Source of the DNA: Candidatus Nomurabacteria bacterium
GTDB taxonomy: Bacteria; Patescibacteriota; Minisyncoccia; Phycocordibacterales; UBA918
Length of the DNA stretch: 64,000 bases
NCBI GenBank assembly: GCA_020631995.1
Contig: JACKGJ010000002.1
Span: 154,773 to 218,772 of the forward strand
Reading direction: 5' to 3'
Within the stretch, counting starts at the first letter, position 1, and each line of letters starts with the position of its first letter. Positions 1-64,000 of the stretch are shown here, in pieces. The notes beneath the pieces were generated by a model. The model ran no database searches. It saw only the letters and a program-made list of their open reading frames with translations, and was not told where the DNA came from. Both the position numbers and the translations under genes were made by a program.

Positions 1-549
1 GGTCAAAAGTGGATACTGACCGATTTCACGCAGGTACATCTGAATAGAGTCATAGCCACTTTCATGACGACGATAAGCGTTTTTCTGAGCCAACAGCTCC
101 GCGCTTGAGTCACCAGAAAGTAACCCACCGCTTTGGAGGACATCTATGTTGGCAATTTGAAAACGATCGTAGAGTTCCTCTAGGAAACTTACATCTTTTT
201 CAATGGTAGGAAATAGCTTCAATATGTCATCGTAGGTAACATATCCACGATCACGTCCAAGTTTCAGTAAGTCCCCTGCCTTCGATTCCTTCTCTCTCAT
301 CAGCTTATTGGGCTTGACGAGCTTTTTAGGTTTTACTTTCTTCTCTTTCTTACTAGGAGTAGCTTTTGGTTTAGCTTTCTTGGTAATTTTAGTCTTACCT
401 TTAGCTGTTGTTTTTTTGGCAGGTTTTTTATTTGATGCCTTAGCTACCTTTTTAGGAGCTTTTTTGGCCACTTTTTTAACTGCCCGTTTGGCGACTTTTT
501 TGGTCGCTTTTTTAACTTTCTTTGGTGCTATTTTTTTCTTCGCAACCAT
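1..549 (-). CDS. rpoD: RNA polymerase sigma-70 factor RpoD, N-terminal part (gene continues past the left window edge)
   Basis: Absent from the ORF track because it runs off the edge. Manual minus-strand translation from the ATG at 549 gives MVAKKKIAPKKVKKATKKVAKRAVKK... (Lys/Ala-rich, about 85 aa). This is followed by GDLLKLGRDRGYVTYDDILKLFP (region 1.1-like) and DSIQMYLREIGQYPLLT (region 1.2). The frame stays open to position 1. It lies directly downstream of dnaG, as in the classical dnaG-rpoD operon. Confidence 0.85.
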   Translation of the reverse strand, partial: MVAKKKIAPKKVKKATKKVAKRAVKKVAKKAPKKVAKASNKKPAKKTTAKGKTKITKKAKPKATPSKKEKKVKPKKLVKPNKLMREKESKAGDLLKLGRDRGYVTYDDILKLFPTIEKDVSFLEELYDRFQIANIDVLQSGGLLSGDSSAELLAQKNAYRRHESGYDSIQMYLREIGQYPLLT

Positions 550-607
550 ACGGTGGCACAACTATATCTTATCTACACTCACTGTCAACATAACGGTGTT
601 GACAGCC

Positions 608-2320
608 TTAGGTTGGTAGTCTTTTCTTTAAGACATCTATTTCCTTGAGTTTCGCTTCTGCATCCTCAGCTCTACCTTCGGTCTCAGCTAATAACATCGC
701 TTCTTTTAATAAAAGAATTTTTTCTTTAGTGAAAAGCTCGTTCAACTGTTGGAGCTTGTGCTCCCAATCCTCTCTGACTGTACGTTGGCGAGATTCACTT
801 ATATAACTCTCAAGTGTAAAGAAAAGTTGGCTTTTAACATCGTTGGATAATGACTCACGTACCTCACTAGGAGTTTGTCCGACAATTTCAATAAAGCGTT
901 CAGATAGCATTTGTCCCTCACTTGGTTCCAAAAGTTCTTCAATTACTGATAAAAAGGCAAGAACATTTTCTTTTCGGCTGGAGGTTGGCATCACTTTTTC
1001 AACTATTTGTTCGGCTTCTCGGATTCTGTCTTTGGCTCGTTCCTTTTCCTTGTTTGCCTCAAGTCGTGCGACATCGAGGCGTACTGACTCTGCATTTATG
1101 TCTAATCTTTCTGCAATTAGATTAGCAAAGTGGTCTCTGTCGATATGGCTTTCAATTAGTAGGAGATATGGTAACACTTCATCGCTGACTCGCATCTTAA
1201 ATTTCCTTTCGTCAGGCGACTCCTCTTTTAGTAGATTAAGAAGAAATTCGATTACGTGGGTTGCTTCCTTGATATCTTTCTTCAAAAGATTTGGGTCTTC
1301 GGCTACTAGATCGGCTGGATCTTTTCCGCCATGAAGTCTCGCCACCTTGAGGTCAATTCCTCGGGCGAGCATAAGTTCGGCTGCGCGCTTCACTGCTGCT
1401 ACTCCAGCCCGGTCAGCGTCGAGCGCTAGCACCACACGATTAGAGAGGCGCTGCAAGAGTGATGTATGTTCAGGAGTGAGAGCGGTGCCAGAGACAGCCA
1501 CGGCGTTTTTGTACCCTGCCTGGTGTGATAACACCACATCAAACTGTCCTTCGACAATTAGCGAGAAGTCCAGTTTATGAATTCCATGCTTTGCTTTGTC
1601 GTATCCGAACAATGCTTCAGATTTATTAAAGAGCATTGTCTCTGGAGAGTTCACATACTTTGGTGCTTCACTATCTTTACTCAACACACGTCCAGAGAAA
1701 CCAATCACTCTGCCACTACTGTCCATTATCGGAAACATTATACGATCACGAAATACATCATATGGTTGTTTACCTTGGTCAGCCTGCTTCACCAGTCCGG
1801 CCTGAAGCATCAAGCTGTCTGCATATCCTTTGGCAGCTAAATGCTCTTTGAGTTGACGCCAGTCATTAGGAGCGTACCCAATCCGCCACTTAGAAATAGT
1901 ATCGTCGTGCACTTCGCGCTTTTTTAAGTACTCTAGTGCGTCACCAGATTGCACCAAGGTCATTTCAAAAAACTTGGTAGCGTCATCAAGTATTTGGTAG
2001 AGAGTGTCGCGTAAATCACGCTTCTTTGGGTCTTCTGGGACTAGTTCCACTCCGGCTTTATCAGCCAAAATTTTCAAGGCACCTTTGAAGTCCACGCCTT
2101 CCATTTTCTCTACGAAAGTGAACATGTCACCGCCTTGTGACGAAGAGAAGCAGTAGTACATACCACGGTCGGGGGACACGTAGAAAGACGGTGTTTTCTC
2201 GGCAGTGAAGGGAGACTTGCCCTTAAAGTTTTTCCCAGCTTTGTGTAGCTCGACGTAGGGCGATATTACATCGATTATTGATAGCTTTTCTTTTATTCTC
2301 TGCACCGAATCTGTAGCCAT
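608..2320 (-). CDS. dnaG: DNA primase DnaG
   Basis: Track ORF 608..2344. It has a primase/TOPRIM core (EGQFDVV, VLALDADRAG) and an N-terminal zinc-ribbon-like segment, KSPFTAEKTPSF...YYCFSSSQGGDMFTF. The track start is a TTG at 2344. I prefer the ATG at 2320, which is preceded by AGAGG. Confidence 0.9.
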   Translation of the reverse strand: MATDSVQRIKEKLSIIDVISPYVELHKAGKNFKGKSPFTAEKTPSFYVSPDRGMYYCFSSSQGGDMFTFVEKMEGVDFKGALKILADKAGVELVPEDPKKRDLRDTLYQILDDATKFFEMTLVQSGDALEYLKKREVHDDTISKWRIGYAPNDWRQLKEHLAAKGYADSLMLQAGLVKQADQGKQPYDVFRDRIMFPIMDSSGRVIGFSGRVLSKDSEAPKYVNSPETMLFNKSEALFGYDKAKHGIHKLDFSLIVEGQFDVVLSHQAGYKNAVAVSGTALTPEHTSLLQRLSNRVVLALDADRAGVAAVKRAAELMLARGIDLKVARLHGGKDPADLVAEDPNLLKKDIKEATHVIEFLLNLLKEESPDERKFKMRVSDEVLPYLLLIESHIDRDHFANLIAERLDINAESVRLDVARLEANKEKERAKDRIREAEQIVEKVMPTSSRKENVLAFLSVIEELLEPSEGQMLSERFIEIVGQTPSEVRESLSNDVKSQLFFTLESYISESRQRTVREDWEHKLQQLNELFTKEKILLLKEAMLLAETEGRAEDAEAKLKEIDVLKKRLPT

Positions 2321-2415
2321 AATTGCCTCTATTTTAACCCGCAAAACTATACTTGACTAATGTGATTAAATATGCTTTTATTTAAACAAATACGCAGCAC
2401 AACCAGGAGAGACCT

Positions 2416-2652
2416 ATGACCATGTTCATTCAAATTTTTGTTGCAATTTGGACGATGTGTTCGATCATTGTGGCGGTCACACTTGTCACAATGATTGTCA
2501 GCGATAACTCGGCAGAGAAGAAAGCTTTATTCTCTACTTCGAAGCAAAGCCTATTTTCAGCGCTGGGTTTCATTCTGACGGTGGCACTCGGCCCCGTCTT
2601 TATGGGGTTTGCACACGGTAGATTCATCGTCCTTGTCAACGGTGAAAAGTAA
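2416..2652 (+). CDS. small hypothetical membrane protein (78 aa, two hydrophobic segments)
   Basis: AGGAGA lies 6 nt upstream of the ATG. Two TM-like stretches are present (IQIFVAIWTMCSIIVAVTLVTMIV and LFSALGFILTVALGPVFMGF). An intrinsic terminator follows at 2675..2708. Confidence 0.55.
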   Translation: MTMFIQIFVAIWTMCSIIVAVTLVTMIVSDNSAEKKALFSTSKQSLFSALGFILTVALGPVFMGFAHGRFIVLVNGEK

Positions 2653-2674
2653 GTTAAACATTCAAACACCGAAT

Positions 2675-2708
2675 CCCGGAAACCCTAGCGGTTGCCGGGG
2701 TTTCTTTT
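2675..2708 (+). terminator. intrinsic terminator
   Basis: Hairpin CCCGGAAACC-CTAGC-GGTTGCCGGG followed by TTTCTTTT. Confidence 0.6.
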
Positions 2709-2765
2709 GATAAAACAGTAAGTCATAATTACATTAGAGATTCAATGAAGCTGTGGGAGGAAAAT

Positions 2766-2891
2766 CATGAAAGGATTCAATTGGTGGCTTATAAAGTTAC
2801 CTAGAATATTAATTACGATGATCATGTTGGTCGCTCCTATCTTGAGTATCTTGCTGTTTGCAGGAAACTCACCTTGGAGAATCTTCTATTG
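2766..2891 (+). CDS. possible 41-aa hydrophobic micro-protein
   Basis: Below the track size cutoff. GGGAGG lies 6 nt upstream of the ATG at 2766. Translation is MKGFNWWLIKLPRILITMIMLVAPILSILLFAGNSPWRIFY. A strong terminator follows at 2926..2955. Confidence 0.4.
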
Positions 2892-2925
2892 ACTCGTACG
2901 TGTTCATTTTGAACTGCACGAAAAA

Positions 2926-2955
2926 GACCGGCGCTTTCGCGCCGGCCTTTTCTTG
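2926..2955. terminator. bidirectional intrinsic terminator between the micro-ORF (+) and rpoC (-)
   Basis: GACCGGCGC-TTTC-GCGCCGGCC, flanked by an A-run on the left and a T-run on the right. Confidence 0.75.
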
Positions 2956-2988
2956 TTCGCTTTACTCGTTCACTGTGTTTTCCTTCTC

Positions 2989-5900
2989 CTATTGCTCACT
3001 CGATACAGCACGAATCATATCGTACTTCTTTGAGCCCTTGAAGCCAGAACCAGCTGGGATGAGGCGTCCGATGATGACGTTCTCCATAAGCCCTGCTAGA
3101 TTGTCCTGACTTCCCTTTACAGCAGCGTTAATCAAGATACGAGTAGTATTTTGGAACGATGCAGCTGATAGGAAGCTCTTACGAGACAGTGATGTCTCAG
3201 TAATTCCGAGGATGAGTCGTTCAGACTTCGCTGGTTCTTTGCCATCAGCCTTCATTTTCTTGTTAGCTTCAACAAAGATCCATTCCTCCACCACTTCTCC
3301 AATGGTGAAGTGTGTATCCCCGGCGTCGATTATCTTCACACGACTCATCATCTGCTTAACGATAAGCTCGATGTGCTTACGTGCGATGGTCACACCCTGA
3401 AGTTCGTAAATCTTGTTAACTTCAGAAATGATGTAGTCCTGAGTCAATTCACGATTACCAAATTTAAATAGTTCAGGTAGGTGAGCTGAACCGTCGGTCA
3501 TAAGTTGACCACCAGTTACATTATCTCCTACTGATACAGTAACCATACGACGGTAATTTACTTCATACTCTAGGTTGTCAGAGGTCTTCTTAGCGTATTT
3601 AGCACCCTTAACTGGGGTAACTACGATAACCTTCTCCTTACCTTCACGACGGATTTCAGTAACGATACCATCGGTCTTAGAAACGATAGCAGGAATCTTC
3701 GGCTGACGTTTTTCAAATACTTCTTCTACACGAGGAAGACCTTGTGTTACGTCTCCTCCGACTGACGCAGCTCCTCCAGCGTGCTTTGTGTTCATCGTTA
3801 GCTGAGTACCTGGCTCACCAATCGCTTGGGCTGCCACAGTACCTACTGCTTCACCGATGTCCACTACACGGTTAGTGGTAAGGTCGTGTCCGTAACACTG
3901 CTGACATACTCCACGCAAGGTGGCACAGGTCATTGGTGAACGCACGACTACTGATTCACAAGTTGAGCCTTCAAGGGCGATAGCATCACGACGTGATAGT
4001 AGGTGACCCTTTTTGAAAATCACTACTCCCTTATTGTCTACAGCATCTTCTGCTAGTACGCGACCCTTAATAGCCTTAGAGAAAGCAATCTCGATACCAG
4101 AAGCAGAAATGCGCCCAATCTTAGTTCCCTGCTTAGTCTTACAGTCTTCCTCAGTCACAATAGCGTCTTGCGCTACTACGAAGAGACGACGAGTTAGGTA
4201 ACCAGCCTTAGCGGTTTGAAGCGCGGTGTCGGCTAGACCCTTACGTGAACCGTGAGTGGTGATGAAGTATTCAATCGGTGTCATACCTTCCTTCATAGAA
4301 GAAAGTACTGGGAACTCTAGAGTTTCACCACGAGTGTTAACAATAAGACCCTTCATACCAGCCATCTGGGCAATCTGTCCGAGAGAACCACGAGCGCCAG
4401 ACTTCCACATCTCGAAAGCAGAACCGTTTTCATCGAGAGTTTCAGGCAAGATGCCTTCAATCTCACTCTTAGCATGGTGCCAAACACCTACAATCATTCT
4501 GCGACGTTCGTCACGGGAGATAAGACCTTCGTCAAAGTGAGAGAAGATTTCACGCTCAGATGCGCGAGCATTTTCGATGATGCCAGCTTTTCCAGCCGGA
4601 ATAACTACCTCATCAATACCCCAAGTGGTACCTGACTGTGTTGCGTATTTGAATCCGAATTTCTTGAGACGGTCAACAATTGGTGGAACCGCGTCAGCAC
4701 CACGATCATCAATGATATCAATGATGATATTGAAGAGTGTTTTTTGCACTACTACATCGTTAATGAAGTCGTAGTCACTAGGCAAAACGCTATTGAAGAG
4801 TAGTCGTCCAACTGATGTTTCAAACAACTTACCTTCGTATTGTTTGTACTTTGGAGTATCGGTTGCTAATACCTTAATCTTGGCTCGGAAATCTACAATA
4901 CCGTAATCGTAGGCGTTGATAGCGTCATTCGGGGATGCAAAGAATTTATCTTCTCCCTTAGCTCCATCGATTATCTTAGTCATCCAATATGCACCAAGGG
5001 CCATATCAAGAAGCTTTTCAGAAACTACCGGTTCAGCAGAACCAGGCTTAAGAATGTTCTTGTTAGCAGAAATGATTTCCTTAGCTTCGAGCTGGGCTTC
5101 GTCAGAGAGAGGTACGTGTACCGCCATCTGGTCACCATCGAAGTCGGCGTTGAAAGCGCGACAAACAAGTGGGTGCACTTGAATAGCGTTACCTTCAATA
5201 AGTACCGGGCGGAAAGCCTGGATACCCTGTCGGTGAAGGGTTGGAGCACGGTTTAGAAGTACGTGCTTGTTCTTAATGATGTTTTCCAAAATAGCCCATA
5301 CTTCTGGAACTCCGTCTTCAATCAGGCGCCCTGCCCCACGAATGTTGTATGCAAGCTCCTGCTTTAGAAGCTCAGAAATAACAAATGGTCGGAACAGCTC
5401 CAGAGCCATATGTTTAGGAAGACCACATTGATCTAGGTCTAGGTCAGGACCGATAACAATCACAGAACGTCCAGAGTAGTCCACACGCTTTCCGAGTAGG
5501 TTCTGTCGGAAGTATCCCTGCTTACTCTTAAGGTAATCAGAAAGTGACTTCAATGGGCGACGCTGAGCCTGACTCATCATTGAGTAGGCACTGTTACCAT
5601 GACGGATAGAGTTGTCGATTAGGGCGTCAACCGCTTCTTGCAGGATACGCTTTTCGTTACGCAAGATAACGTCCGGTGCCATAATGTCGATAAGCTTCTT
5701 GAGACGGTTATTACGGTTGATTACACGTCGGTATAGGTCGTTTAGGTCAGATGAAGCGTGACGGCCACCTTCAAGAGCCACCATCGGACGAAGTGCTGGT
5801 GGGATGACTGGAAGTCGGGTTAGGAACATCCATTCAGGACGAACTCCACTGTGGAGCATTCCGCGCACGAGGCCTAGACGCTTGTCGAGCTTGGCTCGCT

Positions 5901-6681
5901 CCATCGCTCCAGCAGTCTCACGCTCAGTAACTAGACGCTTGTGTAACTCTTCAAGGTTTACATTTTTGAATACTTCAAAAACACTCTCAGCACCAATCTT
6001 TGCTTCAAAAAGTGTTCCGTACTTAATAGAGAATTTATGGAACTTGTTTTCATCCAATACTGCACCTTGTTTGATGGAGTTGATTTCACTTTTAACTTCG
6101 TCTAGTCGCTCCTTGAGTTCAGCTAGGGCCGCTTCATTTTTGAGCTCTTTAGACTTAGTTTTGTACTCGGTTGATAGTTCTGCCATCAGGCGTGAACGCT
6201 CGCTTTCAGCTACTTTAGTGATGATATATCCAGCGAAGTAGATCACCTTCTCGATGTCAGCAGCTGAGATTCCAAGAATAAGGGCAATGCGACTAGGTAC
6301 ACCACGTAGGAACCAGATGTGTGACACTGGTACACAAAGGTCAATGTGACCCATTCGCTCACGGCGCACAATTGCGCGAGTAATTTCTACTCCACACTTT
6401 TCACAAACGATACCCTTATATCGAATACCACGATACTTCTTACAAGAACACTCGTAGTCTTCTACTGGCCCAAAGATTCTCTCGTCGAAGAGACCATGTT
6501 TTTCTGGACGCTGAGTTCGATAGTTAATCGTTTCAGGCTTAGTCACCTCACCATGGGACCATTCGAGAATTTTGTCTGGGCTCGCAAGTTTCAAGCCCAC
6601 CCCAGTGAACTGTGGTGTTGCTCGTCTTGGAGGACGACTCCCGTTTCCTCTATCTCGGTTGTTTGATTCTTTTATTTCCAT
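2989..6681 (-). CDS. rpoC: DNA-directed RNA polymerase subunit beta-prime
   Basis: 1230 aa. Contains the catalytic [12 protein letters not shown] motif and shows typical RpoC sequence throughout. ATG at 6681. Confidence 0.98.
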
Positions 6682-6703
6682 AATAAATTATTTAGTGAGG
6701 TGA

Positions 6704-9700
6704 TTAATTTTCTTCGCCAGCTACTTCGCGACTAAGGTCTACATCTAATGAGAGACCACGAAGTTGATTAACGAGCACGTTGAAAGCGGCTGGAGTGTGT
6801 GGATGGCTAATCTTCTCGCCACGCACAATTGCATCGAAGGCTGCAGAACGACCAACGATATCGTCGGACTTAATAGTGAGCATTTCTCGGAGTGTATAGG
6901 CAGCACCATAACCAAGGAGCGCCCACACTTCCATCTCTCCGAAACGCTGACCTCCGATTTGTGCCTTTCCTCCCAATGGCTGTTGAGTAATGAGAGAGTA
7001 CGGACCAATAGAACGCATATGAATCTTGTCTTCCACCATATGGTGAAGTTTCAAGATATACATATATCCAACCGCAGTCTTCTTAGCGAACTCTTCACCG
7101 GTACGACCATCGCGAAGTTGAATTTTTCCATCTGTAGGTAGACCAGCAGCAACAAGTTCTGCCTTTACGTCATCTTCGGTCGCTCCACTGAATGGTGGCA
7201 CCACAGCTTGGTAACCAAGTGTGTTGGCAGCCATTCCGAGGTGAAGTTCAAGAATCTGTCCCAAGTTCATACGAGACGGTACACCAAGTGGTGTGAGAAG
7301 AATGTCAACAGGCTGACCGTCTTCAGTGTATGGCATATCTTCTTCAGGAAGGATACGAGAGATAACTCCCTTGTTTCCGTGACGTCCAGCGAGCTTATCT
7401 CCAACTGAAATGTTACGTACCTGAGCAACTGTGATGTGAATTCGTTTGATAACTCCACTTTCAAGTTGATCCCCTGCTTCACGAGAGAAAACCTTAATAC
7501 CAATAACGCGACCACGCTTCCCTGCTTCCAGACGAAGTGAAGTGTCCTTAACATCTTTTGCCTTCTCACCGAAGATTGAACGAAGTAGTCGTTCTTCTGG
7601 AGAAAGTTGCGTTTCTCCCTTTGGAGTTACCTTACCAACCAAGATATCCCCTGGTCGGATTTCTGCACCAACGCGGATAATACCGTTTTCGTCGAGGTTG
7701 CGGAGTTTGAGCTCTGAAACGTTCGGGATGTCAGGTGTGGTTACTTCAGGCCCGAGTTTAGTGTCACGTACAGCTACGTCAAACTCTTCCATATGAATGG
7801 TAGAGAACTTCTTTTGCTTTACTAGGCGCTCTGAAATAACGATAGCGTCTTCATAGTTGGCACCTGACCAACTCATAAAAGCAACGAAAGCGTTCTGTCC
7901 TACAGCGATTTGTCCGTTGTCGGTAGATGAAGTGTCAGCAAGAAGATCCCCTCGCTTAACTTTGTCACCCATAGTTACAGCTGGACGGTGGTAGAAGGCT
8001 GAGAAGTCGTTAGTACGCTGGAAGGTAGTTAGTGGGTAAACCTTCTTCTTACCTTCTTTATTCTTGAGAGTAATATGTCGAGCGTCTACTTCAATTACTT
8101 CACCAGCTTCTTCAGCATTGATGACGCGAGCAGTGTCGGAAGCAACCATCTTTTCAATACCAGTTGCTACAATTGGAGCTTCAGGGATAAGGCAGGGTGT
8201 AGCCTGCTTCTGCATATTTGAACCCATCAGAGTACGGTTGGCATCGTCGTGGTTTAGGAATGGAATCATCGAGGTAGCTACTGAGAAAGCTTGGTTGGTG
8301 GCGATGTCCATAAAGTCCACCTTTAACTTTTCCACAGTACGAGGCTCACCATTTTTTCTAGCGTCCACCATATCGTCTTTGATACGACCCTTTTCGTCAA
8401 CAATCACCGCTGCGTGAGCAATATTGTATTGCTCCTCTTCGTGAGCATTTAGGTAAACGATTTCATCTGTTACAACTCCCTTCACTACTTTCACATATGG
8501 AGTTTCAATAATACCGAAGCGGTTCACTCTTGAGTACATAGCCAAACGAAGAATCAAACCAATGTTTGGTCCTTCTGGAGTGTGGATTGGACAAAGTCTT
8601 CCGTAGTGACTGGTGTGTACGTCACGTACTTCAAAGCCGGCACGTTCACGTGTTAGTCCACCTGGTCCTAGAGCAGAAAGAGTACGTAGACCTTCAAGCT
8701 CTCCTAGGAGGTTTTGCTGTGGCATAAATTGCGACAGCTGGTTGGTAGTAAAAAATTCCTTAATAGCCGCTTGGAGTGGGCGTGGGTTGATGATTTGCAT
8801 CGGGAGAGATGTCTCAGCCTCGATGGTAGACATACGGTCCTGAATATTTCGCTTCATACGAGTCATACCAACACGTACGCGCTGGATCACCATTTCACCG
8901 AAGTATCGCACACGACGGAAACCAAGGTGGTCGATATCGTCAGGTAGAGCACCTGGAGTGTGGTTTGAGGTGATTATATGAGTGATGATGCTGTGTAGGT
9001 CTTCTAGAGAAACAGTACGGTTATCGGTAGCCTTCTTGTCGATTGGACGCTTGAAACGTTCATTGAAGTGGTGGCGACCAATTTCTGAAAGGTCGTATCG
9101 CTCTGGAGAAAAGATAGAATCAACGAACTCACGAGCATTTTCTACTGTCGCCAAGTCACCGTCACGAAGACGCTTGTATATTTCGATATATGAGTCATCA
9201 GTAGTCTTGGCTGGGTCCTTAGCCAAGGAAGCCTTGATATACTCTTCTCCACGCTCTACTCCCTTAACGAGCTTAAGCATTTCGGCTTCCGTTTCAGCTC
9301 CAAGTACACGTAAGAGTGAAGTGATAGGAAACTTCTTCTTACGGTCGATCTTCACATAGATACAGCCATCATGTTCAGATTCAATCTCAACCCATGCTCC
9401 ACGAGCTGGGATGATCTTGGCACCAAAGTGAGTACGACCCTTTTGTTCACTTGCAGTGAAAAAGATACCGTATGAACGTGCCAGCTGGGGTACAACTACA
9501 CGCTCCACTCCGTTGATGATGAAAGTACCATGCTCAGTCATTACCGGTACGTCAGCAAGGAAAATCTCTTGCTCCTTCTCACTTTCAAAAGTTTTGTTCT
9601 TAAGAACGATGGTGGCACGCAGTGGTGCGTCGTAGGTTTGTTTGTTTTCTTTAGCAAGCTCTGGAGTAGTCTTCGGCTCACCCATTTCGTAGCCCTTAAA

Positions 9701-9919
9701 AACCAACTCAAACTTCTTTTCTGAGTAGTCACTAATCGGTGAAAATTCTTTAAACACACCACGAAGACCCTCGTCTACAAACCATTTGTATGACAAGAGC
9801 TGTGGCTCGATTAGGTTTGGTACTGGAACTACCGGCCCACGAAATTTTGAAAAAACTTTAGGCGGCAGACTGCCGATAGCTGTTCCTTCGTGTACCACAC
9901 TCTTAATCTTTTTATCCAT
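6704..9919 (-). CDS. rpoB: DNA-directed RNA polymerase subunit beta
   Basis: 1071 aa. Contains conserved RpoB blocks (GDKLAGRHGNKGVIS, SRMNLGQILE). Lies 22 nt upstream of rpoC. Confidence 0.98.
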   Translation of the reverse strand: MDKKIKSVVHEGTAIGSLPPKVFSKFRGPVVPVPNLIEPQLLSYKWFVDEGLRGVFKEFSPISDYSEKKFELVFKGYEMGEPKTTPELAKENKQTYDAPLRATIVLKNKTFESEKEQEIFLADVPVMTEHGTFIINGVERVVVPQLARSYGIFFTASEQKGRTHFGAKIIPARGAWVEIESEHDGCIYVKIDRKKKFPITSLLRVLGAETEAEMLKLVKGVERGEEYIKASLAKDPAKTTDDSYIEIYKRLRDGDLATVENAREFVDSIFSPERYDLSEIGRHHFNERFKRPIDKKATDNRTVSLEDLHSIITHIITSNHTPGALPDDIDHLGFRRVRYFGEMVIQRVRVGMTRMKRNIQDRMSTIEAETSLPMQIINPRPLQAAIKEFFTTNQLSQFMPQQNLLGELEGLRTLSALGPGGLTRERAGFEVRDVHTSHYGRLCPIHTPEGPNIGLILRLAMYSRVNRFGIIETPYVKVVKGVVTDEIVYLNAHEEEQYNIAHAAVIVDEKGRIKDDMVDARKNGEPRTVEKLKVDFMDIATNQAFSVATSMIPFLNHDDANRTLMGSNMQKQATPCLIPEAPIVATGIEKMVASDTARVINAEEAGEVIEVDARHITLKNKEGKKKVYPLTTFQRTNDFSAFYHRPAVTMGDKVKRGDLLADTSSTDNGQIAVGQNAFVAFMSWSGANYEDAIVISERLVKQKKFSTIHMEEFDVAVRDTKLGPEVTTPDIPNVSELKLRNLDENGIIRVGAEIRPGDILVGKVTPKGETQLSPEERLLRSIFGEKAKDVKDTSLRLEAGKRGRVIGIKVFSREAGDQLESGVIKRIHITVAQVRNISVGDKLAGRHGNKGVISRILPEEDMPYTEDGQPVDILLTPLGVPSRMNLGQILELHLGMAANTLGYQAVVPPFSGATEDDVKAELVAAGLPTDGKIQLRDGRTGEEFAKKTAVGYMYILKLHHMVEDKIHMRSIGPYSLITQQPLGGKAQIGGQRFGEMEVWALLGYGAAYTLREMLTIKSDDIVGRSAAFDAIVRGEKISHPHTPAAFNVLVNQLRGLSLDVDLSREVAGEEN

Positions 9920-9982
9920 ATCAGTTTCTTTGAATAATAAAACTTATAAACCTACCCCACACATCTAATTCTCATAACACAC

Positions 9983-10008
9983 AAAAACCGACACATAGTG
10001 TCGTTTTT
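9983..10008 (-). terminator. terminator/attenuator-like hairpin about 65 nt upstream of the rpoB start
   Basis: The minus strand reads AAAAA-CGACAC-TAT-GTGTCG-GTTTTT. Its symmetric A/T runs would let it work in either direction. Confidence 0.5.
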
Positions 10009-10069
10009 GAAAATATTTGCGGTTACTTAATTGTTATAAACATTACCCCCAGATGTTTATTAGACTTCT

Positions 10070-10306
10070 CCCAAACTAGCGTATCTGTACTAGTTTCAGA
10101 ATTCCGGCTCGTCACCTTAGATTGTCTAAGGCACCACACAGAGTACTTCAGAAAATATAGTCGTGCGCGCACTCCTTATTTTCTTGGTCGCTCTGTCGCC
10201 AAAACTCTTCCAACCAGCACATCTACATCTAGTTTTGGAAAAGTCTATCGCTCTAAGATTTAGGTGGCTTTAAACCGCAACACAATCACCCCTAAATCGC
10301 AAGTGG
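10070..10306 (-). repeat. GCTAG-box intergenic element, long-hairpin type (copy E)
   Basis: The minus strand aligns with 59641..59775 (+) in three blocks: CCACTTGC; GATGTAGATGTGCTGGTTGGAAGAGTTTTGGCGACAGAGC; and CCTTAGACAATCTAAGGTGACGAGCCGGAATTCTGAAACTAGTACAGATACGCTAGT. A 57-nt nested hairpin is inserted after GACAGAGC. Confidence 0.7.
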
Positions 10307-10371
10307 ATAAAACATAACAGAAAATCACGCTTATTGCAAGCCCTCTCTGGGGAAAACTTGCTTGACTAAGG

Positions 10372-11040
10372 CTAATCCTTTGTTCTTCTCTCGTTTATAG
10401 CCTTAGGGTCACCGTTTAAATATACTTTAGGCACCTGATGCTTTTTCTTTTTATATTCAAGTATCTCTGGGCGAGTATACATTTCACCAGATGAGAGTCG
10501 TTGGTCTTCAAGGGACTCAAAGGTACCTAAGACCCCGGGGACTTCACGGGAGACGGCGTCGATTATAGAAAGGGCTGGAAGCTCACCGCCGGTTAATACA
10601 TAATCACCCACCGATACTTCCTCGGCCTTCAAGATATCCTTTACTCTCGCATCAATTCCCTCGTAACGGCCTGATATCAAAACAACATGTTCGTACTTAC
10701 CTGCTAGCTCTTTAGCCATTTTCTGGTCAAATTTCTGCCCGCGTGGTGACATTAATAAAGTTTTTACCTTACTCTTTTTTCTACCCACAGCTTTATTCCA
10801 AGCTTTCAAAATTGGTTCAGCCTTCATCACCATTCCTGGCCCTCCTCCATAAGGACGGTCGTCTACCTTGCGGTGCTTGTCAGTCGCAAAGTCACGGGGG
10901 TTGTAGTATGAGACTGAGATTTTTTTACCACGCACTTTTGCCCCCTTTCCTTTATCAGTTTTCTGAGCACGGCCTAAAACCCCAGCGTCTGTGTACGCGC
11001 TACAAATGTCTGGGAATATAGTGATGACGTGGAAGTTCAT
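10372..11040 (-). CDS. trmD: tRNA (guanine37-N1)-methyltransferase TrmD
   Basis: 222 aa. Typical TrmD sequence (ITIFPD, RPYGGGPGMVM, GRYEGIDARV, VLTGGELPA). Confidence 0.93.
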   Translation of the reverse strand: MNFHVITIFPDICSAYTDAGVLGRAQKTDKGKGAKVRGKKISVSYYNPRDFATDKHRKVDDRPYGGGPGMVMKAEPILKAWNKAVGRKKSKVKTLLMSPRGQKFDQKMAKELAGKYEHVVLISGRYEGIDARVKDILKAEEVSVGDYVLTGGELPALSIIDAVSREVPGVLGTFESLEDQRLSSGEMYTRPEILEYKKKKHQVPKVYLNGDPKAINERRTKD

Positions 11041-11054
11041 TTTAAAATGCTATC

Positions 11055-11093
11055 ACACAAGCGGGCGGAATCGAAGATTCCGCCCGCTTGTGT
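11055..11093. repeat. perfect 18-bp G+C-rich hairpin abutting the trmD start
   Basis: ACACAAGCGGGCGGAATC-GAA-GATTCCGCCCGCTTGTGT. The GGCGGAA..TTCCGCC core recurs in a hairpin at 28292..28312. Confidence 0.7.
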
Positions 11094-11129
11094 TTTATAT
11101 ATACTTATCAAATTAATTTGAATTATAAA

Positions 11130-11228
11130 ATTGGATGAAGTGCAAGGCGCAAACGAATTTACGACTAAGACGTAGGTTCTACTACGGCGCAGGAGGAAAT
11201 TCTAGTTTGTAACGTAGCAATTCGCCAA
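11130..11228 (+). repeat. GCTAG-box family, long-hairpin type, divergent copy (G)
   Basis: GGATGAAGTGCAAGGCGCAAACGAATTT... resembles copy F (GGATGCAAGGCGCGCAAAGCAATT). It also shares the AAATTCT and GTAACGTAGC region with copies D and E. Confidence 0.45.
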
Positions 11229-11230
11229 TT

Positions 11231-11584
11231 TTAGATTTTCAAATCGTCGATGGCTTGGTCAAGAGATTTAGGTTCTGTCGCTTGTACCTCATCCGCACCA
11301 GAACTCATTGAAGTAGCCATTTCCTGACTAACTCGCCCTCCTTCTGGTTCGTTGATTTTTAGGTTTACACGAGCATCGTGCTTCATACCTACAACACGTA
11401 GTAGTGTTCGGATTGCTTTAGCAGTATTGCCAGAGCGTCCGATTATTTTACCCATATCTTCAGCGTGCACGTCGAGCGTCAAGAGTACCCCCATCTCATC
11501 TACTGTACGGTTAGTCTTTACTGATTCCGGATGGTCTACCAGAGATTTCACTAGAGTCTCTAAAAATTGCTGATCTTCTTGCAT
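11231..11584 (-). CDS. khpA: KH-domain RNA-binding protein (KhpA/YlqC-like) with C-terminal extension
   Basis: 117 aa. KH core is GKIIGRSGNTAKAIRTLL. It occupies the classical position between rpsP and trmD. Confidence 0.8.
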   Translation of the reverse strand: MQEDQQFLETLVKSLVDHPESVKTNRTVDEMGVLLTLDVHAEDMGKIIGRSGNTAKAIRTLLRVVGMKHDARVNLKINEPEGGRVSQEMATSMSSGADEVQATEPKSLDQAIDDLKI

Positions 11585-11741
11585 ACCTTGAATTATTAGC
11601 TTTTCGGATTAATCGTGCCGGCAATTTTGCTGACACCTTTACTTAATGTTAGCAGTCGCTAAGTAAAGTGCAATCAACAGATGTGAGTATCGTTCTCTAT
11701 ATTATGTATATAGAGATTTTGGTTTAATTAGGTCTAGGAGA

Positions 11742-12200
11742 CTATTTGGCTTCGGCAGTTTCTTCTGTAGGTGCCACTTCTTCTGCCTTAGCGTCCTCGG
11801 TAGGAGCTACCTCTTCCGCTGGAACCTCAGCTACTTCTTCAGCTGGCGCTTCTGCGGCTACTTTAGCTTCTTCTTCAGCCTTGGCCTTAGCTTCAGCTTC
11901 TGCCTTCAACTTTTCTTCGTCGATAATTGGAGACTTCTTCGGAAGAACGTTAATTTTCTTTCCTTCAACAATCTTGTTTGTAACCATAAGGTTATGAACA
12001 GTTGGAGAGACTTGCACACCCTTACTTATCCATTCTTTAGCACGGTCACCATCAATTTTGAAAAGATTGGTCTTAGCGCTGTATGAACCTAGGGTATCAA
12101 CCTGCTTATTACTCTTAGGTCCGCTTCGAGAATCAGTAACAACCACTCGGAAAGAGGGATCATTCTTGCGGCCAACTCGTTGTAAACGCATCTTTAACAT
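11742..12200 (-). CDS. rpsP: 30S ribosomal protein S16 with Ala/Glu/Lys-rich C-terminal tail
   Basis: MLKMRLQRVGRKNDPSFRVVV matches the S16 N-terminus. I prefer the start at ATG 12200 over the upstream track start. The tail is KAEAEAKAKAEEEAKVAAEAPAEE... Confidence 0.9.
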   Translation of the reverse strand: MLKMRLQRVGRKNDPSFRVVVTDSRSGPKSNKQVDTLGSYSAKTNLFKIDGDRAKEWISKGVQVSPTVHNLMVTNKIVEGKKINVLPKKSPIIDEEKLKAEAEAKAKAEEEAKVAAEAPAEEVAEVPAEEVAPTEDAKAEEVAPTEETAEAK

Positions 12201-12211
12201 ATAGTTGCACA

Positions 12212-12239
12212 AAGATACCAAATTAGCGTTAATTGTCAA
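12212..12239 (-). promoter_or_regulatory. sigma-70-type promoter for rpsP (very short leader)
   Basis: The minus strand reads TTGACA, 16 nt, TATCTT, with the ATG 11 nt after the -10 element. Confidence 0.45.
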
Positions 12240-12290
12240 CACTGAACTGGTTAAAGCCTAATTTCTGTGTTACGCTACGAACCATAATCT

Positions 12291-14282
12291 ATGTCAAACA
12301 ACGACACCTTCGAAGGGGTAATTGCAATCAGAGGTAGAGGTATCGGTTTTGTACCCAAACCAGACCTAGAGGAAGATATACTTATTGAAACGAGCAACCT
12401 AGGTTTTGCCCTAGATGGTGATTTGGTACGCATTTCCCTATTGGAAACCACCGAAGGAAAGCGTCAGGAAGGTAAGGTACTAGAAGTGCTGGAGCGAGCA
12501 CATAGTGAATATGTTGGTGTGGTTAAGGACCGTGCTCCAGAAACCGCTGCCATTAGCAATCACTTTCTTCGTGAACAGGCTGAAAAGAAAAGTCAGTATT
12601 ATGTGCTTCCGGACAATCGGCGTGTTCATATACGCTTCGCACTAGGTGAAGAAGCAAAGGAAATGGTGGGCCAGAAAGTGGTAGTTAAAATTAGTGAGTG
12701 GAACGATCCTACTGAGGACCCGCAAGGAGCCATCATAGAGATTCTTGGACATGCAGGAGACCATGAGACCGAGATGCAAGCCATTATTCGTGGTGGTGGA
12801 TTTTCTGAAAACTTTCCAGAAGCGGTATCACAAGCAGCGAAAGAGATTTACGATAATCAAGAACAGATATTTAAAGACGCACTTGCTGACCCGAAGCGTA
12901 AGGATATCCGTGGTGTTACGACCTTCACTATCGACCCTATTGATGCTAAAGACTTCGATGACGCCTTATCTTTTCAAAAGTTACCGAATGGTAACTATGA
13001 AATCGGTGTGCATATTGCTGATGTGTCTCACTACGTGCGTGAAGGAGATGTGCTGGACACCGAGGCTCGTGAGAGAGGCACATCTATTTATCTCGTGGAC
13101 CGAGTGATTCCAATGTTACCTGAGGTGATTTCTAATGACCTCTGTTCTCTTCGCCCCAATGAAGACCGATTAGCTTTTTCGGCCATCTTTGAAATCTCTC
13201 CGGAGGCGAAAGTAGTTCAGGAATGGTACGGACAAACTGTTATACATTCTGATAGACGTTTTAGTTACGAAGAAGCACAAGAGGTGTTGGATAAGAACCA
13301 AGGTGATTACCTACCAGAGCTTTCTAAAATGATGGAGTTAGCACGTATGATTCGTAAGGAGCGTTTTAAGGAAGGTGCAATTGCCTTTGAACAGCCAGAG
13401 GTAAAGTTTGAGCTCGATGAGGCTGGTAAGCCAATCCGTGCTTATACAAAGCATCGTACAGAGACGATGCTTATGATTGAGGACTATATGCTCCTCGCCA
13501 ACCAGAGTGTCGCTACATATATATACAAGCTCTCAAAGGATAAAAATCGTGATGCAGCCTTCATCTATCGTATCCACGATTTACCAAACCCAGATAAAAT
13601 TGAGGACCTCGGTATCTTTATTCGAGCACTTGGATATGACTTCCGTACTGAAAATGGAATAGTCGATGCAAAAGACATCAATAAACTTCTAAAAGAAATT
13701 GAAGGAAAGCCAGAAGAGGCTTTGATTAAAACTGCAACCATTCGTTCAATGGCTAAAGCTGTGTACTCGACCAAGAACATCGGTCACTTTGGATTGGCTT
13801 TCAAATACTATACCCACTTCACTTCCCCGATTCGTCGTTATCCTGACTTGATGGCACACCGGTTACTCCGTCGTCACTTGGATAATTCAAAAATTAGTGG
13901 CCAAGAAATTGCAAAATTTGAAAAGCTCTCTATCCAATCATCTGAGCGCGAGTTGGATGCTACTCGAGCTGAGCGCGATAGTATCAAGTATAAGCAGGTT
14001 GAATTTATGGCACCGAAGGTTGGGCAAGAGTTCGATGGAATTATTTCCGGTGTCTCAGACTGGGGTCTTTATGTAGAGGAGAAGGAGTCAAAGTCAGAAG
14101 GTATGATTCGACTGTCCTCTATCCGTGGGGACTACTATGAGCATTTAGCTGGTGCATACGCTATCAAAGGTCAAAAGACCGGCAATGTATATCGTCTTGG
14201 TGATGCTATCCGCTTCAAGGTGGTCAAAGCTAATTTGGAAGAGAAACAACTAGATTACGAGTTAGTCAAGCCACTTAACTAA
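12291..14282 (+). CDS. rnr: ribonuclease R / RNase II family exoribonuclease
   Basis: 663 aa. RNB-domain motifs are present (TIDPIDAKDFDDALS, IHIADVSHYV, YTHFTSPIRRYPDL), followed by a C-terminal S1-like domain. Confidence 0.92.
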   Translation: MSNNDTFEGVIAIRGRGIGFVPKPDLEEDILIETSNLGFALDGDLVRISLLETTEGKRQEGKVLEVLERAHSEYVGVVKDRAPETAAISNHFLREQAEKKSQYYVLPDNRRVHIRFALGEEAKEMVGQKVVVKISEWNDPTEDPQGAIIEILGHAGDHETEMQAIIRGGGFSENFPEAVSQAAKEIYDNQEQIFKDALADPKRKDIRGVTTFTIDPIDAKDFDDALSFQKLPNGNYEIGVHIADVSHYVREGDVLDTEARERGTSIYLVDRVIPMLPEVISNDLCSLRPNEDRLAFSAIFEISPEAKVVQEWYGQTVIHSDRRFSYEEAQEVLDKNQGDYLPELSKMMELARMIRKERFKEGAIAFEQPEVKFELDEAGKPIRAYTKHRTETMLMIEDYMLLANQSVATYIYKLSKDKNRDAAFIYRIHDLPNPDKIEDLGIFIRALGYDFRTENGIVDAKDINKLLKEIEGKPEEALIKTATIRSMAKAVYSTKNIGHFGLAFKYYTHFTSPIRRYPDLMAHRLLRRHLDNSKISGQEIAKFEKLSIQSSERELDATRAERDSIKYKQVEFMAPKVGQEFDGIISGVSDWGLYVEEKESKSEGMIRLSSIRGDYYEHLAGAYAIKGQKTGNVYRLGDAIRFKVVKANLEEKQLDYELVKPLN

Positions 14283-14336
14283 GATTCATAAGGTAATATA
14301 TTTGTAGGAGCAAACACCTGAAAGGAGGTGAGTAAA

Positions 14337-14597
14337 ATGCACTTTTTAAGCGCAAGCCTGTCCTTAAAGGACGGTGTACTCGAGCGGTTCCTTGAATTCG
14401 TGAATACTACTCCAGGAGTTAAGAGTGGGAGTAATCCACCAGACTTCTTCGGTTGGAATTCACTCAAGTTTGCATGGGTTAAACTTGAGAGTCAATTCTT
14501 GAATGCTGCTGACTTGGCAACGTTGCTAAGGAGCGCAGGATTCGCTGTTGATGTCTACGATGAAAACGAACACGAACCAAGGGAGCAGGTGTCATGA
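14337..14597 (+). CDS. hypothetical 86-aa protein (orphan, Shine-Dalgarno-led)
   Basis: AAAGGAGGTG at 14321..14330 lies 6 nt upstream of the ATG at 14337. A terminator follows. The gene looks G+C-richer than its neighbours. I recognise no family. Confidence 0.55.
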   Translation: MHFLSASLSLKDGVLERFLEFVNTTPGVKSGSNPPDFFGWNSLKFAWVKLESQFLNAADLATLLRSAGFAVDVYDENEHEPREQVS

Positions 14598-14622
14598 TTG
14601 TCATTTTTTACAATGACAGAGA

Positions 14623-14660
14623 AGCCCGGAAAGATAAGACAATTATTCCGGGCTTTTTTA
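14623..14660 (+). terminator. intrinsic terminator
   Basis: AGCCCGGAA...TTCCGGGCT followed by TTTTTTATTTT. It overlaps the convergent smc stop codon. Confidence 0.6.
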
Positions 14661-16907
14661 TTTTGCCACTGCTATTGCGTCATCAAGTTTTACTGAAAGA
14701 AGTTTTGAAACCCCATCTCCTGTCATTGTTACTCCATATAGAATTGAAGCACGTGACATAGTCTCACGATTGTGTGTGATTAGAATCAGTTGTGATTTCC
14801 GCGCCAAAGCCTCAATCATATCTCCATAGCGACGGCTGTTAGCTTCATCCAGAGCCGCGTCTGTTTCGTCAAGAATCACAAAGAGTGGAGGGTTAACTTG
14901 ACTCATAGCAAAGATGAGCGCAATTGAAGTAAGGGCTCTTTCTCCTCCCGAGAGCATATCGAGCCCCTTTACTCTTTTGTTTGGGAGTTTAACGCCAATT
15001 TCTATACCAGTTTCAGTCTTTCCAGTCTGTATCTCTTCTACTTCTGACTCTTCATCATCAAGTTCCCCTTTTCGCTTTCTAGACTCAATTTTTACCTGAG
15101 AAAGCGTTGCTTCCCCACCACCAAACATTAAGGCAAAGAAACGATTGAACTCTGCACTTATTTTTGTTATTCCCTCACCAAATCGCTCATCAAGTTGAGC
15201 TTCAAGTTCAACTATCAGCTCTTCAAGCTTTGATACAGACAAAGTTAGGTCAGCAATTTCTCTTTCCAAGAAATCATCACGGTCCTTCACTGTCTTGTAT
15301 TCTTGCTCGAGCTCAACATTTGCCCCGCCCAATTCTTCTAATCGAATCTTAAGTTTTTCAAGCTCGTGACGACGGTCACGTTGCTTGGTGCGGTCTTCTT
15401 TTTCTATTTCAGCCTTGGTAGCATCCACTTTGTACTCAAGGTACAGTGTTGCATCACGACCAAGTAAGGCAACAGCTTCCTGAAGTTCACGCTTAAAGTC
15501 TTCACGGTCGCGCTCAATACCGCTTTTCTCAAATTCTAAACGAGATAATTCTGCCTCAGCTTCACGTCTATCGTTGATCAATCTAAACACCTCTCTCTCT
15601 GCATCACGACTCTCACTTTGGTCTGACTCAATAGAAGAGCGTATTTCTTGGTATGCTTGTTCTGCCACATTTACCTCTGCCTCAGCTGTCTTTAATTTTT
15701 TATCTAACTCCTCTTTTTGCTTCTTGAGTTCTTCATACTCAAGCTTTTCACTAGAATCATTTTCTGGTCTTTCAATAGCTCGAGCCAGGAACTGTCTGAG
15801 TGAATGTACCAAGTCTCCAAGTGAACGACGCAAATGAGAAATGTCGTCACTTTTTAATGAGTTTTGTGTGTCCTTTTCCAGTGTAGTTACCAACTTATCA
15901 ATATCTGCATAAGGAATATTGATGTTAGTGGTGTCACCAGCCTTACTCTCTTTTTCAGCGATATGACGCTCAATAAAGGTTATTTGCCCTTCAAGGGCAC
16001 CTACTTCTCGCAGTAGTGACTGATGAGCTTCACGAGTAGAAGAGAGTGCTCGCTCTGCCGATACTAATTGGTCGCGTTTTACATCATGTTTTTTTGATTC
16101 AAGAATATTTCTGGCATTAGCCAATGCACCTTCAATTTCTTTAATCTTGGTGGTTAGAGGATCAAATAAAGTAGAGATTCTGTCTTGCCAACCAGCTAGG
16201 TATATATCTTCACGCTTGAGATATTCTGAGTAAGAATCTCGAAGTTTTAGTCTAATTTCAGCTGCCCTCTCTAGTTTCTTTACCTGCTTTTCTAGAAAGC
16301 GGAGATGGGGAGCTACTTCACGACGCAGACTCTCTACCTTTTCTATGTTCTCTTTGGTTTTTTGTAGTTTCTTCTCTGCCTCAACCTTTTTATATTGATA
16401 TGACTTGAGCCCTAATGCATCTTCAATCATTTCACGGCGTTCTTTGTTGCTAGCAGAAAGAATACGGTCAGCTTCACCCTGTGAAATGATATGGTGTCCT
16501 GATGGGCCAATATTTGCTGCAGCCAATACTTCCTGCACATCCTTTAGGCGCACCACACTACCGTTTATTAAATATTCGTTTTGTCCGTCACGATGAACCA
16601 CTCTTTCAAGATTAATCTCATCAAAATCAAGCGGAAAAACCCTCTTCTGATTATCTAATAAAACACTAACTGCGGCACGATTACCTCGTGACACCTGATC
16701 TGACCCTCCCCAAATTAGGTCTTCACCTTTCTTTCCACGCATTTTAGAGGGGGATTGTTCTCCTAAGACAAAACGGAATGCCTCAGCGACGTTAGATTTT
16801 CCAGATCCATTTGGTCCCACAATTGCCGTAATAGACGAAGAAAATTCTAGCTCGCTCTTTTTAGCGAAGGATTTAAAGCCACTGATTGTGAGGTGTTTAA
16901 GGTGCAT
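14658..16907 (-). CDS. smc: SMC-family chromosome condensation ATPase, unusually short (749 aa), no recognisable hinge
   Basis: The N-terminus MHLKHLTISGFKSFAKK...VGPNGSGKSN carries Walker A. The C-terminus has LSGGERALTSIAL and LFVILDETDAALD (signature and Walker B motifs). The track start lies upstream and overlaps the pilin gene, so I prefer the ATG at 16907. Confidence 0.85.
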   Translation of the reverse strand: MHLKHLTISGFKSFAKKSELEFSSSITAIVGPNGSGKSNVAEAFRFVLGEQSPSKMRGKKGEDLIWGGSDQVSRGNRAAVSVLLDNQKRVFPLDFDEINLERVVHRDGQNEYLINGSVVRLKDVQEVLAAANIGPSGHHIISQGEADRILSASNKERREMIEDALGLKSYQYKKVEAEKKLQKTKENIEKVESLRREVAPHLRFLEKQVKKLERAAEIRLKLRDSYSEYLKREDIYLAGWQDRISTLFDPLTTKIKEIEGALANARNILESKKHDVKRDQLVSAERALSSTREAHQSLLREVGALEGQITFIERHIAEKESKAGDTTNINIPYADIDKLVTTLEKDTQNSLKSDDISHLRRSLGDLVHSLRQFLARAIERPENDSSEKLEYEELKKQKEELDKKLKTAEAEVNVAEQAYQEIRSSIESDQSESRDAEREVFRLINDRREAEAELSRLEFEKSGIERDREDFKRELQEAVALLGRDATLYLEYKVDATKAEIEKEDRTKQRDRRHELEKLKIRLEELGGANVELEQEYKTVKDRDDFLEREIADLTLSVSKLEELIVELEAQLDERFGEGITKISAEFNRFFALMFGGGEATLSQVKIESRKRKGELDDEESEVEEIQTGKTETGIEIGVKLPNKRVKGLDMLSGGERALTSIALIFAMSQVNPPLFVILDETDAALDEANSRRYGDMIEALARKSQLILITHNRETMSRASILYGVTMTGDGVSKLLSVKLDDAIAVAK

Positions 16908-16914
16908 TATAGAG

Positions 16915-17352
16915 TTACTGTGGATCAGCGCAGGAGGTGGCTCCAATAGTTTTACTATCAGTCCATCCGGCAACGGTTGCTTCCTGTTCGCGTTCTCCAA
17001 TAGTCCAAAGACGATAATATTGAGTGTCGCCAGTTACTGACGGACTAGCGCAAGAGTTTTCATACGTGTATACGTTATCCCCGTCATTTAGTGGATCAGT
17101 GGGTATTGAGAACAGTAGCCCAACCGATACTAAGTCTTCAAGATCAGAAGGATATTCTCCATATGTGACGCCGTAGGTTTGTAGAGCCGCAGCAAGCTGT
17201 TGGATGTCAGCGTGTCTGGCAGAATCTCTGGCCTTTTTCTTAGAGTCATCAAATGATGCAAAAACTATTAATGAAAGTAGTCCAATAATGGCAATCACTA
17301 CAAGAATTTCAATCAGTGTGAATCCTCGTTCAATTTTTAGTTTGCTTTTCAT
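16915..17352 (-). CDS. type IV pilin / pseudopilin-like protein
   Basis: MKSKLKIERGFTLIEILVVIAIIGLL is a class III signal peptide with the G/FTLIE processing motif. Start taken as ATG 17352. The stop lies 7 nt before the smc start. Confidence 0.85.
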   Translation of the reverse strand: MKSKLKIERGFTLIEILVVIAIIGLLSLIVFASFDDSKKKARDSARHADIQQLAAALQTYGVTYGEYPSDLEDLVSVGLLFSIPTDPLNDGDNVYTYENSCASPSVTGDTQYYRLWTIGEREQEATVAGWTDSKTIGATSCADPQ

Positions 17353-17454
17353 TATCCATATTGTACCGCAATTAGACGGTCTCATTAATGACTGCAGTGT
17401 GTATGAAAACAGCAGCCCATCGGGCCACTATTTTCCTCCTTCTATTCATCTTAC

Positions 17455-17564
17455 TATCGATGTTTGCGCTAGCAAACTTTTAGTAGAAGAGTTGCCGGTG
17501 GGCAACTCCTTAGATAGCAAGAACACCTGGTCCATTTACGCCCGCAGGCGAAATGGTGTTCTTA
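17455..17564 (-). repeat. GCTAG-box intergenic element, core type (copy C)
   Basis: The minus strand reads TAAGAACACCATTT-CGCCTGCGGGCG-TAAATGGACCAGGTGTTCTTGCTATCTAAGGA-GTTGCC-CACC-GGCAAC-...AAAAGTTTGCTAGCGCAAAC. It aligns with copies A and B. It begins on the rnc stop codon. Confidence 0.7.
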
Positions 17565-18254
17565 CCACCCCTTGGTATCAATGGCTTTTTCAGCGGCATC
17601 TTGCTCTGCTTCTTGCTTAGAGCGACCCTGACCTTCTGCTACTTTTTCATCTCGTAGAAATACACCAATAGTGAACATACGATCATGATCAGGGCCTTCT
17701 TGGGAAAGCATTTCATAAGAAGGAGTAATTGAGACCTTTTCTTGAGCTAACTCCTGGAAGCGACTCTTAGCATCTTGCCAAAGTTTCTTTTCTACAATCT
17801 TGTCAGTTTTGTTGAATAGCTGTTCACCAATGAACTTCTTAGCGGCGTCGTAGCCTTGGTCTAGATAAATGGCGCCAATACAAGACTCAAATGCATTCGC
17901 CAATATGTATTGTCTGGCTCTTCCAGTGTCCTTAGCTTCCCCTTTGGACATCAACATAAAATCATTTAGACCCAGCTTTTGAGCAGATTCTGCAAGTGAC
18001 ACAGTATTTACTAAGGCTGCGCGCACAGCTGTTAGTTCCCCCTCTGGCTTCTCTGGATACTTTTTATAAAGATAGTCTGTGACAACAAGTTCTAGTACTG
18101 CGTCGCCAAGAAATTCAAGGCGTTCATTGTGTTCTTGGGTAGCTTCTTTGTGTTCATTTAGGTACGAACGGTGGGTGATGGCAGACAAAAGATAGTTTTT
18201 GTCTATAAATACCACTCCGAGAATGGTTTCTAATTTTGATAGTTCTATTTCCAT
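17562..18254 (-). CDS. rnc: ribonuclease III
   Basis: 230 aa. RNase III signature NERLEFLGDAVL, plus a C-terminal dsRBD. Confidence 0.95.
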   Translation of the reverse strand: MEIELSKLETILGVVFIDKNYLLSAITHRSYLNEHKEATQEHNERLEFLGDAVLELVVTDYLYKKYPEKPEGELTAVRAALVNTVSLAESAQKLGLNDFMLMSKGEAKDTGRARQYILANAFESCIGAIYLDQGYDAAKKFIGEQLFNKTDKIVEKKLWQDAKSRFQELAQEKVSITPSYEMLSQEGPDHDRMFTIGVFLRDEKVAEGQGRSKQEAEQDAAEKAIDTKGW

Positions 18255-18274
18255 ATTCAGTTATGAATTAGAAA

Positions 18275-18327
18275 TTTCGAATTTTGAATCAATTTTAAAA
18301 TTCGAGTTTCGAATTTGATTCAAAATT
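18275..18327. repeat. A+T-rich imperfect palindrome upstream of rnc
   Basis: TTTCGAATTTTGAATCAATTTTAAAATTCGA-GTT-TCGAATTTGATTCAAAATT. The AATTTTGAATCAA and TTGATTCAAAATT arms enclose an inner AAATTCGA/TCGAATTT palindrome. Confidence 0.6.
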
Positions 18328-18387
18328 AAAAATTTAATTTAATAATTTCGTTAGCTTTTATGCTGAATATTCGTTTTGAAAAAAATG

Positions 18388-18478
18388 TGACGGATGCAAG
18401 GCGCGCAAAGCAATTGGTACCGAGCCATATATGACATAAGGTGAGAGCCCAATTGTCTGCAGCGCAACACAGCAGACG
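18388..18478 (+). repeat. GCTAG-box family, long-hairpin type, divergent copy (F)
   Basis: GGATGCAAGGCGCGCAAAGCAATTGGTACCGAGCC...TAAGGTGAGAGCCCAATTGTCTGCAGCGC parallels copy D (GGATGCAGATG...AATTTTGGCGACAGAGCC...TAAGGTGACAAGCTAAAATTCTGAAAC). It ends at the nusB-nudix stop codon. Confidence 0.5.
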
Positions 18479-19375
18479 TTATAGTTTTTTCGAAACGAGC
18501 ATAGTTACGGCTTTGGTGACTATCGGCAATATATCCTCATAAAAGTTTAAGTCAAGTATTTCCGCCACCTTGAACCATTTAGCATCATCTAATCCCCCCT
18601 TCTTCTCCATTGAAAGCTCTACATATGGAGCCTCGGCCAGGAAGTAGGTTACTTGCTTGCGGTGCTTCCCAATATCAGGCTTATTAGCCACATACTCGTT
18701 GTTACCGAGCTCTTTTTCAATTTTGATATCAAGCCCGACTTCCTCACGGAGTGCACGGGTTGCGCCTTCTTCGGGGGTCTCGGTCTCTGCTACCTTGCTT
18801 TTAGAAAGTGTCCAGTGGCCGAATATATCGTGCACAAGTGCTAAGTACATTTCGCCATTATGAACAGCGTATACCACTGCTCCAGCTAGCCTGATTACTG
18901 GCATCTGGTCAAAGGGTAAATCTTTCTTTTTTTTAGTTATCTCGTCCTTCCCAGGTTCACCGATTTCCTTATAAACAGCACCCAAAACACCGTTTACAAA
19001 CCGTCCAGAGTTTTCTCCGCCGAATTGTTTAGCTAGTTCAATAGCCTCATTAATAGCTACCTTTGCCGGCACCTCTTTACGGTCTGAAAAAAGTAGTTCG
19101 TAAAGTCCTAGTCGTAGTATGTTTCTGTCTATTGGAGAGATACGGTCAAGTGGCCATTCAGGCGCAGCTTTTTCAATAACAAGATCTAACTCCTTTTGTT
19201 TTTGGAGTACACCATCTAATACCCTTTCCATAAAAGGTAGGTCGCTCTTATTGCGGGCGAACTCATCAACATTGCGTTTTAGTATCTCTACTAACTCATC
19301 TTTTACAATGTTATTTTGGTCCCACTCAAAAAGAGTTTGTAGAATAATTGATCTTGAAAGGTGCCTGTTTGCCAT
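18479..19375 (-). CDS. nusB: NusB antitermination factor fused to a C-terminal Nudix hydrolase domain
   Basis: Residues 1-140 are NusB-like (RILRLGLYELLF, AINEAIELAKQFG, FVNGVLG). Residues from about 160 to 298 carry a Nudix-box-like segment, SKVAETETPEEGATRALREEVGL. Confidence 0.8.
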   Translation of the reverse strand: MANRHLSRSIILQTLFEWDQNNIVKDELVEILKRNVDEFARNKSDLPFMERVLDGVLQKQKELDLVIEKAAPEWPLDRISPIDRNILRLGLYELLFSDRKEVPAKVAINEAIELAKQFGGENSGRFVNGVLGAVYKEIGEPGKDEITKKKKDLPFDQMPVIRLAGAVVYAVHNGEMYLALVHDIFGHWTLSKSKVAETETPEEGATRALREEVGLDIKIEKELGNNEYVANKPDIGKHRKQVTYFLAEAPYVELSMEKKGGLDDAKWFKVAEILDLNFYEDILPIVTKAVTMLVSKKL

Positions 19376-19468
19376 TGTTGTGCTTCTTAACCGAAACTGA
19401 ATTTATCATAGCATAGCTGTATAAACAAAAACCCCCTTGCTGGGAGTTTCTGTGAATATTGAAATACC

Positions 19469-19756
19469 CTATTTCTGTTCAGTCTTTTCTTCCGCCTCTG
19501 CAACTGGAGATTCATCTCCAACTGCTGAACCCTTGATAGCTTCCTTCTTAGCGTTCATACGAGCCTCACGAGCTGTCTTCTTGGCCTCTAGGTCAATGAC
19601 CTGACGGCCGTTGTAGTAACCACAAGAAAGACACATATGGTGTGGGCGGTAGTTAGCTCCACAGTTCTTACAAACACCTAAAGTAGGCGCTTTAAGCGCG
19701 TGGTGGCTACGTCGGTTAGCGGTGTGTGACCGCGTATGTCTCATTCGGATTACCAT
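19469..19756 (-). CDS. rpmF: 50S ribosomal protein L32 with C-terminal extension
   Basis: RHTRSHTANRRSHHAL plus a CxxC...CxxC zinc ribbon (CKNCG...CLSCG). A Lys/Glu-rich tail follows. Confidence 0.9.
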   Translation of the reverse strand: MVIRMRHTRSHTANRRSHHALKAPTLGVCKNCGANYRPHHMCLSCGYYNGRQVIDLEAKKTAREARMNAKKEAIKGSAVGDESPVAEAEEKTEQK

Positions 19757-19766
19757 AGTGGTGGAT

Positions 19767-19794
19767 ACTATAGCAGATATCAGGTCTTTGTCAA
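19767..19794 (-). promoter_or_regulatory. near-consensus sigma-70 promoter for rpmF (almost leaderless)
   Basis: The minus strand reads TTGACA, 16 nt, TATAGT, with the ATG 10 nt after the -10 element. Confidence 0.55.
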
Positions 19795-19870
19795 AGCCAA
19801 TTAACGGAGTATATAGGTATATAAAGAGCCGGCACGTAATGCGCGCCGGCCCGAAATGTGGACACTTCCT

Positions 19871-20044
19871 TCAGTGCGGTTCTTGTCCGCCGTGAAGCAA
19901 CATGAAAAATGCAATCATACTTGCCTCGAACAGTGACACAAGAGTCAAGGTGGAGGGTCCAGGTCTTTTGTTTGTTTCAGGATGGAATACTGTACTTGGT
20001 TCCTTCCTGACTCCAATTTTGTTTTGCTCTGGGAAATCACCCAT
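19871..20044 (-). CDS. hypothetical 57-aa protein with C-terminal hydrophobic segment, translationally coupled to the upstream ORF
   Basis: ATG at 20044 overlaps the upstream stop (TAATG). AGGAGG lies 8 nt upstream. Sequence is MGDFPEQNKIGVRKEPSTVFHPETNKRPGPSTLTLVSLFEASMIAFFMLLHGGQEPH. A hairpin follows at about 19822..19850. Confidence 0.5.
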   Translation of the reverse strand: MGDFPEQNKIGVRKEPSTVFHPETNKRPGPSTLTLVSLFEASMIAFFMLLHGGQEPH

Positions 20045-20271
20045 TACGCAGCCCTCCTCGAGACTTGCAACATACAACCCGCCTCATAAGTGTCGCATTC
20101 CCCTTCTTCAGGAGCGACTACCCTTTTGCCGGGTTTAAGGTTGCAGAGTGCCATAAGACAATCTGCGCTGTCCCAACCACCTCCACGGTAATGTTGGCAA
20201 CCGGCAGTGCAAGCCTTAGGCGGACGGATATGATTGGCCGTCTCGATAGTCTTCGTTATGTCTAAATGCAT
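20044..20271 (-). CDS. hypothetical 75-aa cysteine-rich protein
   Basis: GAGGGA lies 5 nt upstream of the ATG at 20271. It has six Cys (CTAGCQHYRGGGWDSADCLMALC...ECDTYEAGC). I recognise no family. Confidence 0.5.
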   Translation of the reverse strand: MHLDITKTIETANHIRPPKACTAGCQHYRGGGWDSADCLMALCNLKPGKRVVAPEEGECDTYEAGCMLQVSRRAA

Positions 20272-20347
20272 TTTAGTCCCTCATTCTCATAAACGAACAC
20301 CCGCATTTTGTTTTTGCGGTGAGTAACCCCGTGTTACTCCCGTTAAT

Positions 20348-20375
20348 ATAATAACACAGTATTCTACTTTAGCAA
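20348..20375 (-). promoter_or_regulatory. candidate promoter of the two-gene cassette (overlaps rnhB 3' end)
   Basis: The minus strand reads TTGCTA, 16 nt, TATTAT, with an extended -10 TG. An approximately 70-nt hairpin-containing leader follows. Confidence 0.4.
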
Positions 20376-20960
20376 ATTTGTGCAAAAAGTTTTGCGGTGG
20401 ATATTTGAGAGGCCATACTGCCGAATACTTTCACAATGCTTCTTTGTTCCGTAGCCTTTATGGGAGGCTAAATCATAGGGTAATAGTTCCGGATTTTGTG
20501 CAATTTTGGTCATAAAGCGGTCGCGAGTCACTTTGGCTAAGATAGATGCTAGACCGATTGCTGGTTCGGTCGCGTCGCCTTTTATGATGGTTTGCTGGTT
20601 TATGAACTCGGAAGGTGCCCGAAGTGAGCCGTCTAATAACACTTGGCAATATCTAGGGTCTAATTGTAGTTTTTCTAGTCCTCGTTTCATTGCTCGCTTG
20701 ATAGCAAAAACAATACCCTTATCATCAATTATAAGGTGACTCGATGAAACTACTTGAAAATTCAACTCCCCCTCTTCTCGTAAATGTGTGGCTTGTTTAA
20801 AAATCAGCTCCCTCTTGGCTGGACTAGTTTGCTTTGAGTCCCCCACTCCTGGCAACAGGCTCCAATCAAAATCAATCGGTACAGAAACCACTCCCACTGT
20901 TACAGGGCCGGCGAGAGGGCCCCTACCTGCTTCATCTATACCGATTAAATACTTTGTCAT
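20364..20960 (-). CDS. rnhB: ribonuclease HII
   Basis: IGIDEAGRGPLAGPV is the RNase HII N-terminal motif. The track start is a GTG at 21011. I prefer the ATG at 20960 (MTKYLIGIDEAGRG). Confidence 0.88.
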   Translation of the reverse strand: MTKYLIGIDEAGRGPLAGPVTVGVVSVPIDFDWSLLPGVGDSKQTSPAKRELIFKQATHLREEGELNFQVVSSSHLIIDDKGIVFAIKRAMKRGLEKLQLDPRYCQVLLDGSLRAPSEFINQQTIIKGDATEPAIGLASILAKVTRDRFMTKIAQNPELLPYDLASHKGYGTKKHCESIRQYGLSNIHRKTFCTNLLK

Positions 20961-21046
20961 CTCTATATACTGGAGTTTAGTTTTGAAATAAGGCCAAATA
21001 GCCTTATCCACACGTCATTTCATAATTTGCTACAATAGTAACACTT

Positions 21047-24000
21047 ATGAGCGCTAAACCGTTGACGTCCGAATTCATCCACCTCCATGTCCATACGCAT
21101 TATTCTCTCCTTAATGCATTACCTACCCCTAAGGAATTAGCAGGGGCCGCCAAAGCTGATGGTCAGGAAGCATTAGCAATCACTGACAATGGTGTTCTCT
21201 ACGGAGCAATTGATTTCATAAAAGCTTGCCAGAAGGAAGGCATTAAACCGATTATTGGATTAGATGCCTTCCTGTCTCCTCGCACACGTTTTGACAAAGA
21301 CGCGGGTATTGATAAGCCACGTAGCAGACTGGTTTTGTTGGCAGAGAACAATGTAGGTTATCAGAACTTGATAGAGTTAGTTACTCGCTCATTTATTGAT
21401 GGCTTCTACTACAAGCCAAGACTCGACCAAGAGCTACTTGAGAAGCATCATGAAGGCTTGGTAGCAGTTATTCCTTCTTTTGCAGGCGAAGTGGCTCAGG
21501 CTTTAAAAAATGGTGACGAAGAACGGGCCGGTGAGCGACTAGATTGGTATAAACAACTTTTTCCACACTGTTATTTAGAAATTACCAACCATCCAGAGAT
21601 CCTTGATCATAATGAGAACCAAGAAAGAATAAAAACACTAGCTCAAAGTACTTCTGTGCCACTTTTGGCCGCGCACGATGTCTATTATCTAAAGCCAGAG
21701 GATAGAGTTGCTCGTGAGACGATGATGAAGATTCAAAATGGTGGTGTAGTCGACTTAAGTGGTGACTTGGGAGATGTAGATGACTTTTCATTCTTGTCTC
21801 AGGCAGAGATAAAGAAGCGTTTTGTTGATGTGCCCGAAGCTGTCAGTAATACAGTTAAAGTAGCTGAGCGGTGTAATGTTGAAATCCCGATCGGTACTAC
21901 TTGGTACTTCCCTGACTACTTAATCGAAAGTGGTAAGGAACCTGACGATGAGCTCAGAGAATTGGCATATAAGGGTATACCTTGGCGGGGGTTATCACTT
22001 GATGATAAGGAGGTAACTACTCGTCTTGATTATGAGCTCGACGTTATTAAGATGAAAGGATATGCCAAGTATTTCTTGGTGGTGGGTGACCTGCTTCGTG
22101 AGGCACGCGAGAGAGGGATCCTCACTACTATTCGAGGTTCGGTGGCAGGAAGTTTAACTACCTATGTACTTGGTATTACAAACGTAGACCCACTTGAATA
22201 CAAGCTCCCTTTTGAGCGTTTCCTTAACCCTGAACGTCCATCTGCACCTGATATCGATATGGACTTTGCCGATAATCGACGTGACGAAATTATCGAATAC
22301 ACCAAACAAAAGTATGGTGAAGATAAGGTGGCGCAGATTGGTACCTTTGGAACCATGATGGCGAGAGCGGCAGTGCGTGACGTCGCTCGAGCACTTGGTC
22401 ACGCGTACTCCGTAGGTGATCGTATTGCCAAGCTTATCCCAATGGGTAGTCAGGGCTTCCCTATGACTATCAAGAAGGCTTTGGAAATTGAGCCGGACTT
22501 AGCAAAATTGTATAAGAGCGAATCTGAAGTAAAGGAAGTAATAGACCTCGCAAAGATGATTGAGGGCAGAGTACGTCACCTCGGTGTGCACGCAGCGGGA
22601 GTTGTAATTGCGCCGGAGCCTCTAAACCGCTTCGTGCCAGTACAACCCGACCCGAAGACTGGAAAAATGATTACCCAGTACGAGATGCGCTCCGTTGGTG
22701 AGGATGGAGTGGGGCTTTTGAAATTCGACTTCCTCGGTATTAAAAACTTGGCAATTTTGGCTGACGCGGTAAAGCGCGTGCAGAAAATTCGAGGCATTGA
22801 AGTTGATATTGAGAACATCCCACTGGACGACAAAAAAACTTTCGAAATGCTGGCTCGTGGTGAGACGATGGGACTCTTCCAGCTAAACGGTTCGGGAATG
22901 ACAGCTTTTTTGAAGCAACTACGCCCAACTACCATTCACGATATTAATGCGATGGTGGCGCTTTATCGTCCGGGCCCGATGGAATCTATTCCTCAGTACA
23001 TTGAGAGAAAGCACAATTCTGCGCTAGTGAGCTTTATGGACCCACGGCTCGAGACCATTCTTGACCGTTCATACGGAGTTATTACCTATCAGGACGATGT
23101 GATGATGACAGCTATTACTCTGGCTGGCTATTCCTGGCTTGAAGCAGATATGCTTCGTAAAGCAATGGGAAAGAAGATTCCAGAGGTGATGGAGGCTGAG
23201 AAGGAAAAGCTTCTTAAAGGTTTCGTAGAGTATGGAAAGCTATCTGCCCAGAAGGCCGAACAGCTATGGAAGTTAATCGAACCATTCGCAGCCTACGGGT
23301 TCAACAAGGCCCACGCTGCTAGTTATGGTCGAGTTGCCTACCAGACTGCTTATATGAAGGCTAACTACCCTGTTGAATATATGTCTGCAGTCCTCACTGC
23401 TGACTCTGGAGACACCGATAAAATTTACGAAATTATTCACGAATGTGAACGAATGAACTTAGAGGTGTTACCACCAGATATTAACGAAAGTTTTGCAGAC
23501 TTCTCTGTGGTTCCAAATACGCAAAAGATTCGCTTTGGTCTCACGACTATTAAAAATTTCGGTGAAGGTATTGCTGACGCAATTATCGAAGAGAGGAAAC
23601 AAAATGGACCCTTCGCATCATTGTCTGATTTTTTAACTCGTGTTCATAGTCGCGGTTTAAATAGAAAATCTCTAGAAGCCTTGATACAGACTGGTGCATT
23701 TGATAGATTCGAAGACAGAGCTTTACTGTGCGGTAACATTGATAGACTCTTATCTTTTAACAAAGAGTCGGCTGCGGCTGCGGAGTCATCACAAGAATCT
23801 CTTTTTGGAAGTGTGACCGGACATTCAGAGAATTTGACACTAGACGAATCTCCAGAGATAACTACGACGCAAAAACTGGCTTGGGAAAAAGATTTACTCG
23901 GTGTCTATGTGTCTGGACATCCACTTGATGTTTATACAGAAGAGCTTAATAAGCGTTCGAGTATTACCGACCTTAAGACTGATGGAAGAAATGGAATACC

Positions 24001-24268
24001 GGTTGTTACCGCCGGAATGGTAGCGAATGTGAGAGAACTCCTAACTAAGAAGGGTGACAGGATGGCTTTTATAATATTGGCTAACCATACTGACCAGATA
24101 GAAGTAACAGCCTTTCCTGAGACTTATCGTGCTCTCTCTGAAGTGCTGAAACCTTCAAGTTGCATTGCTGTTAAAGGCCGGTTACAGATTAGGAGTGGTG
24201 AGCCGACAATAATGCTCGAGAATGCTAAATTACTAGCACCAGTACAGAATACTTTAGTTGAAGGTTGA
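21047..24268 (+). CDS. dnaE: DNA polymerase III alpha subunit (DnaE)
   Basis: 1073 aa. N-terminal PHP domain (HLHVHTHYSLL), polymerase core (PDIDMDF, FNKAHAASYG) and an OB-fold C-terminus. Ends in TGA. Confidence 0.95.
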   Translation: MSAKPLTSEFIHLHVHTHYSLLNALPTPKELAGAAKADGQEALAITDNGVLYGAIDFIKACQKEGIKPIIGLDAFLSPRTRFDKDAGIDKPRSRLVLLAENNVGYQNLIELVTRSFIDGFYYKPRLDQELLEKHHEGLVAVIPSFAGEVAQALKNGDEERAGERLDWYKQLFPHCYLEITNHPEILDHNENQERIKTLAQSTSVPLLAAHDVYYLKPEDRVARETMMKIQNGGVVDLSGDLGDVDDFSFLSQAEIKKRFVDVPEAVSNTVKVAERCNVEIPIGTTWYFPDYLIESGKEPDDELRELAYKGIPWRGLSLDDKEVTTRLDYELDVIKMKGYAKYFLVVGDLLREARERGILTTIRGSVAGSLTTYVLGITNVDPLEYKLPFERFLNPERPSAPDIDMDFADNRRDEIIEYTKQKYGEDKVAQIGTFGTMMARAAVRDVARALGHAYSVGDRIAKLIPMGSQGFPMTIKKALEIEPDLAKLYKSESEVKEVIDLAKMIEGRVRHLGVHAAGVVIAPEPLNRFVPVQPDPKTGKMITQYEMRSVGEDGVGLLKFDFLGIKNLAILADAVKRVQKIRGIEVDIENIPLDDKKTFEMLARGETMGLFQLNGSGMTAFLKQLRPTTIHDINAMVALYRPGPMESIPQYIERKHNSALVSFMDPRLETILDRSYGVITYQDDVMMTAITLAGYSWLEADMLRKAMGKKIPEVMEAEKEKLLKGFVEYGKLSAQKAEQLWKLIEPFAAYGFNKAHAASYGRVAYQTAYMKANYPVEYMSAVLTADSGDTDKIYEIIHECERMNLEVLPPDINESFADFSVVPNTQKIRFGLTTIKNFGEGIADAIIEERKQNGPFASLSDFLTRVHSRGLNRKSLEALIQTGAFDRFEDRALLCGNIDRLLSFNKESAAAAESSQESLFGSVTGHSENLTLDESPEITTTQKLAWEKDLLGVYVSGHPLDVYTEELNKRSSITDLKTDGRNGIPVVTAGMVANVRELLTKKGDRMAFIILANHTDQIEVTAFPETYRALSEVLKPSSCIAVKGRLQIRSGEPTIMLENAKLLAPVQNTLVEG

Positions 24269-24275
24269 TTGGGGG

Positions 24276-24303
24276 TTGACGTAATAATGCCAAGAGTTAT
24301 TAT
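24276..24303 (+). promoter_or_regulatory. sigma-70-type promoter of the thrS leader
   Basis: TTGACG (24276..24281), 16 nt, TATTAT (24298..24303). Confidence 0.6.
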
Positions 24304-24309
24304 CTAGGT

Positions 24310-24477
24310 ACAGAGATTGCTCCGGCTACCAATCGGAGGCATTGTGCGCCACAGGCCTAATCTGTCTAATTAAGCGCCCTAACACAAGTATTACTTGTAT
24401 GGGAAGCTCGGTGGAACCGCGGTTAAGACCGCCCGAGCAAAAATTCAATGATTGAATTTTTGCTCGGGCGTTTTTTG
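24310..24477 (+). promoter_or_regulatory. T-box riboswitch leader (threonine-specific, compact stem I) with terminator
   Basis: T-box-like sequence GCTCGGTGGAACCGCGG. Antiterminator GCTCGG-UGGAA-..GCGG-UUAAGA-CCGC-CCGAGC, whose 3' arm is shared with the terminator GCCCGAGCAAAAATTCAATGATTGAATTTTTGCTCGGGC+TTTTTT (24431..24477). The candidate specifier is ACC followed by A, in GGCTACCAATCGG. Confidence 0.7.
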
Positions 24478-24480
24478 TAA

Positions 24481-24694
24481 GAACCCATCTCGAATAGAAT
24501 GGCTAGAAATAACGTTCAAAATTCGAGCGAAAAACAAGGTGGACTTCGAAGTGAACTAATGTTCATTGAGAAGGAACCGAAGTTTTGTAGCCGAATTTTG
24601 GATGTTAGCTTCAGCCAAGCTAGTCGTTTTTAGATGGGTGTATTACATCCATCTAAAAACGACTCCAGTTGGCGGTTCTATTTGAGATGGGTTC
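24481..24694 (+). repeat. 214-bp element bounded by 19-nt terminal inverted repeats, inserted between the T-box terminator and thrS
   Basis: Left end GAACCCATCTCGAATAGAA pairs with right end TTCTATTTGAGATGGGTTC. The only difference is a G:U pair on the plus strand. Internally there is a perfect 16-bp hairpin (AGTCGTTTTTAGATGG...CCATCTAAAAACGACT) and two GCTAG boxes. Confidence 0.7.
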
Positions 24695-24714
24695 TATTAA
24701 TTAATTTATAAATT

Positions 24715-25941
24715 ATGGAAGAAAGAGATCATAAGAAGATAGGACCAGAGCTAGGTCTTTTCTATATTGACCCAGTGGTTGGGAAAGGTTTGCCTATGTT
24801 TCTCCCGAAGGGGGCAATCATAAAGCGTGAGCTTGAGAACTTCGTTGTGGAAGAAGAAACTCGACGTGGTTACCAGCACGTAGATACTCCCGACTTGGCT
24901 AACTTAGCTCTATACAAAAAGTCTGGGCACTATCCTCACTATAAAGACTCAATGTATGCTCCAATTAACATTGACGATGATGAGTATATGCTCCGTCCGA
25001 TGACCTGTCCGCATCACTTCCAGATGTTCCTTCACAAACCACGAAGTTATAAGGAGCTACCGATGAGAATAGCAGAATTGGCACAGCTATATCGATATGA
25101 ACAGTCAGGAGAGATTATGGGCTTGCAGCGTGTTCGCTCATTCTGTTTAGCTGATGCACATATCATTTGCGCGTCAGAAGAGCAGGCTGCTGAGGAAGCT
25201 GGAAAAGCATTAGAGCTGATTGAGTATATGTCCTCAGTCCTTGGCCTTAAGTTTGGTGAGGATTACCGCTATCGCCTATCGCTCGGTGACCGAGATAATA
25301 CTGAAAAGTATTATGACAATCCTGAAGCCTGGGAGAAGGGAGAAGAACTACTACGTGAGGTAATGAAGAAGCGTGGTAACGAATTTGAGGAAGCAAAAGA
25401 CGAAGCAGCCTTTTATGGACCCAAAATAGATGTGCAAATGAAGAACGTTAATGGCAAAGAAGATACTGCCTTTACCGTACAGTACGACTTCTGTATGCCA
25501 GATAAGTTTGACCTCAAGTACATAGGTCAAGACGGCAAGGAGCACAGAGCTTTTGTGGTGCACCGCTCCTCAGTCGGGGCTATAGAACGTGTAATGGCCT
25601 TCTTGATAGAAAAGTATGCTGGTGCCTTCCCTCTCTGGCTTTCTCCAGAGCAAATAGCTGTCATTCCAGTTTCTGAAAAACACTTTGACTATGCTAGAGA
25701 AGTGCATGAAAAACTAAAGTTGTCTGGAATACGCTCAGTGTTAGATGATGATAATGACTCACTTGGTAAAAAGATTCGTGGTGCTAAACAAGACAAGCTC
25801 CCATACTTTATAGTGGTTGGTGATAAGGAGGTGGAGTCAGGTCAATTGCCACTCGAGAACCGTAGTGGTGAAAAAGTTGAAATGACTATAGACGACATCG
25901 CTCTGAAATTATGTGGTGAGATTAAGTCCCGCTCTTTGTAG
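24715..25941 (+). CDS. thrS: threonyl-tRNA synthetase, catalytic core plus anticodon-binding domain only (no TGS or editing domains)
   Basis: 408 aa. It starts at MEERDHKKIGPELGLFY, equivalent to about residue 241 of E. coli ThrRS. Class II motifs are present (MRPMTCPHH, FRYEQSGE, RAFVVHRS). Confidence 0.9.
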   Translation: MEERDHKKIGPELGLFYIDPVVGKGLPMFLPKGAIIKRELENFVVEEETRRGYQHVDTPDLANLALYKKSGHYPHYKDSMYAPINIDDDEYMLRPMTCPHHFQMFLHKPRSYKELPMRIAELAQLYRYEQSGEIMGLQRVRSFCLADAHIICASEEQAAEEAGKALELIEYMSSVLGLKFGEDYRYRLSLGDRDNTEKYYDNPEAWEKGEELLREVMKKRGNEFEEAKDEAAFYGPKIDVQMKNVNGKEDTAFTVQYDFCMPDKFDLKYIGQDGKEHRAFVVHRSSVGAIERVMAFLIEKYAGAFPLWLSPEQIAVIPVSEKHFDYAREVHEKLKLSGIRSVLDDDNDSLGKKIRGAKQDKLPYFIVVGDKEVESGQLPLENRSGEKVEMTIDDIALKLCGEIKSRSL

Positions 25942-25954
25942 GTGAATGTATCTG

Positions 25955-25996
25955 GGACACAAAAAAGCCGGGCATATGCCCGGCTTTTTTGTGTCC
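25955..25996. terminator. bidirectional intrinsic terminator
   Basis: GGACACAAAAAAGCCGGGCAT-ATGCCCGGCTTTTTTGTGTCC, a long palindrome flanked by A/T runs. It lies between thrS (+) and the convergent surface-protein gene (-). Confidence 0.8.
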
Positions 25997-26109
25997 TCCC
26001 TCTTATTTCAAGTAAGTTGGTTTCTCGCCTATCGGCAAGTTGGGAGGAGTGTCGTCAAAGTAATAAGTTATTTCAGGCGTTGGCGCTAGAAGCGGAGCGA
26101 TGTCTGCTG

Positions 26110-28233
26110 TTATTTCCAGCTCTGATCCGCGTACTTCGCTACCAGCGCTTCGACTTTTTTTCTGTTTTCCGTGTCAGTCTCTGACATACCTGTTCCTGCT
26201 CCATAAAGAGAGAAACCTAGTACGCTACCCTTCTTCACTACAAGGATGTAGGCGATGAAGAGTGCCCAGAGTGTAAGTACAGCGTAGAACAGGAAGGTAA
26301 GGAATGCTCCAGCCTCAAAACCAGTATATGGCACTTGAGTAAGGGCGATTACTAGAGCTTGGTCGCGCTTTTCGTAGACAGCGATATCATCAACATCGAC
26401 GTCTACCTTACAAGTACGACTTCCTCCATCTTCACCTTCAGCCTTCATTCTAAATTCAGTAGACTGATTGATGATAATATCGATTTCACCGTCGAGGTAC
26501 TTCTTACGCTTAGACGAACTGTAGTCATCAGTATCGAAGATGGTATTGCCACGATCGTCCTTGATTACAATTTCATCAACGTTTTTGGTTTCCCAAGAAA
26601 GGGTTACCTTCTCGCCACGCTTTACACGGTCTCTAGAGATATCAAGTTCACACTTTGGAGACTTCTTATTGTCATCTTCATCCTCAATTTCCACTCGTAC
26701 AGTACAGGTATCAGAACCGTTTGTACCAGTAGCAGTAAGGGTGAAGGTCGTGTCGTCGTTAATTTCTACCTTCTTAGATCCATCAGCAGATACGTTACCA
26801 ATACCCTGGTTGATGCTAACAGAAGTAGCGTTGGTGGTGTCCCATGTAAGGGTTACATCATCACCTTCTTCAACCTCGTCGTCAGAAACACGAAGGTATT
26901 CACAACGAGCAGCTTGAGTATCTGATTCTTTAGTTATTGTAACAGTACAAGAGTCACTACCTGATGTGCCGGTCGCAGTTAAAATAAAAGTAGTATTTGA
27001 GTTAACACGTACGGTCTTTGAACCGTCCATAGAAACTGAACCTACGCCATTATTGATCGATACTGAAGTGGTATTGGTAGTTTCCCAATTTAGAGTCACG
27101 TCAGCTCCTCCGGCTGGTACGGTGGTGCGACTAGCTCTCAAGAAGTCACACTTAGGAGCTTCATCTTCTGGCTCATCTTCAACAGTAACTTTTACAGTAC
27201 ACTTGTCAGTTCCACCATTACTATTCCATACGTCTAACCAAAATGTCTTTGAACCGTCTACGAAGACTGTCTTAGAACCGTTGAGGCTAATGTTTGGAGT
27301 AGTACCATAGTGATTAGACTCATTTGAGCCCCATAGAGTTACTCCGCTAGCGTTAGAAGTACTCCAAGAGAAGGTAACGTTACCTCCACCTGCGGGTACT
27401 TTAGTAGTACTAGCGTTTAGGTAGTTACAAACTGGTGCTGGTACATCGATTGGTGTGTCGACAGTAATAGACACGCTACACTTAGCTGACTGTCCAGCAC
27501 TGTTCCAAACATCCAACCAGACATTTTTAGAACCATTTACGAAGACTGTCTTAGAACCACTGAGACTGATATTAGGAGTAGTACCGTAGTGATTAGACTC
27601 TCCATTTCCCCAGAGTGTAGCACCACTGGCATTAGTTGTGCTCCAAGAGAAGGTAACGTTACCTCCACCTGCGGGTACTTTAGTAGTACTAGCGTTTAGG
27701 TAGTTACAAACTGGTGCTGGTACTTGAACTGGCTGTTCAACACTAACTGATGCAGTACACTTAGCAGTTTGACCTGCATTATTCCATACGTCTAACCAAA
27801 ATGTCTTAGATTCATCTACAAAGACGGTCTTAGAACCACTGAGACTGATATTAGGAGTAGTACCATAATGGTTAGATTCTCCAGCACCCCATAGGGTCAC
27901 TCCACTAGCGTTAGAAGTACTCCAAGAGAAGGTAACATTGCCCCCACCTGCAGGTACTTTAGAAGTACTGACATTAAGGTAACTACAAACTGGTGCTGGT
28001 GTAATAGGATCCAGCGGGCCGTCTCCACCACCAATATCACCGCTAGGAGAATCACCACCGCAACAACCACCACCAAAGTCAGCGTCCCAGGCTTCAGCTG
28101 AAGAAGCTGAAGTACTCAAAGAATCAGCTGACCCGCTTATCTGTGGCAACTGAGGTAATACTACAAACATCATCAATGACAAAGTAGCGATTGATGCAAC
28201 GCCGTAGATAGTAAATTTAATCGTATTGGTCAT
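26110..28233 (-). CDS. membrane-anchored surface protein with six Cys-bounded Ig-like repeats
   Basis: 707 aa. N-terminal signal/TM segment. Three 93-aa near-identical repeats (CNYLNASTTKVPAGGGNVTFSWST...) are followed by three diverged 82-90-aa repeats. The C-terminus has VPYTG, then a 29-aa hydrophobic segment, KK, and a 40-aa tail. Confidence 0.8.
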   Translation of the reverse strand: MTNTIKFTIYGVASIATLSLMMFVVLPQLPQISGSADSLSTSASSAEAWDADFGGGCCGGDSPSGDIGGGDGPLDPITPAPVCSYLNVSTSKVPAGGGNVTFSWSTSNASGVTLWGAGESNHYGTTPNISLSGSKTVFVDESKTFWLDVWNNAGQTAKCTASVSVEQPVQVPAPVCNYLNASTTKVPAGGGNVTFSWSTTNASGATLWGNGESNHYGTTPNISLSGSKTVFVNGSKNVWLDVWNSAGQSAKCSVSITVDTPIDVPAPVCNYLNASTTKVPAGGGNVTFSWSTSNASGVTLWGSNESNHYGTTPNISLNGSKTVFVDGSKTFWLDVWNSNGGTDKCTVKVTVEDEPEDEAPKCDFLRASRTTVPAGGADVTLNWETTNTTSVSINNGVGSVSMDGSKTVRVNSNTTFILTATGTSGSDSCTVTITKESDTQAARCEYLRVSDDEVEEGDDVTLTWDTTNATSVSINQGIGNVSADGSKKVEINDDTTFTLTATGTNGSDTCTVRVEIEDEDDNKKSPKCELDISRDRVKRGEKVTLSWETKNVDEIVIKDDRGNTIFDTDDYSSSKRKKYLDGEIDIIINQSTEFRMKAEGEDGGSRTCKVDVDVDDIAVYEKRDQALVIALTQVPYTGFEAGAFLTFLFYAVLTLWALFIAYILVVKKGSVLGFSLYGAGTGMSETDTENRKKVEALVAKYADQSWK
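27151..27987 (-). repeat. 3 x 279-bp in-frame tandem repeat inside the surface-protein gene
   Basis: CTCCAAGAGAAGGTAAC... recurs at 27362, 27641 and 27920, a period of 279 bp. Long stretches are identical between copies. Confidence 0.9.
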
Positions 28234-28269
28234 ATGTTTGAATAAATATTTTATAAAGGTTTGTAACTA

Positions 28270-28369
28270 CCGGATCATTCCGGATAACGTAGGCGGAATT
28301 CATAGTTCCGCCGTCGACATCCATAATGTTCAGTTCGTTGTGGTCGCGATGATCAATCATCGCGACCAC
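28270..28369. repeat. three consecutive G+C-rich hairpins between the Cys-rich gene and the surface-protein gene
   Basis: CCGGATCATTCCGG (28270..28283); GGCGGAA-TTCATAG-TTCCGCC (28292..28312); GTGGTCGCGATGAT-CA-ATCATCGCGACCAC (28340..28369). Confidence 0.7.
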
Positions 28370-28375
28370 CTTGAG

Positions 28376-28852
28376 TCAGTAGGTTTCAGGGCAATTCATT
28401 GCCTCGGAAGACCTGCGTGCGGCCGCATAGTTGGGCCTTGGTGCAAGTCGAGCTGAGTAACACGCAGCCCACCTATTCATACCTTCGCGCAACTGACGAC
28501 AGCACTTAGCGCACTCCTTCAGAAGTTTGCCGTCAACGATACGACCGAGGTCGACATCGTATGCTCCCTTCCGTGCATCGTAACTACGACATAGTGCAGC
28601 GCTGCGGTCCATTTCCCTGCTTGCTTGAGCACAATTGGATGGACTCACAGGACCCCATTGAGGGCCGCCGCGTGCCGCATTGTCTTGGCCTTTGATTTTG
28701 ACCTTGACCTTTTTCACACACTCGAGTCGTTCCGTGTTGAAGTAGTAACCAACACGACATGATTGGCTCGCTTCCGCGCTACCTGTGCTAACGACATTGA
28801 TGCCGAAGATGAAGGTGAAGACAGCGAGTGCGGAAAGAATATAGTGGCGCAT
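28376..28852 (-). CDS. secreted cysteine-rich hypothetical protein (158 aa), G+C-rich
   Basis: AAGGGAGGTG lies 4 nt upstream of the ATG. Signal-peptide-like N-terminus (MRHYILSALAVFTFIFGINVVSTGSAEA). Ten Cys. G+C is visibly higher than the flanks. Confidence 0.7.
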   Translation of the reverse strand: MRHYILSALAVFTFIFGINVVSTGSAEASQSCRVGYYFNTERLECVKKVKVKIKGQDNAARGGPQWGPVSPSNCAQASREMDRSAALCRSYDARKGAYDVDLGRIVDGKLLKECAKCCRQLREGMNRWAACYSARLAPRPNYAAARRSSEAMNCPETY

Positions 28853-28949
28853 AGTGCACCTCCCTTAGCTTGAATGAGTTGAACTGATTTTCTGAGAACA
28901 GAGGAACTAGTTAGATTTAGAGTATATCTCTAAACCTTTATTAACCAAT

Positions 28950-28978
28950 AGTTTAGCATACTCAACCCAAATTGTCAA
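28950..28978 (-). promoter_or_regulatory. candidate promoter of the Cys-rich gene
   Basis: The minus strand reads TTGACA (28973..28978), 17 nt, TAAACT (28950..28955). The -35 element overlaps the end of the 28-bp palindrome. Confidence 0.45.
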
Positions 28979-29003
28979 GGCCGTTCCCTAGGGAACGGCC
29001 TTG
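28976..29003. promoter_or_regulatory. perfect 28-bp palindrome (operator-like) overlapping the -35 element
   Basis: CAAGGCCGTTCCCTAGGGAACGGCCTTG, with 14+14 perfect arms and CTAG at the centre. A G7 homopolymer follows at 29005..29011. Confidence 0.5.
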
Positions 29004-29106
29004 AGGGGGGGCTCCTCTGCCACAGCGTTTTATGTCGAATTCACTATAGTGAAAGCGAGTACGTTCCATATATTGAGCCGTTCTGTCGACCTAACAATTA
29101 CAAATG

Positions 29107-29277
29107 CCAGATTTACTAGCAATGTCGCGTTCATCCCAGAGGCTCTGCCTCTGGGATGAACGCGACCATTTAAAACAGTATCGCCGGAGGGCGATTCCCT
29201 AGCTAGCAAAAACGCCTGGTTCCGACCGCGTAATGCCTCGGGATTCTATCCCGAGGATAGCGGGGCGGACGTTTTTA
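29107..29277 (-). repeat. GCTAG-box intergenic element, core type with 19-bp terminal hairpin (copy B)
   Basis: The minus strand reads TAAAAACGTCCGCCCCGCTAT-CCTCGGGA-TAGAA-TCCCGAGG-CATTACGCGGTCGGAACCAGGCGTTTTTGCTAGCTAGGGA-ATCGCC-CTCC-GGCGAT-ACTGTTTTAAATG-GTCGCGTTCATCCCAGAGG-CAGAG-CCTCTGGGATGAACGCGAC-ATTGCTAGTAAATCTGG. It begins on the sortase stop codon. Confidence 0.75.
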
Positions 29278-29946
29278 GAGCGCTTTTTTGGATACAAGCA
29301 CTGCTTCTACGATAAAACGGTCTTCTTTAGCCCCAAAAGTATTACAGGTCGCTAAAGTCAGGCGGGCACCATTGCTAGTCGTAGGAATAGATACAGCGCT
29401 AGCCTTAGCCTGATATACCTTATCTACACGATAGGTGTATTCAGTATCAGCGGATTTTAGGGTAATGGTATCTCCCCAAGTCATATTTTGAATACCGTTA
29501 AAGGCCTGGTAATTCTTGTTAAAAACGTTGTTTAAGTAGCTTGAGTGGCCAAGAATAAGCATATTTCCATTCTGGTCATTAAGGTCAGCTGAATCCGGGT
29601 GACGTACGACTCCCTTAAGGAGCGCAGCATCAAGGTCGGGGATAGACCGAGATGTTGGATTTAAAACGCTTACAGTACGGTCTAAGCTCCCTAGAGTGAT
29701 ACTTATAGGTTGTGCACTGCCATTATTATCAAGTAATACAGGAGTTTCCTCTACTTCTTTAGTGAGGGATGTTTCATCATTTTCATTTATCACTGTTTCT
29801 TCACTTTTTACTTCATCTTCTGGAGCTTCTGGCACGAAGTCAATAAAATACAAAAAACCGTAGCCAATCATCATCACAATAAAGAAAACACCCAGAAAAG
29901 CGCTGGCACTAGGTAGAATTTGGTTGAAGAAATATGAGAATTTCAT
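29275..29946 (-). CDS. sortase-family transpeptidase
   Basis: N-terminal TM segment, catalytic His (LILGHSSY), TLATC active-site motif (RLTLATCNTFG) and a downstream Arg (DRFIVEAV). The track start is TTG at 29982; I prefer ATG 29946 (MKFSYFF). Confidence 0.8.
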   Translation of the reverse strand: MKFSYFFNQILPSASAFLGVFFIVMMIGYGFLYFIDFVPEAPEDEVKSEETVINENDETSLTKEVEETPVLLDNNGSAQPISITLGSLDRTVSVLNPTSRSIPDLDAALLKGVVRHPDSADLNDQNGNMLILGHSSYLNNVFNKNYQAFNGIQNMTWGDTITLKSADTEYTYRVDKVYQAKASAVSIPTTSNGARLTLATCNTFGAKEDRFIVEAVLVSKKAL

Positions 29947-30049
29947 TTGTGCACATAATACACGAAATATTGGATTTGTCAATGATTGCTATTGACAAAA
30001 CAATATAAATAGGTATCATTGTCACAAATTCAGCAGATAACTTAATACT

Positions 30050-30799
30050 ATGAACGATATTAACAATACAGAAAGAAATGAACAGATGGTGAGAATTATG
30101 GCTGTCGTCGGTTTTGTTGTATTAATCTGTCTCTTAGCGTGGCTAGCTGTACAAGTTGTACGCTTCGTGCCTGTAGTGTTCTCTTCCCTTGCGGATGTTT
30201 TTGAAGAGAATCAGCGTGATTATGCGGAAAATGTTAATAGAGATGACGATGAGAACATTGTTGTAGTTATGGACAATACCGAAACAATCGATGAAGAACC
30301 AGTTATAGAGGATGAAGTAATAGTTGAGGAAGAACCTGTAGTAGATACTACTGATCCTTCAGTAGTCACTGGCGATACTCCAGTAGTGACTACTCCGGCA
30401 CCGATTCAATATAAAACTGTAACTACATACAAAAAACCAGTTTCTAACCCTAATGGTTTTACTGACCTTTCTATGTCCTTTGTTAGCGTAGGTAACCTTA
30501 ACTCTAACCAACGTTTTGTACCAGGTACTCTACCTGACAACGGACAAGGAGCAATGCAATTTATAGTTAAGAACTTAGGAACTAAAACATCGAGTGATTG
30601 GAACTTTAAGCTTGATTTGCCAAATGGTTCTACTATGACATCGAGTGTGCAAAAGCCACTTATGCCTAATGAAAGCTCAACGTTGACTGTTGTGTTCGAG
30701 ATGGACAAAGATTGGCACAACATAGGCGGAACTGTCCTTGGAGGCGGAGATGTAAATCTCGCTAACAATAGCTTCACTGCGAAGGTCGCCAAGCGATAA
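30050..30799 (+). CDS. membrane-anchored protein with acidic linker and CARDB-like Ig-fold C-terminal domain
   Basis: 249 aa. N-terminal TM segment (MAVVGFVVLICLLAWLAVQVV). The C-terminal segment (DLSMSFVSVGNL...FIVKNLGTKTSSDWNFKLDLPNG...STLTVVFEM) resembles CARDB domains. Confidence 0.6.
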   Translation: MNDINNTERNEQMVRIMAVVGFVVLICLLAWLAVQVVRFVPVVFSSLADVFEENQRDYAENVNRDDDENIVVVMDNTETIDEEPVIEDEVIVEEEPVVDTTDPSVVTGDTPVVTTPAPIQYKTVTTYKKPVSNPNGFTDLSMSFVSVGNLNSNQRFVPGTLPDNGQGAMQFIVKNLGTKTSSDWNFKLDLPNGSTMTSSVQKPLMPNESSTLTVVFEMDKDWHNIGGTVLGGGDVNLANNSFTAKVAKR

Positions 30800-30805
30800 A
30801 TATTT

Positions 30806-30856
30806 GAGACAAACAAAAAGCGACAAGGTATTGCCTTGTCGCTTTTTGTTTGTCTC
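30806..30856. terminator. bidirectional terminator (23-bp stem)
   Basis: GAGACAAACAAAAAGCGACAAGG-TATT-GCCTTGTCGCTTTTTGTTTGTCTC, between the convergent 30050 gene and gyrB. Confidence 0.8.
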
Positions 30857-30867
30857 ATCTTTTTTGT

Positions 30868-32925
30868 TTAAATATCCAAGTTGGCAGTACGGGCGTTCGA
30901 TTGGATGAATGACTTACGGTTCGCGACATCAGTACCCATTAATACATCAAATACTCTGTCTGCTTCTTCAGCATCATCAATATTAACTTGCTTCAAGACA
31001 CGATTTGCGGGGTTCATAGTCGTTTCCCATAGCTCCTCAGCGTTCATCTCTCCAAGTCCCTTGTAGCGCTGGATGCGAGCCTTTGAACTTTTCTTTGTTG
31101 TTACCTCTGCCTCCACCTCTGCGCCTTCTTCTACTGGCTCTTCAGGAGCATCTAAATCTATTTCCTCGTCTTCTATACCCACAATGGCAAACTTCTCTGC
31201 ATCAGTATAAGCATAACTAACCTCCTTTCCCTTTTGGATTTTGTATAGTGGTGGTTGAGCGATATATATAAATCCACCATCAATCAGTGGACGGAAATGG
31301 CGGAAAAGTAAGGTTAGTAGCAAGGTGCGGATGTGTGCACCGTCGACGTCAGCATCCGTAGCGATAATGAGCTTGTGGTAGCGTAGTCTACTAATATCAA
31401 ACACATCACCAATTGCAGTACCTAGAGCAACCACTAAGTTTTTAATCTGCTCACTAGCCAACATTTTATCAAGACGAGCTCGTTCTACGTTGAGGATTTT
31501 ACCGCGCAACGGCAAAACAGCCTGAGTTTTTCGATCTCGTCCCATTTTGGCTGAACCTCCCGCTGAGTCTCCCTCCACAATGAAGAGTTCAGAATCTTCA
31601 GCACGCTTAGACTGGCAGTCTGCCAGCTTCCCTGGAAGCGACATACCTTCTAGTGCTCCTTTACGAAGTACACTATCCTTGGCAGCCTTGGCAGCCTTAC
31701 GAGCCTTTACTGCAATAATCACCTTGTTCATTATCGCCTTAGCATCATCTGGATTTTCCTCCAAGAAAACATTGAATGCTTCACTGAATACAGACTCTAC
31801 TGCCCCACGAGCCTCTACTGACCCGAGCTTAGCCTTAGTCTGTCCTTCAAACTGAATTTCAGGCATCTTCACAGACACCACAACAGTTATACCTTCAAGT
31901 ACGTCGTCTCCTGTGAAGGCTTCATCCTTTTCTTTGAGGTAGTTATTCTTTTTGGCGTAGTTGTTTAGGGTGCGAGTCAGTGATGTTTTAAATCCGGTGA
32001 TGTGCGTGCCGTGTTCTGGGTTATAGATGTTGTTAGCAAAAGCAGAAATGCGTGGAGTAATATCATCTACATACTGCAAAGCAATCTCAACTGAAAATAC
32101 ACTCGGTGCAGGATCGAGCTTCTCGGTATAGAAAATATTCTTATGAATAGCTTTTTGGTGCAAGTTATTGAAAGCTACCAACGAACGTAAACCTTCTTCA
32201 AAGTAGAAGCTCATTGAAGGGGCTTCAACACCAAGGTCTCCCAAGTACATCTGTCCTTTAAGGTCGAGAGCATCCATATCAGCTTCAGAAAGTTCTCTAG
32301 CATCAATCACTGTGATACGTAAAGCTTTAACCAAATAAGCTTGCTGCCTCAGATGGCTAACGATACGCTTGTATTCGTAGTTTATCTCCTTAAAAATTGA
32401 AACATCAGCCTTGAAGGTGATGATGGTACCAGTCTGGTCAGACTTACCTACTTTCTTAACAGCGTACTTAGGCTTTCCGATTTTATACTCCTGCATATAG
32501 TACCCACCATCTCGGTGAACTTCTGCAATCATATGCTCAGAAAGTGCATTTACCACAGAACTACCTACTCCGTGTAGTCCACCAGATACTTTATAGCCAC
32601 TCTCAGCCCCTCCGAACTTACCACCGGCGTGTAGGGTGCAAAGAATCGTCTCGAGTGCTGAGACCCCACTTTGTTTATGCTTGTCTACTGGAATACCACG
32701 ACCATTATCGGACACTCTGATGTAGTTGTCAGGCAGAAGAGTTACCTCGATACGATTAGCAAAACCACCCATCGCTTCATCACGTGAGTTATCAAAAATC
32801 TCCCAAATAAGATGATGAAGACCATCGGGACCAGTGGTACCGATATACATTCCTGGACGTTTTCTAACTGGCTCTAGGCCTTCTAAAACACTGATTGCTG
32901 ACGCGTCATAACTACCTTTAGCCAT
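30868..32925 (-). CDS. gyrB: DNA gyrase subunit B
   Basis: 685 aa. GHKL ATPase N-terminus (LEGLEPVRKRPGMYIG), TOPRIM domain (ELFIVEGDSAGGSAK) and PLRGKILNVE. Confidence 0.97.
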   Translation of the reverse strand: MAKGSYDASAISVLEGLEPVRKRPGMYIGTTGPDGLHHLIWEIFDNSRDEAMGGFANRIEVTLLPDNYIRVSDNGRGIPVDKHKQSGVSALETILCTLHAGGKFGGAESGYKVSGGLHGVGSSVVNALSEHMIAEVHRDGGYYMQEYKIGKPKYAVKKVGKSDQTGTIITFKADVSIFKEINYEYKRIVSHLRQQAYLVKALRITVIDARELSEADMDALDLKGQMYLGDLGVEAPSMSFYFEEGLRSLVAFNNLHQKAIHKNIFYTEKLDPAPSVFSVEIALQYVDDITPRISAFANNIYNPEHGTHITGFKTSLTRTLNNYAKKNNYLKEKDEAFTGDDVLEGITVVVSVKMPEIQFEGQTKAKLGSVEARGAVESVFSEAFNVFLEENPDDAKAIMNKVIIAVKARKAAKAAKDSVLRKGALEGMSLPGKLADCQSKRAEDSELFIVEGDSAGGSAKMGRDRKTQAVLPLRGKILNVERARLDKMLASEQIKNLVVALGTAIGDVFDISRLRYHKLIIATDADVDGAHIRTLLLTLLFRHFRPLIDGGFIYIAQPPLYKIQKGKEVSYAYTDAEKFAIVGIEDEEIDLDAPEEPVEEGAEVEAEVTTKKSSKARIQRYKGLGEMNAEELWETTMNPANRVLKQVNIDDAEEADRVFDVLMGTDVANRKSFIQSNARTANLDI

Positions 32926-33008
32926 AGGATAAAAAACTTTATTAAGTCCTTATATTATAGCATATTCTGATATAAAGTCCCTTCTTAAATATGTACTAAT
33001 TTTGGGTA

Positions 33009-34898
33009 TTACCGAACCTCAAATCCCCTCTCTTTTATGGCATCGTATACAACTTCCATCACAACGTTTATCTCATCATCAGTGAGTGTTTTTTCGCTAG
33101 ACTGAAATACTAGTCGAAAAGCATAGGAAACCTTGTCATCCTTCTTAAATTCATCAAATAGAGTGGTGCGGACACGAAGTGGGCCGGCTTTTTCATTTAG
33201 TAGCTCTTCGATTTCATTCACACTTACACTCTCGTCTACCCACATAGCTATATCTCGAGTAATAGCCGGGTAAGAAGAAAATGGTTTATAGGTAAAGACT
33301 GGTTCTGGTTCTAGTTTTTTATAACTCTGAACTTCTGGTAATTTTGTCAGTAGTTCTCCAAGCTTAATTTCGACCACAGCTTCTGTGGCACTTGCTGTTA
33401 GTTCTACGCCTAACGCATCAGACAAGCCTTTTATGGCGTCAGTAACAATAAGGTCATCAGACTTGGCCTTGTATCCAGAAGGACTTTGTACTCCAAGTGC
33501 GAGTAGTAGTTCTTCTCCTGTTTCAGTAAAAACTGTACCAATCTCAAATATTCTAACTTGGCGCATTCCTAGAAGATCGGTGTATGGAGCGTTCTTTGTC
33601 AGAGCTTCCTTAATGTTAGTTTTCAAATCTCCACGCAAGTAACCCTTGTCGGATGCGAAAGCGTTGGCTAATTTAACTTTGTCTTCACTACGAAAAGAGC
33701 TGGTAAAGATTTCAGAGAATCCTTTTTTAATTAACACATCTCTTATGACCTCACTGTAGTAGAAGCGTTGGTTAATTTCAGTTTGTGCAATTGGCTCTGG
33801 AATGATTGCAGTAACATGCTCGTAGCCATAAATACGACCAATTTCTTCAATAACATCTTCTGCGATATTGAGGTCTGTGCGCTCAAATGGTGACGTAATT
33901 ACAAATTCTTCTCCATTTACTTTGTATTCCCAACCAAATCTGTCCATTACCGAAGTCACGTCACTCTCTATGAGTGATAGTCCAAGTACGTTGTTAATTT
34001 TTTCTAACGAAACAGTTACTGATGCCTGCTTGCTACTAATATTACCAACTTCACTGTAACCGACTAATTCTCCACCAGCTATCTCTAGAATCAAGTCTAC
34101 TACCGCCTTAAGTCCATAAGGAACCATCTCTGGCACTATACCGTTTTCATAGCGGGCCGAGGCATCCGAGCGAAGTTTTAGTCTACTGGCTGTTTTACGT
34201 GTAGTAATAGGGTCCCAGTTAGCAGTTTCAACAAAGATGTCGGTTGTAGCCTCACTTATACCTGACTCCATTCCTCCTTTAATGCCAGCAATACTCAAAG
34301 CTCTTTTGTCTGACAGGGTAGCAATAACCGTATCTTCTTCTGTGAAAGCGTACTCTGTTTCGTCGAGTGCCTTAAGAACCTCGCCTTTTTCTGCTTGGCG
34401 CACCAATACTCCCTCGCCTACTACGGACGCATCAAATGTATGAGAGGGTTGACCAATATCAAACATCACATAGTTACTCGCATCAACTATGTTGTTAATA
34501 CTGCGCTGTCCTAGGGCCTCAAGAGCATCTTTTAGCCACTTCGGTGAAGGCCCCACCTTTACGTCTTTTACTAATGCACCAGCAAATCGTCGACATGACT
34601 TAGATTCAACTTTGATTTTTACCAAATCAGATGCTGGAAGTAACTCGGGCTCAGTTTTGAGAGGGTCACTCTTAAGAGGCATCTTCAAAATTACAGAAAG
34701 ATCTTTAGCAATTCCTCGGTGTGACAATCCCCACATAGCTTTATCGGGTAGTACCTTTACATCGAAGACGGTGTCGTCATCTACTTTCTCGATACCATCA
34801 ATTTCCCAAGCATAAAAGGTAAGGGCTTCCCCTACCTTTTCTGGCTCTGGCAGAGTGTTGTCGAAATATTTATTTAACCAGTTATAGGATACGAGCAT
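33009..34898 (-). CDS. pheT: phenylalanyl-tRNA synthetase beta subunit (short form lacking the N-terminal OB/tRNA-binding insert)
   Basis: 629 aa. Contains a B3/B4 editing-domain motif (NNIVDASNYVMFDIGQPSHTFDA), B5, and a C-terminal FDX-ACB-like domain. It directly follows pheS. Confidence 0.9.
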   Translation of the reverse strand: MLVSYNWLNKYFDNTLPEPEKVGEALTFYAWEIDGIEKVDDDTVFDVKVLPDKAMWGLSHRGIAKDLSVILKMPLKSDPLKTEPELLPASDLVKIKVESKSCRRFAGALVKDVKVGPSPKWLKDALEALGQRSINNIVDASNYVMFDIGQPSHTFDASVVGEGVLVRQAEKGEVLKALDETEYAFTEEDTVIATLSDKRALSIAGIKGGMESGISEATTDIFVETANWDPITTRKTASRLKLRSDASARYENGIVPEMVPYGLKAVVDLILEIAGGELVGYSEVGNISSKQASVTVSLEKINNVLGLSLIESDVTSVMDRFGWEYKVNGEEFVITSPFERTDLNIAEDVIEEIGRIYGYEHVTAIIPEPIAQTEINQRFYYSEVIRDVLIKKGFSEIFTSSFRSEDKVKLANAFASDKGYLRGDLKTNIKEALTKNAPYTDLLGMRQVRIFEIGTVFTETGEELLLALGVQSPSGYKAKSDDLIVTDAIKGLSDALGVELTASATEAVVEIKLGELLTKLPEVQSYKKLEPEPVFTYKPFSSYPAITRDIAMWVDESVSVNEIEELLNEKAGPLRVRTTLFDEFKKDDKVSYAFRLVFQSSEKTLTDDEINVVMEVVYDAIKERGFEVR

Positions 34899-34899
34899 T

Positions 34900-35616
34900 T
34901 TAGAATTGATTAACTACGCGTAGGTCTCCAGTATAGAAAAGTCTTACGTCGTCAACACCGTACTTCATCATAGCAAGACGGTCCATACCCATACCAAAAG
35001 CAAAGCCTTGGTAGACTTCAGGGTCAATCCCAGCGTTCCTTATAACATTAGGATGTACCATTCCAGCTCCCATAATTTCAATCCAGCGACCCTTAAGCTT
35101 TTCTGGAGCGTCGTCTCCGGTCAGGCGCATATCCACCTCAACTCCAGGCTCCACAAACGGAAAGAAACTTGGTCGTAGTCGCACCTCAGTACTTCCGCCA
35201 AAAAACTTGGAAAAGAAAAACTCCAAAGTGCCTTTCAGGTGCGCCAGTGACACTCCTTTATCTACCATCAGTCCTTCGAGCTGATAAAACTGTGCTTCGT
35301 GAGTGGCATCTGTTGCTTCATTACGAAAGACCTTACCAGGTACTATAATGCGTATTGGTGGTTTATGGGTCTCCATATATCGTACCTGCACTGGTGAAGT
35401 GTGGGTTCGTAGAACGTGGTCCTGCTTACCCTCTATATAGAAAGTGTCCTGCATATCACGGGATGGATGGTCTTTGGGAACATTGAGAAGATCAAAGTTG
35501 TAGTGAGTCTCTTCCATTTCTGGCCCTTCAGCAAACACAAAACCAAGTTCAGAAAAAATACTGTTTACTTCAGTAATTATTTTCGACAATGGATGTTTGT
35601 GACCTTTCTGTTCCAT
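34900..35616 (-). CDS. pheS: phenylalanyl-tRNA synthetase alpha subunit (catalytic core only)
   Basis: 238 aa. Starts just before HPLSKIITEV. Class II motifs are present (FRNEATDATHEAQFYQLEG, GAGMVHPNV, GFAFGMGMDRL). It lacks the roughly 90-aa N-terminal coiled coil of typical PheS. Confidence 0.93.
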   Translation of the reverse strand: MEQKGHKHPLSKIITEVNSIFSELGFVFAEGPEMEETHYNFDLLNVPKDHPSRDMQDTFYIEGKQDHVLRTHTSPVQVRYMETHKPPIRIIVPGKVFRNEATDATHEAQFYQLEGLMVDKGVSLAHLKGTLEFFFSKFFGGSTEVRLRPSFFPFVEPGVEVDMRLTGDDAPEKLKGRWIEIMGAGMVHPNVIRNAGIDPEVYQGFAFGMGMDRLAMMKYGVDDVRLFYTGDLRVVNQF

Positions 35617-35625
35617 AAATCTATA

Positions 35626-36756
35626 CTATAACCAATCTTGGTTTATTTGTATCTGGTAGATGTAGCTTCCGTCGTAGACGTATATAGCACCGCCATATAC
35701 TCGGACCTCCAATTCCTTTCCACTAATAAGAGGTTGGCGATTTTGCCAAGCTCGGTCGTCTATTTCAATAACGTATATTCCACTCTCGCTACCCATTATC
35801 ACTAGGTCAGTGCTGTTTGGAAAAAAATCAAAGTAACTAACCTTTTCACCCTTACGATCCATCTTAATAGTAGGATCACAACCTTCAAGGTTATCAACAG
35901 TTTGTACTTCAAGTGATAATTCATCATCAAGTTCCATAGCTTCCGCGACCTTTACGACACCACTGGCAGTCTTTGTACTAGTTGCTTTTGGTTCATAGCG
36001 AGGAAAAGGTGCTGCGCAGTAGTAGTATGGCATATTGCTTGGCGTACCCACGAAACGAGCGTATACATCACCCTTGTCTTCGAATAACATTACTCCACTC
36101 CACTCCTTGGTAGTAGTTGCTACGGATTCAGTAGAGGTGGCAGAGGTAAGAGTAGTTCTCATTCTTTCTACTAGTCCACTACTCGTTTCTTCTGTGGTAG
36201 TGGCTGTAAATAACTCAAGTAAAGTTTCAAACTCGGAGTTAGCTACCATTGTCGCGGAATTTGCTCGTGGTTCAAGCAGGTACTGGTTAACAAAGGTCAC
36301 CTTGTCCTGCAGAGTAGAGCTTGCAGTCACAACGTTAACTCCAGCTGGTGTTCGCCAAGGAGTAATTATTTTTACTTTCGGTATTTTAGGTAAATTAAAA
36401 GCCTGTGCCTCAGTAACTAAGTGTGAATAGACAGGTAGTTCTTTGACCCAAGTGTGGTGTCCAGGTTTATCGACGTGTACTTTGTGTGTACCTTCTGGAA
36501 ATCCTTGTGCATAAAATGCTCTACGAAAGACTCGAGTTTCACGTACAAGCTCATCGTTTATAAAAATTTGTGCACCAGTTTTTTCAGCAGCAATGTAGAG
36601 TCCACCAGTACTGACTAACCCAGATTCACCAAGTTCGAATCGATATCCACTAGCATACAGAAAAAGAAATGGTAGGGCGGCAACAAAAATTCCGGTCAAT
36701 AAATAAAAAAACCAGTAACGGTGTCGATATGAAAGAGGTTTGACGTGTGGGGTCAT
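35626..36756 (-). CDS. membrane-anchored PEGA-domain protein
   Basis: 376 aa. N-terminal TM segment, then a PEGA-like segment (AQIFINDELV...FPEGTHKVHVDKPGHHTW). Confidence 0.6.
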   Translation of the reverse strand: MTPHVKPLSYRHRYWFFYLLTGIFVAALPFLFLYASGYRFELGESGLVSTGGLYIAAEKTGAQIFINDELVRETRVFRRAFYAQGFPEGTHKVHVDKPGHHTWVKELPVYSHLVTEAQAFNLPKIPKVKIITPWRTPAGVNVVTASSTLQDKVTFVNQYLLEPRANSATMVANSEFETLLELFTATTTEETSSGLVERMRTTLTSATSTESVATTTKEWSGVMLFEDKGDVYARFVGTPSNMPYYYCAAPFPRYEPKATSTKTASGVVKVAEAMELDDELSLEVQTVDNLEGCDPTIKMDRKGEKVSYFDFFPNSTDLVIMGSESGIYVIEIDDRAWQNRQPLISGKELEVRVYGGAIYVYDGSYIYQIQINQDWL

Positions 36757-36812
36757 AAATTAAGTATATAGAGAATGATGTATTGGCGTGGAAACGCCTC
36801 GTCTACCATCTG

Positions 36813-38366
36813 CTAGCTTCTAGATTTTGGTGTCACCCAAAAGCCCATATAGCGCCCGAACATTAGTCTAGTCTGAGCATCTAGTCCTGGAATAGAACTA
36901 AACACTATCATAGTGATCGGCACCAATATCCACTGCAACGCCATTACCACATAAGCAAAGCGGGACCTTCCTTCAGGACGTTTTGGAATTAGTGAAAGAG
37001 AGATCACTGCAGAGATAACTAGTCCAAACATTGCCAAGATCAGAAGATTTCTAACTACGATAGGCAAATTATATGATAACACCGTTTCGTGAAAGACTCG
37101 ACCACCAAGGAAGATGGGTGCCCAACCAAGTATAAAGAGCATTATTGGGTTGGTAACGAGAGACCAGTATCCTTCAGCCTGTTGTAGAGTAATCTTTATT
37201 CTCTTGCCGAGTGGGATGTTCTTGTTTTTTGTGAAGTGATAGACAATGTATACAAAGTTTTCTACTCCGTAGGTCCAGCGACGATGTTGTTTGTAGATGT
37301 TTTTTATTGTGCCATAAAGAGTTCCCGCCGTATTGGCATCCATTGAGACTGGATAAGAAAGCGGAATAACATCATATTCACCATCATTTGCCATCATTAA
37401 GTTCCAGTAAATACGTGAATCTTCACTCACCATATTGCGTTGCCAGTACCCTACTTCATAAAGTGCCTTAAAAGGTACAGAGTGTGAAGAAAAAGTCGCC
37501 ATTCTTTCTGGGCGTTCTTGTTGAACCATTTCCCAGAAAGTACTAGACATAGCTACCACACGAGATAATGAGCCAGCCTGCCAAAGGTTGTTGTTAAAAA
37601 GAGGGACTGGTTGGTAAGAACTCTTCAGAGGATTCTCGGCCGTCATAAAATGCCAGATTAGACAATTGAAGTAATCTGGATAAAGGACTGTATCTATATC
37701 AAAGTTAGATACTAAAACATTTTCATATGGAATATTTCTAGCGTCCAGAATTACCTTACGACCTTCTTCGACAGCATAAGCCACATTCGAGCCTTTGCCT
37801 GCCATTTCGCCTGGTACATTGGCAGGGTGAATAGTAACCAAAAAGTCGGCAAATTCACTACCGTATTGTTCTTTCAATTCTTTAGCTATGGCTTGTGCAC
37901 CAGCTCCCGCTCGCTCTTCAGACGCCAAAATGACACTAATCTTTTTCTTGTCGTAGTGCACTTGAGACAAAGACTCAATGGTAGAGCGAGCCACTTCAAT
38001 AGGTTCATTATAAAACGGAAACACCACGATATGGTGCATATGGTCATATTGAAAGCGCTCAAGCATCTCAGACCAGTTTAAAGTCATATGGTGACGCAGA
38101 CGTCTCCAGTTGTGTCGAAGGTGATACGAAAGAAAGGCAGTCTTAAGTACCCAGTAGATTGCAAAAGCAATAATGAAATATGCCGCCAAAAATGGTGCAT
38201 AAAGGGAGGCAACTACCACACCTATTAAAGTGCTCCAAGAGGCAAGACCAGGAATAACCTCTAATAAGCGGTAGAGGGCCCGATTTTTGCCACTGAGCTC
38301 TGTGGCACGACCTACATGGAAGTCAGGCCTTTTAGCGTACGGTAATAGGTGTTTGTTTTCCTCCAT
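36813..38366 (-). CDS. integral-membrane family-2 glycosyltransferase (processive, QxxRW type)
   Basis: FPFYNEP, SNFDIDT and the KQHRRWTYG (QxxRW) motif, with multiple TM segments at both ends. Start is uncertain: TTG at 38408 in the track, ATG at 38366 here. Confidence 0.75.
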   Translation of the reverse strand: MEENKHLLPYAKRPDFHVGRATELSGKNRALYRLLEVIPGLASWSTLIGVVVASLYAPFLAAYFIIAFAIYWVLKTAFLSYHLRHNWRRLRHHMTLNWSEMLERFQYDHMHHIVVFPFYNEPIEVARSTIESLSQVHYDKKKISVILASEERAGAGAQAIAKELKEQYGSEFADFLVTIHPANVPGEMAGKGSNVAYAVEEGRKVILDARNIPYENVLVSNFDIDTVLYPDYFNCLIWHFMTAENPLKSSYQPVPLFNNNLWQAGSLSRVVAMSSTFWEMVQQERPERMATFSSHSVPFKALYEVGYWQRNMVSEDSRIYWNLMMANDGEYDVIPLSYPVSMDANTAGTLYGTIKNIYKQHRRWTYGVENFVYIVYHFTKNKNIPLGKRIKITLQQAEGYWSLVTNPIMLFILGWAPIFLGGRVFHETVLSYNLPIVVRNLLILAMFGLVISAVISLSLIPKRPEGRSRFAYVVMALQWILVPITMIVFSSIPGLDAQTRLMFGRYMGFWVTPKSRS

Positions 38367-38453
38367 AGATATCAACGGGAGTATAGACCGAATATCTAGT
38401 TTATGCAAAGTATTTGTTAGTTTGTATAGTCTATTATAAAGTTACTTATCCGA

Positions 38454-38482
38454 TTAGAACTAATAGAAATATGTGGTATATT
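38454..38482 (+). promoter_or_regulatory. promoter of tRNA-Thr
   Basis: TTAGAA, 17 nt, TATATT, with an extended -10 TG (TGGTATATT). The tRNA 5' end lies about 11 nt after the -10 element. Confidence 0.5.
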
Positions 38483-38493
38483 ATGTGACGTAA

Positions 38494-38569
38494 GCCGAGG
38501 TAGCTCAGTTGGTAGAGCAGCCGATTTGTAATCGGCCGGTCGCAGGTTCAAACCCTGTCCTCGGCTCCA
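38494..38569 (+). tRNA. tRNA-Thr (anticodon UGU), CCA encoded
   Basis: Manual cloverleaf: acceptor GCCGAGG/CCTCGGC; D arm GCTC-AGTTGGTA-GAGC; anticodon arm GCCGA-TTTGTAA-TCGGC; variable loop CGGTC; T arm GCAGG-TTCAAAC-CCTGT; discriminator T; CCA. Confidence 0.9.
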
Positions 38570-38577
38570 GTAGCAAT

Positions 38578-39399
38578 ATGACGAATAAAGATTTTTATTC
38601 AACAAAATCATATCGACATAAGCAGAGCGAAGCAACAAAGAAGCAATGGCAAACAGGCATTTACGACAATCAACGTAATCGTGAATCCAGATCATGTCGA
38701 AGAGTAGATTGTAATAATTGTTTTGAAGTTAAGGCTTCAAATCCAAAAAAATACTGCTCACAACATTGTGCTGCGGTAGTTAATAACAGTAAGCGAGTTT
38801 TTTCACAAGTAACGAAGGAAAAAATATCTAAAGCCTTGGCCGGAAGAACCTATCCAGAGAGAAAGTTTATTAATGCACTGGGGAAAGAACGAGAATATCG
38901 AGTTTGCCTAAATCCAGACTGTAGAAAAGAATTCTTTACTACATATTGGAGACCTTCAAATAATCCGACGCGGTACTGTAGCGTGCAGTGCTCAAGTCAT
39001 GTGAATGGAAGTAAACCCACTTCTCCCAGGGCAGCAAGAGCTAAGGCTGGTGTTCGACCTGATATTGATAAGAAAATTTATTTCTTTAGTCGATGGGAAG
39101 CGAATTATGCGCGAGTTTTAAATCTAACCGGCATAAAATGGATACATCAGCCAAAGCGATTTAGACTTAAATCGCAGTACTACACTCCAGATTTTTATTT
39201 ACCAGAGAGTGATAAATATATTGAGATAAAAAATTTTCTTTCTGACTACTCTTTAAAGAGAGACAAAGAGTTTAGGGAATTATATCCAAAGCTTGAACTG
39301 GAGCTTGTTCTAAAAGAGGACTATAAAAAACTTGAGGAAGAATTCGCAAACGTAATTCCTAATTGGGAGTTTAGTAATTCAAAGTGGACAGGTAAATGA
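38578..39399 (+). CDS. homing-endonuclease-like protein: NUMOD3-like motifs, two YCSxxC zinc ribbons and a C-terminal PD-(D/E)XK nuclease domain
   Basis: ATG lies 8 nt after the tRNA CCA; the track start inside the tRNA is rejected. Motifs seen: SEATKKQWQTG and TKEKISKALAGRT (NUMOD3-like); CRRVDCNNCF...KYCSQHC and CLNPDCRKEF...RYCSVQC; SRWEANYARVLNLTGIKWIHQPKRF...YTPDFYL...YIEIK (PD..ExK, TnsA-N-like layout). Confidence 0.65.
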   Translation: MTNKDFYSTKSYRHKQSEATKKQWQTGIYDNQRNRESRSCRRVDCNNCFEVKASNPKKYCSQHCAAVVNNSKRVFSQVTKEKISKALAGRTYPERKFINALGKEREYRVCLNPDCRKEFFTTYWRPSNNPTRYCSVQCSSHVNGSKPTSPRAARAKAGVRPDIDKKIYFFSRWEANYARVLNLTGIKWIHQPKRFRLKSQYYTPDFYLPESDKYIEIKNFLSDYSLKRDKEFRELYPKLELELVLKEDYKKLEEEFANVIPNWEFSNSKWTGK

Positions 39400-39406
39400 A
39401 TATTAC

Positions 39407-39826
39407 TCAATCATTCATCGACCGTTCCTTCCTATCCTCCTTTTCTTCATCCGACAATGCCGTCGATTTCTTGTGCTCGGCAATGTGATGGAGGTGATTT
39501 TCGCTATCACTGCTTACCACCTTCGCAATAATTTTATTTTTGTGACGTAGATTGTTGAGACGTCTTTCCAAGAAATTAATTATAAAAAGAGAGGCGCTAA
39601 GTCCTTGATGTAGGAGGTAGTGCAAAAACAATCTAAAAGAAGAAGCGCCAAAGTACTTTTTCCAAACTCTCCAGCCCTGCCCCCTTTTCTCAATCTGTAG
39701 ATCCAAATATTTACGGAAATTTACTAGGAAAATTCTCTTTCCTTTTGCCGCTTCGGCTTTGTAGATAAAAAAGAGTATAAGGGATAGAACCCCGCTTACT
39801 GCCATTATGTAAAGAGAAATTAGCAT
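39407..39826 (-). CDS. hypothetical membrane protein
   Basis: Two hydrophobic segments and a charged C-terminus. I recognise no family. Start is uncertain: the track uses TTG at 39850; ATGs occur at 39826 and 39805. Confidence 0.45.
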   Translation of the reverse strand: MLISLYIMAVSGVLSLILFFIYKAEAAKGKRIFLVNFRKYLDLQIEKRGQGWRVWKKYFGASSFRLFLHYLLHQGLSASLFIINFLERRLNNLRHKNKIIAKVVSSDSENHLHHIAEHKKSTALSDEEKEDRKERSMND

Positions 39827-39869
39827 AGGTGGGAGTATAGCACGAAGCAATTTGTAGGTTTTACAGGCC

Positions 39870-40454
39870 TTATTTCACCGAGACTCGCTTGAACTCAACG
39901 ATAGAAACCTTTTCGCCAAACTTCTGAATTGCTCCGTTAATCATTTCACCAATAGTGGTGTCTGGATTTTTGATGAAAGGTTGCTCAAGCAAAATTTGTT
40001 CCTTGAAGTAGTTATTCAACTTCCCTTCCATTATTTTTTCTTGCATTTCTGCCGGTTTGTCTTTGATGTCTTCTGCAAAAACTTCCTTGGCCTTAAGCAT
40101 TGCTTCCTCACTCACCTCATCTCTTGAAAGAAACTTTGGATTAAGAGCTGCTACATGCATAGCAACATCCTTAGCTAAAGTAGCAAATTCCTCATTCTTT
40201 GAAACAAAGTCAGTCTCAGAAGCCAGTAAAACCATAGCGGCTACTTCGTTGGTATTGTGTACGTATACACCAACTGTGCCAGCTCCCAGGGTGCGGTCAG
40301 ACTTTTTGTCAGCTGCTTCTTTACGCTTCTGCTTAAGAATTATTAAAGCCTTCTCCTTGTCACCTTGTGCTTCTTCCAGTGCCTTCTTACATTGCATTAC
40401 TGAAATACCTGTTTGATCTCGTAATTCTTTGATAACTGATGAGCTAATTTCCAT
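39870..40454 (-). CDS. tsf: elongation factor Ts (short form)
   Basis: 194 aa. N-terminal UBA-like segment VIKELRDQTGISVMQCKKALEEAQGDKEKA. Lies downstream of rpsB, as in the canonical rpsB-tsf pair. Confidence 0.92.
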   Translation of the reverse strand: MEISSSVIKELRDQTGISVMQCKKALEEAQGDKEKALIILKQKRKEAADKKSDRTLGAGTVGVYVHNTNEVAAMVLLASETDFVSKNEEFATLAKDVAMHVAALNPKFLSRDEVSEEAMLKAKEVFAEDIKDKPAEMQEKIMEGKLNNYFKEQILLEQPFIKNPDTTIGEMINGAIQKFGEKVSIVEFKRVSVK

Positions 40455-40509
40455 AGAAAAAATGATTATGAGTTAATAAAACAAAATCCAATCAGGTCTG
40501 TGAGGGATG

Positions 40510-41262
40510 TTATTGTGCAAGTGGACGACGGGCGCGCTCTGTAACTGGTTTGGCAGGAGTAAAGTTTGCCTTACCTTCCTTGTATGATTCTACCAACTCA
40601 TCGAGCACTAGAGATACGCTAGCGCGTAAAGTATCGTTCACAACAATAGGATAGTTAATTTCCTTAACGTTGTTATCAGAACTCATAATACCGATAATTG
40701 GAATGTTCTTTTCAATAGCCTCAGCTACAGCTAACTTGTCGTAACGTGGGTCAACAACAACTAGCATATCAGGGTTCTTCTCGATTGCTCGAATACCACC
40801 GAAGTTATGGGTGAGCTTTTCTAGTTCACGATTTAGTACTACACGTTCCTTCTTGGTGTATTTTCGCTCTAGTTCACCGCTTTCTCCCATACCTATAAGT
40901 TCAAACAAACGAGCTACTCGCTTTCTTATTTCAGTCCAGTTAGTAATCATCCCTCCTACCCAACGATTCACTACGTAAGGAGCTTCGATTGATTCTGCTC
41001 TGGTCTTAACAAGCTTAGCTACTTCTTCCTTAGTACCAACAAAGACTACCACCTTTCCGTCGGTAGCCATTTTCTTGATAGCCTCTTTAGCATCGTTTAG
41101 GAGTTCAGCTGAACGTTCTAGATCGAAGATATCGTTACCCTCTTTAGCGCCAAATAAGTAAGGCTTCATAGAAGGGTGACGACGGCTCTTTTTGAAACCA
41201 AAATGAGCTCCGGCAGAGAATAAGCGGTCGATTAGATTTTGGTTACTTGAAGTGGTTGACAT
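40510..41262 (-). CDS. rpsB: 30S ribosomal protein S2
   Basis: LFSAGAHFGFKKSRRHPSMKPYLFG and typical S2 sequence throughout. I prefer the ATG at 41262 (MSTTSSNQ) to the track start. Confidence 0.93.
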   Translation of the reverse strand: MSTTSSNQNLIDRLFSAGAHFGFKKSRRHPSMKPYLFGAKEGNDIFDLERSAELLNDAKEAIKKMATDGKVVVFVGTKEEVAKLVKTRAESIEAPYVVNRWVGGMITNWTEIRKRVARLFELIGMGESGELERKYTKKERVVLNRELEKLTHNFGGIRAIEKNPDMLVVVDPRYDKLAVAEAIEKNIPIIGIMSSDNNVKEINYPIVVNDTLRASVSLVLDELVESYKEGKANFTPAKPVTERARRPLAQ

Positions 41263-41300
41263 ATATACAATAAAGTTCGCCGATATTAACACGATATACC

Positions 41301-42281
41301 TTAATCTGCAACCTCATCTCCGGCACTAGCTTTCTTCATAGCTTCAATAATAGTATCCAGTCTTCCAGCCATTATTTCTTCTAGGTTGTGCCAAGATTCT
41401 TTGATGCGGTGGTCAGTAACACGGCTTTGTGGGAAGTTATAGGTTCGGATTTTCTCGCTTCTATCCCCTGTTCCGATTTGGTTTTTCCGAACTTCTGCAT
41501 GCTTCTTTGCCTCTTCTTCCTCGTGTTGCATCTCAATCTTTGCAATTAGTAAAGCCATTGCCTTTTCACGGTTTTTAAGCTGTGAGCGCTCAGATTGTGA
41601 CCGTACATCTATCCCGGTTGGCTTATGGATGAGTCGCACGGCAGATTCAACTTTGTTGACGTTTTGTCCACCAGCACCACCGGCTCTTGAGTACTCCATC
41701 TCGATGTCAGATGGATTTATTTCCAATAGTGGCTTACGTCGCAGTGGCAAAATCGCCACTGAACAGGTTGAGGTATGAATACGTCCAGCCTTTTCAGTTA
41801 CAGGGATTCGTTGTACGCGGTGTACACCGGTCTCGTGACGAAATGCCTCGTAGGCTGCAGGACTCAGTATTTCAAACGACGCCTCCTTGTACCCACCTGA
41901 AGTTGCTTTCGACTCACTGTTAACACTTTTATCCCAACCTTGTGTCTCAGCATAGGTTAGGTAAGCAATAGCAAGTTCCTCAGCAAAAAGGGCTGCTTCG
42001 TCTCCCCCTGCCCCCGCCCGAACCTCCAAAACCACACCGTATGGCTTTTCATCTTCCTCTTTACCAGATTCTATAATGCGCTCCATATCCTCAAATTGAT
42101 TTTGGAGGGTTTTTTGAAGCTCGACTATTTCAGCTTTCGCCATTTCTGCCATTTCTGGATCAGTACTGGCTAGTTCTTCTGCTTCTCTGAGTTTCTCTAA
42201 ATAAGAGTCAAATTGAGTACTCAAAAACTGCGTGCGTTGGTTTTCACGAAATTCTTGTAGTTTGTTAGCGTCAAATTCCAT
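41301..42281 (-). CDS. prfA: peptide chain release factor 1
   Basis: GGQ motif ([17 protein letters not shown]) and an RF1-type PVT tripeptide ([18 protein letters not shown]). Confidence 0.88.
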
Positions 42282-42342
42282 ATGTCAGGACATATTACCT
42301 CAAATAGGACTCTGCACAAGAACAAACAGCTCTTTAAAACAG

Positions 42343-42380
42343 AAACGCTCTGCTTATCACCGATGATAAGCAGAGCGTTT
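42343..42380 (-). terminator. intrinsic terminator after rpmE
   Basis: AAACGCTCTGCTTATCA-NNN-TGATAAGCAGAGCGTTT. On the minus strand it is followed by CTGTTTT. Confidence 0.6.
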
Positions 42381-42408
42381 TGTATGTCTTGGGGATAGAC
42401 TCAGAAGT

Positions 42409-42678
42409 CTATTTACTCTTCTTTCCGGCCTTAGCAGCACGAGCCTTGAACTTCTCGAGGCGCCCAGCAGTGTCCATAACCTTCTCTTGTCCAGTATAGA
42501 AAGGGTGAGAAGCGCTAGATACGTCTACACGTACCAATGGGTACTCCTTTCCGTCAGTCCACTTGTCAGTTTCAGTACCTTCAATATTGATGGTAGAACC
42601 TAGCAAAAAGCGTTCGCCATTAGAGTTGTCGACGAAGATGACTGGTCGGTAGTTTTCTGGGTGGATTTCCTTTTTCAT
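42409..42678 (-). CDS. rpmE: 50S ribosomal protein L31 (type B, no zinc-binding cysteines)
   Basis: [10 protein letters not shown]...[10 protein letters not shown]. There is no CxxC motif. Confidence 0.9.
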
Positions 42679-42762
42679 ATAAGTGGAAGAACTATAGCAA
42701 ATAATCTCAAAAAATCAACTAGGTTTAACTCGACTTGTTTTTTCGAATGGATCGTCAGTCCA

Positions 42763-44157
42763 TTAACCAGCATCAAGAGTTCGAATTTCAGCCTCTAGAC
42801 GAGCCTTTTTCTGCATAACTTGGTCTCCGTAGAAGTGATTTCTAGGATTATTAATACCATTCCATCCAGAGTAATAACGAATAGCAGCTGTCCATTCAGC
42901 GTCATAGTTACCGGCAGCGGCGCCATTGTCTCTCATAAGAAGTGAGGTCGCCAAAAAGGCGTCTTGGTTTCTAAATGGACTAGATGGAGTATTTATTCCA
43001 AGTAGTTGACGAATCGAATCTTGAGAGGCGTTATATACATAAACATCGTCTCCGGTATTAACATACCCTCCATATAATGCCCAAGTAGAAGGGATAAACT
43101 GTGAAGGACCCATTGCTCCTCCCCAACCATAAGAAAGCGGGCAAGATACTTTTTGAGTATTAATATCAAACCCTAAAACATCAGCCATAACAGTGAAGAC
43201 AGGAACACTTCCAGGACCCATAGCAGCTCGCCCGTTAGCTATTTGATTGTATGTACATTGCCCAATGTTGGAACCAAACTCAGACTCTTGCTCCAAAATA
43301 GCCAAAATAAATGAAGGTGACACACCGGTTTTGGCTCCTGCAAATTTAGCCAACTGAACTGCTTCAGTGAAAGGTATGCGCCCACCACCACCGGCAAGGT
43401 CGAACAATGCGGCCCTTAGTTGTGCGGCAGTTCTTTGGGACTGAGCCAAGTGCTGTTGGTAGACTGCTTCTTCGCCTTTTGTAACTTCCAGAATTGTTGT
43501 TTTTTCTTCTTCTTTTTCTTCGATAATAGCCTTTTGTGCTTCTTGGAGTTGTCTTTGGCGCGCTTCTTCAAGTTGCTTTTCCTCTAAGGCCGTCATTTGT
43601 TCTTCTGTATCTCGTCTGATTTCAGCCAGTACTTGAACAGATTCGCGGAGTGAATTGTTGATTGTTCGATAATCTTCAAAGTTCGCAAAGAATTCAGAAA
43701 AATTACTATTGGTAAGCATTAATTCTGCCAGAGAGTTGTCGTCAATTTCTTGAGTTTTTCTGATCAGTGAACTAATGGACTGCTTCTGCTTTTCTGAGCG
43801 CTCATCAAGCACAGAAACTACAGCTACCTTATCGCCAATTTGATCATTAAGTTCTCGGATAGCAAGTGATCTAGCTTGAATGCTAAGCTGAGATTTTTTA
43901 ATTTCTGCTTCAAGGAGACCGACGTCACGTTCAAGGGATTGCCGTTCAGCTTGCTTTAATTCAACTAGTCTTTGCTGAGCAAGAATCTGTTGGTCTATCT
44001 GACTAAGTAAAGCCTTACAAGCTGTCTTATCCGACTCACTAGCAGTAGCACCACTTATTTGGGAACAGTATTCAACTGTAACGGCAGCAAAAACACTACT
44101 CGGTGCAACAACAGTCACCAAAAAAACAAAGGTCAAAAATAGTATCCTCTTCTTCAT
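42763..44157 (-). CDS. secreted coiled-coil protein with C-terminal lytic transglycosylase (SLT/MltB-like) domain
   Basis: Signal peptide, then about 250 aa of heptad-rich sequence, then SFILAILEQESEFG and GAMGPSQFIPSTW motifs. Confidence 0.7.
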   Translation of the reverse strand: MKKRILFLTFVFLVTVVAPSSVFAAVTVEYCSQISGATASESDKTACKALLSQIDQQILAQQRLVELKQAERQSLERDVGLLEAEIKKSQLSIQARSLAIRELNDQIGDKVAVVSVLDERSEKQKQSISSLIRKTQEIDDNSLAELMLTNSNFSEFFANFEDYRTINNSLRESVQVLAEIRRDTEEQMTALEEKQLEEARQRQLQEAQKAIIEEKEEEKTTILEVTKGEEAVYQQHLAQSQRTAAQLRAALFDLAGGGGRIPFTEAVQLAKFAGAKTGVSPSFILAILEQESEFGSNIGQCTYNQIANGRAAMGPGSVPVFTVMADVLGFDINTQKVSCPLSYGWGGAMGPSQFIPSTWALYGGYVNTGDDVYVYNASQDSIRQLLGINTPSSPFRNQDAFLATSLLMRDNGAAAGNYDAEWTAAIRYYSGWNGINNPRNHFYGDQVMQKKARLEAEIRTLDAG

Positions 44158-44174
44158 TGTGGTTATTATAACAA

Positions 44175-44207
44175 CAAAGTGCGGGCACTAAAAGTGTCCG
44201 CACTTTG
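44175..44207 (-). terminator. terminator-like hairpin after rplY
   Basis: CAAAGTGCGGGCAC-TAAAA-GTGTCCGCACTTTG. Confidence 0.5.
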
Positions 44208-44226
44208 TATCTGAGAATCAGTTAAA

Positions 44227-44865
44227 TTATTTTTCTGTTTCTTCCTCTGTTTCTTCCTTGCCCTTCTTCTCTACTTCAATTGCATCCATATCTAGAGAGA
44301 CTGGCTCCTCCTCTTCTTCCTTGGCTTCAGCCACAAAAGCTACAGTTTCTTCAGGATCGTTTGTCACAGTTACTCCGTCTGGAACATTAAGATCCTTAAC
44401 GAGAATGGAATCTTCGAAAGTATTTAATGAACTTACATCAACTACAATCTCGTGAGGAAGTTTTGCTGGCTTACAAGTGATTTCGACTTCGTGCAGTGCC
44501 TTGGTTAGTGAACCTCCAAGCTTAGTAGCTGGTGCTTCACCAGTAAACTCAAGAGGAACGTTAACTGTTACCTCCTTACCCTTCTCAATAGCATAAAAAT
44601 CAACGTGTTCAACACGACTTTTTACAGGACTGTATGTCACATCCTGTACAAGCACCTCGATGTCTTCTCCAGCTCCGGTAAGTACTAATACGCTAGATTC
44701 ACCGGCCTCTTTAAAGATCTTATCAAACTCCTTAGCATCAAGAGAAATGGTCATAGCTTCGTGCTTTGGTCCGTAGACCACAGCTGGAAGCTTCCCCTCT
44801 GCTCTTAGAGCCTGGAGCTTTTTGCCCTTCTCTGTTCTTTCACTTATCTTCAATGTAAATGTCAT
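44227..44865 (-). CDS. rplY: 50S ribosomal protein L25 / general stress protein Ctc, with acidic tail
   Basis: 212 aa. RAEGKLPAVVYG and a two-domain Ctc layout. The C-terminus is Glu-rich. Confidence 0.88.
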   Translation of the reverse strand: MTFTLKISERTEKGKKLQALRAEGKLPAVVYGPKHEAMTISLDAKEFDKIFKEAGESSVLVLTGAGEDIEVLVQDVTYSPVKSRVEHVDFYAIEKGKEVTVNVPLEFTGEAPATKLGGSLTKALHEVEITCKPAKLPHEIVVDVSSLNTFEDSILVKDLNVPDGVTVTNDPEETVAFVAEAKEEEEEPVSLDMDAIEVEKKGKEETEEETEK

Positions 44866-44946
44866 GGTGGAGCAATACTACCATACAATATCTCTTTTTC
44901 AACAGCACGAACCATAAAAGTCAGCGCGTCGGGTTACACTGTAGTT

Positions 44947-45954
44947 ATGTCTGAATCATATGATTTTGTGGCCATTGGGGACATCACCACCGATGCCTTT
45001 ATAGAATTATCCAAAAAGGACGCGCACGTTGTATGCGATATAGAGGGCAAACCTTGCCAGCTGATGATGAACTTTGGCGATAAGCTCCCCTACGAAGACG
45101 TGAAGGTGGTACCAGCTGTCGGTAACAGTCCAAACGCAGCTGTCTCAGCCCACCGTCTTGGTCTTCGAGCCGGATTAGTTACTAACCTCGGTCACGATAG
45201 AAATGGAAAGGATTGTCTAGATGCACTACGACGCGAGAATGTCTCTACTGAGTTTGTTCGGGTGCACGAGAGAAAAGTGTCTAATTATCATTACGTGTTA
45301 CGTCTTGGAGCTGAGCGAACAATTCTCATTAAACACGAAACATATCCGTACACTCTACCGGACTTTAAGGTACCACCCAGGTATCTATACTTTTCTTCTA
45401 TTGGAGAGAACGGTGTTGAATTTCACTACGAAGTAGCAGAGTATATTAAGAAACATCCAGAAACCAAACTAGTCTTCCAACCCGGCACCTTCCAAATCAA
45501 ATTAGGTAAAGAGACTCTAAAGGACTTGTATGCTGTCGTGGACATATTCTTTTGTAACAAGGAAGAGGCGCAGACCATCCTCGACACAAAAGAAGACCAC
45601 TTCCCTAAACTCCTAAAGGCTTTGAAGGCCCTTGGGCCACGGTTGCCGGTCATTACCGACGGGCCAAAAGGTGCCTATGTGGAAGACGAGGACGGCATTA
45701 CTTGGCATATGCCAATGTATCCAGATCCAAAAGAGCCAGTTGATCGTACTGGTGCTGGCGATTCATTCGCCTCTACATTTACCTCAGCAATTATTTTAGG
45801 TAAAACTCCAGCCGAAGCTTTATCTTGGGGGCCGATTAATTCTATGTCAGTAGTCCAATATATCGGAGCACAAGAAGGATTGCTTACCCGTGAACAACTT
45901 GAAGAGCATTTAAAGAATGCCCCACCACAATTTGCTCCTAAAAAAATTAGTTAA
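44947..45954 (+). CDS. PfkB-family carbohydrate kinase
   Basis: 335 aa. PfkB signature DRTGAGDSFASTF near the C-terminus. Confidence 0.75.
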   Translation: MSESYDFVAIGDITTDAFIELSKKDAHVVCDIEGKPCQLMMNFGDKLPYEDVKVVPAVGNSPNAAVSAHRLGLRAGLVTNLGHDRNGKDCLDALRRENVSTEFVRVHERKVSNYHYVLRLGAERTILIKHETYPYTLPDFKVPPRYLYFSSIGENGVEFHYEVAEYIKKHPETKLVFQPGTFQIKLGKETLKDLYAVVDIFFCNKEEAQTILDTKEDHFPKLLKALKALGPRLPVITDGPKGAYVEDEDGITWHMPMYPDPKEPVDRTGAGDSFASTFTSAIILGKTPAEALSWGPINSMSVVQYIGAQEGLLTREQLEEHLKNAPPQFAPKKIS

Positions 45955-45971
45955 ATTTATCTCTGGTTCAT

Positions 45972-46002
45972 AAAAGCGGTGAGGCAAAGCCTCACCGCTT
46001 TT
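45972..46002. terminator. bidirectional terminator
   Basis: AAAAGCGGTGAGG-CAAAG-CCTCACCGCTTTT, within a longer palindrome (GTTCATAAAAGC...GCTTTTATGAAC). Confidence 0.75.
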
Positions 46003-46050
46003 ATGAACACTCTCCTCTCACCTTGTAATGAATTACTTCAATAAAAGTAA

Positions 46051-49000
46051 TTATGGAGTAGTTGGAATCGGGTCCTCAGCTGGTGTGGTTGGTTCAGGTT
46101 TCTTAGTTGATGCTTCGGGAGTGGTCACTGTGTCCTTACTAGATTCATCAATTTGGGTATCGTTAGTACTATCTGCCTCAGTTGATTCAGATTCATTAGA
46201 GATAGTCTGACTCTCGTCATCAGTTGTTGCTTCGCTATCATTCTCAGTGTCTGGGGACTCACTAGTGTTCTTTGTTGTGTTATCAGCTTTGTTCGTTTCG
46301 TCTACTATCTCGTCTACAGGCGTACTTATATCATCAGTTTCATCAGCACTTTCTGTGCCCGTGACATCTTCAGTATTTTGAGGTCCTATGTCGTTCTTAG
46401 TGTCTGACGTAGTCTCAGGCACAGGCTCCGATTCTGGATAAACTGCAGGCTCGGTATTTGTTTCGTCAAGAATCTTGAGTACCTGTTCTTCTGAAAGGCA
46501 GGTGTTACCAACACACAGTAATTCAGTATGAATGACAGTGGCAGTCAACTTCTGCACCACAATCTCCACAATTCTAAGCACTCCATCTACAAAGGCCTGA
46601 GCTAGCTCTATCACTCGCTCAAAGAGTGAGTGAGCTGAGAACGGTTCAGTAGAAGAAGCAGTTGATGAAGCGTTCTGGTAGTAGTACGCCATCATAGAGT
46701 CACCAAGGTCTAGGTTAACAAATACTTCAACCGTACCTGGTTCTTCTGCACTAAATGGTGCTAGAGCGTAACCAATGACAGCGTCACCTATCTCTGCTTT
46801 ACGAGCTACTCCAGGAGTACTAGTACCCATAGTGATTAAGTCACCGATAGCTATTACGCCGCCATCAATAGTTACCTTCACTGGTACACGTCCTGCTAGT
46901 GCTATTGGTACCTTTAGTGCTCCTTCATTAGCATTGTCGTCTAGGACGATACCAGGTTTAGTCGCTACGATACCTACTACTCGCTCTCCCGCCATACCGG
47001 TAGCTTTCTTAACGTAGCCAGGACGTTCTGTGTCTAGTGCTACTACGTCACCGGCTTCGAGGTCACTTTCTGCTGTGGCGTACATTTCTGCCAGGTCGGC
47101 TCCACCGGTGTTTTCTGCGACGTATGAGATGTATGCATGGGCGGTGCCGGAGAAGGAGCTTCCTAAATTAGAGTACTCATTTATATCCTGCCCAGTAAAG
47201 CCAACCACAAACATTTTGGTACCGTCAGCATTAAAGGCTAAGTCTTGTGGTTGAGTGTCCTGACTTACTACACTAAAGGAATCGACGAAGGAGGCAGTCG
47301 AAACATCAAAGCCAGTACTAAGATTGTATTTATTGACGTCTTGTCCGCCATAACCTACTAATAACATTTTGGTGCCGTCAGGTGAAAAGGCGAGGCCTTG
47401 TGGTGTAGTATCCTGCGCTGCCACACTAAAGGAATCGACGAAAGAGGCTGTAGATAAGTCAAATCCGGTACCAAGGGTGTATTCGTTGACGTCGTTGCCA
47501 GTTTGACCCAGTATGAACATTTTAGTTCCGTCTGAGTTGAAGGCGATACTCCATGGCTGAGTATCCTGACCTGATACACTAAAGTTACTGGCATAGACAG
47601 CAGTAGAAACATCAAAGCCAGTGCCAAGATTATATATATTGATATCTTGTCCACTGGAGCCAACCACAAACATTTTGGTACCGTCTGTATTGAAGGCGAG
47701 ATCGGTCGGATAAATATCTTGCGCTGTCACACTAAAGGAATCAACATATGAGGCGGTCGAAACATCAAAGCCGGTGCTGAGGGTGTATTCGCTGATGTAA
47801 TCATTGACATTACCCACTACAAACATTTTGGTACCAGTGGGGTTAAAGGTGACGCCTATTGGTTGGGTCTGTTGCCCGGACACACTGAAAGAATCAACGA
47901 AAGAGGCATTTTGGATATCATAACTAGTATCTTCTGCTACTACAGTAATCGAACTATCGGCACTCACTACACGGTAATTTTTGTTACCTGCCACGGTAGT
48001 CATTACGGTTTCACCATCAATAGTTAGGATGAGTTGTCCACCAGTCATAGCAGTCGCATCCAGCACTACTTGCACGGTTGATGTGGCGTCAAATGATGTA
48101 ACTGCATTCCAAGTACTGGTAGCTGTGAAGGTGTGTGAAAGAACACCATCGTCAGCCGAACCTCCAGCAGAGATACCAAGTGATGAGGTAGCTACCCACT
48201 GCAAGCCTGAGCCGGTTGACTGAAGTACCATACCAGCCGAGCCAGCTGAACCAATACTATCGAGCAGTGAACCAGTTAGTGAAAGGCTACCAGAGACAGA
48301 AAGGTTGCCTGCGATCGTAGAAGTAGCGGTCGTAGATGAGGTGGTGAAGTTGTCGAAACTAGCGGTACCTTCTACGGTGAGCTTCGAGGACGGTGTAGTG
48401 GTACCGATACCGATATTGCCCGAGTTGTAGTAGATGTCTGAGCCAGTAGATGTCCATTGTGAAGAGACCTTACTAGCCCATTCTGTAGTACTTGCTATCA
48501 GCGGGATACTGTATCCAGCAGTTAGTGAAGTAGCTCCGGTAGATGAATTGTATGTGAGGCCGGTAGCTGAGTTAGAGAATAGGTTGCGGATGTATGAAGG
48601 AGTGAGGGCGGTGGTTGAGGCAGCGGCTGCGTCCCAAGAAGCACTGTTTGCTGTGACGGTGTTGTATGTGTTGTTCCAGTTGGTTGTGCTGGCTGTGAGT
48701 GGGATGTTGTATCCAGACGTTAAACTAAATACACCAGTTGAAGTAGCGTACGAAAGACCAGTAGCAGACGATGAAAGAGTGTCGCGGGCACGTGCATCAG
48801 TGAAGTATAGATTACCGTTTTCTGTAATGTCTCCAGTGTCTAGTACTACTACGCCGATTTGACCGTTTACAGAATCTACTGCACCCCCTCCGGAAATTCC
48901 CAACGAAGAAGTGGCAATGTTACTCCAAGCAGAACCGGTCCAAACTAACAAATTACCAACAGCCTCAGTCATTGAAGCAACATCTGACAAATCCTCTAGA

Positions 49001-49524
49001 GAAGAGACATTGCTAGTACCACCTCCGCCGCCACTATTACTGGTATCGATATTTTCGATGGAGCGCATTATGGCGTCGACTTGTGCGTCATACTCTTGTC
49101 TAGTGACAAAACGAGAAACATCCACAACCCCATCCTTCACTATCACCTCTTTAATAACCTCACGTTCAAGAGGATAGGTGTTCGAGTAGTACTCATTAAC
49201 GATTGTGGTTGGAGTACTGTTAGTAACCACCTCCATTTGCTTAGTAGTTGTGGAGGAAACTACTTCGGTTTCAGGTTCTTTGCTGGCCGGAGTTATAGCG
49301 TATTCAATCGATTTAGTAATACAGCCATATCCAAACAAGCCTTTAACATCACACCAAAACTCTGACCAAGCGGAAGAGGATACTTGTGCAGCAAGGCTTT
49401 TGTTTAAATTGTTGTAACCATACTTAACAACAGGGGTACTAAAATACACAGCAGAGAAGATAAAAATAACAATCCCTACTAACAAAACACCCAGTATTTT
49501 AAAGCGAAATCCGCCCTGGTTCAT
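46051..49524 (-). CDS. giant membrane-anchored surface protein (1157 aa)
   Basis: N-terminal TM segment. Fibre-like Ser/Thr/Gly-rich region with paired ATGL(S/T)Y...SLT(S/A)GY(N/S)IPL motifs. Five 51-aa propeller-like repeats. A conserved beta-rich domain (GGADLAEMY...GDVVAL...VPIALAGRVPVKV). An acidic Ser/Thr/Asp/Glu-rich tail. Confidence 0.8.
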   Translation of the reverse strand: MNQGGFRFKILGVLLVGIVIFIFSAVYFSTPVVKYGYNNLNKSLAAQVSSSAWSEFWCDVKGLFGYGCITKSIEYAITPASKEPETEVVSSTTTKQMEVVTNSTPTTIVNEYYSNTYPLEREVIKEVIVKDGVVDVSRFVTRQEYDAQVDAIMRSIENIDTSNSGGGGGTSNVSSLEDLSDVASMTEAVGNLLVWTGSAWSNIATSSLGISGGGAVDSVNGQIGVVVLDTGDITENGNLYFTDARARDTLSSSATGLSYATSTGVFSLTSGYNIPLTASTTNWNNTYNTVTANSASWDAAAASTTALTPSYIRNLFSNSATGLTYNSSTGATSLTAGYSIPLIASTTEWASKVSSQWTSTGSDIYYNSGNIGIGTTTPSSKLTVEGTASFDNFTTSSTTATSTIAGNLSVSGSLSLTGSLLDSIGSAGSAGMVLQSTGSGLQWVATSSLGISAGGSADDGVLSHTFTATSTWNAVTSFDATSTVQVVLDATAMTGGQLILTIDGETVMTTVAGNKNYRVVSADSSITVVAEDTSYDIQNASFVDSFSVSGQQTQPIGVTFNPTGTKMFVVGNVNDYISEYTLSTGFDVSTASYVDSFSVTAQDIYPTDLAFNTDGTKMFVVGSSGQDINIYNLGTGFDVSTAVYASNFSVSGQDTQPWSIAFNSDGTKMFILGQTGNDVNEYTLGTGFDLSTASFVDSFSVAAQDTTPQGLAFSPDGTKMLLVGYGGQDVNKYNLSTGFDVSTASFVDSFSVVSQDTQPQDLAFNADGTKMFVVGFTGQDINEYSNLGSSFSGTAHAYISYVAENTGGADLAEMYATAESDLEAGDVVALDTERPGYVKKATGMAGERVVGIVATKPGIVLDDNANEGALKVPIALAGRVPVKVTIDGGVIAIGDLITMGTSTPGVARKAEIGDAVIGYALAPFSAEEPGTVEVFVNLDLGDSMMAYYYQNASSTASSTEPFSAHSLFERVIELAQAFVDGVLRIVEIVVQKLTATVIHTELLCVGNTCLSEEQVLKILDETNTEPAVYPESEPVPETTSDTKNDIGPQNTEDVTGTESADETDDISTPVDEIVDETNKADNTTKNTSESPDTENDSEATTDDESQTISNESESTEADSTNDTQIDESSKDTVTTPEASTKKPEPTTPAEDPIPTTP
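47146..47910 (-). repeat. 5 x 153-bp coding tandem repeat (51-aa units)
   Basis: Repeat unit is ASFVDSFSV.GQDTQP..(L/I)AFN.DGTKMFVVG..GQD(I/V)NEY.L.TGFDVST. Confidence 0.85.
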
Positions 49525-49651
49525 CGGTTAATTATAGCTTGAGGAAGAAGTTTTTTTTATTGTAGTGTGCACAAGGCAGTGAGATAAACTATATTGTTTT
49601 AAATCTCCCTACTCGTAACTTTAGACATAAATAGTAACTAAAACTAAAAAT

Positions 49652-50644
49652 TTATCTTAAAAAACCTTTCTTCACTGCATCAATTATTGCGTTCTTATCC
49701 ATTTTGTAGTGAGCTATGAGCTTGTCTGGTTCACCAGATTGCCCAAACTCATCATCTACTCCGATCCTAATCACTTTTGTTGGTCTCTTTTCACTTAAAA
49801 ATTCAGATATAGCACCACCTAGACCACCAATTTTTTGATGTTCTTCTACGGTTACAATTAGATCGTGGGTTTCAGCTAGATCTAACACTGCCTCAGTGTC
49901 GAGAGGTTTAATTGTCGGTAGGTGTAGTAGTGAGACACCAAAGCCAGCCTCATCGAGCTCCTTTGCCGCCAATAGTGCCTCATAAACTAGGGAGCCAGTT
50001 GTAATTAAACCAATTGTATTTTTGCGATGTTCGGTCATCTCTACGAGTAATTGACCTTTACCAAATTCAAATGGACTTTCTTTTGTTGTTACAACAGGTA
50101 CTGGTGAACGCCCAAGGCGGATATAAACCGGACCAGTGTATTCAGTGGCCCACAGTACAGCCTTTCGAGCTTCGTGGATGTCGCAAGGGGCTAAAACCAC
50201 CATATTCGGAATTACTCGCATAATGGCAATGTCTTCAATAGCTTGATGAGTAGCGCCGTCCGGCCCTACCGACACTCCACTATGAGCTCCAATTATTTTT
50301 ACGTTCTGGTCGTTATAAGCAATGGTAGTACGAATTTGCTCCCAGCTACGGCCAGGAGAAAACATTGCGTACGAAGCAATAAAAGGAATCTTCCCCATTG
50401 CAGCTAGGCCAGATGCCACTGAGGCCATATTTTGCTCTGCAACTCCACACTGCACGAAACGTTCTGGAAACTTATCTGCAAATAAGTTTACTCGAGTTGA
50501 TTCTGTTAAGTCTGCAGACAAAGCCACAACATTTAAGTTTTTTTCGCCAGCTTCTAACAGGCCGTCACCAAAGCCATCACGGTTTGGTGCACGCTCTATG
50601 CCGTCTTGAAAAAGTTTTGGGTTTAGATGTGAAGCGATTTTCAT
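49652..50644 (-). CDS. tkt: transketolase, C-terminal subunit (split enzyme)
   Basis: 330 aa. Pyrimidine-binding and C-terminal domains (GVAEQNMASVASGLA, GPDGATHQAIEDIA). Confidence 0.9.
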   Translation of the reverse strand: MKIASHLNPKLFQDGIERAPNRDGFGDGLLEAGEKNLNVVALSADLTESTRVNLFADKFPERFVQCGVAEQNMASVASGLAAMGKIPFIASYAMFSPGRSWEQIRTTIAYNDQNVKIIGAHSGVSVGPDGATHQAIEDIAIMRVIPNMVVLAPCDIHEARKAVLWATEYTGPVYIRLGRSPVPVVTTKESPFEFGKGQLLVEMTEHRKNTIGLITTGSLVYEALLAAKELDEAGFGVSLLHLPTIKPLDTEAVLDLAETHDLIVTVEEHQKIGGLGGAISEFLSEKRPTKVIRIGVDDEFGQSGEPDKLIAHYKMDKNAIIDAVKKGFLR

Positions 50645-50650
50645 AAAGAA

Positions 50651-51547
50651 TTAGTCAAGATCGTGATTTTTGATACTGCCGGAAAGAGTACGGAGTTGTC
50701 GGAGCGCTTCCTTTCCTTGGTCTGACTTCTTCACCATATTTTCTGGACCCTTGCCTGGAGGATTACCATGCCAACGATAATCTCTCTCAAATATGTCCAC
50801 ACCTTTGCCGGGAATAGTGTGCGCGATTATGACAGACGGCTGGCTGTATACGGCTTGCGCCTTCCCTATTGCGTCAGCTACCATTCTCATATTGTGTCCA
50901 TCAACTTCCTGCACATCAAAGTTAAAGGATTCAAATTTGTCGCGAAGTGGCTCAAGAGGCATTACGTCTTCAGTGTCGCCGTCAATTTGTATACCGTTGC
51001 GGTCTATTATCGCAACTAAGTTATGAAGTCTTTCTTTACCTGCCATCATTATAGCTTCCCAAGTCTGTCCTTCCTGTAGTTCGCCATCACTCATAAGGCA
51101 GTAAACATATTGTGATGTATATTCATTATCCATCCTAAGCCCTATGGCCATACCTAGAGCTTGCGAAAGACCACTTCCTAGCGGGCCAGAACTAGTTTCA
51201 ATACCTGGTAATGAACCACGATGCGGATGTCCTTGGAGTCTGGAGCCAAATTCACGAAGAGTGAGTAATTCTTCGACTGGAAAATACCCACGATGTGCTA
51301 ATGTTGCGTATAAGACTGGGCAAATGTGACCATTACTAAGTACCAGCCTGTCTCTTAGTGACCAATCTGGGTCTTTTGGGTTGTGTTTCAAGATATGAAA
51401 ATAAAGTAGAGTGAATATGTCAGCCATACCAAGAGGACCTGCGGTGTGACCACTCCCGGCCGCCATTAGCATTTCAATAATGCTTTGGCGTATAGCATTG
51501 GCAGATAACTCCAATGACCTTACCTCCTCATCTGACAAATTGTACAT
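50651..51547 (-). CDS. tkt: transketolase, N-terminal (thiamine-diphosphate-binding) subunit
   Basis: 298 aa. GHTAGPLGMADIF, SNGHICPVLY and SDGELQEGQTWEA. Lies 6 nt upstream of the C-terminal subunit. Confidence 0.9.
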   Translation of the reverse strand: MYNLSDEEVRSLELSANAIRQSIIEMLMAAGSGHTAGPLGMADIFTLLYFHILKHNPKDPDWSLRDRLVLSNGHICPVLYATLAHRGYFPVEELLTLREFGSRLQGHPHRGSLPGIETSSGPLGSGLSQALGMAIGLRMDNEYTSQYVYCLMSDGELQEGQTWEAIMMAGKERLHNLVAIIDRNGIQIDGDTEDVMPLEPLRDKFESFNFDVQEVDGHNMRMVADAIGKAQAVYSQPSVIIAHTIPGKGVDIFERDYRWHGNPPGKGPENMVKKSDQGKEALRQLRTLSGSIKNHDLD

Positions 51548-51574
51548 CTTTGTAATTATAACTCCTTGTGACTT

Positions 51575-52222
51575 TTATTCCGACACAATTTTCAACAGCT
51601 TCTCGTATTGAGCTTTAGGGTCTGAAGCTTTAAGTATATTTGAACCAACAACAAAGCGATTAATTCCGGCTGCTTTTAAAGACAAGATATTTTCTTCATT
51701 TACTGCACCATCAACGCTTAAAGTTTTATTAGGATATAGAGTATGCAGTGTTGCGACTCTTTCTAAAACCCGTATATCAAATGGTTGCCCCTGGCTACCG
51801 ATCTCATTTATGCCCATTAATTGGATAAAATCCACTGAATCCAAATATGGATAAAGGTCTTCAAGTGGAGTGTCGTTATTAAGTGATAGTCCAATCTGAC
51901 AATTAAACTTTTCTTTTAAGCTAAAAATTTCATCTTTGTCAGTAAAGCTTTCAAGATGAAAAATTAATCTAGTCGCTCCAGTTTCAGCCCACTTTGCCGC
52001 AGCAGTCGTAGTGTCACTAACCATTAAATCTATCTCAAACTTTCTATCACTCAAAAACTCTGATGCTTCCCGAATATCCCCACTTGGCTCGTATGGCCAA
52101 GAAATATCTTTGACAAACTTTCCATCAACAACATCAATTTGAATATCTTCTGCAAAAGAAAGAATCTCTAACTTATCTATTAGATCCTGGAGAGACTTCG
52201 GAATTATGGCAGGGATTATCAT
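51575..52222 (-). CDS. rpe: ribulose-phosphate 3-epimerase-like TIM-barrel protein
   Basis: DVVDGKFV, DLMV, FHLES, QLMGINEIGSQGQPF and SVDGAVN follow the Rpe motif order. The ATG at 52222 overlaps the pilin stop (ATGA). It sits in a pentose-phosphate context. Confidence 0.6.
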   Translation of the reverse strand: MIIPAIIPKSLQDLIDKLEILSFAEDIQIDVVDGKFVKDISWPYEPSGDIREASEFLSDRKFEIDLMVSDTTTAAAKWAETGATRLIFHLESFTDKDEIFSLKEKFNCQIGLSLNNDTPLEDLYPYLDSVDFIQLMGINEIGSQGQPFDIRVLERVATLHTLYPNKTLSVDGAVNEENILSLKAAGINRFVVGSNILKASDPKAQYEKLLKIVSE

Positions 52223-52749
52223 GATCCGACGGAGAGTATACAAAGAGTGTCATCACCTACATTTGAAGCAACGGTACCATCTAGGATACAACTTTTATCA
52301 TTCCCCTCCATAAAATATCGAATCGAATACGCCTTACCGAAGTCTTGATGAATATAGATCATTCCCTCATATTCAGTTCCTCCACCTTGTCCAAACATCT
52401 TAGTTTCACCATCTGGTATACGGCCCATATACAGAGGTGCTATTTCAGCATTTACAGCTGCTCTTTCAAAGAATCCAGTACCGTTTGCCCAACAACGATT
52501 ATCAGCATAATCCCCAAGACATATTGTGGCAGTCTCATTATTACCAAATTTTGGATAATGACCTTTGTCGGAATAATAAAGATCAAAAGCTTTTTGATAC
52601 TCCTTGATCTGAGAAATTCGTGCTGTATTACGAGAATGTTCGCGACTTTCTGAAAGAGAAGCCAATACTATTGCTCCGATTGTCCCAATTATGGCCACAA
52701 CTACTAAAAGTTCTATTATTGTAAACCCGGATCGTGAAGAATTGCGCAT
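52219..52749 (-). CDS. type IV pilin / pseudopilin-like protein
   Basis: MRNSSRSGFTIIELLVVVAIIGTIGAIVLA is a class III signal with a G/FTIIE motif. 176 aa. Confidence 0.85.
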   Translation of the reverse strand: MRNSSRSGFTIIELLVVVAIIGTIGAIVLASLSESREHSRNTARISQIKEYQKAFDLYYSDKGHYPKFGNNETATICLGDYADNRCWANGTGFFERAAVNAEIAPLYMGRIPDGETKMFGQGGGTEYEGMIYIHQDFGKAYSIRYFMEGNDKSCILDGTVASNVGDDTLCILSVGS

Positions 52750-52790
52750 AAATAGATTTTAATGGTGTTTGGCTTTCAGTTCAATGTAAT

Positions 52791-53243
52791 TTATACACCG
52801 CTATCAATCTTGCGTAATCGACGCTGGTGGCGTTCATCATTTGAGAAGCTAGTGCTGAGCCAAAGGCTTATTGCCGTTTTTGCTATTTGTTCATCAATAA
52901 AGCGAACTCCTAAAGAAAGTACGTTTGCATCATTATGTTCTCTTGAGAGAGTAATTATTTCTTCCGGACCGCCATAATAAACTACTGCCCTAATACCGGA
53001 ATACCTGTTTGCTAGTATCGCTTCACCAGCACCTGACCCACCTAATATAATAGCCTTAGCTTCACCACCTTCTTCTTTTAAATTACTAATAGCTACCGAT
53101 ATAAAATCTGGGTAGTCATCATCTTCGTCGTAATTGAACGCACCACAATCCACCACTTCATAACCAAGTTCTTCAGTGAGAAAGGGTAACAACATATTCT
53201 TAAGTTCAAAGCCTGCATGATCTGTGGCAATAAAAATTTTCAT
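52791..53243 (-). CDS. rpiB: ribose-5-phosphate isomerase B
   Basis: MKIFIATDHAGFELK... and GGSGAGEAILANR are typical of RpiB/LacAB. Confidence 0.88.
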   Translation of the reverse strand: MKIFIATDHAGFELKNMLLPFLTEELGYEVVDCGAFNYDEDDDYPDFISVAISNLKEEGGEAKAIILGGSGAGEAILANRYSGIRAVVYYGGPEEIITLSREHNDANVLSLGVRFIDEQIAKTAISLWLSTSFSNDERHQRRLRKIDSGV

Positions 53244-53266
53244 CGTGGTAGAAATTATTTGTTATT

Positions 53267-54325
53267 TTAACTCTGGTTAGTATCTTGGGTAGGATTAGCA
53301 AGATTTTTTACAACCGCACTAATGTGTTCAGTTAAAGTGTGCACGTATGACGCCTCGTTATCATACCAAGCTAGTACTTTGACCAAGTTGCCATCTACAA
53401 CTTGAGTCATACCAAGGTCAGCAATAGCACCAAACCTAGCACCTATGATGTCGGAAGAAACTAGAGGCTCGTTAGTAACCGCAAATACTTTTTTCCAGCG
53501 GTCTGATTGCGCAGCTTTGGTCAAAGCCTGATTTACTTCCTCTACGGAGGTCTCGCGGGATGCAATGAAAGTAATATCCACAATAGAGCCAACCGCTACA
53601 GGGACGCGGATTGAGATGCCATCAAACTTCCCTACTAAGTCAGGGTAGGCTAGCGTGGTAGCAATAGCCGCACCTGTAGTAGACGGAATTATGTTTTGTG
53701 CAGCCGCTCTACCGTCACGTAGATTCTTTTTACTAGGACCGTCAACTAGAGATTGTGAGGCCGTGTAGGCGTGTACCGTATTTAAGATTGCCTTATCGAT
53801 ACCGATGGTCTCCTTTAAGATTCCAACTAAAGGCGAGGCAGCGTTAGTGGTGCAGGAAGCATTTGAAGTAATTTCGCAGGTCTTAAAAGCTTCTTCATTG
53901 GCTCCAATCAGTACAGTAGCTCCCTTTATGTCAGATTTGGTAGGGTCATCTTTTACAGGAGCGGTGATAACAACCCTTTTTGCGCCGGCCGTGAGATGTG
54001 CCTTGGCTTTCTCATAACTATTGAAGACACCAGTCGATTCCACAACCAAATCAATGTCTAGTGATTTCCAAGGCAATACAGACGGATCTTTTTCGTGAGA
54101 AAGAGCAAGCTTTCTTCCGTTAACCGTCAGTCCATCTCCATTAACCTCAACAGGAAATGGAGCGTGACCATACATAGTGTCGTATTTTAAAAGGTAGGCA
54201 AGGTTTTCCGGTTGTCCCAAATCATTAATAGCGACTACTTCATAGTCGTCTCTACCTTCCGACATCCTAAAAAACGTACGTCCAATTCTACCAAAACCAT
54301 TGATAGCTACTTTTAGCTTTGCCAT
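53267..54325 (-). CDS. gap: glyceraldehyde-3-phosphate dehydrogenase (type I)
   Basis: VAINGFGRIGR and the SNASCTTN active site. 352 aa. Confidence 0.95.
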   Translation of the reverse strand: MAKLKVAINGFGRIGRTFFRMSEGRDDYEVVAINDLGQPENLAYLLKYDTMYGHAPFPVEVNGDGLTVNGRKLALSHEKDPSVLPWKSLDIDLVVESTGVFNSYEKAKAHLTAGAKRVVITAPVKDDPTKSDIKGATVLIGANEEAFKTCEITSNASCTTNAASPLVGILKETIGIDKAILNTVHAYTASQSLVDGPSKKNLRDGRAAAQNIIPSTTGAAIATTLAYPDLVGKFDGISIRVPVAVGSIVDITFIASRETSVEEVNQALTKAAQSDRWKKVFAVTNEPLVSSDIIGARFGAIADLGMTQVVDGNLVKVLAWYDNEASYVHTLTEHISAVVKNLANPTQDTNQS

Positions 54326-54344
54326 AGCTATATTTTACAACAAA

Positions 54345-54537
54345 CCCGAGCAAATCAGGTGTTGATAGTAAAAACGTCGCTCGTCCTATCTCCGCCGCAA
54401 GCGGACGGAGCATTAGGCGAGCGAACCAGGTGATTTTGCTAGATAGGGTGTCGGCCTCCGCCGACCTTGGTTATAAAAGTCACATTCATCCTTGCGACAA
54501 TGCCGTCGAGACTGACTTCGACATTGCTAGTGAAACT
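54345..54537 (+). repeat. GCTAG-box intergenic element, core type (copy A), antisense to flanking genes
   Basis: CCCGAGCAAATCAGG...GTAAAAACGTCGCTCGTCCTAT-CTCCGCCGC-AA-GCGGACGGAG-CATTAGGCGAGCGAACCAGGTGATTTTGCTAGATAGGGT-GTCGGC-CTCC-GCCGAC-CTTGGTTATAAAAGTCACATTCATCC...GACATTGCTAGTGAAAC. It aligns end to end with copy B. Confidence 0.75.
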
Positions 54538-54544
54538 TTAATCT

Positions 54545-55273
54545 TTATTTATATGAAGGTACCTTTGGCTGACTATGTTCAATTTCTATTTCTTCGAATC
54601 GTTGTATTTGTGTAACCAAGATTGAGCCTTGCTTAACTGACTCTAAGACCGCTAAGAATCCAACGATGTACGTATGTTTCTCAGTGGAATCTGCAATCAA
54701 TTCACTAAACTTTAAGCGAAGCTGACTCTCTATCCGCTTATGTAGTCTGTCTATCATTTCTTCCAGAGAGACAACTTTCCGCACCTGCACCTTTGGCTTA
54801 ACTATCTTGATAGGTAAGTCAGATACGACCCTATACATCGCTTCGTGGAGTGCTGCTTTTGAACAAAATTCGTCTGGAAGGAATAGTGGTTTTCGTTCTG
54901 GCACATACTGACGCTCATGCATTACTCTCTGTCCAAAAGTTTCCGCTACGGTTGCGGAAGCCACACGATAGATTTGGTACAGCTTAAGTCGCTCTTCTAG
55001 CTCCTCGATGCTACTTTCCTCTTCTTCAGACAATTCCAAAACAGGCAGAAGAGATTTGGATTTAATAAGAAGCAGTGTGGCCGCTAGAGCTACGAAGTTT
55101 GCAGTACCAGGGAGTGACATCTCCTGCATTTTTGATACCTCTGCCATATACTCGTCGGTCACTGTTGCGAGCGAAAAGTCATTAATCAAAAGCTTACGCC
55201 TTTCAACCAAGTCGATTAGGAGTTCGAGTGGCCCTTCAAAAATAGGGGTCTTAATGGAGAAATTGGTGACCAT
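54545..55273 (-). CDS. scpA: segregation and condensation protein A (kleisin ScpA)
   Basis: PIFEGPLELLIDLVERRKLLINDFSLATVTDEYM is the typical ScpA N-terminus. 242 aa. Confidence 0.85.
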   Translation of the reverse strand: MVTNFSIKTPIFEGPLELLIDLVERRKLLINDFSLATVTDEYMAEVSKMQEMSLPGTANFVALAATLLLIKSKSLLPVLELSEEEESSIEELEERLKLYQIYRVASATVAETFGQRVMHERQYVPERKPLFLPDEFCSKAALHEAMYRVVSDLPIKIVKPKVQVRKVVSLEEMIDRLHKRIESQLRLKFSELIADSTEKHTYIVGFLAVLESVKQGSILVTQIQRFEEIEIEHSQPKVPSYK

Positions 55274-55286
55274 TAATTAAATGATA

Positions 55287-55925
55287 TCACGTCAGGTTTG
55301 GGAAGTACCCTTCTGTTTCCATGTCATTGTTAATGACATCACAAAATCTGTCTATATATGGGAAGTCCTTAGTGTATGGTTTTTTAATTCTGATTGAGTC
55401 AGCTTTAGTGAAATTATTTTTGTGATGGACACTAATGTATGAAGGTTCATCCATACACTCAAATAACGGCTCAGCCTTGTCTATGGCTTTAACAAAACAA
55501 GCCTCCTTTGTCTCTCGGTTTTCCTCTTCATTAATTAAGCTTTCTGCGTCAACGCGTAGTAACTCAGGCATGTTTGCAAATAAATTCTTGAGTGCATTCT
55601 TTGCCTCTTCACGATCGGTATCAGTTTTACGGTGAGATATTACATCACCCGTCTCAATCTCGTCAGCATCGTGCCAGGTGATTAGTTGTTGGATTCTGTT
55701 GTAGTCCCATTCGCTATTTACATCCTCTAATTTTATAAAGTAACTAGACAAAATGTGCATACCATAGATGTGTTCTGCTACTGACTCAGTATGAATCTCC
55801 TCGTGTCTATTTAAAGCATATCGAATTTCTCGCTTCAGTCCATATAAATAACGCAAACGACGTGCTTCCTCAAGAACAAACTCGTCATCCTCCATTATTC
55901 TTTTTCTAGTTTCTTCTAGAGTCAT
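55287..55925 (-). CDS. HD-domain phosphohydrolase (YfbR-like 5'-nucleotidase family)
   Basis: ESVAEHIYGMH and WHDADEIETGD carry the H...HD...D metal ligands. Confidence 0.65.
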   Translation of the reverse strand: MTLEETRKRIMEDDEFVLEEARRLRYLYGLKREIRYALNRHEEIHTESVAEHIYGMHILSSYFIKLEDVNSEWDYNRIQQLITWHDADEIETGDVISHRKTDTDREEAKNALKNLFANMPELLRVDAESLINEEENRETKEACFVKAIDKAEPLFECMDEPSYISVHHKNNFTKADSIRIKKPYTKDFPYIDRFCDVINNDMETEGYFPNLT

Positions 55926-55930
55926 AATTA

Positions 55931-57328
55931 TTAAAATTTCTCTATGAACTTAACCAAGAGTCGAAGAGGTTCACCAGTTGAACCTTTGGCGAGTTTGTCG
56001 TGGGCTGCGGCGTCCATTCTGGGAGCAATATCAAGGTGTGCCCAAGGTATACCTTTTGGCGCAAAAAATGAGAGGAAAGCACCACCTTCAATTGCCCCGC
56101 CAAATTTAGAGAAGTTAGGGTGAATGTTTATTACATCAGCTCGAGTCTGTTTGAGAGGTGCTCTATGTTCATCCCAAAGTGGTAGTGGCCATACGTAGTC
56201 TCCACTTTCCTCTCCTAGAGTTTTCAAAGTTTCTGCTAACTTATCATTGGTACCCATTACAGCACTAGCTACCTGCCCAAGAGCTACCATAGATGCACCA
56301 GTCAGGGTTGCAACATCAATAATTGCTCTTGGTTCATAGCGCTTCGCGTAGGATAGTGCATCGGCCAAGATTAATCGACCTTCAGCATCAGTGTGTAAAA
56401 CTTCAATTGTCTTACCAGAATGCGAGTTGATGATATCTCCAGCTCGCATCGACTTCTCAGATACGGCGTTTTCTGCCACTGGAATCAGAGCAACAACATT
56501 CTTTTTGAGGCCTAGTTTTGCCGCAGTAAGTACTGAAAGTGCCACTGATGAACCACCAGACATATCCATATGCATTTCGTGCATTGAGCCAGATGGTTTC
56601 ATATTAAGTCCTCCGGTGTCATAGGTAACTCCTTTTCCGATTAAAACTACTGGTTTCTCAGTACTTTTACCACCCCTATATTCCATTATGATAAAGCATG
56701 GCAGGTCGTCGGCCCCTTTTCCCACCGCCCACAGAGCGTGGAGACCTTCTTTTCTAACCCTTTTGTCATCAAAGACTGTCACTTTAACTTTTGTGCCTTT
56801 GGCAAGCTTTTGTATTGTTTCACCGAATATTTTAGGGGTTAAATCATCTCCAGGTGTATTGGCTATATCGCGTGCAATATTCACGTGCTCACCAATAATG
56901 ATTCCTTGGTCTAGAGTTTTCTTATTTAATACGCCACACACTAGGACTTCTTTTATAAGAGTTTTGCTTTCCGGCTTAGTCTTATATTTTAGAAATTCAT
57001 AACCTGCAATGATTAGGTTCTCCACCAGTGTTGCAGTAACCCATTCTTGGCCATAATCAGAAAGTTTCGTGAATTCCTTTATGGTCGGTACATCGAGTGT
57101 CAGGAATTCTATCTTGTGACTTTGGGCGGTCCTAGCGATGTCCCTCACTAAGGCTATAAACTTTCGTGGAGTGATGTCCGCCGCTTTACCCATTTTGAAA
57201 CGAAGTTCAGTAACACCCTCTGCAGTTTCTACAAACCGGTGACCTAACTTACCTTCAGTTAAAACCAAACGAGTATATTTTTTCGGTGCCTCGGCTACCT
57301 TTTTATTGCTTGTTGTTATCTTCATCAT
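55931..57328 (-). CDS. pepA: leucyl aminopeptidase (M17)
   Basis: VGKGVTYDTGG and the NTDAEGRL-type motif (HTDAEGRLILADAL). Confidence 0.9.
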   Translation of the reverse strand: MMKITTSNKKVAEAPKKYTRLVLTEGKLGHRFVETAEGVTELRFKMGKAADITPRKFIALVRDIARTAQSHKIEFLTLDVPTIKEFTKLSDYGQEWVTATLVENLIIAGYEFLKYKTKPESKTLIKEVLVCGVLNKKTLDQGIIIGEHVNIARDIANTPGDDLTPKIFGETIQKLAKGTKVKVTVFDDKRVRKEGLHALWAVGKGADDLPCFIIMEYRGGKSTEKPVVLIGKGVTYDTGGLNMKPSGSMHEMHMDMSGGSSVALSVLTAAKLGLKKNVVALIPVAENAVSEKSMRAGDIINSHSGKTIEVLHTDAEGRLILADALSYAKRYEPRAIIDVATLTGASMVALGQVASAVMGTNDKLAETLKTLGEESGDYVWPLPLWDEHRAPLKQTRADVINIHPNFSKFGGAIEGGAFLSFFAPKGIPWAHLDIAPRMDAAAHDKLAKGSTGEPLRLLVKFIEKF

Positions 57329-58661
57329 CTTTGCTTAATAGTGTGTCAATGCGATTCATATCACGCGGAAATAGCGTTGCCTCTTTAACGTTTTGCACTC
57401 CACAGAATTTAGCTGTAAGGCGTTCAAGACCCATACCCCAACCTCCGTGTGGTGGAATTCCGTAGTTGAAGGCTTGCAAATAAAAAGCAAAGTTATCAGG
57501 ATTGAGTCCTTTCGCAACGGCTTTTTGTTTTAATATTTCGACATTATGTACACGTTGTCCACCGGTAGTTATTTCTACGCCTCGGAATAATAAGTCGAAG
57601 CTTTTTGTAAAGCCTGGATCGTTTTCGTCTTCGTAGGTATAGAATGGTCGCTTACTCACAGGATAGTGAGTAACGAATACAAAATCACTTCCCAGCTCTT
57701 TACTAGCGTATTCACAGAGCCACCGTTCATCCTCTGGTTCTAAGTCAGGCTCTGATGTCTTGTCCACTCCTGTATGCTCCTTGATTAAGGATTGCACTTC
57801 ACGCAACTTCATATGGGGGAAAATATCACCATCAGGAATTTTTGGTAGTTCAACATTAAGTAAAGCAAGATCTCTCTCGTTACTAGAACCAAGAGCGTTA
57901 CTTATGTAGCGCATCAAACCTGTCTCAACTCGCATTATGTCAGTATGGTCTTTAATAAAGCCCATCTCAGCGTCCAGTGAGGTGTATTCGCTTAGGTGTC
58001 TAGTAGTAGAACTCTTTTCTGCCCGAAAGGCGGTGGCGAAAGTGAAGACTCGTTCAAATACCCCCACCATTATTTGCTTATAAAGCTGTGGTGAAGTGGC
58101 TAAGAAAGCATCCTTATCATAAAAGTATCCAACCTTAAATACCTCAGCCCCTCCCTCAGCGTCACCGCCTACTAACTTCGGTGCCTGAAACTCTGTGAAC
58201 CCTTCTTGGCGCATATATTCGCCATAGGCTCGTGTGATTGTGGCTTGGATATTGAAGATAGCTCGCTCCTCTTTTCTCTTTAGTGTAATAGGACGATTGT
58301 CCAAAAGTGTATCCAAGTTAAATTCACCATCCAAATCAAATGGTAACGGTTCAGCTTTGTTTAGAATTTGAATTTCTGTAATCTCTAATTCAATATCACC
58401 ATTTTGGACTTTATCGTTAATCATTTTCTCTGGACGTTGATTCACCTTGCCAGTTACAAACAGACTACTCTCTGGAGATGCTTCCTTAGCAATTTCGAGT
58501 ACTTCTGGTTTACCAAACACAACTCCTTGAACAACACCAGTGCGATCTCGGAAATCAAAGAAGGCCATCTTTCCTTGGTCACGTCGCACATCAACAATGG
58601 CACCTATAAGTACTTCACTCCCAACTTTATTTTTTAGCTCCTTAATTAAAGTTCTTTCCAT
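57303..58661 (-). CDS. aspS: aspartyl-tRNA synthetase, archaeal/eukaryal-type (class IIb)
   Basis: 452 aa. N-terminal OB fold. FRAEKSSTTRHLSEYTSLDAEMGF, RGVEITTGGQRVH and GGWGMGLERL motifs. Its size and the GGQR motif favour the AspRS type over AsnRS. Confidence 0.75.
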   Translation of the reverse strand: MERTLIKELKNKVGSEVLIGAIVDVRRDQGKMAFFDFRDRTGVVQGVVFGKPEVLEIAKEASPESSLFVTGKVNQRPEKMINDKVQNGDIELEITEIQILNKAEPLPFDLDGEFNLDTLLDNRPITLKRKEERAIFNIQATITRAYGEYMRQEGFTEFQAPKLVGGDAEGGAEVFKVGYFYDKDAFLATSPQLYKQIMVGVFERVFTFATAFRAEKSSTTRHLSEYTSLDAEMGFIKDHTDIMRVETGLMRYISNALGSSNERDLALLNVELPKIPDGDIFPHMKLREVQSLIKEHTGVDKTSEPDLEPEDERWLCEYASKELGSDFVFVTHYPVSKRPFYTYEDENDPGFTKSFDLLFRGVEITTGGQRVHNVEILKQKAVAKGLNPDNFAFYLQAFNYGIPPHGGWGMGLERLTAKFCGVQNVKEATLFPRDMNRIDTLLSKDDEDNNKQ

Positions 58662-58663
58662 AG

Positions 58664-59602
58664 TTATAAAGTTACACCAATCTTTTTACGGACCTCTACC
58701 ATTTTAGCGTTAGCACGAGCCCGAGCTTTCTCGGCACCTTCTTTTAAGACTGACTTTATTTCCTCGTCAGTAATACTTTCGCGCTTTTCTCGCATAGGAG
58801 TAATCAACTTCTCAATATCGTCGAGTAAGGCCTCCTTGAGTGTTTTGTAGCTACCTTTATTTTCTTCATATAGGTTCACTAGCTCTGACTCAGGTCGAAA
58901 GAGTTTATGTATGCTGAAAACATTTTCCGGACGCTCACCTGTGGAGTCAGTCACAATACCCATTACTGCCTTTTGTACTTCTTCCTTAGTTCCAAACAGC
59001 GGGATAGTGTTCTTATAGCTCTTAGACATCTTGGTACCGTCTGTACCCGGAATCACTCCAACACCTTCTAGAATCATCTCCTTCGGAGCGGAGAAAGTAT
59101 CTCCATAAGCAATATTAAATTTATTAGCGGCTTCTCTAGTGTATTCAACATGTTGCTTCTGGTCCTGTCCGACCGGTACCACTTCAGTGTCATACAAAAG
59201 TATGTCAGCGGCCATCAGCATTGGATAATTAAACAAGCCGGCATTAGCCTCCAAACCTTTGGCTACTTTGTCTTTATAAGCATGAGCAAGTTCTAAAAAC
59301 GGCACAGTTACTAGACATTCAAATATCCAAGCAAGTTCGGTGTGCTCAGGTACATCAGATTGCTTAAAGATAATGGCTTCACTCGGGTCGACTCCGACTG
59401 CCAAATAGTCTCTAATGACATCTTTGGTGTTCTGGCGAAGCGTAGATGGGTCCTTAATGGTAGTTAAGGCGTGATAATCCACCACCATTAGATGACTATC
59501 ATAGTCTTGGTACAAATCCACAAAAGGTTTCAGTGCCCCAAAGTAGTTACCCAGATGGAGAGCACCTGAAGGTTGTAGCCCGGTCAAAAGTCGCTTTTTC
59601 AT
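58664..59602 (-). CDS. trpS: tryptophanyl-tRNA synthetase
   Basis: GLQPSGALHLGNYFG (HIGH-type motif) and KMSKS. 312 aa. Confidence 0.92.
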   Translation of the reverse strand: MKKRLLTGLQPSGALHLGNYFGALKPFVDLYQDYDSHLMVVDYHALTTIKDPSTLRQNTKDVIRDYLAVGVDPSEAIIFKQSDVPEHTELAWIFECLVTVPFLELAHAYKDKVAKGLEANAGLFNYPMLMAADILLYDTEVVPVGQDQKQHVEYTREAANKFNIAYGDTFSAPKEMILEGVGVIPGTDGTKMSKSYKNTIPLFGTKEEVQKAVMGIVTDSTGERPENVFSIHKLFRPESELVNLYEENKGSYKTLKEALLDDIEKLITPMREKRESITDEEIKSVLKEGAEKARARANAKMVEVRKKIGVTL

Positions 59603-59640
59603 AGGGAAATACTAGCAGAAATACGCTAAAACACGAAATA

Positions 59641-59775
59641 CCACTTGCTAGATTTTGTTTAAATGGATGCAGATGTACTTAGTTGGAGGAATTTTGGCGA
59701 CAGAGCCTTAGGTAAGCTAAGGTGACAAGCTAAAATTCTGAAACTAAGTACAAATGCGACATTTTAGCGAAATCT
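59641..59775 (+). repeat. GCTAG-box intergenic element, long-hairpin type (copy D), antisense to flanking genes
   Basis: CCACTTGCTAGATTTTGTTTAAATG-[GCAGATGTACTTAGTT GGAGGAATTTTGGC GACAGAG CCTTAG-GTAAG-CTAAGG TGACAA GCTAAAATTCT GA AACTAAGTACAAATGC]-GACATTTTAGCGAAATCT. The flanks match copy B and the interior matches copy E. Confidence 0.75.
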
Positions 59776-61480
59776 ATGTCCACTTTGCTTCTATGCCGTT
59801 AAGCGGCATCACAAATGTAAATGTCGAGCCCTTACCTTCACCCTCTGATGCAACGGTAATGTCTCCTCCCATTCCGTTTGCCATAGTGCGGGCAATATAT
59901 AGACCAAGGCCAGTACCAGTTACATTTATTTCATTAGCATTTTTAGCTCGTTCAAATTTTTGAAAAAGTGTCTTTAAGCCTTCAGGTGAGATTCCAATAC
60001 CTTGATCAATTACATCCACATAAGCCTTTTTCTTCTCTTTATCTTTACGAACTACCACGGTGATAGTGCCAGTGTCTTTAGTGTATTTAAGTGCATTGTC
60101 GATAAGGTTTTGTACTATTTGTCTGGACTTACCAATATCAAGTTTCACAGCCACGCCTTCCTCGGTCGCGGGCTTAAATTCAAGTTTTATGCCTTTTTTC
60201 TCCGCGACAGGTACTAATTCAACAACCACTTCATTAGCTAATTTCTTTAAATCATAGTCAGCAATTTCATACTTCATATTTCCGGCTTCAATGCGTGACA
60301 CGTTAAGATAGTCTTCAATTGAAAGAGCCATATGACGAGACGCATCAGATACGTGAGTCAAAACCTCCTTTACTTTCGGATTAACTTCACCGTATGAACC
60401 CTCGATAATCATCGAAATATATCCACGTACTGAAGTCAGAGGGCTTCTTAACTGATGAGAAGCAATGGACACAAACTCTGACTTCATCTTATCCAAGCGC
60501 TCCAAACGCACATTCACTCCAGCCAACTCAGTGGCCAACTGTTGCGCTAGTTGCTTCTGCTCCACTTCTCTTTTTACACTTCGAGCTAAAACAAATCCAA
60601 TACCAAGCGTTAGAAGAACAGTCGCTACTGCAATAATCTGAATATTTTCTACCTTCCTTATAAATAATATGGAAACGTTCAAAATAACTAATGTGGTAAT
60701 CAAGGCTTGTGTTGCCAAAATTTTCACATTCAATGCGTTGTAACGCACAATAAGGTAAGTAAGAAATCCTGCAAATACTGGCATACCAAATAGTCCGTAC
60801 TGACCAAGTTCCCAATCAACCTCAAAACTCCCTAAGATGTTTCCAAGTGAAAACAAGAACAAAAATGCAGTAATCCCAAAAGTTGCTAAACGAACAGAAG
60901 TTCTTTTGCTCGGTGCGACTTTATGAGCTTTGTAAAGTCCATAAATAAGTATCCACGCCAGAACAAGTATTTCAACGTTATAAAGATAATATTGCCAAAG
61001 TGGACCTTCAAGCGCTTCACGATAACAATTTGTATAATCATAGCCTGTTAGATTGACTGAAGTGTGTGCAAAAATTAGCAAGGGCACAAATAATGCGAAA
61101 ATAACCAACTCCGCCCTCACACTTGGATACCTATCCTCTACGAAAGCATAAATAAAATACAATGCACCGACGTATATTAGAAAATCAAAATATATTAGGA
61201 TTGACCAGAAAAACATAGTGAATTCTGGCTTTTCTGTTGCCCATAGTATTAGGTCAAAAAAACTCCAAATTGAAAAAACCACCGCCATAAAAAGCAGTGC
61301 ACGGTTTGCTCGTAATTTCCAGTTCTGTAAAAAGACAAACGCAGCTAGTATTAATATGGCAATAGCAGGGAAAAGGTGCGAGTAGTATATAAAATTGCCA
61401 AAGACATTCTCAGAAAATATAAGTAACGTGGCTTGGTCCCAGCCACAATATGTTGGATCAATGACAATGTTACTTTGCAT
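59774..61480 (-). CDS. sensor histidine kinase with multi-pass N-terminal membrane domain (no adjacent response regulator)
   Basis: Roughly 7-8 TM segments, H-box SHQLRSPLTSV, and a HATPase_c domain (DNALKYT, DQGIGI, GTGLGLY). Confidence 0.85.
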   Translation of the reverse strand: MQSNIVIDPTYCGWDQATLLIFSENVFGNFIYYSHLFPAIAILILAAFVFLQNWKLRANRALLFMAVVFSIWSFFDLILWATEKPEFTMFFWSILIYFDFLIYVGALYFIYAFVEDRYPSVRAELVIFALFVPLLIFAHTSVNLTGYDYTNCYREALEGPLWQYYLYNVEILVLAWILIYGLYKAHKVAPSKRTSVRLATFGITAFLFLFSLGNILGSFEVDWELGQYGLFGMPVFAGFLTYLIVRYNALNVKILATQALITTLVILNVSILFIRKVENIQIIAVATVLLTLGIGFVLARSVKREVEQKQLAQQLATELAGVNVRLERLDKMKSEFVSIASHQLRSPLTSVRGYISMIIEGSYGEVNPKVKEVLTHVSDASRHMALSIEDYLNVSRIEAGNMKYEIADYDLKKLANEVVVELVPVAEKKGIKLEFKPATEEGVAVKLDIGKSRQIVQNLIDNALKYTKDTGTITVVVRKDKEKKKAYVDVIDQGIGISPEGLKTLFQKFERAKNANEINVTGTGLGLYIARTMANGMGGDITVASEGEGKGSTFTFVMPLNGIEAKWT

Positions 61481-61487
61481 ATTAACT

Positions 61488-61718
61488 TTATTCTTCTAAC
61501 TCAGGTAGACCGTCATCATTGGTAAAAACTTGATAATCCTTTTGGAGCAGTAACTCGTTAAAACACATCCAAATAGATAGCGCTATATAAACTGCTAATA
61601 CTATACGTATTAATGCAGTTTGTGTTTTTGTAGTTGAATGTTCGCTCATATGTTTGTACAAGTTTCGCTCTTTCTTTAAGTATAGTATAAAACCACTCGC
61701 CATTTTTGGAGTGATCAT
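61488..61718 (-). CDS. small hypothetical membrane protein
   Basis: One TM segment (ALIRIVLAVYIALSIWMCF). Start is uncertain; an internal ATG gives MSEHSTTK. The stop lies 7 nt before the kinase start. Confidence 0.4.
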   Translation of the reverse strand: MITPKMASGFILYLKKERNLYKHMSEHSTTKTQTALIRIVLAVYIALSIWMCFNELLLQKDYQVFTNDDGLPELEE

Positions 61719-61743
61719 TCATTTGTGTATAACAAATTAAAGC

Positions 61744-62361
61744 CTAAGACTTACCTCGTAGATAGTTCTCGCGAAGAGTTTGAAAATATTTTGGTACATA
61801 AGGCAGTAGCCTTTCATACTGCTGTTCTGATAAGAGCTGTATGGCACCTACCTCTTTACGACAACTTGCTTCACCACAACTACAGTTCATAACCCAAGGT
61901 AATTCATCATCAGTACTAGAATAATCAAAATTAAGCTCCTCTCCAGGCTCAATGTCACGTCGTGCTACAAATTCACGAGAAGTTCGCAAGCCTAAATTAG
62001 GATTGCAGGAATGATTTATATGATTGAAAAACGGAGCTGGTTCTATCCAGATATTTTTACCAACGGAATACCAGTCAGGATAAATGTAGCACTCCTCAGG
62101 AGTTTCAGCTTTAAAAAAGCGTGTAGGGCCATCCATTAGAAAAACTAGGCCTCCCTTCTTAAAGGCTTTTTTAGAAAAAAGTCCTTTACCCTTTACTCCA
62201 GCATCCTTAATTAGAAAATTGTCCTTATTATTTTTAAATCCGTAAAGTAAAAAAGTCCTAACCTGAGCTAATTGGTAACTTTCTTTAAATAATTTGAACC
62301 AGTCAATTGGATTGAGGGATTTTCTCAGCATATGCTCTGATGTGACAAATAAGTTTAACAT
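61744..62361 (-). CDS. SET-domain protein (putative lysine methyltransferase) with post-SET Cys cluster
   Basis: GKGLFSKKAFKKGGLVF, FFNHINHSCNPN, ELNFDYS and CSCGEASCR. The track TTG start at 62379 lies inside the upstream terminator T-run, so a downstream ATG (62361 or 62331) is used. Confidence 0.75.
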   Translation of the reverse strand: MLNLFVTSEHMLRKSLNPIDWFKLFKESYQLAQVRTFLLYGFKNNKDNFLIKDAGVKGKGLFSKKAFKKGGLVFLMDGPTRFFKAETPEECYIYPDWYSVGKNIWIEPAPFFNHINHSCNPNLGLRTSREFVARRDIEPGEELNFDYSSTDDELPWVMNCSCGEASCRKEVGAIQLLSEQQYERLLPYVPKYFQTLRENYLRGKS

Positions 62362-62371
62362 TGGCTTAACT

Positions 62372-62415
62372 GAAAACAAAAACCGCTCCCCGGGACAACT
62401 ATGTCTCGGGAAGCG
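62372..62415 (-). terminator. intrinsic terminator after the 62421 gene
   Basis: The minus strand reads CGCTTCCCGAGAC-ATAGTT-GTCCCGGGGAGCG followed by GTTTTTGTTTT. Confidence 0.7.
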
Positions 62416-62420
62416 ATATA

Positions 62421-63074
62421 TTATTCCGCTGGCATCGGCTGAACCTTGTGCTGTCTCGGATAAATGGCCCGAAAAGCAAGGACTGCCACAACAGCGTGGA
62501 GGGCAAAGAAGTAGATAGGATAGAAGCTCTGCCAGAGTATGTTATCCGTGTCCCTGAGGAGCACAGAGATGAACATACAGGCATATGCGACACACCAGAT
62601 TATCCACATAGTTGGACGTTCACTTTCTGGCTCCTGCCAGGTTGTGCGCCAAATGGGAATGAACGTAACGATTGTAGTGCCAACCGCAATCGCATTTGCC
62701 ATTTCAGCCAAATCAAACCAGAGCCAGATTGCAAGCGCGACAGCGTCGAAACTTACAAAAGCCCAGTCCTGAATTTTTGGCTTGTGATAAATAACACGGC
62801 CAGTACCACGCCGACGCTCACGCACTTGCGAGAAAAAAGTCGCAGATGTGATAGCAACCAGCCCTAGCACACACGCAAGTGGCAGAAGCGACGTTGACCA
62901 ATGTGAGTCAGTCATATGGTCGTAGGTCTGCCACTCGACAATTCCGCCAAAGAGCCACATAAACCACGTGGCTACGTTCGGCTTAACCTTCTCAGCGAAC
63001 ACCTGTTGTGCGTACATACCGTACGCCAGCAGATGTAATGAGAAGGCAAGTATTCCGAAAACTACAGCCCACAT
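62421..63074 (-). CDS. hypothetical multi-pass membrane protein (Trp-rich, about 6-7 TM), G+C-rich
   Basis: AGGAGAGG lies 5 nt upstream of the ATG at 63074; the track TTG start is rejected. I recognise no family. Confidence 0.6.
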   Translation of the reverse strand: MWAVVFGILAFSLHLLAYGMYAQQVFAEKVKPNVATWFMWLFGGIVEWQTYDHMTDSHWSTSLLPLACVLGLVAITSATFFSQVRERRRGTGRVIYHKPKIQDWAFVSFDAVALAIWLWFDLAEMANAIAVGTTIVTFIPIWRTTWQEPESERPTMWIIWCVAYACMFISVLLRDTDNILWQSFYPIYFFALHAVVAVLAFRAIYPRQHKVQPMPAE

Positions 63075-63186
63075 GGGTGCCTCTCCTGTTTTCAATACAC
63101 CCCAAAATTGGGGTATTTCTGTCGTTGATTATGTCACAAAATGAGTAAAATAGCAAGATGTTATCCACACCTTCGCTTAATCAGTT

Positions 63187-63672
63187 CTATATTAGAAACA
63201 TCACCGCTAGCGGTATGACTAGCCACAGAAAACCTAGCTTCTCAGTCAGGAGGAATTCGGGTATTGGTGTACCAATATTAATGATTTCCCCCACCGGTAG
63301 GTAGTGTAGGCAAAGCGTCATCACTAACACCATCGCAGCCACAGCCAAGAAAATCTTCTTACCCAATGACTCAAAGGTACCTTCCAAATATTCACGGGGC
63401 ATCAAGCGAGAAAAAAGAATAGTGCCCAAGATTGAAAGTGTTACAAATATGGCCACCGACATCATAGCCTCACTCTTGTCACTCCCTGCCTTTTCTATCA
63501 GTGTATTTGTGAATGGAAAAAAGGAGTGCAGAAAGAGTCCGAAGTACATACCCATCATTACATTGATGAGTCCTTGGCGACCTTTAAACATTGCGATGCC
63601 GAGCGCAATACCGAAACTAGCCAGCAATAGTATCCATCCTTGAACGAATGAAAGGACATCAGCGAATTCCAT
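63187..63672 (-). CDS. small integral membrane protein, possibly CvpA-like
   Basis: 161 aa with four hydrophobic segments. The family assignment is tentative and rests only on size and topology. Confidence 0.45.
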   Translation of the reverse strand: MEFADVLSFVQGWILLLASFGIALGIAMFKGRQGLINVMMGMYFGLFLHSFFPFTNTLIEKAGSDKSEAMMSVAIFVTLSILGTILFSRLMPREYLEGTFESLGKKIFLAVAAMVLVMTLCLHYLPVGEIINIGTPIPEFLLTEKLGFLWLVIPLAVMFLI

Positions 63673-63733
63673 ATGAAAATTGTAGCACCAGAAGCCAGTA
63701 TGGAAGTGAGGAGGAGTTAATAAGTATCAAGAC

Positions 63734-63770
63734 AGAACAAAGCGCAAGGCTTCGCCTTGCGCTTTGTTCT
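63734..63770. terminator. terminator-like hairpin after dnaJ
   Basis: AGAACAAAGCGCAAGG-CTTC-GCCTTGCGCTTTGTTCT. Confidence 0.5.
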
Positions 63771-63798
63771 ACTTATTTCTTGTGACTACCGTTACTTT

Positions 63799-64000
63799 TT
63801 ATATACCTTCTCCTTTTAGTTCTTCAATCAGCTTCTTAGCATTTCGAGAAAGTTTGGTTGGTAGTTCTATTTCAATCTTTACCAAGAAGTCCCCACGACG
63901 GTTTCCTACCGGCACTCCCTTTTCTTTTATCCTTAATACTTCGTTGTGCTGAACATTTGCTGGGACAGTTATTGTGACCGGGCCGTCGAGTGTTTCAATC
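63799..64000 (-). CDS. dnaJ: chaperone DnaJ, C-terminal end (gene starts beyond the right window edge)
   Basis: Manual minus-strand translation gives IETLDGPVTITVPANVQHNEVLRIKEKGVPVGNRRGDFLVKIEIELPTKLSRNAKKLIEELKGEGI*. This is typical of DnaJ C-terminal domain II. Confidence 0.8.
   Translation of the reverse strand, partial: IETLDGPVTITVPANVQHNEVLRIKEKGVPVGNRRGDFLVKIEIELPTKLSRNAKKLIEELKGEGI

Follow-up and report, generated by a model that had tools for sequence, protein, structure and literature searches.

How does one small genome come to begin its core genes without a Shine-Dalgarno (SD) site and its small accessory genes with a textbook one? The question is raised by a window of 64,000 nucleotides from a MAG of Candidatus Nomurabacteria (Parcubacteria; Kaiserbacteria-like), a small-genome CPR bacterium. 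An initial annotation of this DNA described the split and offered two readings, either recent acquisition of the small genes from SD-using donors or a translational regime peculiar to accessory genes. From the evidence presented below, it is probable that translation in this clade has starts of different kinds and that the split is mostly inherited rather than the trace of a recent import.

To measure the split, the window and 17 kb of flanking sequence (81 kb in total, 72 genes) were scored by the duplex energy (dG) of positions -18 to -4 against CACCUCCU, a canonical tail that may not be the host's, with a start called SD-positive at dG <= -6 kcal/mol. No rRNA gene was found in the window or any close locus, and the sole 16S gene, from a distant relative (L017), ends before its 3' end. 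The set from relatives comprised 141 orthologous core starts from 18 related loci. Gene starts were taken from public gene callers together with the authors' own choices; the caveat attached to such choices is mitigated by the first in-frame ATG being the chosen start in 61 of 65 non-flagged genes.

SD-led and SD-less genes

Nine of the 72 genes are SD-positive, consisting of seven small ORFs flagged in the initial annotation as well as nudix and rpe, whose GTG/TTG starts are doubtful. All seven SD strings quoted for the flagged ORFs were recovered in place at a spacing of 4-8 nt from the start (canonical range about 4-9 nt), with motifs from GAGGGA to AAGGAGGTGA and energies of -6.1 to -14.3 kcal/mol against the same tail. 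The units are as follows.

orf78, 2405..2652, forward strand: SD AGGAGA at 2405-2410; 78-aa CDS at 2416-2652 with two predicted TM helices, hypothetical in the NCBI annotation; no homologue outside the same strain and no promoter were found.
orf41 (candidate gene), 2707..2945, forward strand: promoter-like TTGATA-17-TACATT at 2707-2735; SD GGGAGG at 2755-2760; hydrophobic 41-aa CDS at 2767-2892; terminator hairpin at 2928-2945; exact sequence absent from the protein collection, with no homologues outside the strain.
orf86, 14275..14597, forward strand: promoter-like TTAACT-16-TATATT at 14275-14302; SD AAGGAGGTGA at 14322-14331; 86-aa CDS of a conserved family at 14337-14597.
orf75-orf57 bicistron, 19826..20375, reverse strand: promoter-like TTGCTA-16-TATTAT at 20375-20348; SD GAGGGA at 20282-20277; orf75 at 20271-20044; internal SD AGGAGG at 20058-20053; TAATG stop/start overlap; orf57 at 20044-19871; terminator hairpin at 19852-19826.
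orf158, 28376..28978, reverse strand: promoter TTGACA-17-TAAACT at 28978-28950; leader of ~90 nt; SD AAGGGAGGTG at 28866-28857; CDS at 28852-28376, downstream of sortase, for a 158-aa predicted secreted protein with 8 invariant Cys.
orf217, 62421..63156, reverse strand: promoter-like TTGCTA-17-CATAAT at 63156-63128; SD AGGAGAGG at 63087-63080; 217-aa multi-TM protein at 63074-62421.

The SD-led class thus amounts to about 10% of genes. For five of the seven flagged genes a dedicated promoter is predicted, whose -10 box stops 31-97 nt short of the ATG, as against mostly 6-13 nt in SD-less genes with a full promoter (p = 0.006), and a predicted terminator closes two of the units (orf41 and orf75-orf57). 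The SD-led starts are also more structured, with a folding energy from -30 to +30 of -10.8 kcal/mol compared with -5.3 at SD-less starts (p = 0.001).

By virtue of the same scoring, the core genes proved as SD-less as had been described. A spaced SD is absent from 63 of the 65 non-flagged genes in the 81 kb, among them nine genes of ribosomal-protein operons (infA, rpmJ, rpsM, rpsK, rpsD, rpoA, rplQ, rplM and rpsI) and dnaK, dnaJ, grpE, rpoB and rpoC, and none of the highly expressed genes of the scored set carries one. Energies of -6 or below are rarer in the non-flagged genes (3.1%) than at random ATGs (8.4%; Mann-Whitney p = 7e-5), and among the orthologous core starts of the 18 related loci they occur once in 141, with none of the 141 at -8 or below. 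The energy comparison, which the initial annotation had proposed for the whole genome, upholds the split in both the 72 genes and the 18 related loci, where SDs are not equally frequent in core genes. SD-positive starts are found in seven of the 14 genes that lack a Pfam family and in two of the 58 that have one (Fisher p = 7e-5). That all small orphans carry an SD is true of the seven flagged ORFs but too broad as a rule, since orf76 (61488-61718), orf139/147, orf161 and orf249 have neither a Pfam family nor an SD.

Conservation of the SD-led genes

A first objection is that the small ORFs are not genes at all, so that their SD-like strings would be incidental or picked for looking like gene starts. 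While orf78 and orf41 lack homologues, orf41 occurs in no protein collection, orf75, orf57 and orf158 are unannotated by NCBI, and the region 19757-20363 folds better than its own shuffles (z = -4.65), Rfam gave no hits in the flagged regions, and the other five ORFs form conserved families with full-length homologues at 40-89% identity and invariant Cys and Trp motifs. In these families pN is well below pS, indicating purifying selection (for orf86, dN/dS is about 0.19), and together with the homologues this largely refutes the objection for five of the seven. Coding potential, which had been set beforehand as a refuting test, was found in six of the seven, where in-frame codon scores top those of the other frames, orf41 being the exception. 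Moreover, SD-led ATG ORFs of 40 aa or longer number nine in the 6.8 kb of inter-gene gaps, namely the flagged seven and two antisense shadows; shuffled gaps gave 1.3 +/- 1.2, the highest of 300 shuffles stood at 6, and none of them reached seven. An artefact is accordingly extremely improbable.

In relatives, orf158, orf86, orf75, orf57 and orf217 occupy the same syntenic position, and independent assemblies from other samples also hold SD-led genes. The gene for orf158 lies downstream of sortase in five genomes and its SD is kept in all five (AAGGGAGGTG, AGGAGA, AAGGAGGT, AAGGGGG and AAAGGAG), the rest of the leaders being unalignable; in L092, L094, L098 and L100 the sortase adjacency, the far-upstream promoter and the SD are all kept. 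The SD of orf86 is kept in two of two cases, as AAGGAGGTGA in the window and AAGGAGGTGAT in the L105 orthologue (GGAAGGAGGTGAT as read there). The two-gene module of orf75 and orf57 recurs in L094 with its SDs present and an ATGA overlap, and with a further orf57 orthologue in L105 the SD count stands at three of three for orf57 (window, L105 and L094) and two of two for orf75. For orf217, an SD is present in three GC3-rich alleles (window, L109 and L107). Since SDs are kept while flanks and leaders diverge, a working anti-SD is likely. These comparisons support the SD-led genes as real, clade-restricted and fast-evolving, with products that are mostly predicted to be membrane or secreted proteins. 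The relatives' core genes are SD-less too, and that the SDs nevertheless persist in the orthologues there favors the second of the two original readings, a distinct regime for accessory genes. Relatives also repeat the pattern with SD-led genes of their own in variable gaps, such as QueD/PTPS in L013 and orf114 in L105.

Promoter geometry and context of SD-less starts

The initial annotation had also proposed that core mRNAs are often near-leaderless, citing the promoters of rpmF and rpsP; both are exact as quoted and end 10 and 11 nt before the ATG. The features that bear on this proposal are given below, with distances counted from the -10 box.

rpmF promoter, 19794-19767 (unit 19757..19794), reverse strand: TTGACA-16-TATAGT, ending 10 nt before ATG 19756; predicted near-leaderless, SD-less.
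rpsP promoter, 12239-12212 (unit 12201..12239), reverse strand: TTGACA-16-TATCTT, ending 11 nt before ATG 12200; kept in L105.
Sortase promoter, 29982-29955 (unit 29947..29982), reverse strand: TTGACA-16-TATTAT, ending 8 nt before ATG 29946; likewise in L092 and L094.
orf1157, 49522..49536, reverse strand: TATAAT, 6 nt, ATG; leaderless geometry.
tktN, 51545..51560, reverse strand: TATAAT, 7 nt, ATG.
gap, 54323..54337, reverse strand: TAAAAT, 6 nt, ATG.
trpS, 59600..59614, reverse strand: TAGTAT, 6 nt, ATG.
orf161, 63670..63684, reverse strand: TACAAT, 6 nt, ATG; without a Pfam family and SD-less, likewise in L102 and L109.
dnaE, 21031..21049, forward strand: TACAAT, 10 nt, ATG; box 6-10 nt upstream in seven of seven orthologues.
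Type IV pilin (145 aa), 17350..17365, reverse strand: TACAAT, 7 nt, ATG; box 6-7 nt upstream in seven of seven orthologues.

A TANNNT box ending 4-12 nt upstream is found at 30 of the 72 genes, compared with 9.3% of random ATGs, and clade-wide at 69 of the 141 starts against a background of 8.6% (p = 7e-36), with distance maxima at 6 and 9 nt. Individual genes keep this geometry, not only the pilin and dnaE (7/7 each) but also rpmF, whose box lies 7-10 nt upstream in eight of ten orthologues. ATG is the start codon at 94% of SD-less starts, where dG is mostly above -4. A -10 box adjoining 42-49% of core starts suggests leaderless mRNAs, and the promoter geometry and sequence statistics together suggest leaderless transcripts or leaders of a few nucleotides at many core genes, in keeping with the proposal.

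Leader length is not the sole determinant of the SD: in orf249 and CitMHS the promoter -10 ends 30 and 38 nt before the start, and no -10 box adjoins rpoB, gyrB or dnaK, yet all five are SD-less. Operon-internal starts are SD-less as well, and nine of 15 overlap the upstream stop codon or follow it within 7 nt. Two examples are the following.

rpoB-rpoC, 2989..9919, reverse strand: rpoC begins 22 nt past the rpoB stop; SD-less, A/T-rich upstream, U at -1.
pheS-pheT, 33009..35616, reverse strand: pheT begins 1 nt past the pheS stop; SD-less, coupled start.

The dominant signal at SD-less starts is U at -1, present in 46 of 61 unambiguous cases (75%), whereas internal Met codons have it in 39% (p = 7e-9). 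Adenine is elevated at -12, -10 and -4 (45-48%), and the G content of positions -14 to -1 is only 6-15%. In Bacteroidia, the upstream-adenine signal falls at -3, -6, -12 and -13. A mechanism in which U(-1) pairs with A37 of the initiator tRNA at the start codon has been described (PMC10018350). The enrichment of U 5' of AUG at SD-less starts resembles this quadruplet pairing (PMC10018350; Esposito et al. 2003 as cited there); in E. coli, however, the effect is modest and comes atop the SD, whereas here it would be a main determinant.

On the preferred reading, three kinds of start may coexist. About 40-50% of genes, both core and several hypothetical, would start 6-12 nt past a sigma-70-type -10 box, and their leaderless or few-nucleotide-leader mRNAs would need no SD. 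Internal and some leadered core genes have G-poor, A/U-rich, weakly structured starts, mostly with U at -1 and many 1-7 nt past a stop, and these may be served by reinitiation or coupling, by entry at unstructured RNA, and by U(-1) pairing with A37 of the initiator tRNA. The SD-led route would be reserved for small accessory genes, about one gene in ten, whose canonical SD lies 4-8 nt ahead of the ATG; the 16S of the lineage would keep a usable canonical anti-SD, to judge from conserved SDs extending to AAGGAGGTGAT. Their leaders, being longer, richer in G+C and more structured, presumably cannot use the SD-less routes, so that SD-led genes would depend on that anti-SD.

Composition and origin of the SD-led genes

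The orphans had been described as mostly G+C-richer than their surroundings. This is correct for GC3, which is 0.44-0.55 in all seven against 0.374 +/- 0.048 in the core (z +1.3 to +3.7), but in total G+C just three, orf75, orf158 and orf217, exceed the surroundings, and orf41 falls under the average. The GC3 excess, which the SD-led genes of L105 lack, counts against the preferred reading. If the SD-led, GC3-richer ORFs were recent imports from SD-using, G+C-richer donors, the SD would be an unameliorated donor relic, perhaps without function in its new host. Besides the GC3 values, the flagged ORFs occupy gaps that are variable between relatives, and further SD-led genes are found in such gaps, for example QueD/PTPS in the rnr-smc gap of L013 and orf114, gained or lost in L105 relative to the window. 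Another case is orf217, where two strains with 98.4% identity in the flanking DNA have alleles that are just 64% identical in amino acids, one SD-led and GC3-rich and the other SD-less; the alleles of L101, L102 and L103 have neither an SD nor high GC3. Such a swap implies that at least part of the SD-led class moves horizontally, and in this one case horizontal exchange, by allele replacement between near-identical strains, is supported by the sequences.

Other observations speak against a recent import as the general explanation. In relatives, orf158, orf86, orf75 and orf57 sit in identical syntenic slots, and synonymous sites are saturated or nearly so where DNA was compared (orf86, orf57 and orf158). 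The orf158 family retains both its SD and its GC3 excess in every genome seen, with hosts of 43-55% G+C. The families are limited to a handful of protein clusters, homologue searches found no outside donor lineage, and searches for nearby mobile-element genes among the Pfam hits, adjacent tRNA, PHROG hits and relatives on viral contigs gave none. Compared with transferred islands, the flagged genes share raised GC3, variable inter-block gaps, and presence/absence and allele polymorphism (orf114 and orf217); they differ in being single genes that are mostly syntenic and old, without integrase, transposase or tRNA flanks, and in an atypical composition that persists across genomes of differing G+C. 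Recent import is therefore unlikely as an account of the class: the acquisition originally suggested does not fit orf158, orf86, orf75 and orf57, and horizontal exchange is supported at orf217.

State of the anti-SD

The preferred reading includes an anti-SD that works, and two alternatives differ on this point. In one, the anti-SD has been lost in the lineage and the purine motifs serve as a protein-binding site, in mRNA stability or as an S1 standby site. A published survey of Parcubacteria 16S genes reported the CCTCCT motif in no more than 48%, in a pattern overlapping the uL1-less group (Tsurumaki et al. 2022, PMC9297842); this is the same superphylum, the report fits the general loss of core-gene SD use, and no highly expressed gene here is SD-led. 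Against a loss, the motifs match the canonical tail (...GAUCACCUCCUUU) over up to 10-11 nt (AAGGAGGTGA[T]) at a spacing of 4-8 nt, they are kept in orthologues with otherwise diverged leaders, and in two genomes an internal SD coincides with a stop-start junction (TAATG/ATGA). Loss is thus very unlikely. Unlike the reported absences, the conserved, extended SDs argue for an intact anti-SD in this clade. The clade may be among the 48% in which the motif was seen, or truncated 3' ends may lie behind some of the absences.

In the other alternative, the anti-SD is kept but hidden, as in Bacteroidia, where it is sequestered (PMC7797042, PMC9976891, PMC13000453, PMC13000457), so that core genes would have evolved SD-less and the few SD-led genes would be read by a ribosome subpopulation or state that exposes it, constituting a regulatory switch. 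The proteins that sequester the anti-SD in Bacteroidia are bS21, bS18 and bS6. Both groups show core SDs depleted, including in ribosomal-protein genes, here below the random-ATG background, together with G-poor, A/U-rich starts and a few strong SDs on special genes, such as rpsU in Flavobacteriia (PMC7797042, PMC9976891, PMC13000453), and the list of ribosomal proteins with increased size in CPR bacteria includes bS21 (PMC9297842). The Bacteroidia, however, are not described as leaderless-rich, and leaderless geometry explains much of the SD-lessness here; their start signal is upstream adenines (PMC13000457), whereas here U(-1) dominates over a rise of A at some upstream positions; and their SD gene is rpsU, for autoregulation, where here SD-led genes are several accessory genes making up ~10% of the total, not one or two. 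Masking of this kind is judged improbable.

A more far-reaching form of the preferred reading is rather doubtful, if slightly less so than masking. In this form, the anti-SD would be kept working almost only for a few quickly evolving secreted and membrane accessory genes, the core being leaderless or U(-1)-dependent, and the SD would act as an on/off channel if access to it is regulated. With access regulated, as by bS21 masking in Bacteroidia, the SD would switch surface and host-interaction genes of an episymbiont, and the published anti-SD loss in Parcubacteria would need re-examination.

Relation to known initiation regimes

The mix of SD-less and SD-led genes is a variant of mixed initiation regimes that are already known. 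In Actinobacteria and Deinococcus-Thermus ('group C' of GeneMarkS-2), abundant leaderless genes occur together with SD-led leadered genes. As in those genomes, many first-in-operon genes here have a -10 box a few nucleotides before the start, and leadered genes may carry a canonical SD. The window departs from group C in that operon-internal and many leadered core genes are also SD-less, in that the SD class is ~10% and limited to small clade-specific accessory genes, and in the strong extra signal of U at -1.

Gene content and start classes

The 64-kb window has a G+C content of 38-47% and a single tRNA gene, tRNA-Thr. According to Pfam, its first stretch carries rpoD', dnaG, rpoC, rpoB, trmD, a KH protein, rpsP, rnr and smc, followed by a type IV pilin, rnc, a nusB-NUDIX fusion, rpmF, rnhB, dnaE and a short thrS. 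Next come a repeat-rich surface protein, sortase, gyrB, pheST, tsf, rpsB, prfA, rpmE and rplY, and the last genes are a split transketolase, rpe, rpiB, gap, scpA, pepA, asnS, trpS, a histidine kinase (HK) and a SET-domain gene. Contigs of GCA_020632025.1 match the window without differences over a 19.7 kb overlap (12,652 + 7,062 nt) and add 7.6 kb on its left side and 9.7 kb on its right. The resulting 81,257 nt comprise 72 genes, for which public gene calls were used as a comparison.

All 72 genes were scored by the duplex energy (dG) between positions -18 to -4 and CACCUCCU. The seven Shine-Dalgarno (SD) strings and the two promoters (rpmF and rpsP) quoted in the initial annotation are all present where they had been placed. 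The open reading frames (ORFs) led by those SDs, orf78, orf41, orf86, orf75, orf57, orf158 and orf217, score from -6.1 to -14.3 kcal/mol. Beyond these, only two genes reach -6 kcal/mol, both with doubtful GTG or TTG starts. A spaced SD is absent from the remaining 63 genes, as had been proposed for the core. This SD-less set includes dnaK, dnaJ, grpE, rpoB and rpoC as well as infA, rpmJ, rpsM, rpsK, rpsD, rpoA, rplQ, rplM and rpsI from ribosomal-protein operons. SD-like pairing is rarer among genes outside the seven (3.1%) than at random ATGs (8.4%; Mann-Whitney p = 7e-5). Within 6.8 kb of inter-gene gaps, ORFs of 40 or more amino acids with an ATG behind an SD number nine, namely the seven ORFs and two antisense shadows, as opposed to 1.3 +/- 1.2 (maximum 6 in 300) when the gaps are shuffled. 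By virtue of the SD scores, the random-ATG comparison and the gap shuffles, the division into SD-led and SD-less genes is real and not a product of chance.

Two broader generalizations stand only in part. Not every small orphan has an SD, as orf76, orf139, orf161 and orf249 belong to no Pfam family and lack one. The expectation that the orphans are G+C-richer holds for third codon positions (GC3 of 0.44-0.55 vs 0.374 +/- 0.048 in the core), but total G+C is clearly raised only in orf75, orf158 and orf217.

Promoter-adjacent starts and their local context

A -10 box, taken as TANNNT with at most two mismatches to TATAAT and ending 4-12 nt before the start, is found in 30 of the 72 genes vs 9.3% of random ATGs, with peaks at 6-7 and 10-11 nt. 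Full -35/-10 promoters matching at 11-12 of 12 positions end 8-11 nt before the starts of rpoD, rpmF, sortase and grpE. To extend the comparison, an RNase R scan of species genomes and later look-ups provided 18 related loci, in which the order of genes is strongly conserved. Among their 141 orthologous core starts, a single one reaches a dG of -6 kcal/mol and none reaches -8, while a -10-like box lies 4-12 nt upstream of 69 (49% vs 8.6% background, p = 7e-36). Individual genes keep the geometry, as seen for orthologues of the pilin (7/7), dnaE (7/7) and rpmF (8/10). From these arrangements, we infer that promoter-adjacent starts are the signature of leaderless or near-leaderless mRNAs.

A second feature of the SD-less starts is the nucleotide at position -1. 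Across positions 608-63672 of the window and its flanks, U precedes the start in 49 of 65 SD-less genes (75%), examples being rpoC (6681), rpmF (19756) and tsf (40454), vs a T before 39% of internal Met codons and 30% of any ATG. Among genes that start at their first in-frame ATG, 46 of 61 have this U, again in excess of the internal Met codons at 39% (p = 7e-9). The same nucleotide occurs at 84 of the 141 orthologous starts in the 18 loci and in only two of the seven SD-led genes. In E. coli, U(-1) base-pairs with the initiator tRNA at A37 and raises initiation (PMC10018350); the excess at SD-less starts fits this U(-1):A37 pairing. These starts are also G-poor, with G making up 6-15% of positions -14 to -1, and folding over -30 to +30 is weaker than in SD-led genes (-5.3 vs -10.8 kcal/mol, p = 0.001). 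Among operon-internal genes without a -10 box, 9 of 15 start no more than 7 nt past the upstream stop codon or overlap it. For SD-less genes that are not leaderless, the likely routes of initiation may thus combine U(-1):A37 pairing, coupling or reinitiation, and ribosome entry on unstructured RNA.

The two classes also differ in the anatomy of their transcription units. At five promoter-like sites of SD-led genes, the distance from the end of the -10 box to the ATG is 31, 34, 53, 76 and 97 nt, as compared to 6-13 nt in 14 of the 18 SD-less genes that have a full promoter (Mann-Whitney p = 0.006). Both the orf41 and the orf75-orf57 unit are closed by a G+C-rich hairpin with a T run behind it. 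The simplest rule would be that a real and more structured leader goes with an SD and a promoter abutting the ATG goes without. This rule is incomplete since orf249, CitMHS, gyrB, rpoB, dnaK and the ribosomal-protein operon have neither feature.

Evidence that the SD-led ORFs are genes

Homologues are available for five of the seven SD-led ORFs. For orf158, 14 homologous clusters with 41-97% identity share a signal peptide, eight invariant cysteines and a KCCRQLRE motif, and a metagenome scan with the orf158 profile returned four loci, two of them new. The orf217 family comprises 15 clusters (44-89% identity), orf86 matches four homologues in addition to its own entry (63-87%), and the six representatives of orf75 have in common the motif RP.KAC..CRH.RGGGW. 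For orf57, there is an orthologue in the related locus L105 and an architectural counterpart in another, L094; a 600-amino-acid 'member' of its cluster, P0007, is unrelated in sequence and was discarded as a clustering artefact. The same SD-led genes are present in independent assemblies from other samples.

Since pN lies far below pS in orf217 (0.09 vs 0.56), orf86 (0.20 vs 0.61) and orf57 (0.33 vs 0.58), these three genes are under purifying selection. The initial annotation had allowed that the orphans might fail coding tests; given their homologues, and the pN and pS values of the latter three, this is not the case for orf158, orf217, orf86, orf75 and orf57. The SD-led genes evolve faster than their neighbours, as seen in orf86, whose identity to the L105 orthologue is 64%, compared to 81-93% for the core genes on its flanks. 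Turning to orf78 and orf41, a search for homologues outside the strain found none and both are candidate genes only; besides its SD, the orf41 unit does have a promoter-like site and a terminator hairpin. Five of the seven proteins appear to be membrane-bound or secreted, and no sequence matches suggesting functions for the SD-led proteins were found in Pfam, NCBIfam or PDB.

The rnhB-rpmF region (19757-20363) was also considered as a structured RNA. It folds well (z = -4.65), yet Rfam gave no match at gathering or E-value thresholds; for this reason, and because it holds two ORFs with homologues and conserved motifs, the candidate was rejected.

Synteny, conserved SDs and exchange

In five genomes with a G+C content of 43-55% (the window, L092, L094, L098 and L100), a homologue of orf158 comes immediately after sortase. 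In all five, a TTGACA-16/17-TAnAnT promoter is located approximately 80 to 270 nt before the ATG, a distance obtained by reading the sequences. The SDs are AAGGGAGGTG, AGGAGA, AAGGGGG, AAGGAGGT and AAAGGAG, and the remaining leader is unalignable. The conserved sortase/orf158 pair (28376-29982 in the window) has a separately promoted second gene with a long 5' leader of variable length, which could be regulatory. The G+C of orf158 exceeds that of its locus in each genome, and its GC3 is 2.8-4.8 standard deviations above neighbouring genes where comparable (window, L092 and L094). A GC3 excess is also seen in SD-bearing orf217 alleles and is absent from the SD-led genes of L105.

The orf86 orthologue of L105 occupies the same rnr-smc slot, and its SD, GGAAGGAGGTGAT, is complementary to the canonical 16S tail over 11 nt. 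In the orf75-orf57 bicistron, one SD precedes orf75, another lies within the last part of that gene, and stop and start codons overlap as TAATG; the module is found again in L094, where the SDs are AGGAGA and AAGGTGA and the overlap reads ATGA. Recent acquisition, one of the origins first proposed for the orphans, is refuted for orf158, orf86, orf75 and orf57 by this shared synteny and the SDs in relatives. As to a phage or mobile origin, the orphans gave no PHROG hits, and no relatives of the orf158 and orf86 families were found on viral contigs.

The retention of SDs in relatives of orf158, orf86 and orf75-orf57 argues that the SD is under selection, which in turn would mean that the lineage has a canonical anti-SD in usable form. 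This explanation would imply a 16S tail of ...GGAUCACCUCCUUU instead of a tail without CCUCC. A motif search of 109 loci found a 16S gene only in L017, ending at model position 1298 at the contig end. This gene (L017:1-1898, minus strand) is from a distant Paceibacteria relative, has a group I intron at 672-1272 and lies approximately 1.2 kb from rnr.

Exchange within the SD-led class is illustrated by orf217. Over 1.6 kb of SET-orf46-HK, L102 and L107 share 98.4% identity, and their orf217 alleles (L102:6001-6630 and L107:44-688, homologues of window 62421-63074) are 64% identical in amino acids. The L107 allele resembles those of the window and L109 in having an SD (GAGGAG) and a high GC3 (0.69); in L102, as in L101 and L103, the allele lacks an SD, has a lower GC3 and starts 21 nt past the upstream gene. 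Alleles this divergent inside such similar flanks indicate an apparent replacement by recombination within the species.

The convergent rnr-smc junction (14283-14657) and the rnhB-rpmF gap (19757-20363) are variable hot spots in an otherwise strictly syntenic rpoC-dnaE block (L006-L017), their lengths in relatives being anywhere between about 60 nt and 2.9 kb. The rnr-smc junction of L013 holds an SD-led QueD/PTPS gene, and L013 also has MBL-fold and HTH genes at the hot spots. In L105, the rpoB-trmD gap carries an insertion of approximately 590 nt with an SD-led gene, orf114, of 114 amino acids. In the window, this gap (9920-10371) is ORF-free, and approximately 320 nt upstream of rpoB are 84-90% identical to L105 (L105:4869-5907); this stretch is therefore conserved non-coding sequence. 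Rfam gave no match in the gap.

Relation to known initiation systems

Mixed regimes of leaderless and SD-led genes occur in Actinobacteria and Deinococcus-Thermus. In Bacteroidia, translation is SD-blind with rare SD-bearing genes, and the anti-SD is masked by bS21, bS18 and bS6 (PMC7797042, PMC9976891, PMC13000453, PMC13000457). The locus described here resembles both regimes, but goes beyond them in its strong U(-1) signal and in the restriction of SDs to approximately 10% of genes, all of them small, clade-specific and accessory. The mechanism is not new, as every ingredient is known from other phyla.

Within CPR/Patescibacteria, translation initiation is almost unstudied, and our literature search found nothing on leaderless genes or leaderless translation. 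The sole relevant statement found concerns Parcubacteria, where the anti-SD motif is undetected in about half: CCTCCT was detected in 48% of 16S genes, and its absences overlap lineages without uL1 (PMC9297842). No statement placing Nomurabacteria or Kaiserbacteria in the uL1-lacking 'OD1-L1' group was found. The conserved SDs of this clade bear directly on the published anti-SD loss. More generally, a picture emerges for one clade from many genomes, with an SD-less core, promoter-adjacent starts, U(-1) and a conserved SD-led minority. It affects start prediction in CPR metagenome-assembled genomes and is relevant to the expression of surface and accessory genes in these episymbionts.

Additional observations on the window

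Public gene callers conflict on the starts of several genes: SLT (42763-44157; 457 or 464 amino acids), rpsB (40510-41292; 250 or 260), GT2 (36813-38408; 517 or 531) and smc (14658-17000; 749, 771 or 780). For SLT, TATAAT ends 7 nt before the ATG of the 464-amino-acid form, and this ATG seems a better choice than the called TTG. Within 38494-39399, a publicly called ORF of 296 amino acids starts at TTG 38509 and overlaps tRNA-Thr (38494-38569); ATG 38578, just past the tRNA, is more likely as its start.

A long perfect hairpin between the convergent orf249 and gyrB (30755-30871) is probably a bidirectional terminator and gives rise to spurious sub-threshold Rfam hits (ceN101, mir-268 and CsrC). 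The dnaE-thrS gap (24269-24714) is 446 nt long, much shorter in relatives, and contains a strong hairpin at approximately 24430-24470. A T-box leader upstream of thrS was rejected, as the partial match scores 22-27 bits vs a gathering score of 93 and covers mainly a terminator-like hairpin.

Outside its own clade, RNase R (12291-14282) has its best species-genome matches in Bacteroidota at 44-49% identity, which is similar to more distant Paceibacteria (47-51%); this likeness could stem from an old transfer or from database composition. The surface protein of 707 amino acids (26110-28233) consists of about six tandem repeats of approximately 90 amino acids and a C-terminal transmembrane anchor; it is 672 amino acids long in L092 and 580 in L096, and L094 has an ORF of 196 amino acids matching the C-terminal part only. 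Lastly, the NusB-NUDIX fusion (298 amino acids; 18479-19375) is found at 55-84% identity in all related loci examined.

Follow-up and report, generated by a model that had tools for sequence, protein, structure and literature searches.

A probable T-box attenuator in the thrS leader of a Candidatus Nomurabacteria bacterium, with a MITE-like insertion before the start codon

The region upstream of the threonyl-tRNA synthetase gene thrS in this Candidatus Nomurabacteria bacterium raises a double question: is its leader, with a very short Stem I, a T-box, and what is the block of about 200 nt that lies between the terminator and the start codon? An earlier note, made from the letters of the window (the whole 64,000-nt stretch of DNA analysed here), proposed a compact Thr T-box and offered two readings of the block, as a MITE-like insertion or as a second RNA domain that acts on translation. 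Every sequence feature listed in that note is present, displaced by at most 1 nt. As far as sequence comparison can tell, the leader is likely to be a T-box transcription attenuator and the block a mobile insertion, most likely a tolerated passenger.

The product of thrS consists of the catalytic core and the anticodon-binding domain only. The leader has its own promoter, as had been proposed, and its transcript would begin at about 24310, the first base of helix P1 (Table 1). An identical -35/-10 pair, with equal spacing to P1, is found in the relatives L006, L083, L056 and L223. Directly before the ATG there is an A/U-rich stretch that contains no Shine-Dalgarno sequence. Its homologue in the relatives comes directly after the terminator; there the ATG follows 25-60 nt past the terminator, and a Shine-Dalgarno sequence is likewise absent.

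Table 1. Features of the thrS leader, the inserted element and related loci (coordinates refer to the window; + denotes the forward strand).
Feature	Position	Remarks
Sigma-70-type promoter of thrS leader, TTGACG-16-TATTAT	24276-24303 (+)	10 of 12 positions match
tRNA-decoding module, 56-nt four-way junction	24310-24365 (+)	covariation and homology
P1, 5-bp closing helix	24310-24314 / 24361-24365 (+)	3 pairs changed on both sides
J1/2, GAUUG	24315-24319 (+)	kept in 19/20 leaders
P2, 6-bp hairpin	24320-24325 / 24333-24338 (+)	4 pairs changed on both sides
P2 loop, 7 nt, CUACCAA	24326-24332 (+)	specifier ACC at 24328-24330, then A
P3, small hairpin	24339-24347 (+)	by homology with L232, L234, L231
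P4, small hairpin	24348-24356 (+)	by homology with L232, L234, L231
J4/1, CUAA	24357-24360 (+)	kept in 19/20 leaders
Stem III	24377-24403 (+)	hairpin in most leaders
Antiterminator	24406-24438 (+)	Rfam alignment of 3' part; covariation
Helix A1	24406-24411 / 24433-24438 (+)	4 pairs with compensatory change, 20 leaders
T-box bulge UGGAACC, 7 nt	24412-24418 (+)	UGGA would pair with tRNA U73-CCA end
Helix A2	24419-24423 / 24428-24432 (+)	covaries, along with A1, across 20 leaders
Intrinsic terminator	24430-24476 (+)	19-bp stem 24430-24470; T-run TTTTTT 24471-24476
MITE-like element, 216 bp	24480-24695 (+)	begins 3 nt past the T-run, ends 20 nt before ATG
Terminal inverted repeats, 20 nt	24480-24499 / 24676-24695	95% complementary; one non-Watson-Crick position, G:U on + strand
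Long imperfect hairpin in element	24501-24616 (+)	fold
Variable hairpin module in element	24622-24664 (+)	16 perfect pairs, G:U, 4 more pairs
A/U-rich unpaired stretch	24696-24714 (+)	homologous to relatives' post-terminator stretch
thrS	24715-25941 (+)	408-aa threonyl-tRNA synthetase; PF00587, PF03129
tRNA-Thr(UGU)	38494-38569 (+)	discriminator U73, encoded CCA
Empty thrS sites	L223-L228, L230	junction ...GGGCGTTTTTCGT / TATTAAC...
Flanks an empty allele would join directly		left ...TTTTTTGTA; right ATTAATTAAT...
Homologous element copies	L097/L095, L091, L096/L092/L086	
Element fragments	L088, L098, L093, L102, L087	

To assess the leader we compared 20 distinct thrS leaders from related Paceibacteria. 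Such a leader is common to 11 of 80 species-representative relatives, and is also present in all 7 closer ThrRS clusters (81-97% identity). A model built from 12 relatives, R1, finds 8 further distinct leaders outside its training set, with 82-108 bits. Across the 20 leaders 94.2% of the cells are paired, against 31-41% when the partners are slid. Changes on both sides are seen in 13 pairs, the observed covariation score was reached by none of 500 shuffles, and every conserved helix has covariation support, while the ThrRS identity of the genes compared falls as low as 68-79%. The shared architecture consists of P1, P2, P3, P4, a canonical antiterminator whose bulge has UGGA, and a terminator that overlaps it. 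Neither the window nor 604 kb of related loci yielded a second T-box of the R1 class.

The candidate specifier was correctly placed in the loop of a short hairpin, now assigned as P2. It is a Thr codon in all 20 leaders (ACC in 18, ACG in 2), the next base is invariably A and the gene downstream is always thrS. Together with the covariation and the leaders found by R1, this codon identity supports the proposal of a compact Thr T-box in which Stem I is very short. RNAalifold, run independently, recovers the same helices. An AGAUUG/UAAUCU register for the 5' and 3' sides of the junction was dropped, because the covarying positions fit CAGA/UCUG only. In the minimum free energy fold of this leader, P3 and P4 (3 bp each) are replaced by one 9-bp hairpin, which absorbs A24338 and C24357-U24358. 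On inspection of the 20 leaders, P3 proves to be plain and short, a hairpin of 3-10 bp whose sequence varies, and the P4 loops vary too (UUAU, UUCG, GAAA, GAGA and others), including GNRA and UUCG tetraloops. The same inspection found no conserved Stem II S-turn, and nothing in the linker that is complementary to the P4 loops, so that a IIA/B pseudoknot is not evident. The long Stem I platform is absent: there are only 56 nt from the transcription start to the linker.

Stem III varies in sequence even among near-identical strains, and is missing in three distant leaders. The antiterminator follows, with the conserved T-box sequence UCGGUGGAACCGCG (24408-24421) forming its 5' side with a bulge that starts with UGGN; the T-box core GGTGGAACCGCG begins at 24410, and UGGA is present in the bulge of all leaders. 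A 12-nt match to the core is also seen at 4682, inside a coding sequence and with no antiterminator, and was dismissed as chance. As the earlier note had it, the 3' arm of the antiterminator is shared with a strong terminator, which makes the two folds mutually exclusive. The terminator hairpin has a fold energy of -30.9 kcal/mol, compared with -16.4 kcal/mol for the antiterminator, and hairpin and T-run, overlapping the antiterminator, are kept in 11 of the 12 relatives inspected. The prediction of a U discriminator from UGGA holds for the tRNA-Thr(UGU) of the window, whose U73 is complementary to the fourth base of UGGA. ACC calls for the anticodon GGU, so that this tRNA is a less suitable partner for it than tRNA-Thr(GGU), for which the 64-kb window contains no gene.

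The check suggested by the earlier note, a search with the Rfam T-box model RF00230, gave a match of 27 bits (E = 4e-4 in 561 nt), where the gathering score is 93. This is below the threshold and formally counts against a T-box; the assignment stands on the comparative evidence. RF00230 is the top Rfam match in the leader and aligns well across the discriminator part, and the leaders of the relatives also score far under its gathering score (22-37 bits). The low score is not decisive, because the model needs a long Stem I and its Stem I columns are misplaced onto the end of dnaE and the promoter. At gathering thresholds tRNA is the sole Rfam match in the whole window.

The following mechanism would fit these features. 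The nascent leader would fold into a very small four-way junction, in which the P2 arm displays ACC in a 7-nt loop resembling an anticodon loop (C-U-ACC-A-A). An uncharged tRNA-Thr could then pair with ACC by its anticodon and with UGGA by its free U73-CCA end. We propose that the latter pairing strengthens the weak antiterminator over the terminator, and that RNA polymerase thereby continues into thrS. A charged tRNA would not make this contact, and transcription would end at 24471-24476.

It is very unlikely that the leader is instead a plain terminator with a chance or decayed T-box motif and no tRNA sensing. Such a reading agrees with the Rfam score, with the absence of platform, S-turn and pseudoknot, and with the chance match of the core at 4682. 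However, it does not account for an architecture kept with compensatory changes in 20 leaders down to 68-79% ThrRS identity, for a loop codon that varies among Thr codons only, or for the maintained overlap of antiterminator and terminator.

The block between terminator and start codon is also bounded by inverted repeats, whose single difference is a G:U pair on the sense strand, as had been noted; their length is 20 nt and not 19, and that of the element 216 and not 214. Not one match to the inverted repeat was found in shuffles of the window. The perfect hairpin of 16 pairs reported inside the element is there as well. The element has a fold energy of -114 kcal/mol (z = -16 versus shuffles). 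In a fold of the whole leader it pairs with itself alone and 24696-24714 remains open; the element is thus predicted to fold on its own and to engage neither the terminator nor the start region. On the + strand its interior shows no additional site resembling a terminator or a promoter, its sole ORF (44 aa) is not called as a gene, and Rfam gives no match for the element (E <= 10) or for the contigs of its relatives (E <= 0.1).

The comparison of thrS leaders proposed in the earlier note points to mobility. None of the 19 other distinct T-box-bearing leaders has the element, and these include leaders of strains at 96-97% ThrRS identity. Empty sites with the same leader are seen in six independent assemblies of a strain at 97% ThrRS identity, and in one more at 96%. 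In close relatives the ATG lies about 60 nt past the point at which the T-box model match ends; here 275 nt separate the two. In the strain itself the element is contained in at least two spanning assemblies (L001 and L002), which have the same sequence wherever they overlap; L003, a further identical contig, starts immediately downstream of the element and lacks it. Further, one Logan contig begins exactly at 24696, which may mean that one sample also contains an allele whose left flank is different.

Diverged copies of the element are present in metagenomes. No other copy was found in the window or in the thrS loci of 80 relatives, and its ends too occur nowhere else in the window. Four distinct full copies and several fragments lie beside different housekeeping genes; L097 is 76% identical to the element over its full length. 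The copies sit at four unrelated intergenic sites. One lies between dut and a DUF2914 gene, another has a D-Ala-D-Ala carboxypeptidase gene on one side and dnaX on the other, a third separates ppa from tig, and a fragment follows uvrB. Two copies are sense and two antisense to the flanking genes, and L102 is a 50-bp version made up of the two ends only. Six hits (L084, L085, L089, L094 and L101 of the 19 metagenome hits, and L103 of the viral scan) were rejected as chance 19-mer matches, sitting inside coding sequence or beside phage genes. Three scans of viral contigs, with the repeat end and two internal motifs, gave chance matches only, and the single-end matches fell within coding sequence. 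An autonomous, transposase-encoding element with these ends was looked for in the 64-kb window, in the 19 metagenome hits and in the hits from viral contigs, and none was found.

One point of the earlier note did not hold. GCTAG boxes had been taken to link the element to a dispersed family; the window has 48 occurrences of this motif, one every 1.3 kb or so, and it is not enriched, so two of them in 216 bp carry little weight. Among the relatives of the element the first GCTAG alone is conserved. Target-site duplications, named as a possible observation, are not seen: the empty-site comparison allows 0-1 nt, and the flanks of five copies have no consistent repeat. A TA duplication, suggested by the distant relative L006, was refuted by the near-identical empty sites and by the scan of the five flanks.

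Since strains at 96-97% ThrRS identity have empty sites and copies occur at unrelated loci, we take the element to be a MITE-like mobile insertion and not a second regulatory domain. It would have been inserted after the T-run in the recent past of the strain, it would be transcribed solely on read-through and fold back on itself, and both terminator and A/U-rich start region would be unchanged relative to element-free strains.

The opposite view, in which the 216 nt are a dedicated second domain of the thrS leader (for example a sensor or a platform that binds a protein) that acts on translation or mRNA folding after read-through, is extremely unlikely. It could draw on the extreme folding, on the fact that the more stable strand is the mRNA strand, and on the end of the element being 20 nt upstream of the ATG. 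It is already largely refuted by presence and absence: 19 other distinct leaders do without the element, its relatives are found beside unrelated genes and in half of the cases run antisense to them, and there is no pairing with the start region. A less improbable but still unlikely course is that the element arrived as a mobile one and now matters for thrS, by RNase III cutting the T-box away from the coding sequence or by a compact 5' structure that changes mRNA half-life. Correia and ERIC repeats have been described as altering mRNA half-life in other bacteria. The element has two helices of at least 20 bp on the mRNA strand, and perfect helices of 20-21 bp are possible RNase III substrates; further, the element is fixed in at least L001 and L002. 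However, there is no evidence of selection at the site, close strains lack the element, and the Logan contig hints at a co-existing different left flank.

The strand bias of the fold bears on what kind of mobile element this is. In all four copies the sense strand is more stable than the antisense strand, by 4-27 kcal/mol, and it is richer in G:U pairs in three of them; in L096 the antisense strand is the richer one. In addition, 15 pairs show compensatory change, and the apical domain has conserved GA/GA internal loops. Because of the bias towards one strand and the 15 compensatory pairs, the element may be more than inert DNA. These observations, and the absence of a target duplication, would also fit a mobile small-RNA gene or an element transposing as a single strand (IS200/IS605-like, HUH-type), with a functional strand-specific fold, in place of a cut-and-paste MITE. 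We consider this quite unlikely, as the element has 20-nt terminal inverted repeats, the left flank has no conserved target tetranucleotide, there is no internal promoter-like site and no Rfam match, and the full copies number four only. IS200/IS605 elements are not known to have terminal inverted repeats. An identity as retron ncRNA or 6S RNA was rejected, given that no reverse transcriptase gene is adjacent, the orientation is inconstant and an ends-only version exists.

The insertion, as we read it, means that a riboswitch leader tolerates a self-folding passenger of 216 nt between terminator and start codon, and it brings to light a family of elements with inverted repeats in these small genomes. 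In the papers searched we found no description of such elements. Correia/NEMIS in Neisseria, ERIC/IRU in enterobacteria and RUP in Streptococcus are transcribed palindromic MITE-like repeats. The element can be set beside them by its general features, and sequence similarity is not expected: like them it falls in the range of 100-250 bp, is non-coding, has terminal inverted repeats and a strong RNA fold, occupies intergenic or UTR sites in either orientation and is present or absent among close strains. Correia elements duplicate a TA target, while no target-site duplication is seen here. Further, the interior has three parts instead of one long palindrome, and the 50-bp ends-only form exists.

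T-boxes are a textbook example of one RNA reading another RNA. In the literature searched no link of T-boxes with Patescibacteria, CPR or Parcubacteria was found, and surveys of riboswitches at the Rfam threshold overlook those of Patescibacteria. According to reviews, T-boxes that act on transcription generally depend on the platform of a long Stem I to capture tRNA quickly (PMC7583486), and for this reason a terminator-type T-box without one is unexpected; it might work poorly or require a helper. In current structural accounts terminator T-boxes need this platform, and forms with a short Stem I rely on a pseudoknot and on an S-turn in Stem II. A T-box of the terminator type that is conserved and covarying and lacks those contacts is a natural test of which contacts are truly required, and a very small scaffold for engineered tRNA sensors. 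It is possible, though we would stop just short of calling it probable, that the thrS leaders of this Paceibacteria clade form an undescribed minimal class. Such a class would have a 56-nt cloverleaf-like junction with P1 closure, a specifier hairpin resembling an anticodon loop and invariant GAUUG/CUAA. It would act co-transcriptionally with an intrinsic terminator, and without elbow-binding platform, S-turn or pseudoknot. If this is true, the smallest natural tRNA-sensing transcription switch is found in reduced Patescibacteria genomes, unseen by standard models.

Among known systems, the decoding module resembles the Class II translational ileS T-boxes of Actinobacteria such as Mycobacterium and Nocardia (Sherwood et al. 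2015, as summarised in PMC7583486 and PMC10651847). The ileS T-boxes with a short Stem I carry the specifier in the apical loop (PMC7583486), followed by a purine, as CUACCAA does here on a 6-bp stem. Both have a short Stem I with no elbow-binding platform, a canonical Stem III and a discriminator with a UGGN bulge. Both also have a small hairpin and then an 'F-box' string of the C-N-U-N-A type before the linker: P4 and CUAA here, Stem IIA and CGUCA in M. tuberculosis (PMC11297988). In contrast to Class II, the leader studied here ends in an intrinsic terminator and not in a Shine-Dalgarno sequestrator, and it belongs to thrS in the phylum Patescibacteria. Its P2 has no K-turn, its P3 is a plain hairpin without a conserved S-turn, no IIA/B pseudoknot is evident, and a covarying P1 joins the linker to the 5' end and so closes a four-way junction. 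From Class I (RF00230; B. subtilis tyrS, thrS and glyQS) it differs by having no long Stem I, K-turn, specifier internal loop with S-turn, AG bulge or distal loop, and by a decoding module of 56 nt compared with about 150 model positions before Stem III in RF00230. The logic and the 3' half are the same as in Class I: Stem III, an antiterminator whose bulge has 7 nt, a terminator that overlaps it and has a T-run, and a specifier that matches the regulated synthetase. We take the leader to be a variant of a known riboswitch, and the element to be an ordinary passenger.

The window is matched by contig JACKGK010000001 of the MAG GCA_020632025.1, and among its named relatives a Candidatus Kaiserbacteria genome (Patescibacteria / Paceibacteria) is closest. 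The 446-nt spacer between dnaE, which ends at 24268, and thrS holds both a T-box and a 216-bp element. In the ThrRS the only domains are a catalytic core (PF00587) and an anticodon-binding domain (PF03129); it lacks TGS and editing domains at its N-terminus. All features described in the earlier note are present: the promoter-like site, hairpin loop, core, terminator, inverted repeats and a tRNA-Thr with U73.

Features of the window and copies of the 216-bp element in metagenome contigs
Feature	Position or contig	Details
Promoter-like site	24276-24303	TTGACG-16-TATTAT; thrS leader
Decoding part	24310-24365	only 56 nt
Short hairpin P2	24320-24338	loop CUACCAA; specifier in apical loop of 6-bp stem
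T-box core GGUGGAACCGCG	starts 24410	thrS leader
Terminator	24430-24470	19 bp, then six T; 5' strand is the antiterminator's 3' strand
Inverted repeats	bounding 24480-24695	20 nt, 95% complementary
thrS	24715-25941	408-aa ThrRS
tRNA-Thr(UGU)	38494	3' end U73-CCA
Perfect hairpins	25955-25996, 29124-29166, 45966-46008, 63734-63770, 11055-11093, 42343-42380, 44174-44208	
Tandem repeats	27050-27886	three 279-nt units; in 707-aa ORF, minus strand, downstream of thrS
Tandem repeats	47179-47907	four overlapping 270-nt copies, 153-nt spacing; in long ORF
Element copy	L097 = L095	204 bp, 76% identical
Element copy	L091	218 bp
Element copy	L096 = L092 = L086	166 bp, without second hairpin
Two-ends-only version	L102	50 bp
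Element fragments	L088, L098, L093, L087	

The Rfam T-box model (RF00230), suggested as a check in the earlier note, aligns convincingly from Stem III onward only and gives 27 bits against a gathering score of 93 (E = 4e-4 in a 561-nt search); its Stem I columns fell on the end of dnaE and the promoter, 5' of the likely transcription start. We therefore turned to a comparison with relatives, using 80 thrS loci from species-representative genomes whose ThrRS is 68-79% identical. The same leader is found in 11 of them. These leaders also score below the Rfam threshold (22-37 bits), and routine annotation therefore misses the class. An exact 12-nt core, GGTGGAACCGCG, also occurs at 4682-4693 in apparently coding sequence; there is no antiterminator or terminator nearby and it was rejected as a chance match, a reminder that the core alone is not diagnostic.

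From its 5' end the leader reads N-R-G-A, GAUUG, a 6-bp hairpin with a 7-nt loop, one or two small hairpins, CUAA and U-C-Y-N, followed by a linker, usually Stem III, and the T-box antiterminator with its overlapping terminator. When 12 leaders are aligned with MAFFT, pairing in the named helices reaches 93.8%, compared with 29-41% for slid partners, and 11 pairs show two-sided changes; RNAalifold, without being supplied the helices, predicts the same ones. A covariance model trained on these 12 leaders (R1) had no further match in the window and 604 kb of related loci, and recovered, at 82-108 bits, all leaders of seven closer ThrRS clusters (81-97% identity), which were fetched after R1 was built and lie outside its training set. 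Over the resulting 20 distinct leaders pairing is 94.2%, 13 pairs have changed on both sides, and the covariation score is matched by no shuffle. Eighteen leaders carry ACC as the loop triplet and two carry ACG, both Thr codons, and the next base is always A; the bulge is UGGA in every leader, which fits a U73 discriminator. Further, the terminator hairpin (-30.9 kcal/mol) is stronger than the antiterminator (-16.4 kcal/mol), so the asymmetry required of a tRNA-stabilised switch is present. We conclude that the thrS leader carries a transcription-attenuation T-box that looks functional. The compact Thr T-box proposed earlier is thus supported by the conserved leader, the covariation, the Thr specifier and the UGGA bulge.

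Close strains vary within the leader. L224:1309-1441 and L223:1314-1441, leaders of two assemblies encoding identical ThrRS, share promoter, linker, T-box and terminator; the difference is confined to some 40 nt spanning P2, P3 and P4: UUGUGG/CCACAA with GUCUAUGAGAC and GCUCACUUUGAGC in L224, CUCCGG/UCGGAG with GCAUUAUGC and GCCAUAGGC in L223. The L224 block is similar to that of L232 (84% ThrRS identity). Judged from these sequences, this looks like a modular swap of decoding hairpins via recombination. Stem III (24377-24403 in the window; also L223, L230 and L224) differs wholly in sequence at 96-97% ThrRS identity and is always a hairpin, while the distant leaders L047, L051 and L083 have an A-rich linker in its place. 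In the leader L004:2375-2500 an N run is flanked on both sides by terminator near-duplicates; this is a scaffolding artefact at the hairpin, and the 161 nt between T-box and ATG in L004 are therefore unreliable.

The earlier note left two readings of the block at 24480-24695, a MITE-like insertion or a second RNA domain. Its structure is pronounced: the inverted repeats have no chance expectation in window shuffles, the inner hairpin runs through 16 perfect pairs, one G:U and four further pairs, and the fold reaches -114 kcal/mol (z = -16). When relatives' leaders were compared, as the note had proposed, the element was absent from all 19 other distinct T-box leaders. From the end of the R1 match to the ATG there are 60-62 nt in closer relatives versus 275 nt in the window; in more distant leaders other than L051, 86-161 nt separate the core from the beginning of the thrS match. 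In L051 thrS starts about 105 nt past the core; its ThrRS homologue begins some 530 nt farther upstream and seems to be N-terminally extended. The element is missing from six independent assemblies of a strain whose ThrRS is 97% identical and from one assembly at 96%, all of which share promoter, junction, T-box and terminator with the window. The empty site reads ...GGGCGTTTTTCGT joined directly to TATTAACTAATT...ATG, the filled site ...GGGCGTTTTTTGTA[216 nt]ATTAATTAATTT...ATG. At most one duplicated base is possible, and no consistent target duplication was seen in a flank scan of five copies. The block is an insertion.

A metagenome scan with the 19-nt end returned 19 contigs, among which whole-element BLAST sorted true relatives from chance matches in coding sequence. 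Full copies are flanked by dut and a DUF2914 gene, by a D-Ala-D-Ala carboxypeptidase gene and dnaX, or by ppa and tig, and one fragment lies 3' of uvrB; two copies are sense to neighbouring genes and two antisense. The element is thus dispersed, mobile and non-coding, a new member of the broad kind of palindromic mobile repeats and not a thrS-specific domain. Empty sites and dispersed copies support the MITE-like reading; dispersal, together with absence from the other leaders, leaves the second RNA domain unsupported. The proposed link to a dispersed family through GCTAG boxes is not supported either. In all four copies the strand corresponding to the window mRNA folds 4-27 kcal/mol better than its complement, and in three it has more G:U pairs, the complement being richer in L096. 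Compensatory changes occur in 15 of 60 consensus pairs, and at the tip of the long hairpin GA/GA internal loops are kept while helix sequences change. Such strand-specific features, with no target duplication, would allow the life cycle to include a single-strand or RNA-level step, four copies being too few to decide.

When the complete leader is folded, the element pairs solely with itself, the terminator is unaltered and 24696-24714, 5' of the ATG, remains open; no extra terminator-like or promoter-like site was found on its plus strand. The simplest reading is a tolerated passenger, transcribed only upon read-through. Possibly it alters mRNA stability, or RNase III cuts its 20-bp helices. 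A stretch of the element, UUUGUAGCCG (24584-24593), is complementary at 9 of 10 positions to CGGCUACCAA (24323-24332) in the specifier hairpin; the match is poorer in other copies, which have GCAGC there. Chance is the probable cause, since this is the weakest pair in the inverted-repeat search and the stretch is buried in a stable helix. The Logan contig L003, which comes from another sample (SRR14493015), equals window 24696-25984, beginning exactly at the first base past the element and ending mid perfect palindrome 3' of thrS. Its start would fit an empty site in that sample, since de Bruijn assembly would yield such a contig start if an allele whose left flank differs were also present.

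Many gene ends in the window also carry a perfect hairpin of 16-21 bp with a 0-4-nt loop, several of them without a clear T-run. The one at 29124 (GTCGCGTTCATCCCAGAGGC...) closely resembles a hairpin adjoining the truncated element copy in L088 (GTCGCATTCATCCCAGTGG...CCTCTGGGCATTTTGCGAC). Hairpins of this type may form a second dispersed or conserved family.

Structurally, the thrS T-box represents a new variant within a known class of riboswitches. Its loop, C-U-ACC-A-A, is laid out like an anticodon loop: pyrimidine, U, three bases, purine, A. Over the 20 leaders P3 forms a plain 3-10-bp hairpin without conserved sequence, and P4 a mini-hairpin with variable loops (UUAU, UUCG, GAAA, GAGA and others) for which no downstream complement was found. 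P1, with three covarying pairs, joins the strand 3' of CUAA to the extreme 5' end of the transcript and closes a four-way junction, whose single-stranded joints GAUUG and CUAA are each conserved in 19 leaders. We found no papers tying T-boxes to Patescibacteria or CPR; literature coverage being incomplete, novelty of the class is probable rather than certain. Apical-loop specifiers are known from actinobacterial ileS T-boxes with a short Stem I (PMC7583486). However, those are translational and need a Stem II S-turn and a Stem IIA/B pseudoknot (PMC7583486, PMC10651847, PMC11297988), while the thrS leader ends in a terminator and has a plain P3 and a variable P4, with P1 closure instead. P4 and CUAA recall the Stem IIA hairpin and F-box CGUCA of M. 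tuberculosis ileS (PMC11297988), as a resemblance only. Transcriptional T-boxes, according to a review, generally need a long Stem I platform (PMC7583486), and the thrS class has none.

Follow-up and report, generated by a model that had tools for sequence, protein, structure and literature searches.

Six or seven families of homing endonucleases are recognised. SegB of phage T4 is a free-standing GIY-YIG homing endonuclease encoded in the T4 tRNA gene cluster. In synthetic Cleave-and-Rescue (ClvR) drives, a nuclease that eliminates the wild-type allele of an essential gene is linked to a re-coded, resistant copy of it. Two families of homing endonucleases with a restriction-type fold have been described, I-Ssp6803I (PF11645) and the Vsr-like I-Bth0305I/EDxHD (PMC3424549, PMC6083498), and F-CphI of cyanophage S-PM2 is a homing endonuclease built on the resolvase motif of T4 Endo VII (PMC6083498).

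We compared these systems with a locus in the window, the whole 64,000-nucleotide stretch of Candidatus Nomurabacteria DNA that we analysed, in which a predicted nuclease gene directly follows a tRNA-Thr(UGU) gene. As with SegB and other Seg/Mob enzymes, the nuclease gene is free-standing and lies beside a tRNA gene, and a similar logic may apply: the nuclease-less Seg/Mob allele is thought to be cut, flanking markers are co-converted and sequence differences shield the carrier allele. SegB, however, is a phage GIY-YIG enzyme, whereas the nuclease described here is of the T7-endonuclease-I PD-(D/E)XK type, resides in Patescibacteria chromosomes and is tied to one tRNA, and the essential tRNA linked to it shows visible re-coding. 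Enzymes of the I-TevI type (NUMOD3, zinc finger, flexible linker and catalytic domain) also tether small DNA-binding modules through a linker to a separate nuclease domain, but in the window protein the modules run in the opposite order, the nuclease being C-terminal, the fold is PD-(D/E)XK rather than GIY-YIG or HNH, and NUMOD3 reaches the Pfam score in some family members only. I-Ssp6803I is likewise a PD-(D/E)XK homing enzyme with a tRNA-gene target (a tRNA-fMet intron), and I-Bth0305I likewise combines DNA binding at the N-terminus with a PD-(D/E)XK nuclease at the C-terminus; unlike both, the window protein is free-standing, not intron-encoded, and groups with Phage_endo_I/Bax1. F-CphI offers a precedent for a junction-resolvase catalytic domain serving as a free-standing homing endonuclease, although its fold is Endo VII/His-Me, its host is a phage and its target is psbA. 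The best matches in both sequence and fold were T7 endonuclease I (gp3) and archaeal Bax1, with which the E, D and E-x-K residues align, but T7 endonuclease I is a 149-aa structure-selective resolvase without sequence-reading modules, and Bax1 is a partner of the XPB helicase. The linkage of a nuclease with a re-coded, putatively cleavage-resistant copy of its essential target recalls ClvR; by contrast with ClvR, the Patescibacteria case would be natural, bacterial and protein-guided, with the target replaced at its own locus and cleavage of the wild type presumed. In the open-access literature, we found no account of this family, nor of any nuclease linked to tRNA-Thr in Patescibacteria or any intein endonuclease of the T7-endonuclease-I type.

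The features of the locus are as follows (positions are those of the window).

38474-38482, plus strand: extended -10 promoter element TGgTATATT, read off the sequence, 11 nt 5' of the tRNA
38494-38569, plus strand: tRNA-Thr(UGU) with encoded CCA, the nuclease-linked variant allele (ARAGORN)
38537-38541, plus strand: variable loop, CGGTC in place of wild-type AGGTC; a candidate for the resistance change and for part of the nuclease target
38570-38577, plus strand: 8-nt spacer GTAGCAAT, without Shine-Dalgarno site, promoter or terminator
38578-39399, plus strand: nuclease ORF, 273 aa plus stop (NCBI: hypothetical protein H6788_02550, Candidatus Nomurabacteria)
38605-38652, plus strand: N-terminal helix, aa 10-25, SYRHKQSEATKKQWQT; resemblance to NUMOD3 judged by eye only (helix in the AF2 model; W24 invariant; no Pfam match)
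38689-38793, plus strand: Cys4 zinc ribbon 1 (C40, C45, C60, C64) plus helix (invariant Cys; AF2)
38797-38850, plus strand: NUMOD3-like helix, aa 74-91, TKEKISKALAGRT (Pfam NUMOD3 E = 0.056, sub-threshold)
38893-39009, plus strand: Cys4 zinc ribbon 2 (C110, C115, C134, C138) (invariant Cys; AF2)
39010-39063, plus strand: conserved basic linker KPTSPRAARAKAGVRPDI, predicted disordered (alignment; pLDDT)
39064-39345, plus strand: PD-(D/E)XK nuclease domain, T7 endonuclease I/Bax1 type (PHROG, PDB sequence and Foldseek matches)

As the original prediction had it, the ORF starts 8 nt after the CCA of tRNA-Thr(UGU): the first in-frame ATG past the ARAGORN-called tRNA is at 38578, and the stop codon ends at 39399. 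The frame extends back to a TTG within the tRNA in the open-reading-frame listing, but we set the start at 38578 because the N-termini of homologues read M..KDFY. Scanning of 38300-39900, a span that takes in the ORF with its flanks and the gap between tRNA and ORF, revealed no terminator, and no sigma-70-like site in the gap; the 8-nt spacer holds no GGAGG-like motif. These results agree with the earlier proposals that the ORF lacks a promoter and a Shine-Dalgarno site of its own and, for the window, that it is co-transcribed with the tRNA. The extended -10 element, which has no accompanying -35 and so escaped the two-hexamer scan, is expected to drive the tRNA and, within the window, the nuclease ORF as well. 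Neighbours of the ORF in the window are GT2, a small membrane protein, tsf and rpsB; the small membrane-protein gene, upstream of the tRNA, is referred to below as c4. Within the window we found no second copy of the 19-nt tRNA 3' end, even with 3 mismatches, and no direct or inverted repeats flanking the ORF, in keeping with the earlier view that this is not a classical tRNA-integrated island. The paralogue count that had been proposed as a check gave none in the window and one nuclease gene copy per genome.

Profile searches and an alignment of 25 homologues upheld the modular make-up that had been proposed for the protein. Both of the repeated Cys modules are genuine conserved units, their cysteines being invariant in 25 of 25 homologues; in the AF2 model, zinc ribbon 1 forms a hairpin (residues 35-52) and a helix (62-72) with a pLDDT of about 90, and 9 of 25 family members gave zf-CGNR matches for it. 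The proposal of two NUMOD3-like helices held in part. The helix at aa 74-91 was recovered only as a sub-threshold match to NUMOD3 (PF07460; 13.8 bits against a gathering score of 20.4 bits), and the helix at aa 10-25 was not matched by Pfam. Elsewhere in the family, NUMOD3 matched 7 of 25 members (best E 6.7e-7), and several database members carry a precomputed PF07460 annotation. The linker, for which pLDDT falls below 50 at residues 146-155, contains residues that are invariant among the 25 homologues (P147, S149, P150, A152, R154, A157, G158, R160 and D162).

The C-terminal domain had been described as having a TnsA-N layout, and this part of the prediction failed. TnsA_N (PF08722) did not match the window protein even at E <= 10 in Pfam, so we rejected a TnsA-like assignment; it matched only an archaeal distant homologue (L073), alongside Phage_endo_I. 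The profile and structure checks nonetheless returned a nuclease fold. Foldseek found similarity to solved T7 endonuclease I-like structures, the best matches (1m0d, 2pfj, 8gy8 and 6p4w) all having probability 1.0, and the domain is modelled by AF2 with pLDDT > 90. It matched PHROG 9019 (E = 2.8e-13) and, in PDB sequence searches, 6p66_B and 1m0d_A with the motifs aligned. The catalytic residues E174 (SRWEAN), D205 (YTPDFYLP) and E216-x-K218 (IEIKN) are invariant in the 25 homologues and align with the T7 endonuclease I motifs SGLE, YTPDF and ETK (equivalents E20, D55, E65 and K67). Against Phage_endo_I (PF05367), the window protein scored 17.6 bits (E = 0.0031), short of the gathering score of 29.1 bits; 11 of 25 family members matched at E <= 0.01 (best 1e-4), and the more distant relatives P0141 and P0148 exceeded the gathering score at 36-44 bits. 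Neither I-Ssp6803I (PF11645) nor EDxHD (I-Bth0305I) gave a Pfam match, and for this comparison Foldseek showed fold-level similarity to 3r3p_B only (probability 0.99). Judged by these profile and fold matches, the C-terminal domain falls nearest to T7 endonuclease I and Bax1 rather than to TnsA.

The family is small and confined to Patescibacteria, of which carriers are a small minority; a single database gave 222 matches for the family versus 3572 for the EF-Ts of one clade. Its attachment to tRNA-Thr(UGU) is nearly complete. In 60 of 62 family loci the tRNA gene is the immediate upstream neighbour in the same orientation, and in the two exceptions the contig ends at that point; none of 18 distant homologues adjoins tRNA-Thr(UGU). 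All loci come from MAGs or contigs, and carrier genomes may hold a second tRNA-Thr(UGU) gene elsewhere. The gap between tRNA and ORF is below 20 nt in 25 of 54 family loci, with a minimum of -1 (the ATG overlapping the CCA). Where the gap measures 20 nt or more, 23 of 29 relatives have their own extended -10 promoter, 6-10 nt 5' of the ATG, a spacing that fits a leaderless mRNA, and at these promoter-bearing loci a tRNA terminator often precedes the nuclease gene. With a promoter of its own in 23 of the 29 long-gap relatives, the gene does not stay beside the tRNA for the sake of co-transcription, and we rejected shared transcription as the explanation of the linkage: many relatives with a tRNA terminator and a leaderless promoter remain adjacent. 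In IMG/VR and GenBank phages the nuclease domain has remote relatives, with 30-45% identity, but we found no true family member there, and on these grounds we rejected a phage or plasmid origin of the family.

The original prediction proposed checking whether tRNA-Thr loci of relatives lack the gene. An intact nuclease gene was present in 0 of 24 syntenic loci, a small set that was chosen via EF-Ts and carries the tRNA (upper 95% bound 12%). The flanking genes are the same at empty and occupied loci. For example, the empty locus L166 has flanks identical to those of the occupied loci L045, L051 and L028, as do the empty loci L173 and L169 to those of L031, L039, L042, L048 and L050, and in several loci the inserted DNA is the ORF alone. 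Universal synteny with tRNA-Thr had been named as an argument against mobility; synteny does hold among carriers (60 of 62), but since 24 of 24 syntenic relatives lack an intact copy, this synteny reflects site specificity and not immobility. Decay was also seen. Stops, frameshifts or deletions disrupt 8 of 62 copies (13%), and locus L249 retains a variant tRNA together with an 85-nt 3' remnant of the nuclease gene; no remnants of the nuclease gene were found in 80 metagenome loci. The family thereby shows features expected of a homing endonuclease, namely occupation of one specific genomic site, presence/absence polymorphism, and stages of degeneration and loss.

The tRNA next to the nuclease gene is in every case a variant allele. 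The canonical variable loop AGGTC was found in 19 of 24 empty sites versus 0 of 63 nuclease-linked loci (Fisher p = 6e-15). Beside the nuclease gene this loop is altered in many different ways, of which AGGTT (12 of 63 linked tRNAs) also occurs in 2 of 24 empty sites. Linked tRNAs are systematically altered in both the variable loop and the T loop, and the tRNA identity elements are invariant in nuclease-linked and nuclease-less classes. The window tRNA shares 97% identity with its nuclease-linked counterpart in L001, a host with 47% identical EF-Ts, but only 64% with the tRNA of the nearest nuclease-less relative, L162 (EF-Ts 72%). Similarly, L013 differs from L243-L254 at 19-24 of 72 tRNA positions with EF-Ts 83-86% identical, and its tRNA is 89-93% identical to linked tRNAs of hosts whose EF-Ts is 36-63% identical. 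The linked alleles of L045 and L051 appear to be locally derived. By these comparisons, tRNA alleles sort by presence of the nuclease gene and not by host, and the linked variant often resembles nuclease-linked alleles of distant hosts, not the alleles of close nuclease-less relatives. Allele groups and nuclease clades are weakly coupled (residual test p = 3e-6, not significant for hosts below 50% identity), and over the whole set tRNA identity correlates so weakly with that of nuclease or host (Spearman about 0.10) as to be uninformative. We consider it somewhat probable that the neighbouring tRNA itself belongs to the selfish element.

One pair of loci, L004 and L005, shows the clearest sign of movement. 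Their nuclease genes have a pS of 0.43 and a dN of 0.06, versus 0.76-0.86 and 0.20-0.37 for the adjacent rpsB, tsf and c4. A tract of ~1.3 kb, from tRNA-Tyr to about 150 nt beyond the stop codon, is 82-97% identical, whereas the flanks outside it are 35-70% identical. On these patterns, the tRNA-nuclease tract passed horizontally between the hosts of this pair in the recent past, the sole clean recent transfer that we found. Over host pairs, the ratio of nuclease dN to that of rpsB and tsf varies 16-fold. Pairwise nuclease identity tracks host identity (Spearman 0.51, compared with 0.58 for S2 vs EF-Ts), and between the window and L241 the dS of the nuclease gene equals that of neighbouring genes; inheritance is therefore mostly vertical. 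The nuclease dN/dS for the latter pair, 0.135, denotes purifying selection. At long range, the nuclease retains 52% identity versus 40% for S2/EF-Ts. The cause may be horizontal transfer, or else saturation of a core under constraint, and we drew no conclusion from this difference.

The nuclease module also serves in homing endonucleases elsewhere. Across the linker and nuclease domain, the DnaE inteins of L071, L072 and P0234 show 36% identity (E = 3e-23); the conserved linker is present in the intein version too, and the L072 intein also has a zinc ribbon and NUMOD3-like helices between its splicing blocks. A phage homologue of the nuclease module sits within a 21-tRNA array.

The module composition, site specificity, empty sites, decay, L004/L005 exchange and intein relatives all support the earlier reading of the protein as a homing endonuclease. 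Going further, we think it rather likely that this free-standing endonuclease, of a new homing type, and the preceding tRNA-Thr(UGU) form a two-gene selfish cassette, in which the enzyme would cut the wild-type tRNA-Thr gene and spread together with a resistant allele. The target, the cut site and the choice between DNA and RNA as substrate are what we infer for the predicted nuclease from comparative sequence data. In the proposed mechanism, the nuclease mRNA would be leaderless or nearly so, transcribed in the window from the tRNA promoter and then freed by tRNA 3' processing, and in many relatives transcribed from its own extended -10. The enzyme, probably a dimer by analogy with T7 endonuclease I, would recognise the highly conserved wild-type tRNA-Thr(UGU) gene, at a site that may include the variable loop AGGTC, and make a double-strand break at or close to that gene. 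Incoming cassette DNA, acquired for example by transformation, could template the repair, whereby the nuclease gene would be copied in and the tRNA co-converted to the donor's functional, cleavage-resistant allele. Such an arrangement would amount to natural cleave-and-rescue on an essential gene.

Other explanations account for parts of these data. The nuclease might be a domesticated or ordinary host enzyme, such as a Holliday-junction resolvase or a repair enzyme, inherited vertically from an ancestor of the Paceibacteria-type lineages with many losses and borrowing the tRNA promoter. A domain closest to a junction resolvase, the correlation of nuclease with host identity, a dS like that of neighbouring genes and a dN/dS of 0.135 between the window and L241, and the single copy per genome would all fit. 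Yet the gene is rare overall and intact in none of the 24 EF-Ts-selected loci, 13% of copies are pseudogenes, and it has never parted from the tRNA despite its own promoter in 23 of 29 long-gap loci; the L004/L005 tract and the relatives in inteins also speak against a host enzyme, and a housekeeping role leaves the replaced tRNA allele of carriers unexplained. We regard this explanation as unlikely, and give marginally less weight still to ordinary homologous recombination after DNA uptake, which would move the tRNA-nuclease block with the nuclease as a passenger, or as an enzyme with another target, and the variant tRNAs as neutral hitch-hikers. Such recombination would produce the cassette-like co-occurrence without any cutting of the tRNA gene, and would suit the loose coupling of tRNA groups and nuclease clades, but it explains neither the restriction to tRNA-Thr(UGU) (60 of 62) nor the loss, in many ways, of just the universally conserved AGGTC loop, and the architecture and intein relatives are typical of site-specific homing enzymes.

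The systematic changes in the variable and T loops of linked tRNAs could also be read at the RNA level, with the nuclease cleaving wild-type tRNA-Thr(UGU) itself, a four-way-junction-like RNA, and the linked variant acting as a resistant antidote. T7 endonuclease I-type enzymes are structure-selective, and some PD-(D/E)XK enzymes work on RNA (PMC3424549). However, the nearest relatives in sequence and fold are DNA enzymes, NUMOD3 and zinc ribbons are DNA-binding modules of homing enzymes, and the intein relatives must target DNA. Moreover, the variant replaces the resident tRNA gene at the same chromosomal position, and a DNA event is therefore needed, so that we hold such a toxin-antidote pair to be improbable. 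We give the lowest probability of all, a very small one, to the idea that the gene is left over from a tRNA-integrated genomic island or encodes a defence nuclease that works by itself. Although tRNA 3' ends are classic integration sites, we rejected a classical tRNA island given the absence of an integrase, a duplicated tRNA 3' end and flanking direct or inverted repeats, and several loci hold the ORF alone as the insertion. The weak PADLOC matches (best E = 2e-3, 15 bits) fall far short of membership significance and cover the PD-(D/E)XK core alone, and a defence system was likewise rejected.

In our judgement the evidence is evenly balanced for the broadest form of the cassette model, in which a previously undescribed homing family with the T7-endonuclease-I fold, occurring free-standing, in DnaE inteins and in phage tRNA arrays, would act as a natural cleave-and-rescue drive of Patescibacteria that destroys the universally conserved wild-type tRNA-Thr(UGU) gene and spreads a re-coded, resistant allele that still functions, with an essential gene replaced time after time in different orders. 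If cleavage is confirmed, a family with a resolvase-type PD-(D/E)XK domain would join the recognised homing endonucleases and provide new modular, long-target nucleases for engineering. It would also be a rare free-standing homing gene of cellular chromosomes, as opposed to phages, introns and inteins, and a selfish nuclease able to drive the replacement and re-coding of an essential tRNA gene. The model would explain the sharp conflict between tRNA-Thr(UGU) and host phylogeny in some Patescibacteria, and the cassette would serve as a natural marker of recombination and DNA uptake in these uncultured ultrasmall bacteria.

The only tRNA gene in the 64-kb window, tRNA-Thr(UGU) with an encoded CCA (ARAGORN), is followed after 8 nt by a nuclease ORF of 273 codons. 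The automatic ORF call starts further back, at a TTG within the tRNA; we place the start at 38578 because the homologues all begin M..KDFY. NCBI holds an identical protein (hypothetical protein H6788_02550, Candidatus Nomurabacteria MAG).

38474-38482: extended -10 TGgTATATT, upstream of tRNA-Thr(UGU)
38494-38569, + strand: tRNA-Thr(UGU)
38578-39399, + strand: nuclease ORF, from ATG to the end of the stop codon

Neither a promoter-like site nor a Shine-Dalgarno motif nor a terminator turned up in the gap between tRNA and ORF, in line with the original prediction of an ORF just past the CCA without a promoter or Shine-Dalgarno site of its own. The flanking genes are ordinary and lie on the - strand (GT2-family membrane protein and PEGA-like protein genes upstream; a small membrane-protein gene followed by tsf, rpsB and prfA downstream), and the gene does sit alone among housekeeping genes, as had been noted.

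A search of 5.8 billion proteins returned 222 relatives; the 120 listed were all close to full length, with identities of 48-82%, and those among them with a named organism were Patescibacteria without exception. At E <= 1e-30 an exhaustive profile search yielded just 24 representative clusters, and the wider superfamily of 220-350-aa proteins joining a zinc-ribbon/NUMOD3 part to an endonuclease-I part numbered 2568 at E <= 1e-10. In species-representative genomes we found the family at 62 loci in 62 assemblies from at least a dozen candidate orders. tRNA-Thr(UGU) lay immediately upstream on the same strand at 60 of these loci, the other two being cut by a contig end, and adjoined none of 18 distant homologues. 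Genes are typically ordered prfA-rpmE-rpsB-tsf-(small membrane protein)-tRNA-Thr(UGU)-nuclease-(variable). Some genomes place the nuclease gene within the Tyr/Thr/Thr/Trp tRNA cluster; at carrier locus L003 it begins 1 nt past one tRNA and, at its other end, the stop codon finishes 9 nt short of the next.

The usual orientation is that of rpsB-tsf-tRNA; in the window (38494-39399) and at L241, L001, L004, L005 and L037, tRNA-Thr and the nuclease gene are together inverted in place. The tRNA is inverted likewise at L162, which lacks the nuclease; the inversion therefore predates the presence/absence difference, or L162 lost the gene. The L005 contig (CAYGEA010000060.1), labelled 'uncultured Bdellovibrionales', carries a Patescibacteria-type rpsB-tsf-membrane protein-tRNA-Thr-nuclease block and is probably mis-binned. 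At L019, L032, L044, L049 and L053 the nuclease gene has LAGLIDADG_1 ORFs (Pfam 5.7e-18) downstream of it, apparently within an rRNA operon, with tRNA-Ile(GAU) near them in the first three; several loci thus combine two distinct homing-type genes in a stretch of a few kb. At the same position, the blocks of L013 and L243 are 93-96% identical.

The AlphaFold model of the window protein (pLDDT 79.8) comprises the following parts.

aa 10-25: N-terminal helix
aa about 35-72 and 107-143: two zinc-ribbon-plus-helix modules
aa 77-87: NUMOD3-like helix separating the zinc ribbons
aa 146-155: disordered linker
aa 164-255: compact nuclease, pLDDT > 90

Searches by sequence and by fold both assign the nuclease domain to the T7 endonuclease I/Bax1 type: PHROG gave 'Holliday junction resolvase' (2.8e-13), the PDB sequence matches align their catalytic motifs with the window nuclease, and the best Foldseek matches were 1m0d, 2pfj, 8gy8 and 6p4w (probability 1.0). 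Across 25 homologues, E174, D205 and E216-x-K218 are invariant, a basic linker at aa 145-160 is conserved (consensus RPTSPKAARGKAGIR), and eight cysteines in two C-x4-C...C-S-x2-C modules are invariant, confirming the two cysteine modules read from the sequence earlier. As for the NUMOD3-like helices proposed with them, the window protein falls under the Pfam cut-offs for both NUMOD3 and Phage_endo_I, which match 7/25 and 11/25 members respectively. The proposed C-terminal nuclease retains its restriction-fold catalytic residues, but the suggested TnsA-like layout gave way to the T7 endonuclease I/Bax1 type, TnsA_N (Pfam) finding no match in the window protein.

We scanned metagenomes for empty sites with EF-Ts, not the nuclease, as query. 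Sixteen loci that keep tsf-tRNA-Thr(UGU) synteny contained neither the nuclease gene nor a remnant of it. Several of these share downstream genes with occupied loci, so empty and occupied sites differ by a clean ~0.85-kb indel directly past the tRNA. Among nuclease-less relatives, L162 is nearest to the window (EF-Ts 72%); its inverted tRNA stands beside the same GT2 gene, with an ABC transporter gene in the nuclease's place. Seven further EF-Ts proteins, sharing 83-88% identity with that of carrier L013, led to eight more tRNA-containing loci, none with an intact nuclease gene. The gene is thus missing from relatives' tRNA-Thr loci, a check that the original prediction had proposed: 0/24 EF-Ts-selected loci have an intact copy (upper 95% bound 12%). 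Disrupted copies, with in-frame stops, frameshifts or deletions, make up 8/62 of the family. L249 has a carrier-type tRNA (2 differences from L013) and no intact nuclease; of the nuclease 3' end, an 85-nt remnant (L249:2600-2684) survives behind an unrelated ORF.

L249:1937-2503: PaaX_M/Cas2-like ORF, 188 aa, filling the place of the deleted part, the larger one, of the nuclease gene

Many contigs of the L013 clade, including L245, L246, L247 and L251, stop a few hundred nt past tRNA-Thr. Comparing L013 with L243 suggests that these stops coincide with the start of an rRNA operon; assemblies may therefore under-sample the locus in this clade, which would bias prevalence estimates.

We found that the linked tRNA differs from that of empty loci. 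The canonical variable loop AGGTC of the wild-type allele occurs in 19/24 nuclease-less loci and 0/63 nuclease-linked tRNAs (p = 6e-15), the latter having loops of 3-4 nt, 6-8 nt or with substitutions (CGGTC in the window). tRNA-Thr(GGU) at these loci is canonical in 8/9 cases. Judged against EF-Ts, the tRNA-Thr(UGU) difference is not a lineage effect.

EF-Ts and tRNA-Thr(UGU) comparisons between loci
L013 (carrier) vs L243-L254 (no gene): EF-Ts 83-86%; tRNA 19-24 differences in 72 positions
L013 vs linked tRNAs of L009, L010, L047, L062: EF-Ts 36-63%; tRNA 89-93% identical
L243 (wild type) vs nuclease-less tRNAs elsewhere: EF-Ts 33-46% (to L013's EF-Ts); tRNA 81-89% identical
Window vs L162 (no gene): EF-Ts 72%; tRNA 64% identical
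Window vs L001 (carrier): EF-Ts 47%; tRNA 97% identical

Where EF-Ts identity is >= 70%, median tRNA identity is 0.69 for carrier/non-carrier pairs and 0.84 for non-carrier pairs. Linked and nuclease-less tRNAs show no variation in the acceptor-stem identity pairs, U73 or the anticodon loop, so the variants should remain working tRNA-Thr. T loop position 55 is not T in 17/63 linked and 1/24 nuclease-less tRNAs (p = 0.02), and the T loop of L028, L041 and L043 is an unusual ATCATGC. At L045 and L051 the allele seems to have arisen locally, through one change in the variable loop, and tRNA groups agree only loosely with nuclease clades; putative co-conversion tracts must therefore vary in length. 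One host clade (EF-Ts ~70% or more identical to L013's, most > 80%) holds at least three very different alleles, the wild type (L243-L254) and two carrier types (L013, L017, L249 and L023, L026, L060), which suggests more than one invasion. From these comparisons, tRNA-Thr(UGU) appears to be part of the element.

The gap from tRNA to ATG is < 20 nt in 25/54 loci, down to an ATG overlapping the CCA, and 20-81 nt in the other 29. A -10 hexamer ends 6-10 nt before the ATG in 23 of these 29 (3% at random positions), with a TG extension in 20 of the 23, and a terminator-like hairpin follows the tRNA in several. The nuclease mRNA is thus predicted to be leaderless, or nearly so, everywhere. These -10s and hairpins rule out co-transcription as the reason for the linkage.

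Relatives also occupy known homing niches. P0234, a single protein, and two Acidimicrobiaceae loci encode DnaE (Pol III alpha) with an intein whose internal domain shares 36% identity with the window protein across linker and nuclease (P0234, E = 3e-23); in L072 this domain includes a zinc ribbon and NUMOD3-like helices as well.

L072:1415-6313: DnaE with intein, about aa 650-1033, Cys1 to HN|S
L071:2534-6127: DnaE with intein
L150:3653-4276: C2H2-zinc-finger + T7-endo-I-type ORF, 207 aa, IMG/VR phage contig

These inteins carry a T7-endonuclease-I-type endonuclease in place of LAGLIDADG or HNH, of which we found no description in the searchable literature. The L150 ORF lies inside a 21-tRNA array, ending 6 nt before tRNA-Asn, a position resembling that of T4 SegB; in another phage group a 281-aa homologue adjoins nucleotide-metabolism and DNA-polymerase genes. 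A distant homologue from an uncultured bacterium (L079:121-690) abuts tRNA-Asn and tRNA-Glu, its stop codon overlapping the first 3 nt of tRNA-Asn; the superfamily is therefore associated with tRNA genes in more than one instance.

Nuclease dS between the window and L241 (0.82) equals that of neighbouring genes, so this pair is vertical. The nuclease is nevertheless only 82% identical in this pair, against 96% for EF-Ts and 96.5% for the GT2 protein, and its dN/dS (0.135; neighbours 0.024-0.049) points to a functional gene under constraint 3-5 times weaker than its neighbours'. The reverse is seen for L004 and L005, whose DNA is 82-97% identical over a tract that begins at tRNA-Tyr, takes in tRNA-Thr and the nuclease and ends ~150 nt after the nuclease stop, against 35-70% in the flanks; nuclease pS is 0.43 (dN 0.06), with the adjacent rpsB, tsf and membrane-protein genes saturated (pS 0.76-0.86, dN 0.20-0.37). 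This is a recent horizontal exchange, and its tract looks like co-conversion. Across the family, nuclease identity still tracks host identity (Spearman 0.51; control S2 vs EF-Ts 0.58); such transfers are therefore occasional, or mostly between relatives.

A vertically inherited host nuclease is an unlikely explanation, a passive passenger is quite unlikely, an RNA-level toxin-antidote pair is improbable, and an island or defence remnant is the least credible of these readings. We consider it probable, from comparative sequence data, that the ORF encodes a free-standing homing-type endonuclease with the wild-type tRNA-Thr(UGU) gene as putative target. The enzyme would be at home 3' of tRNA-Thr(UGU) and would act on the conserved wild-type form of that gene, the variable loop probably being part of the target, and the nuclease gene would travel with a cleavage-resistant tRNA allele. 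Homing is the simplest account; it covers the absolute positional specificity, clean empty sites, rarity, pseudogenes, remnant, transfer tract, host-discordant tRNA alleles and intein relatives. The homing-endonuclease reading first proposed is thus supported and extended. The searched open-access literature names LAGLIDADG, HNH, GIY-YIG, His-Cys box, PD-(D/E)XK (I-Ssp6803I) and EDxHD as homing families, with F-CphI as a further, Endo VII-type one, and describes Phage_endo_I only as a resolvase (PMC3424549, PMC6083498, PMC7765530). The element would thus represent homing, in a cellular chromosome, by a catalytic family not previously linked to it, and a homing endonuclease coupled to the re-coding of an essential tRNA.
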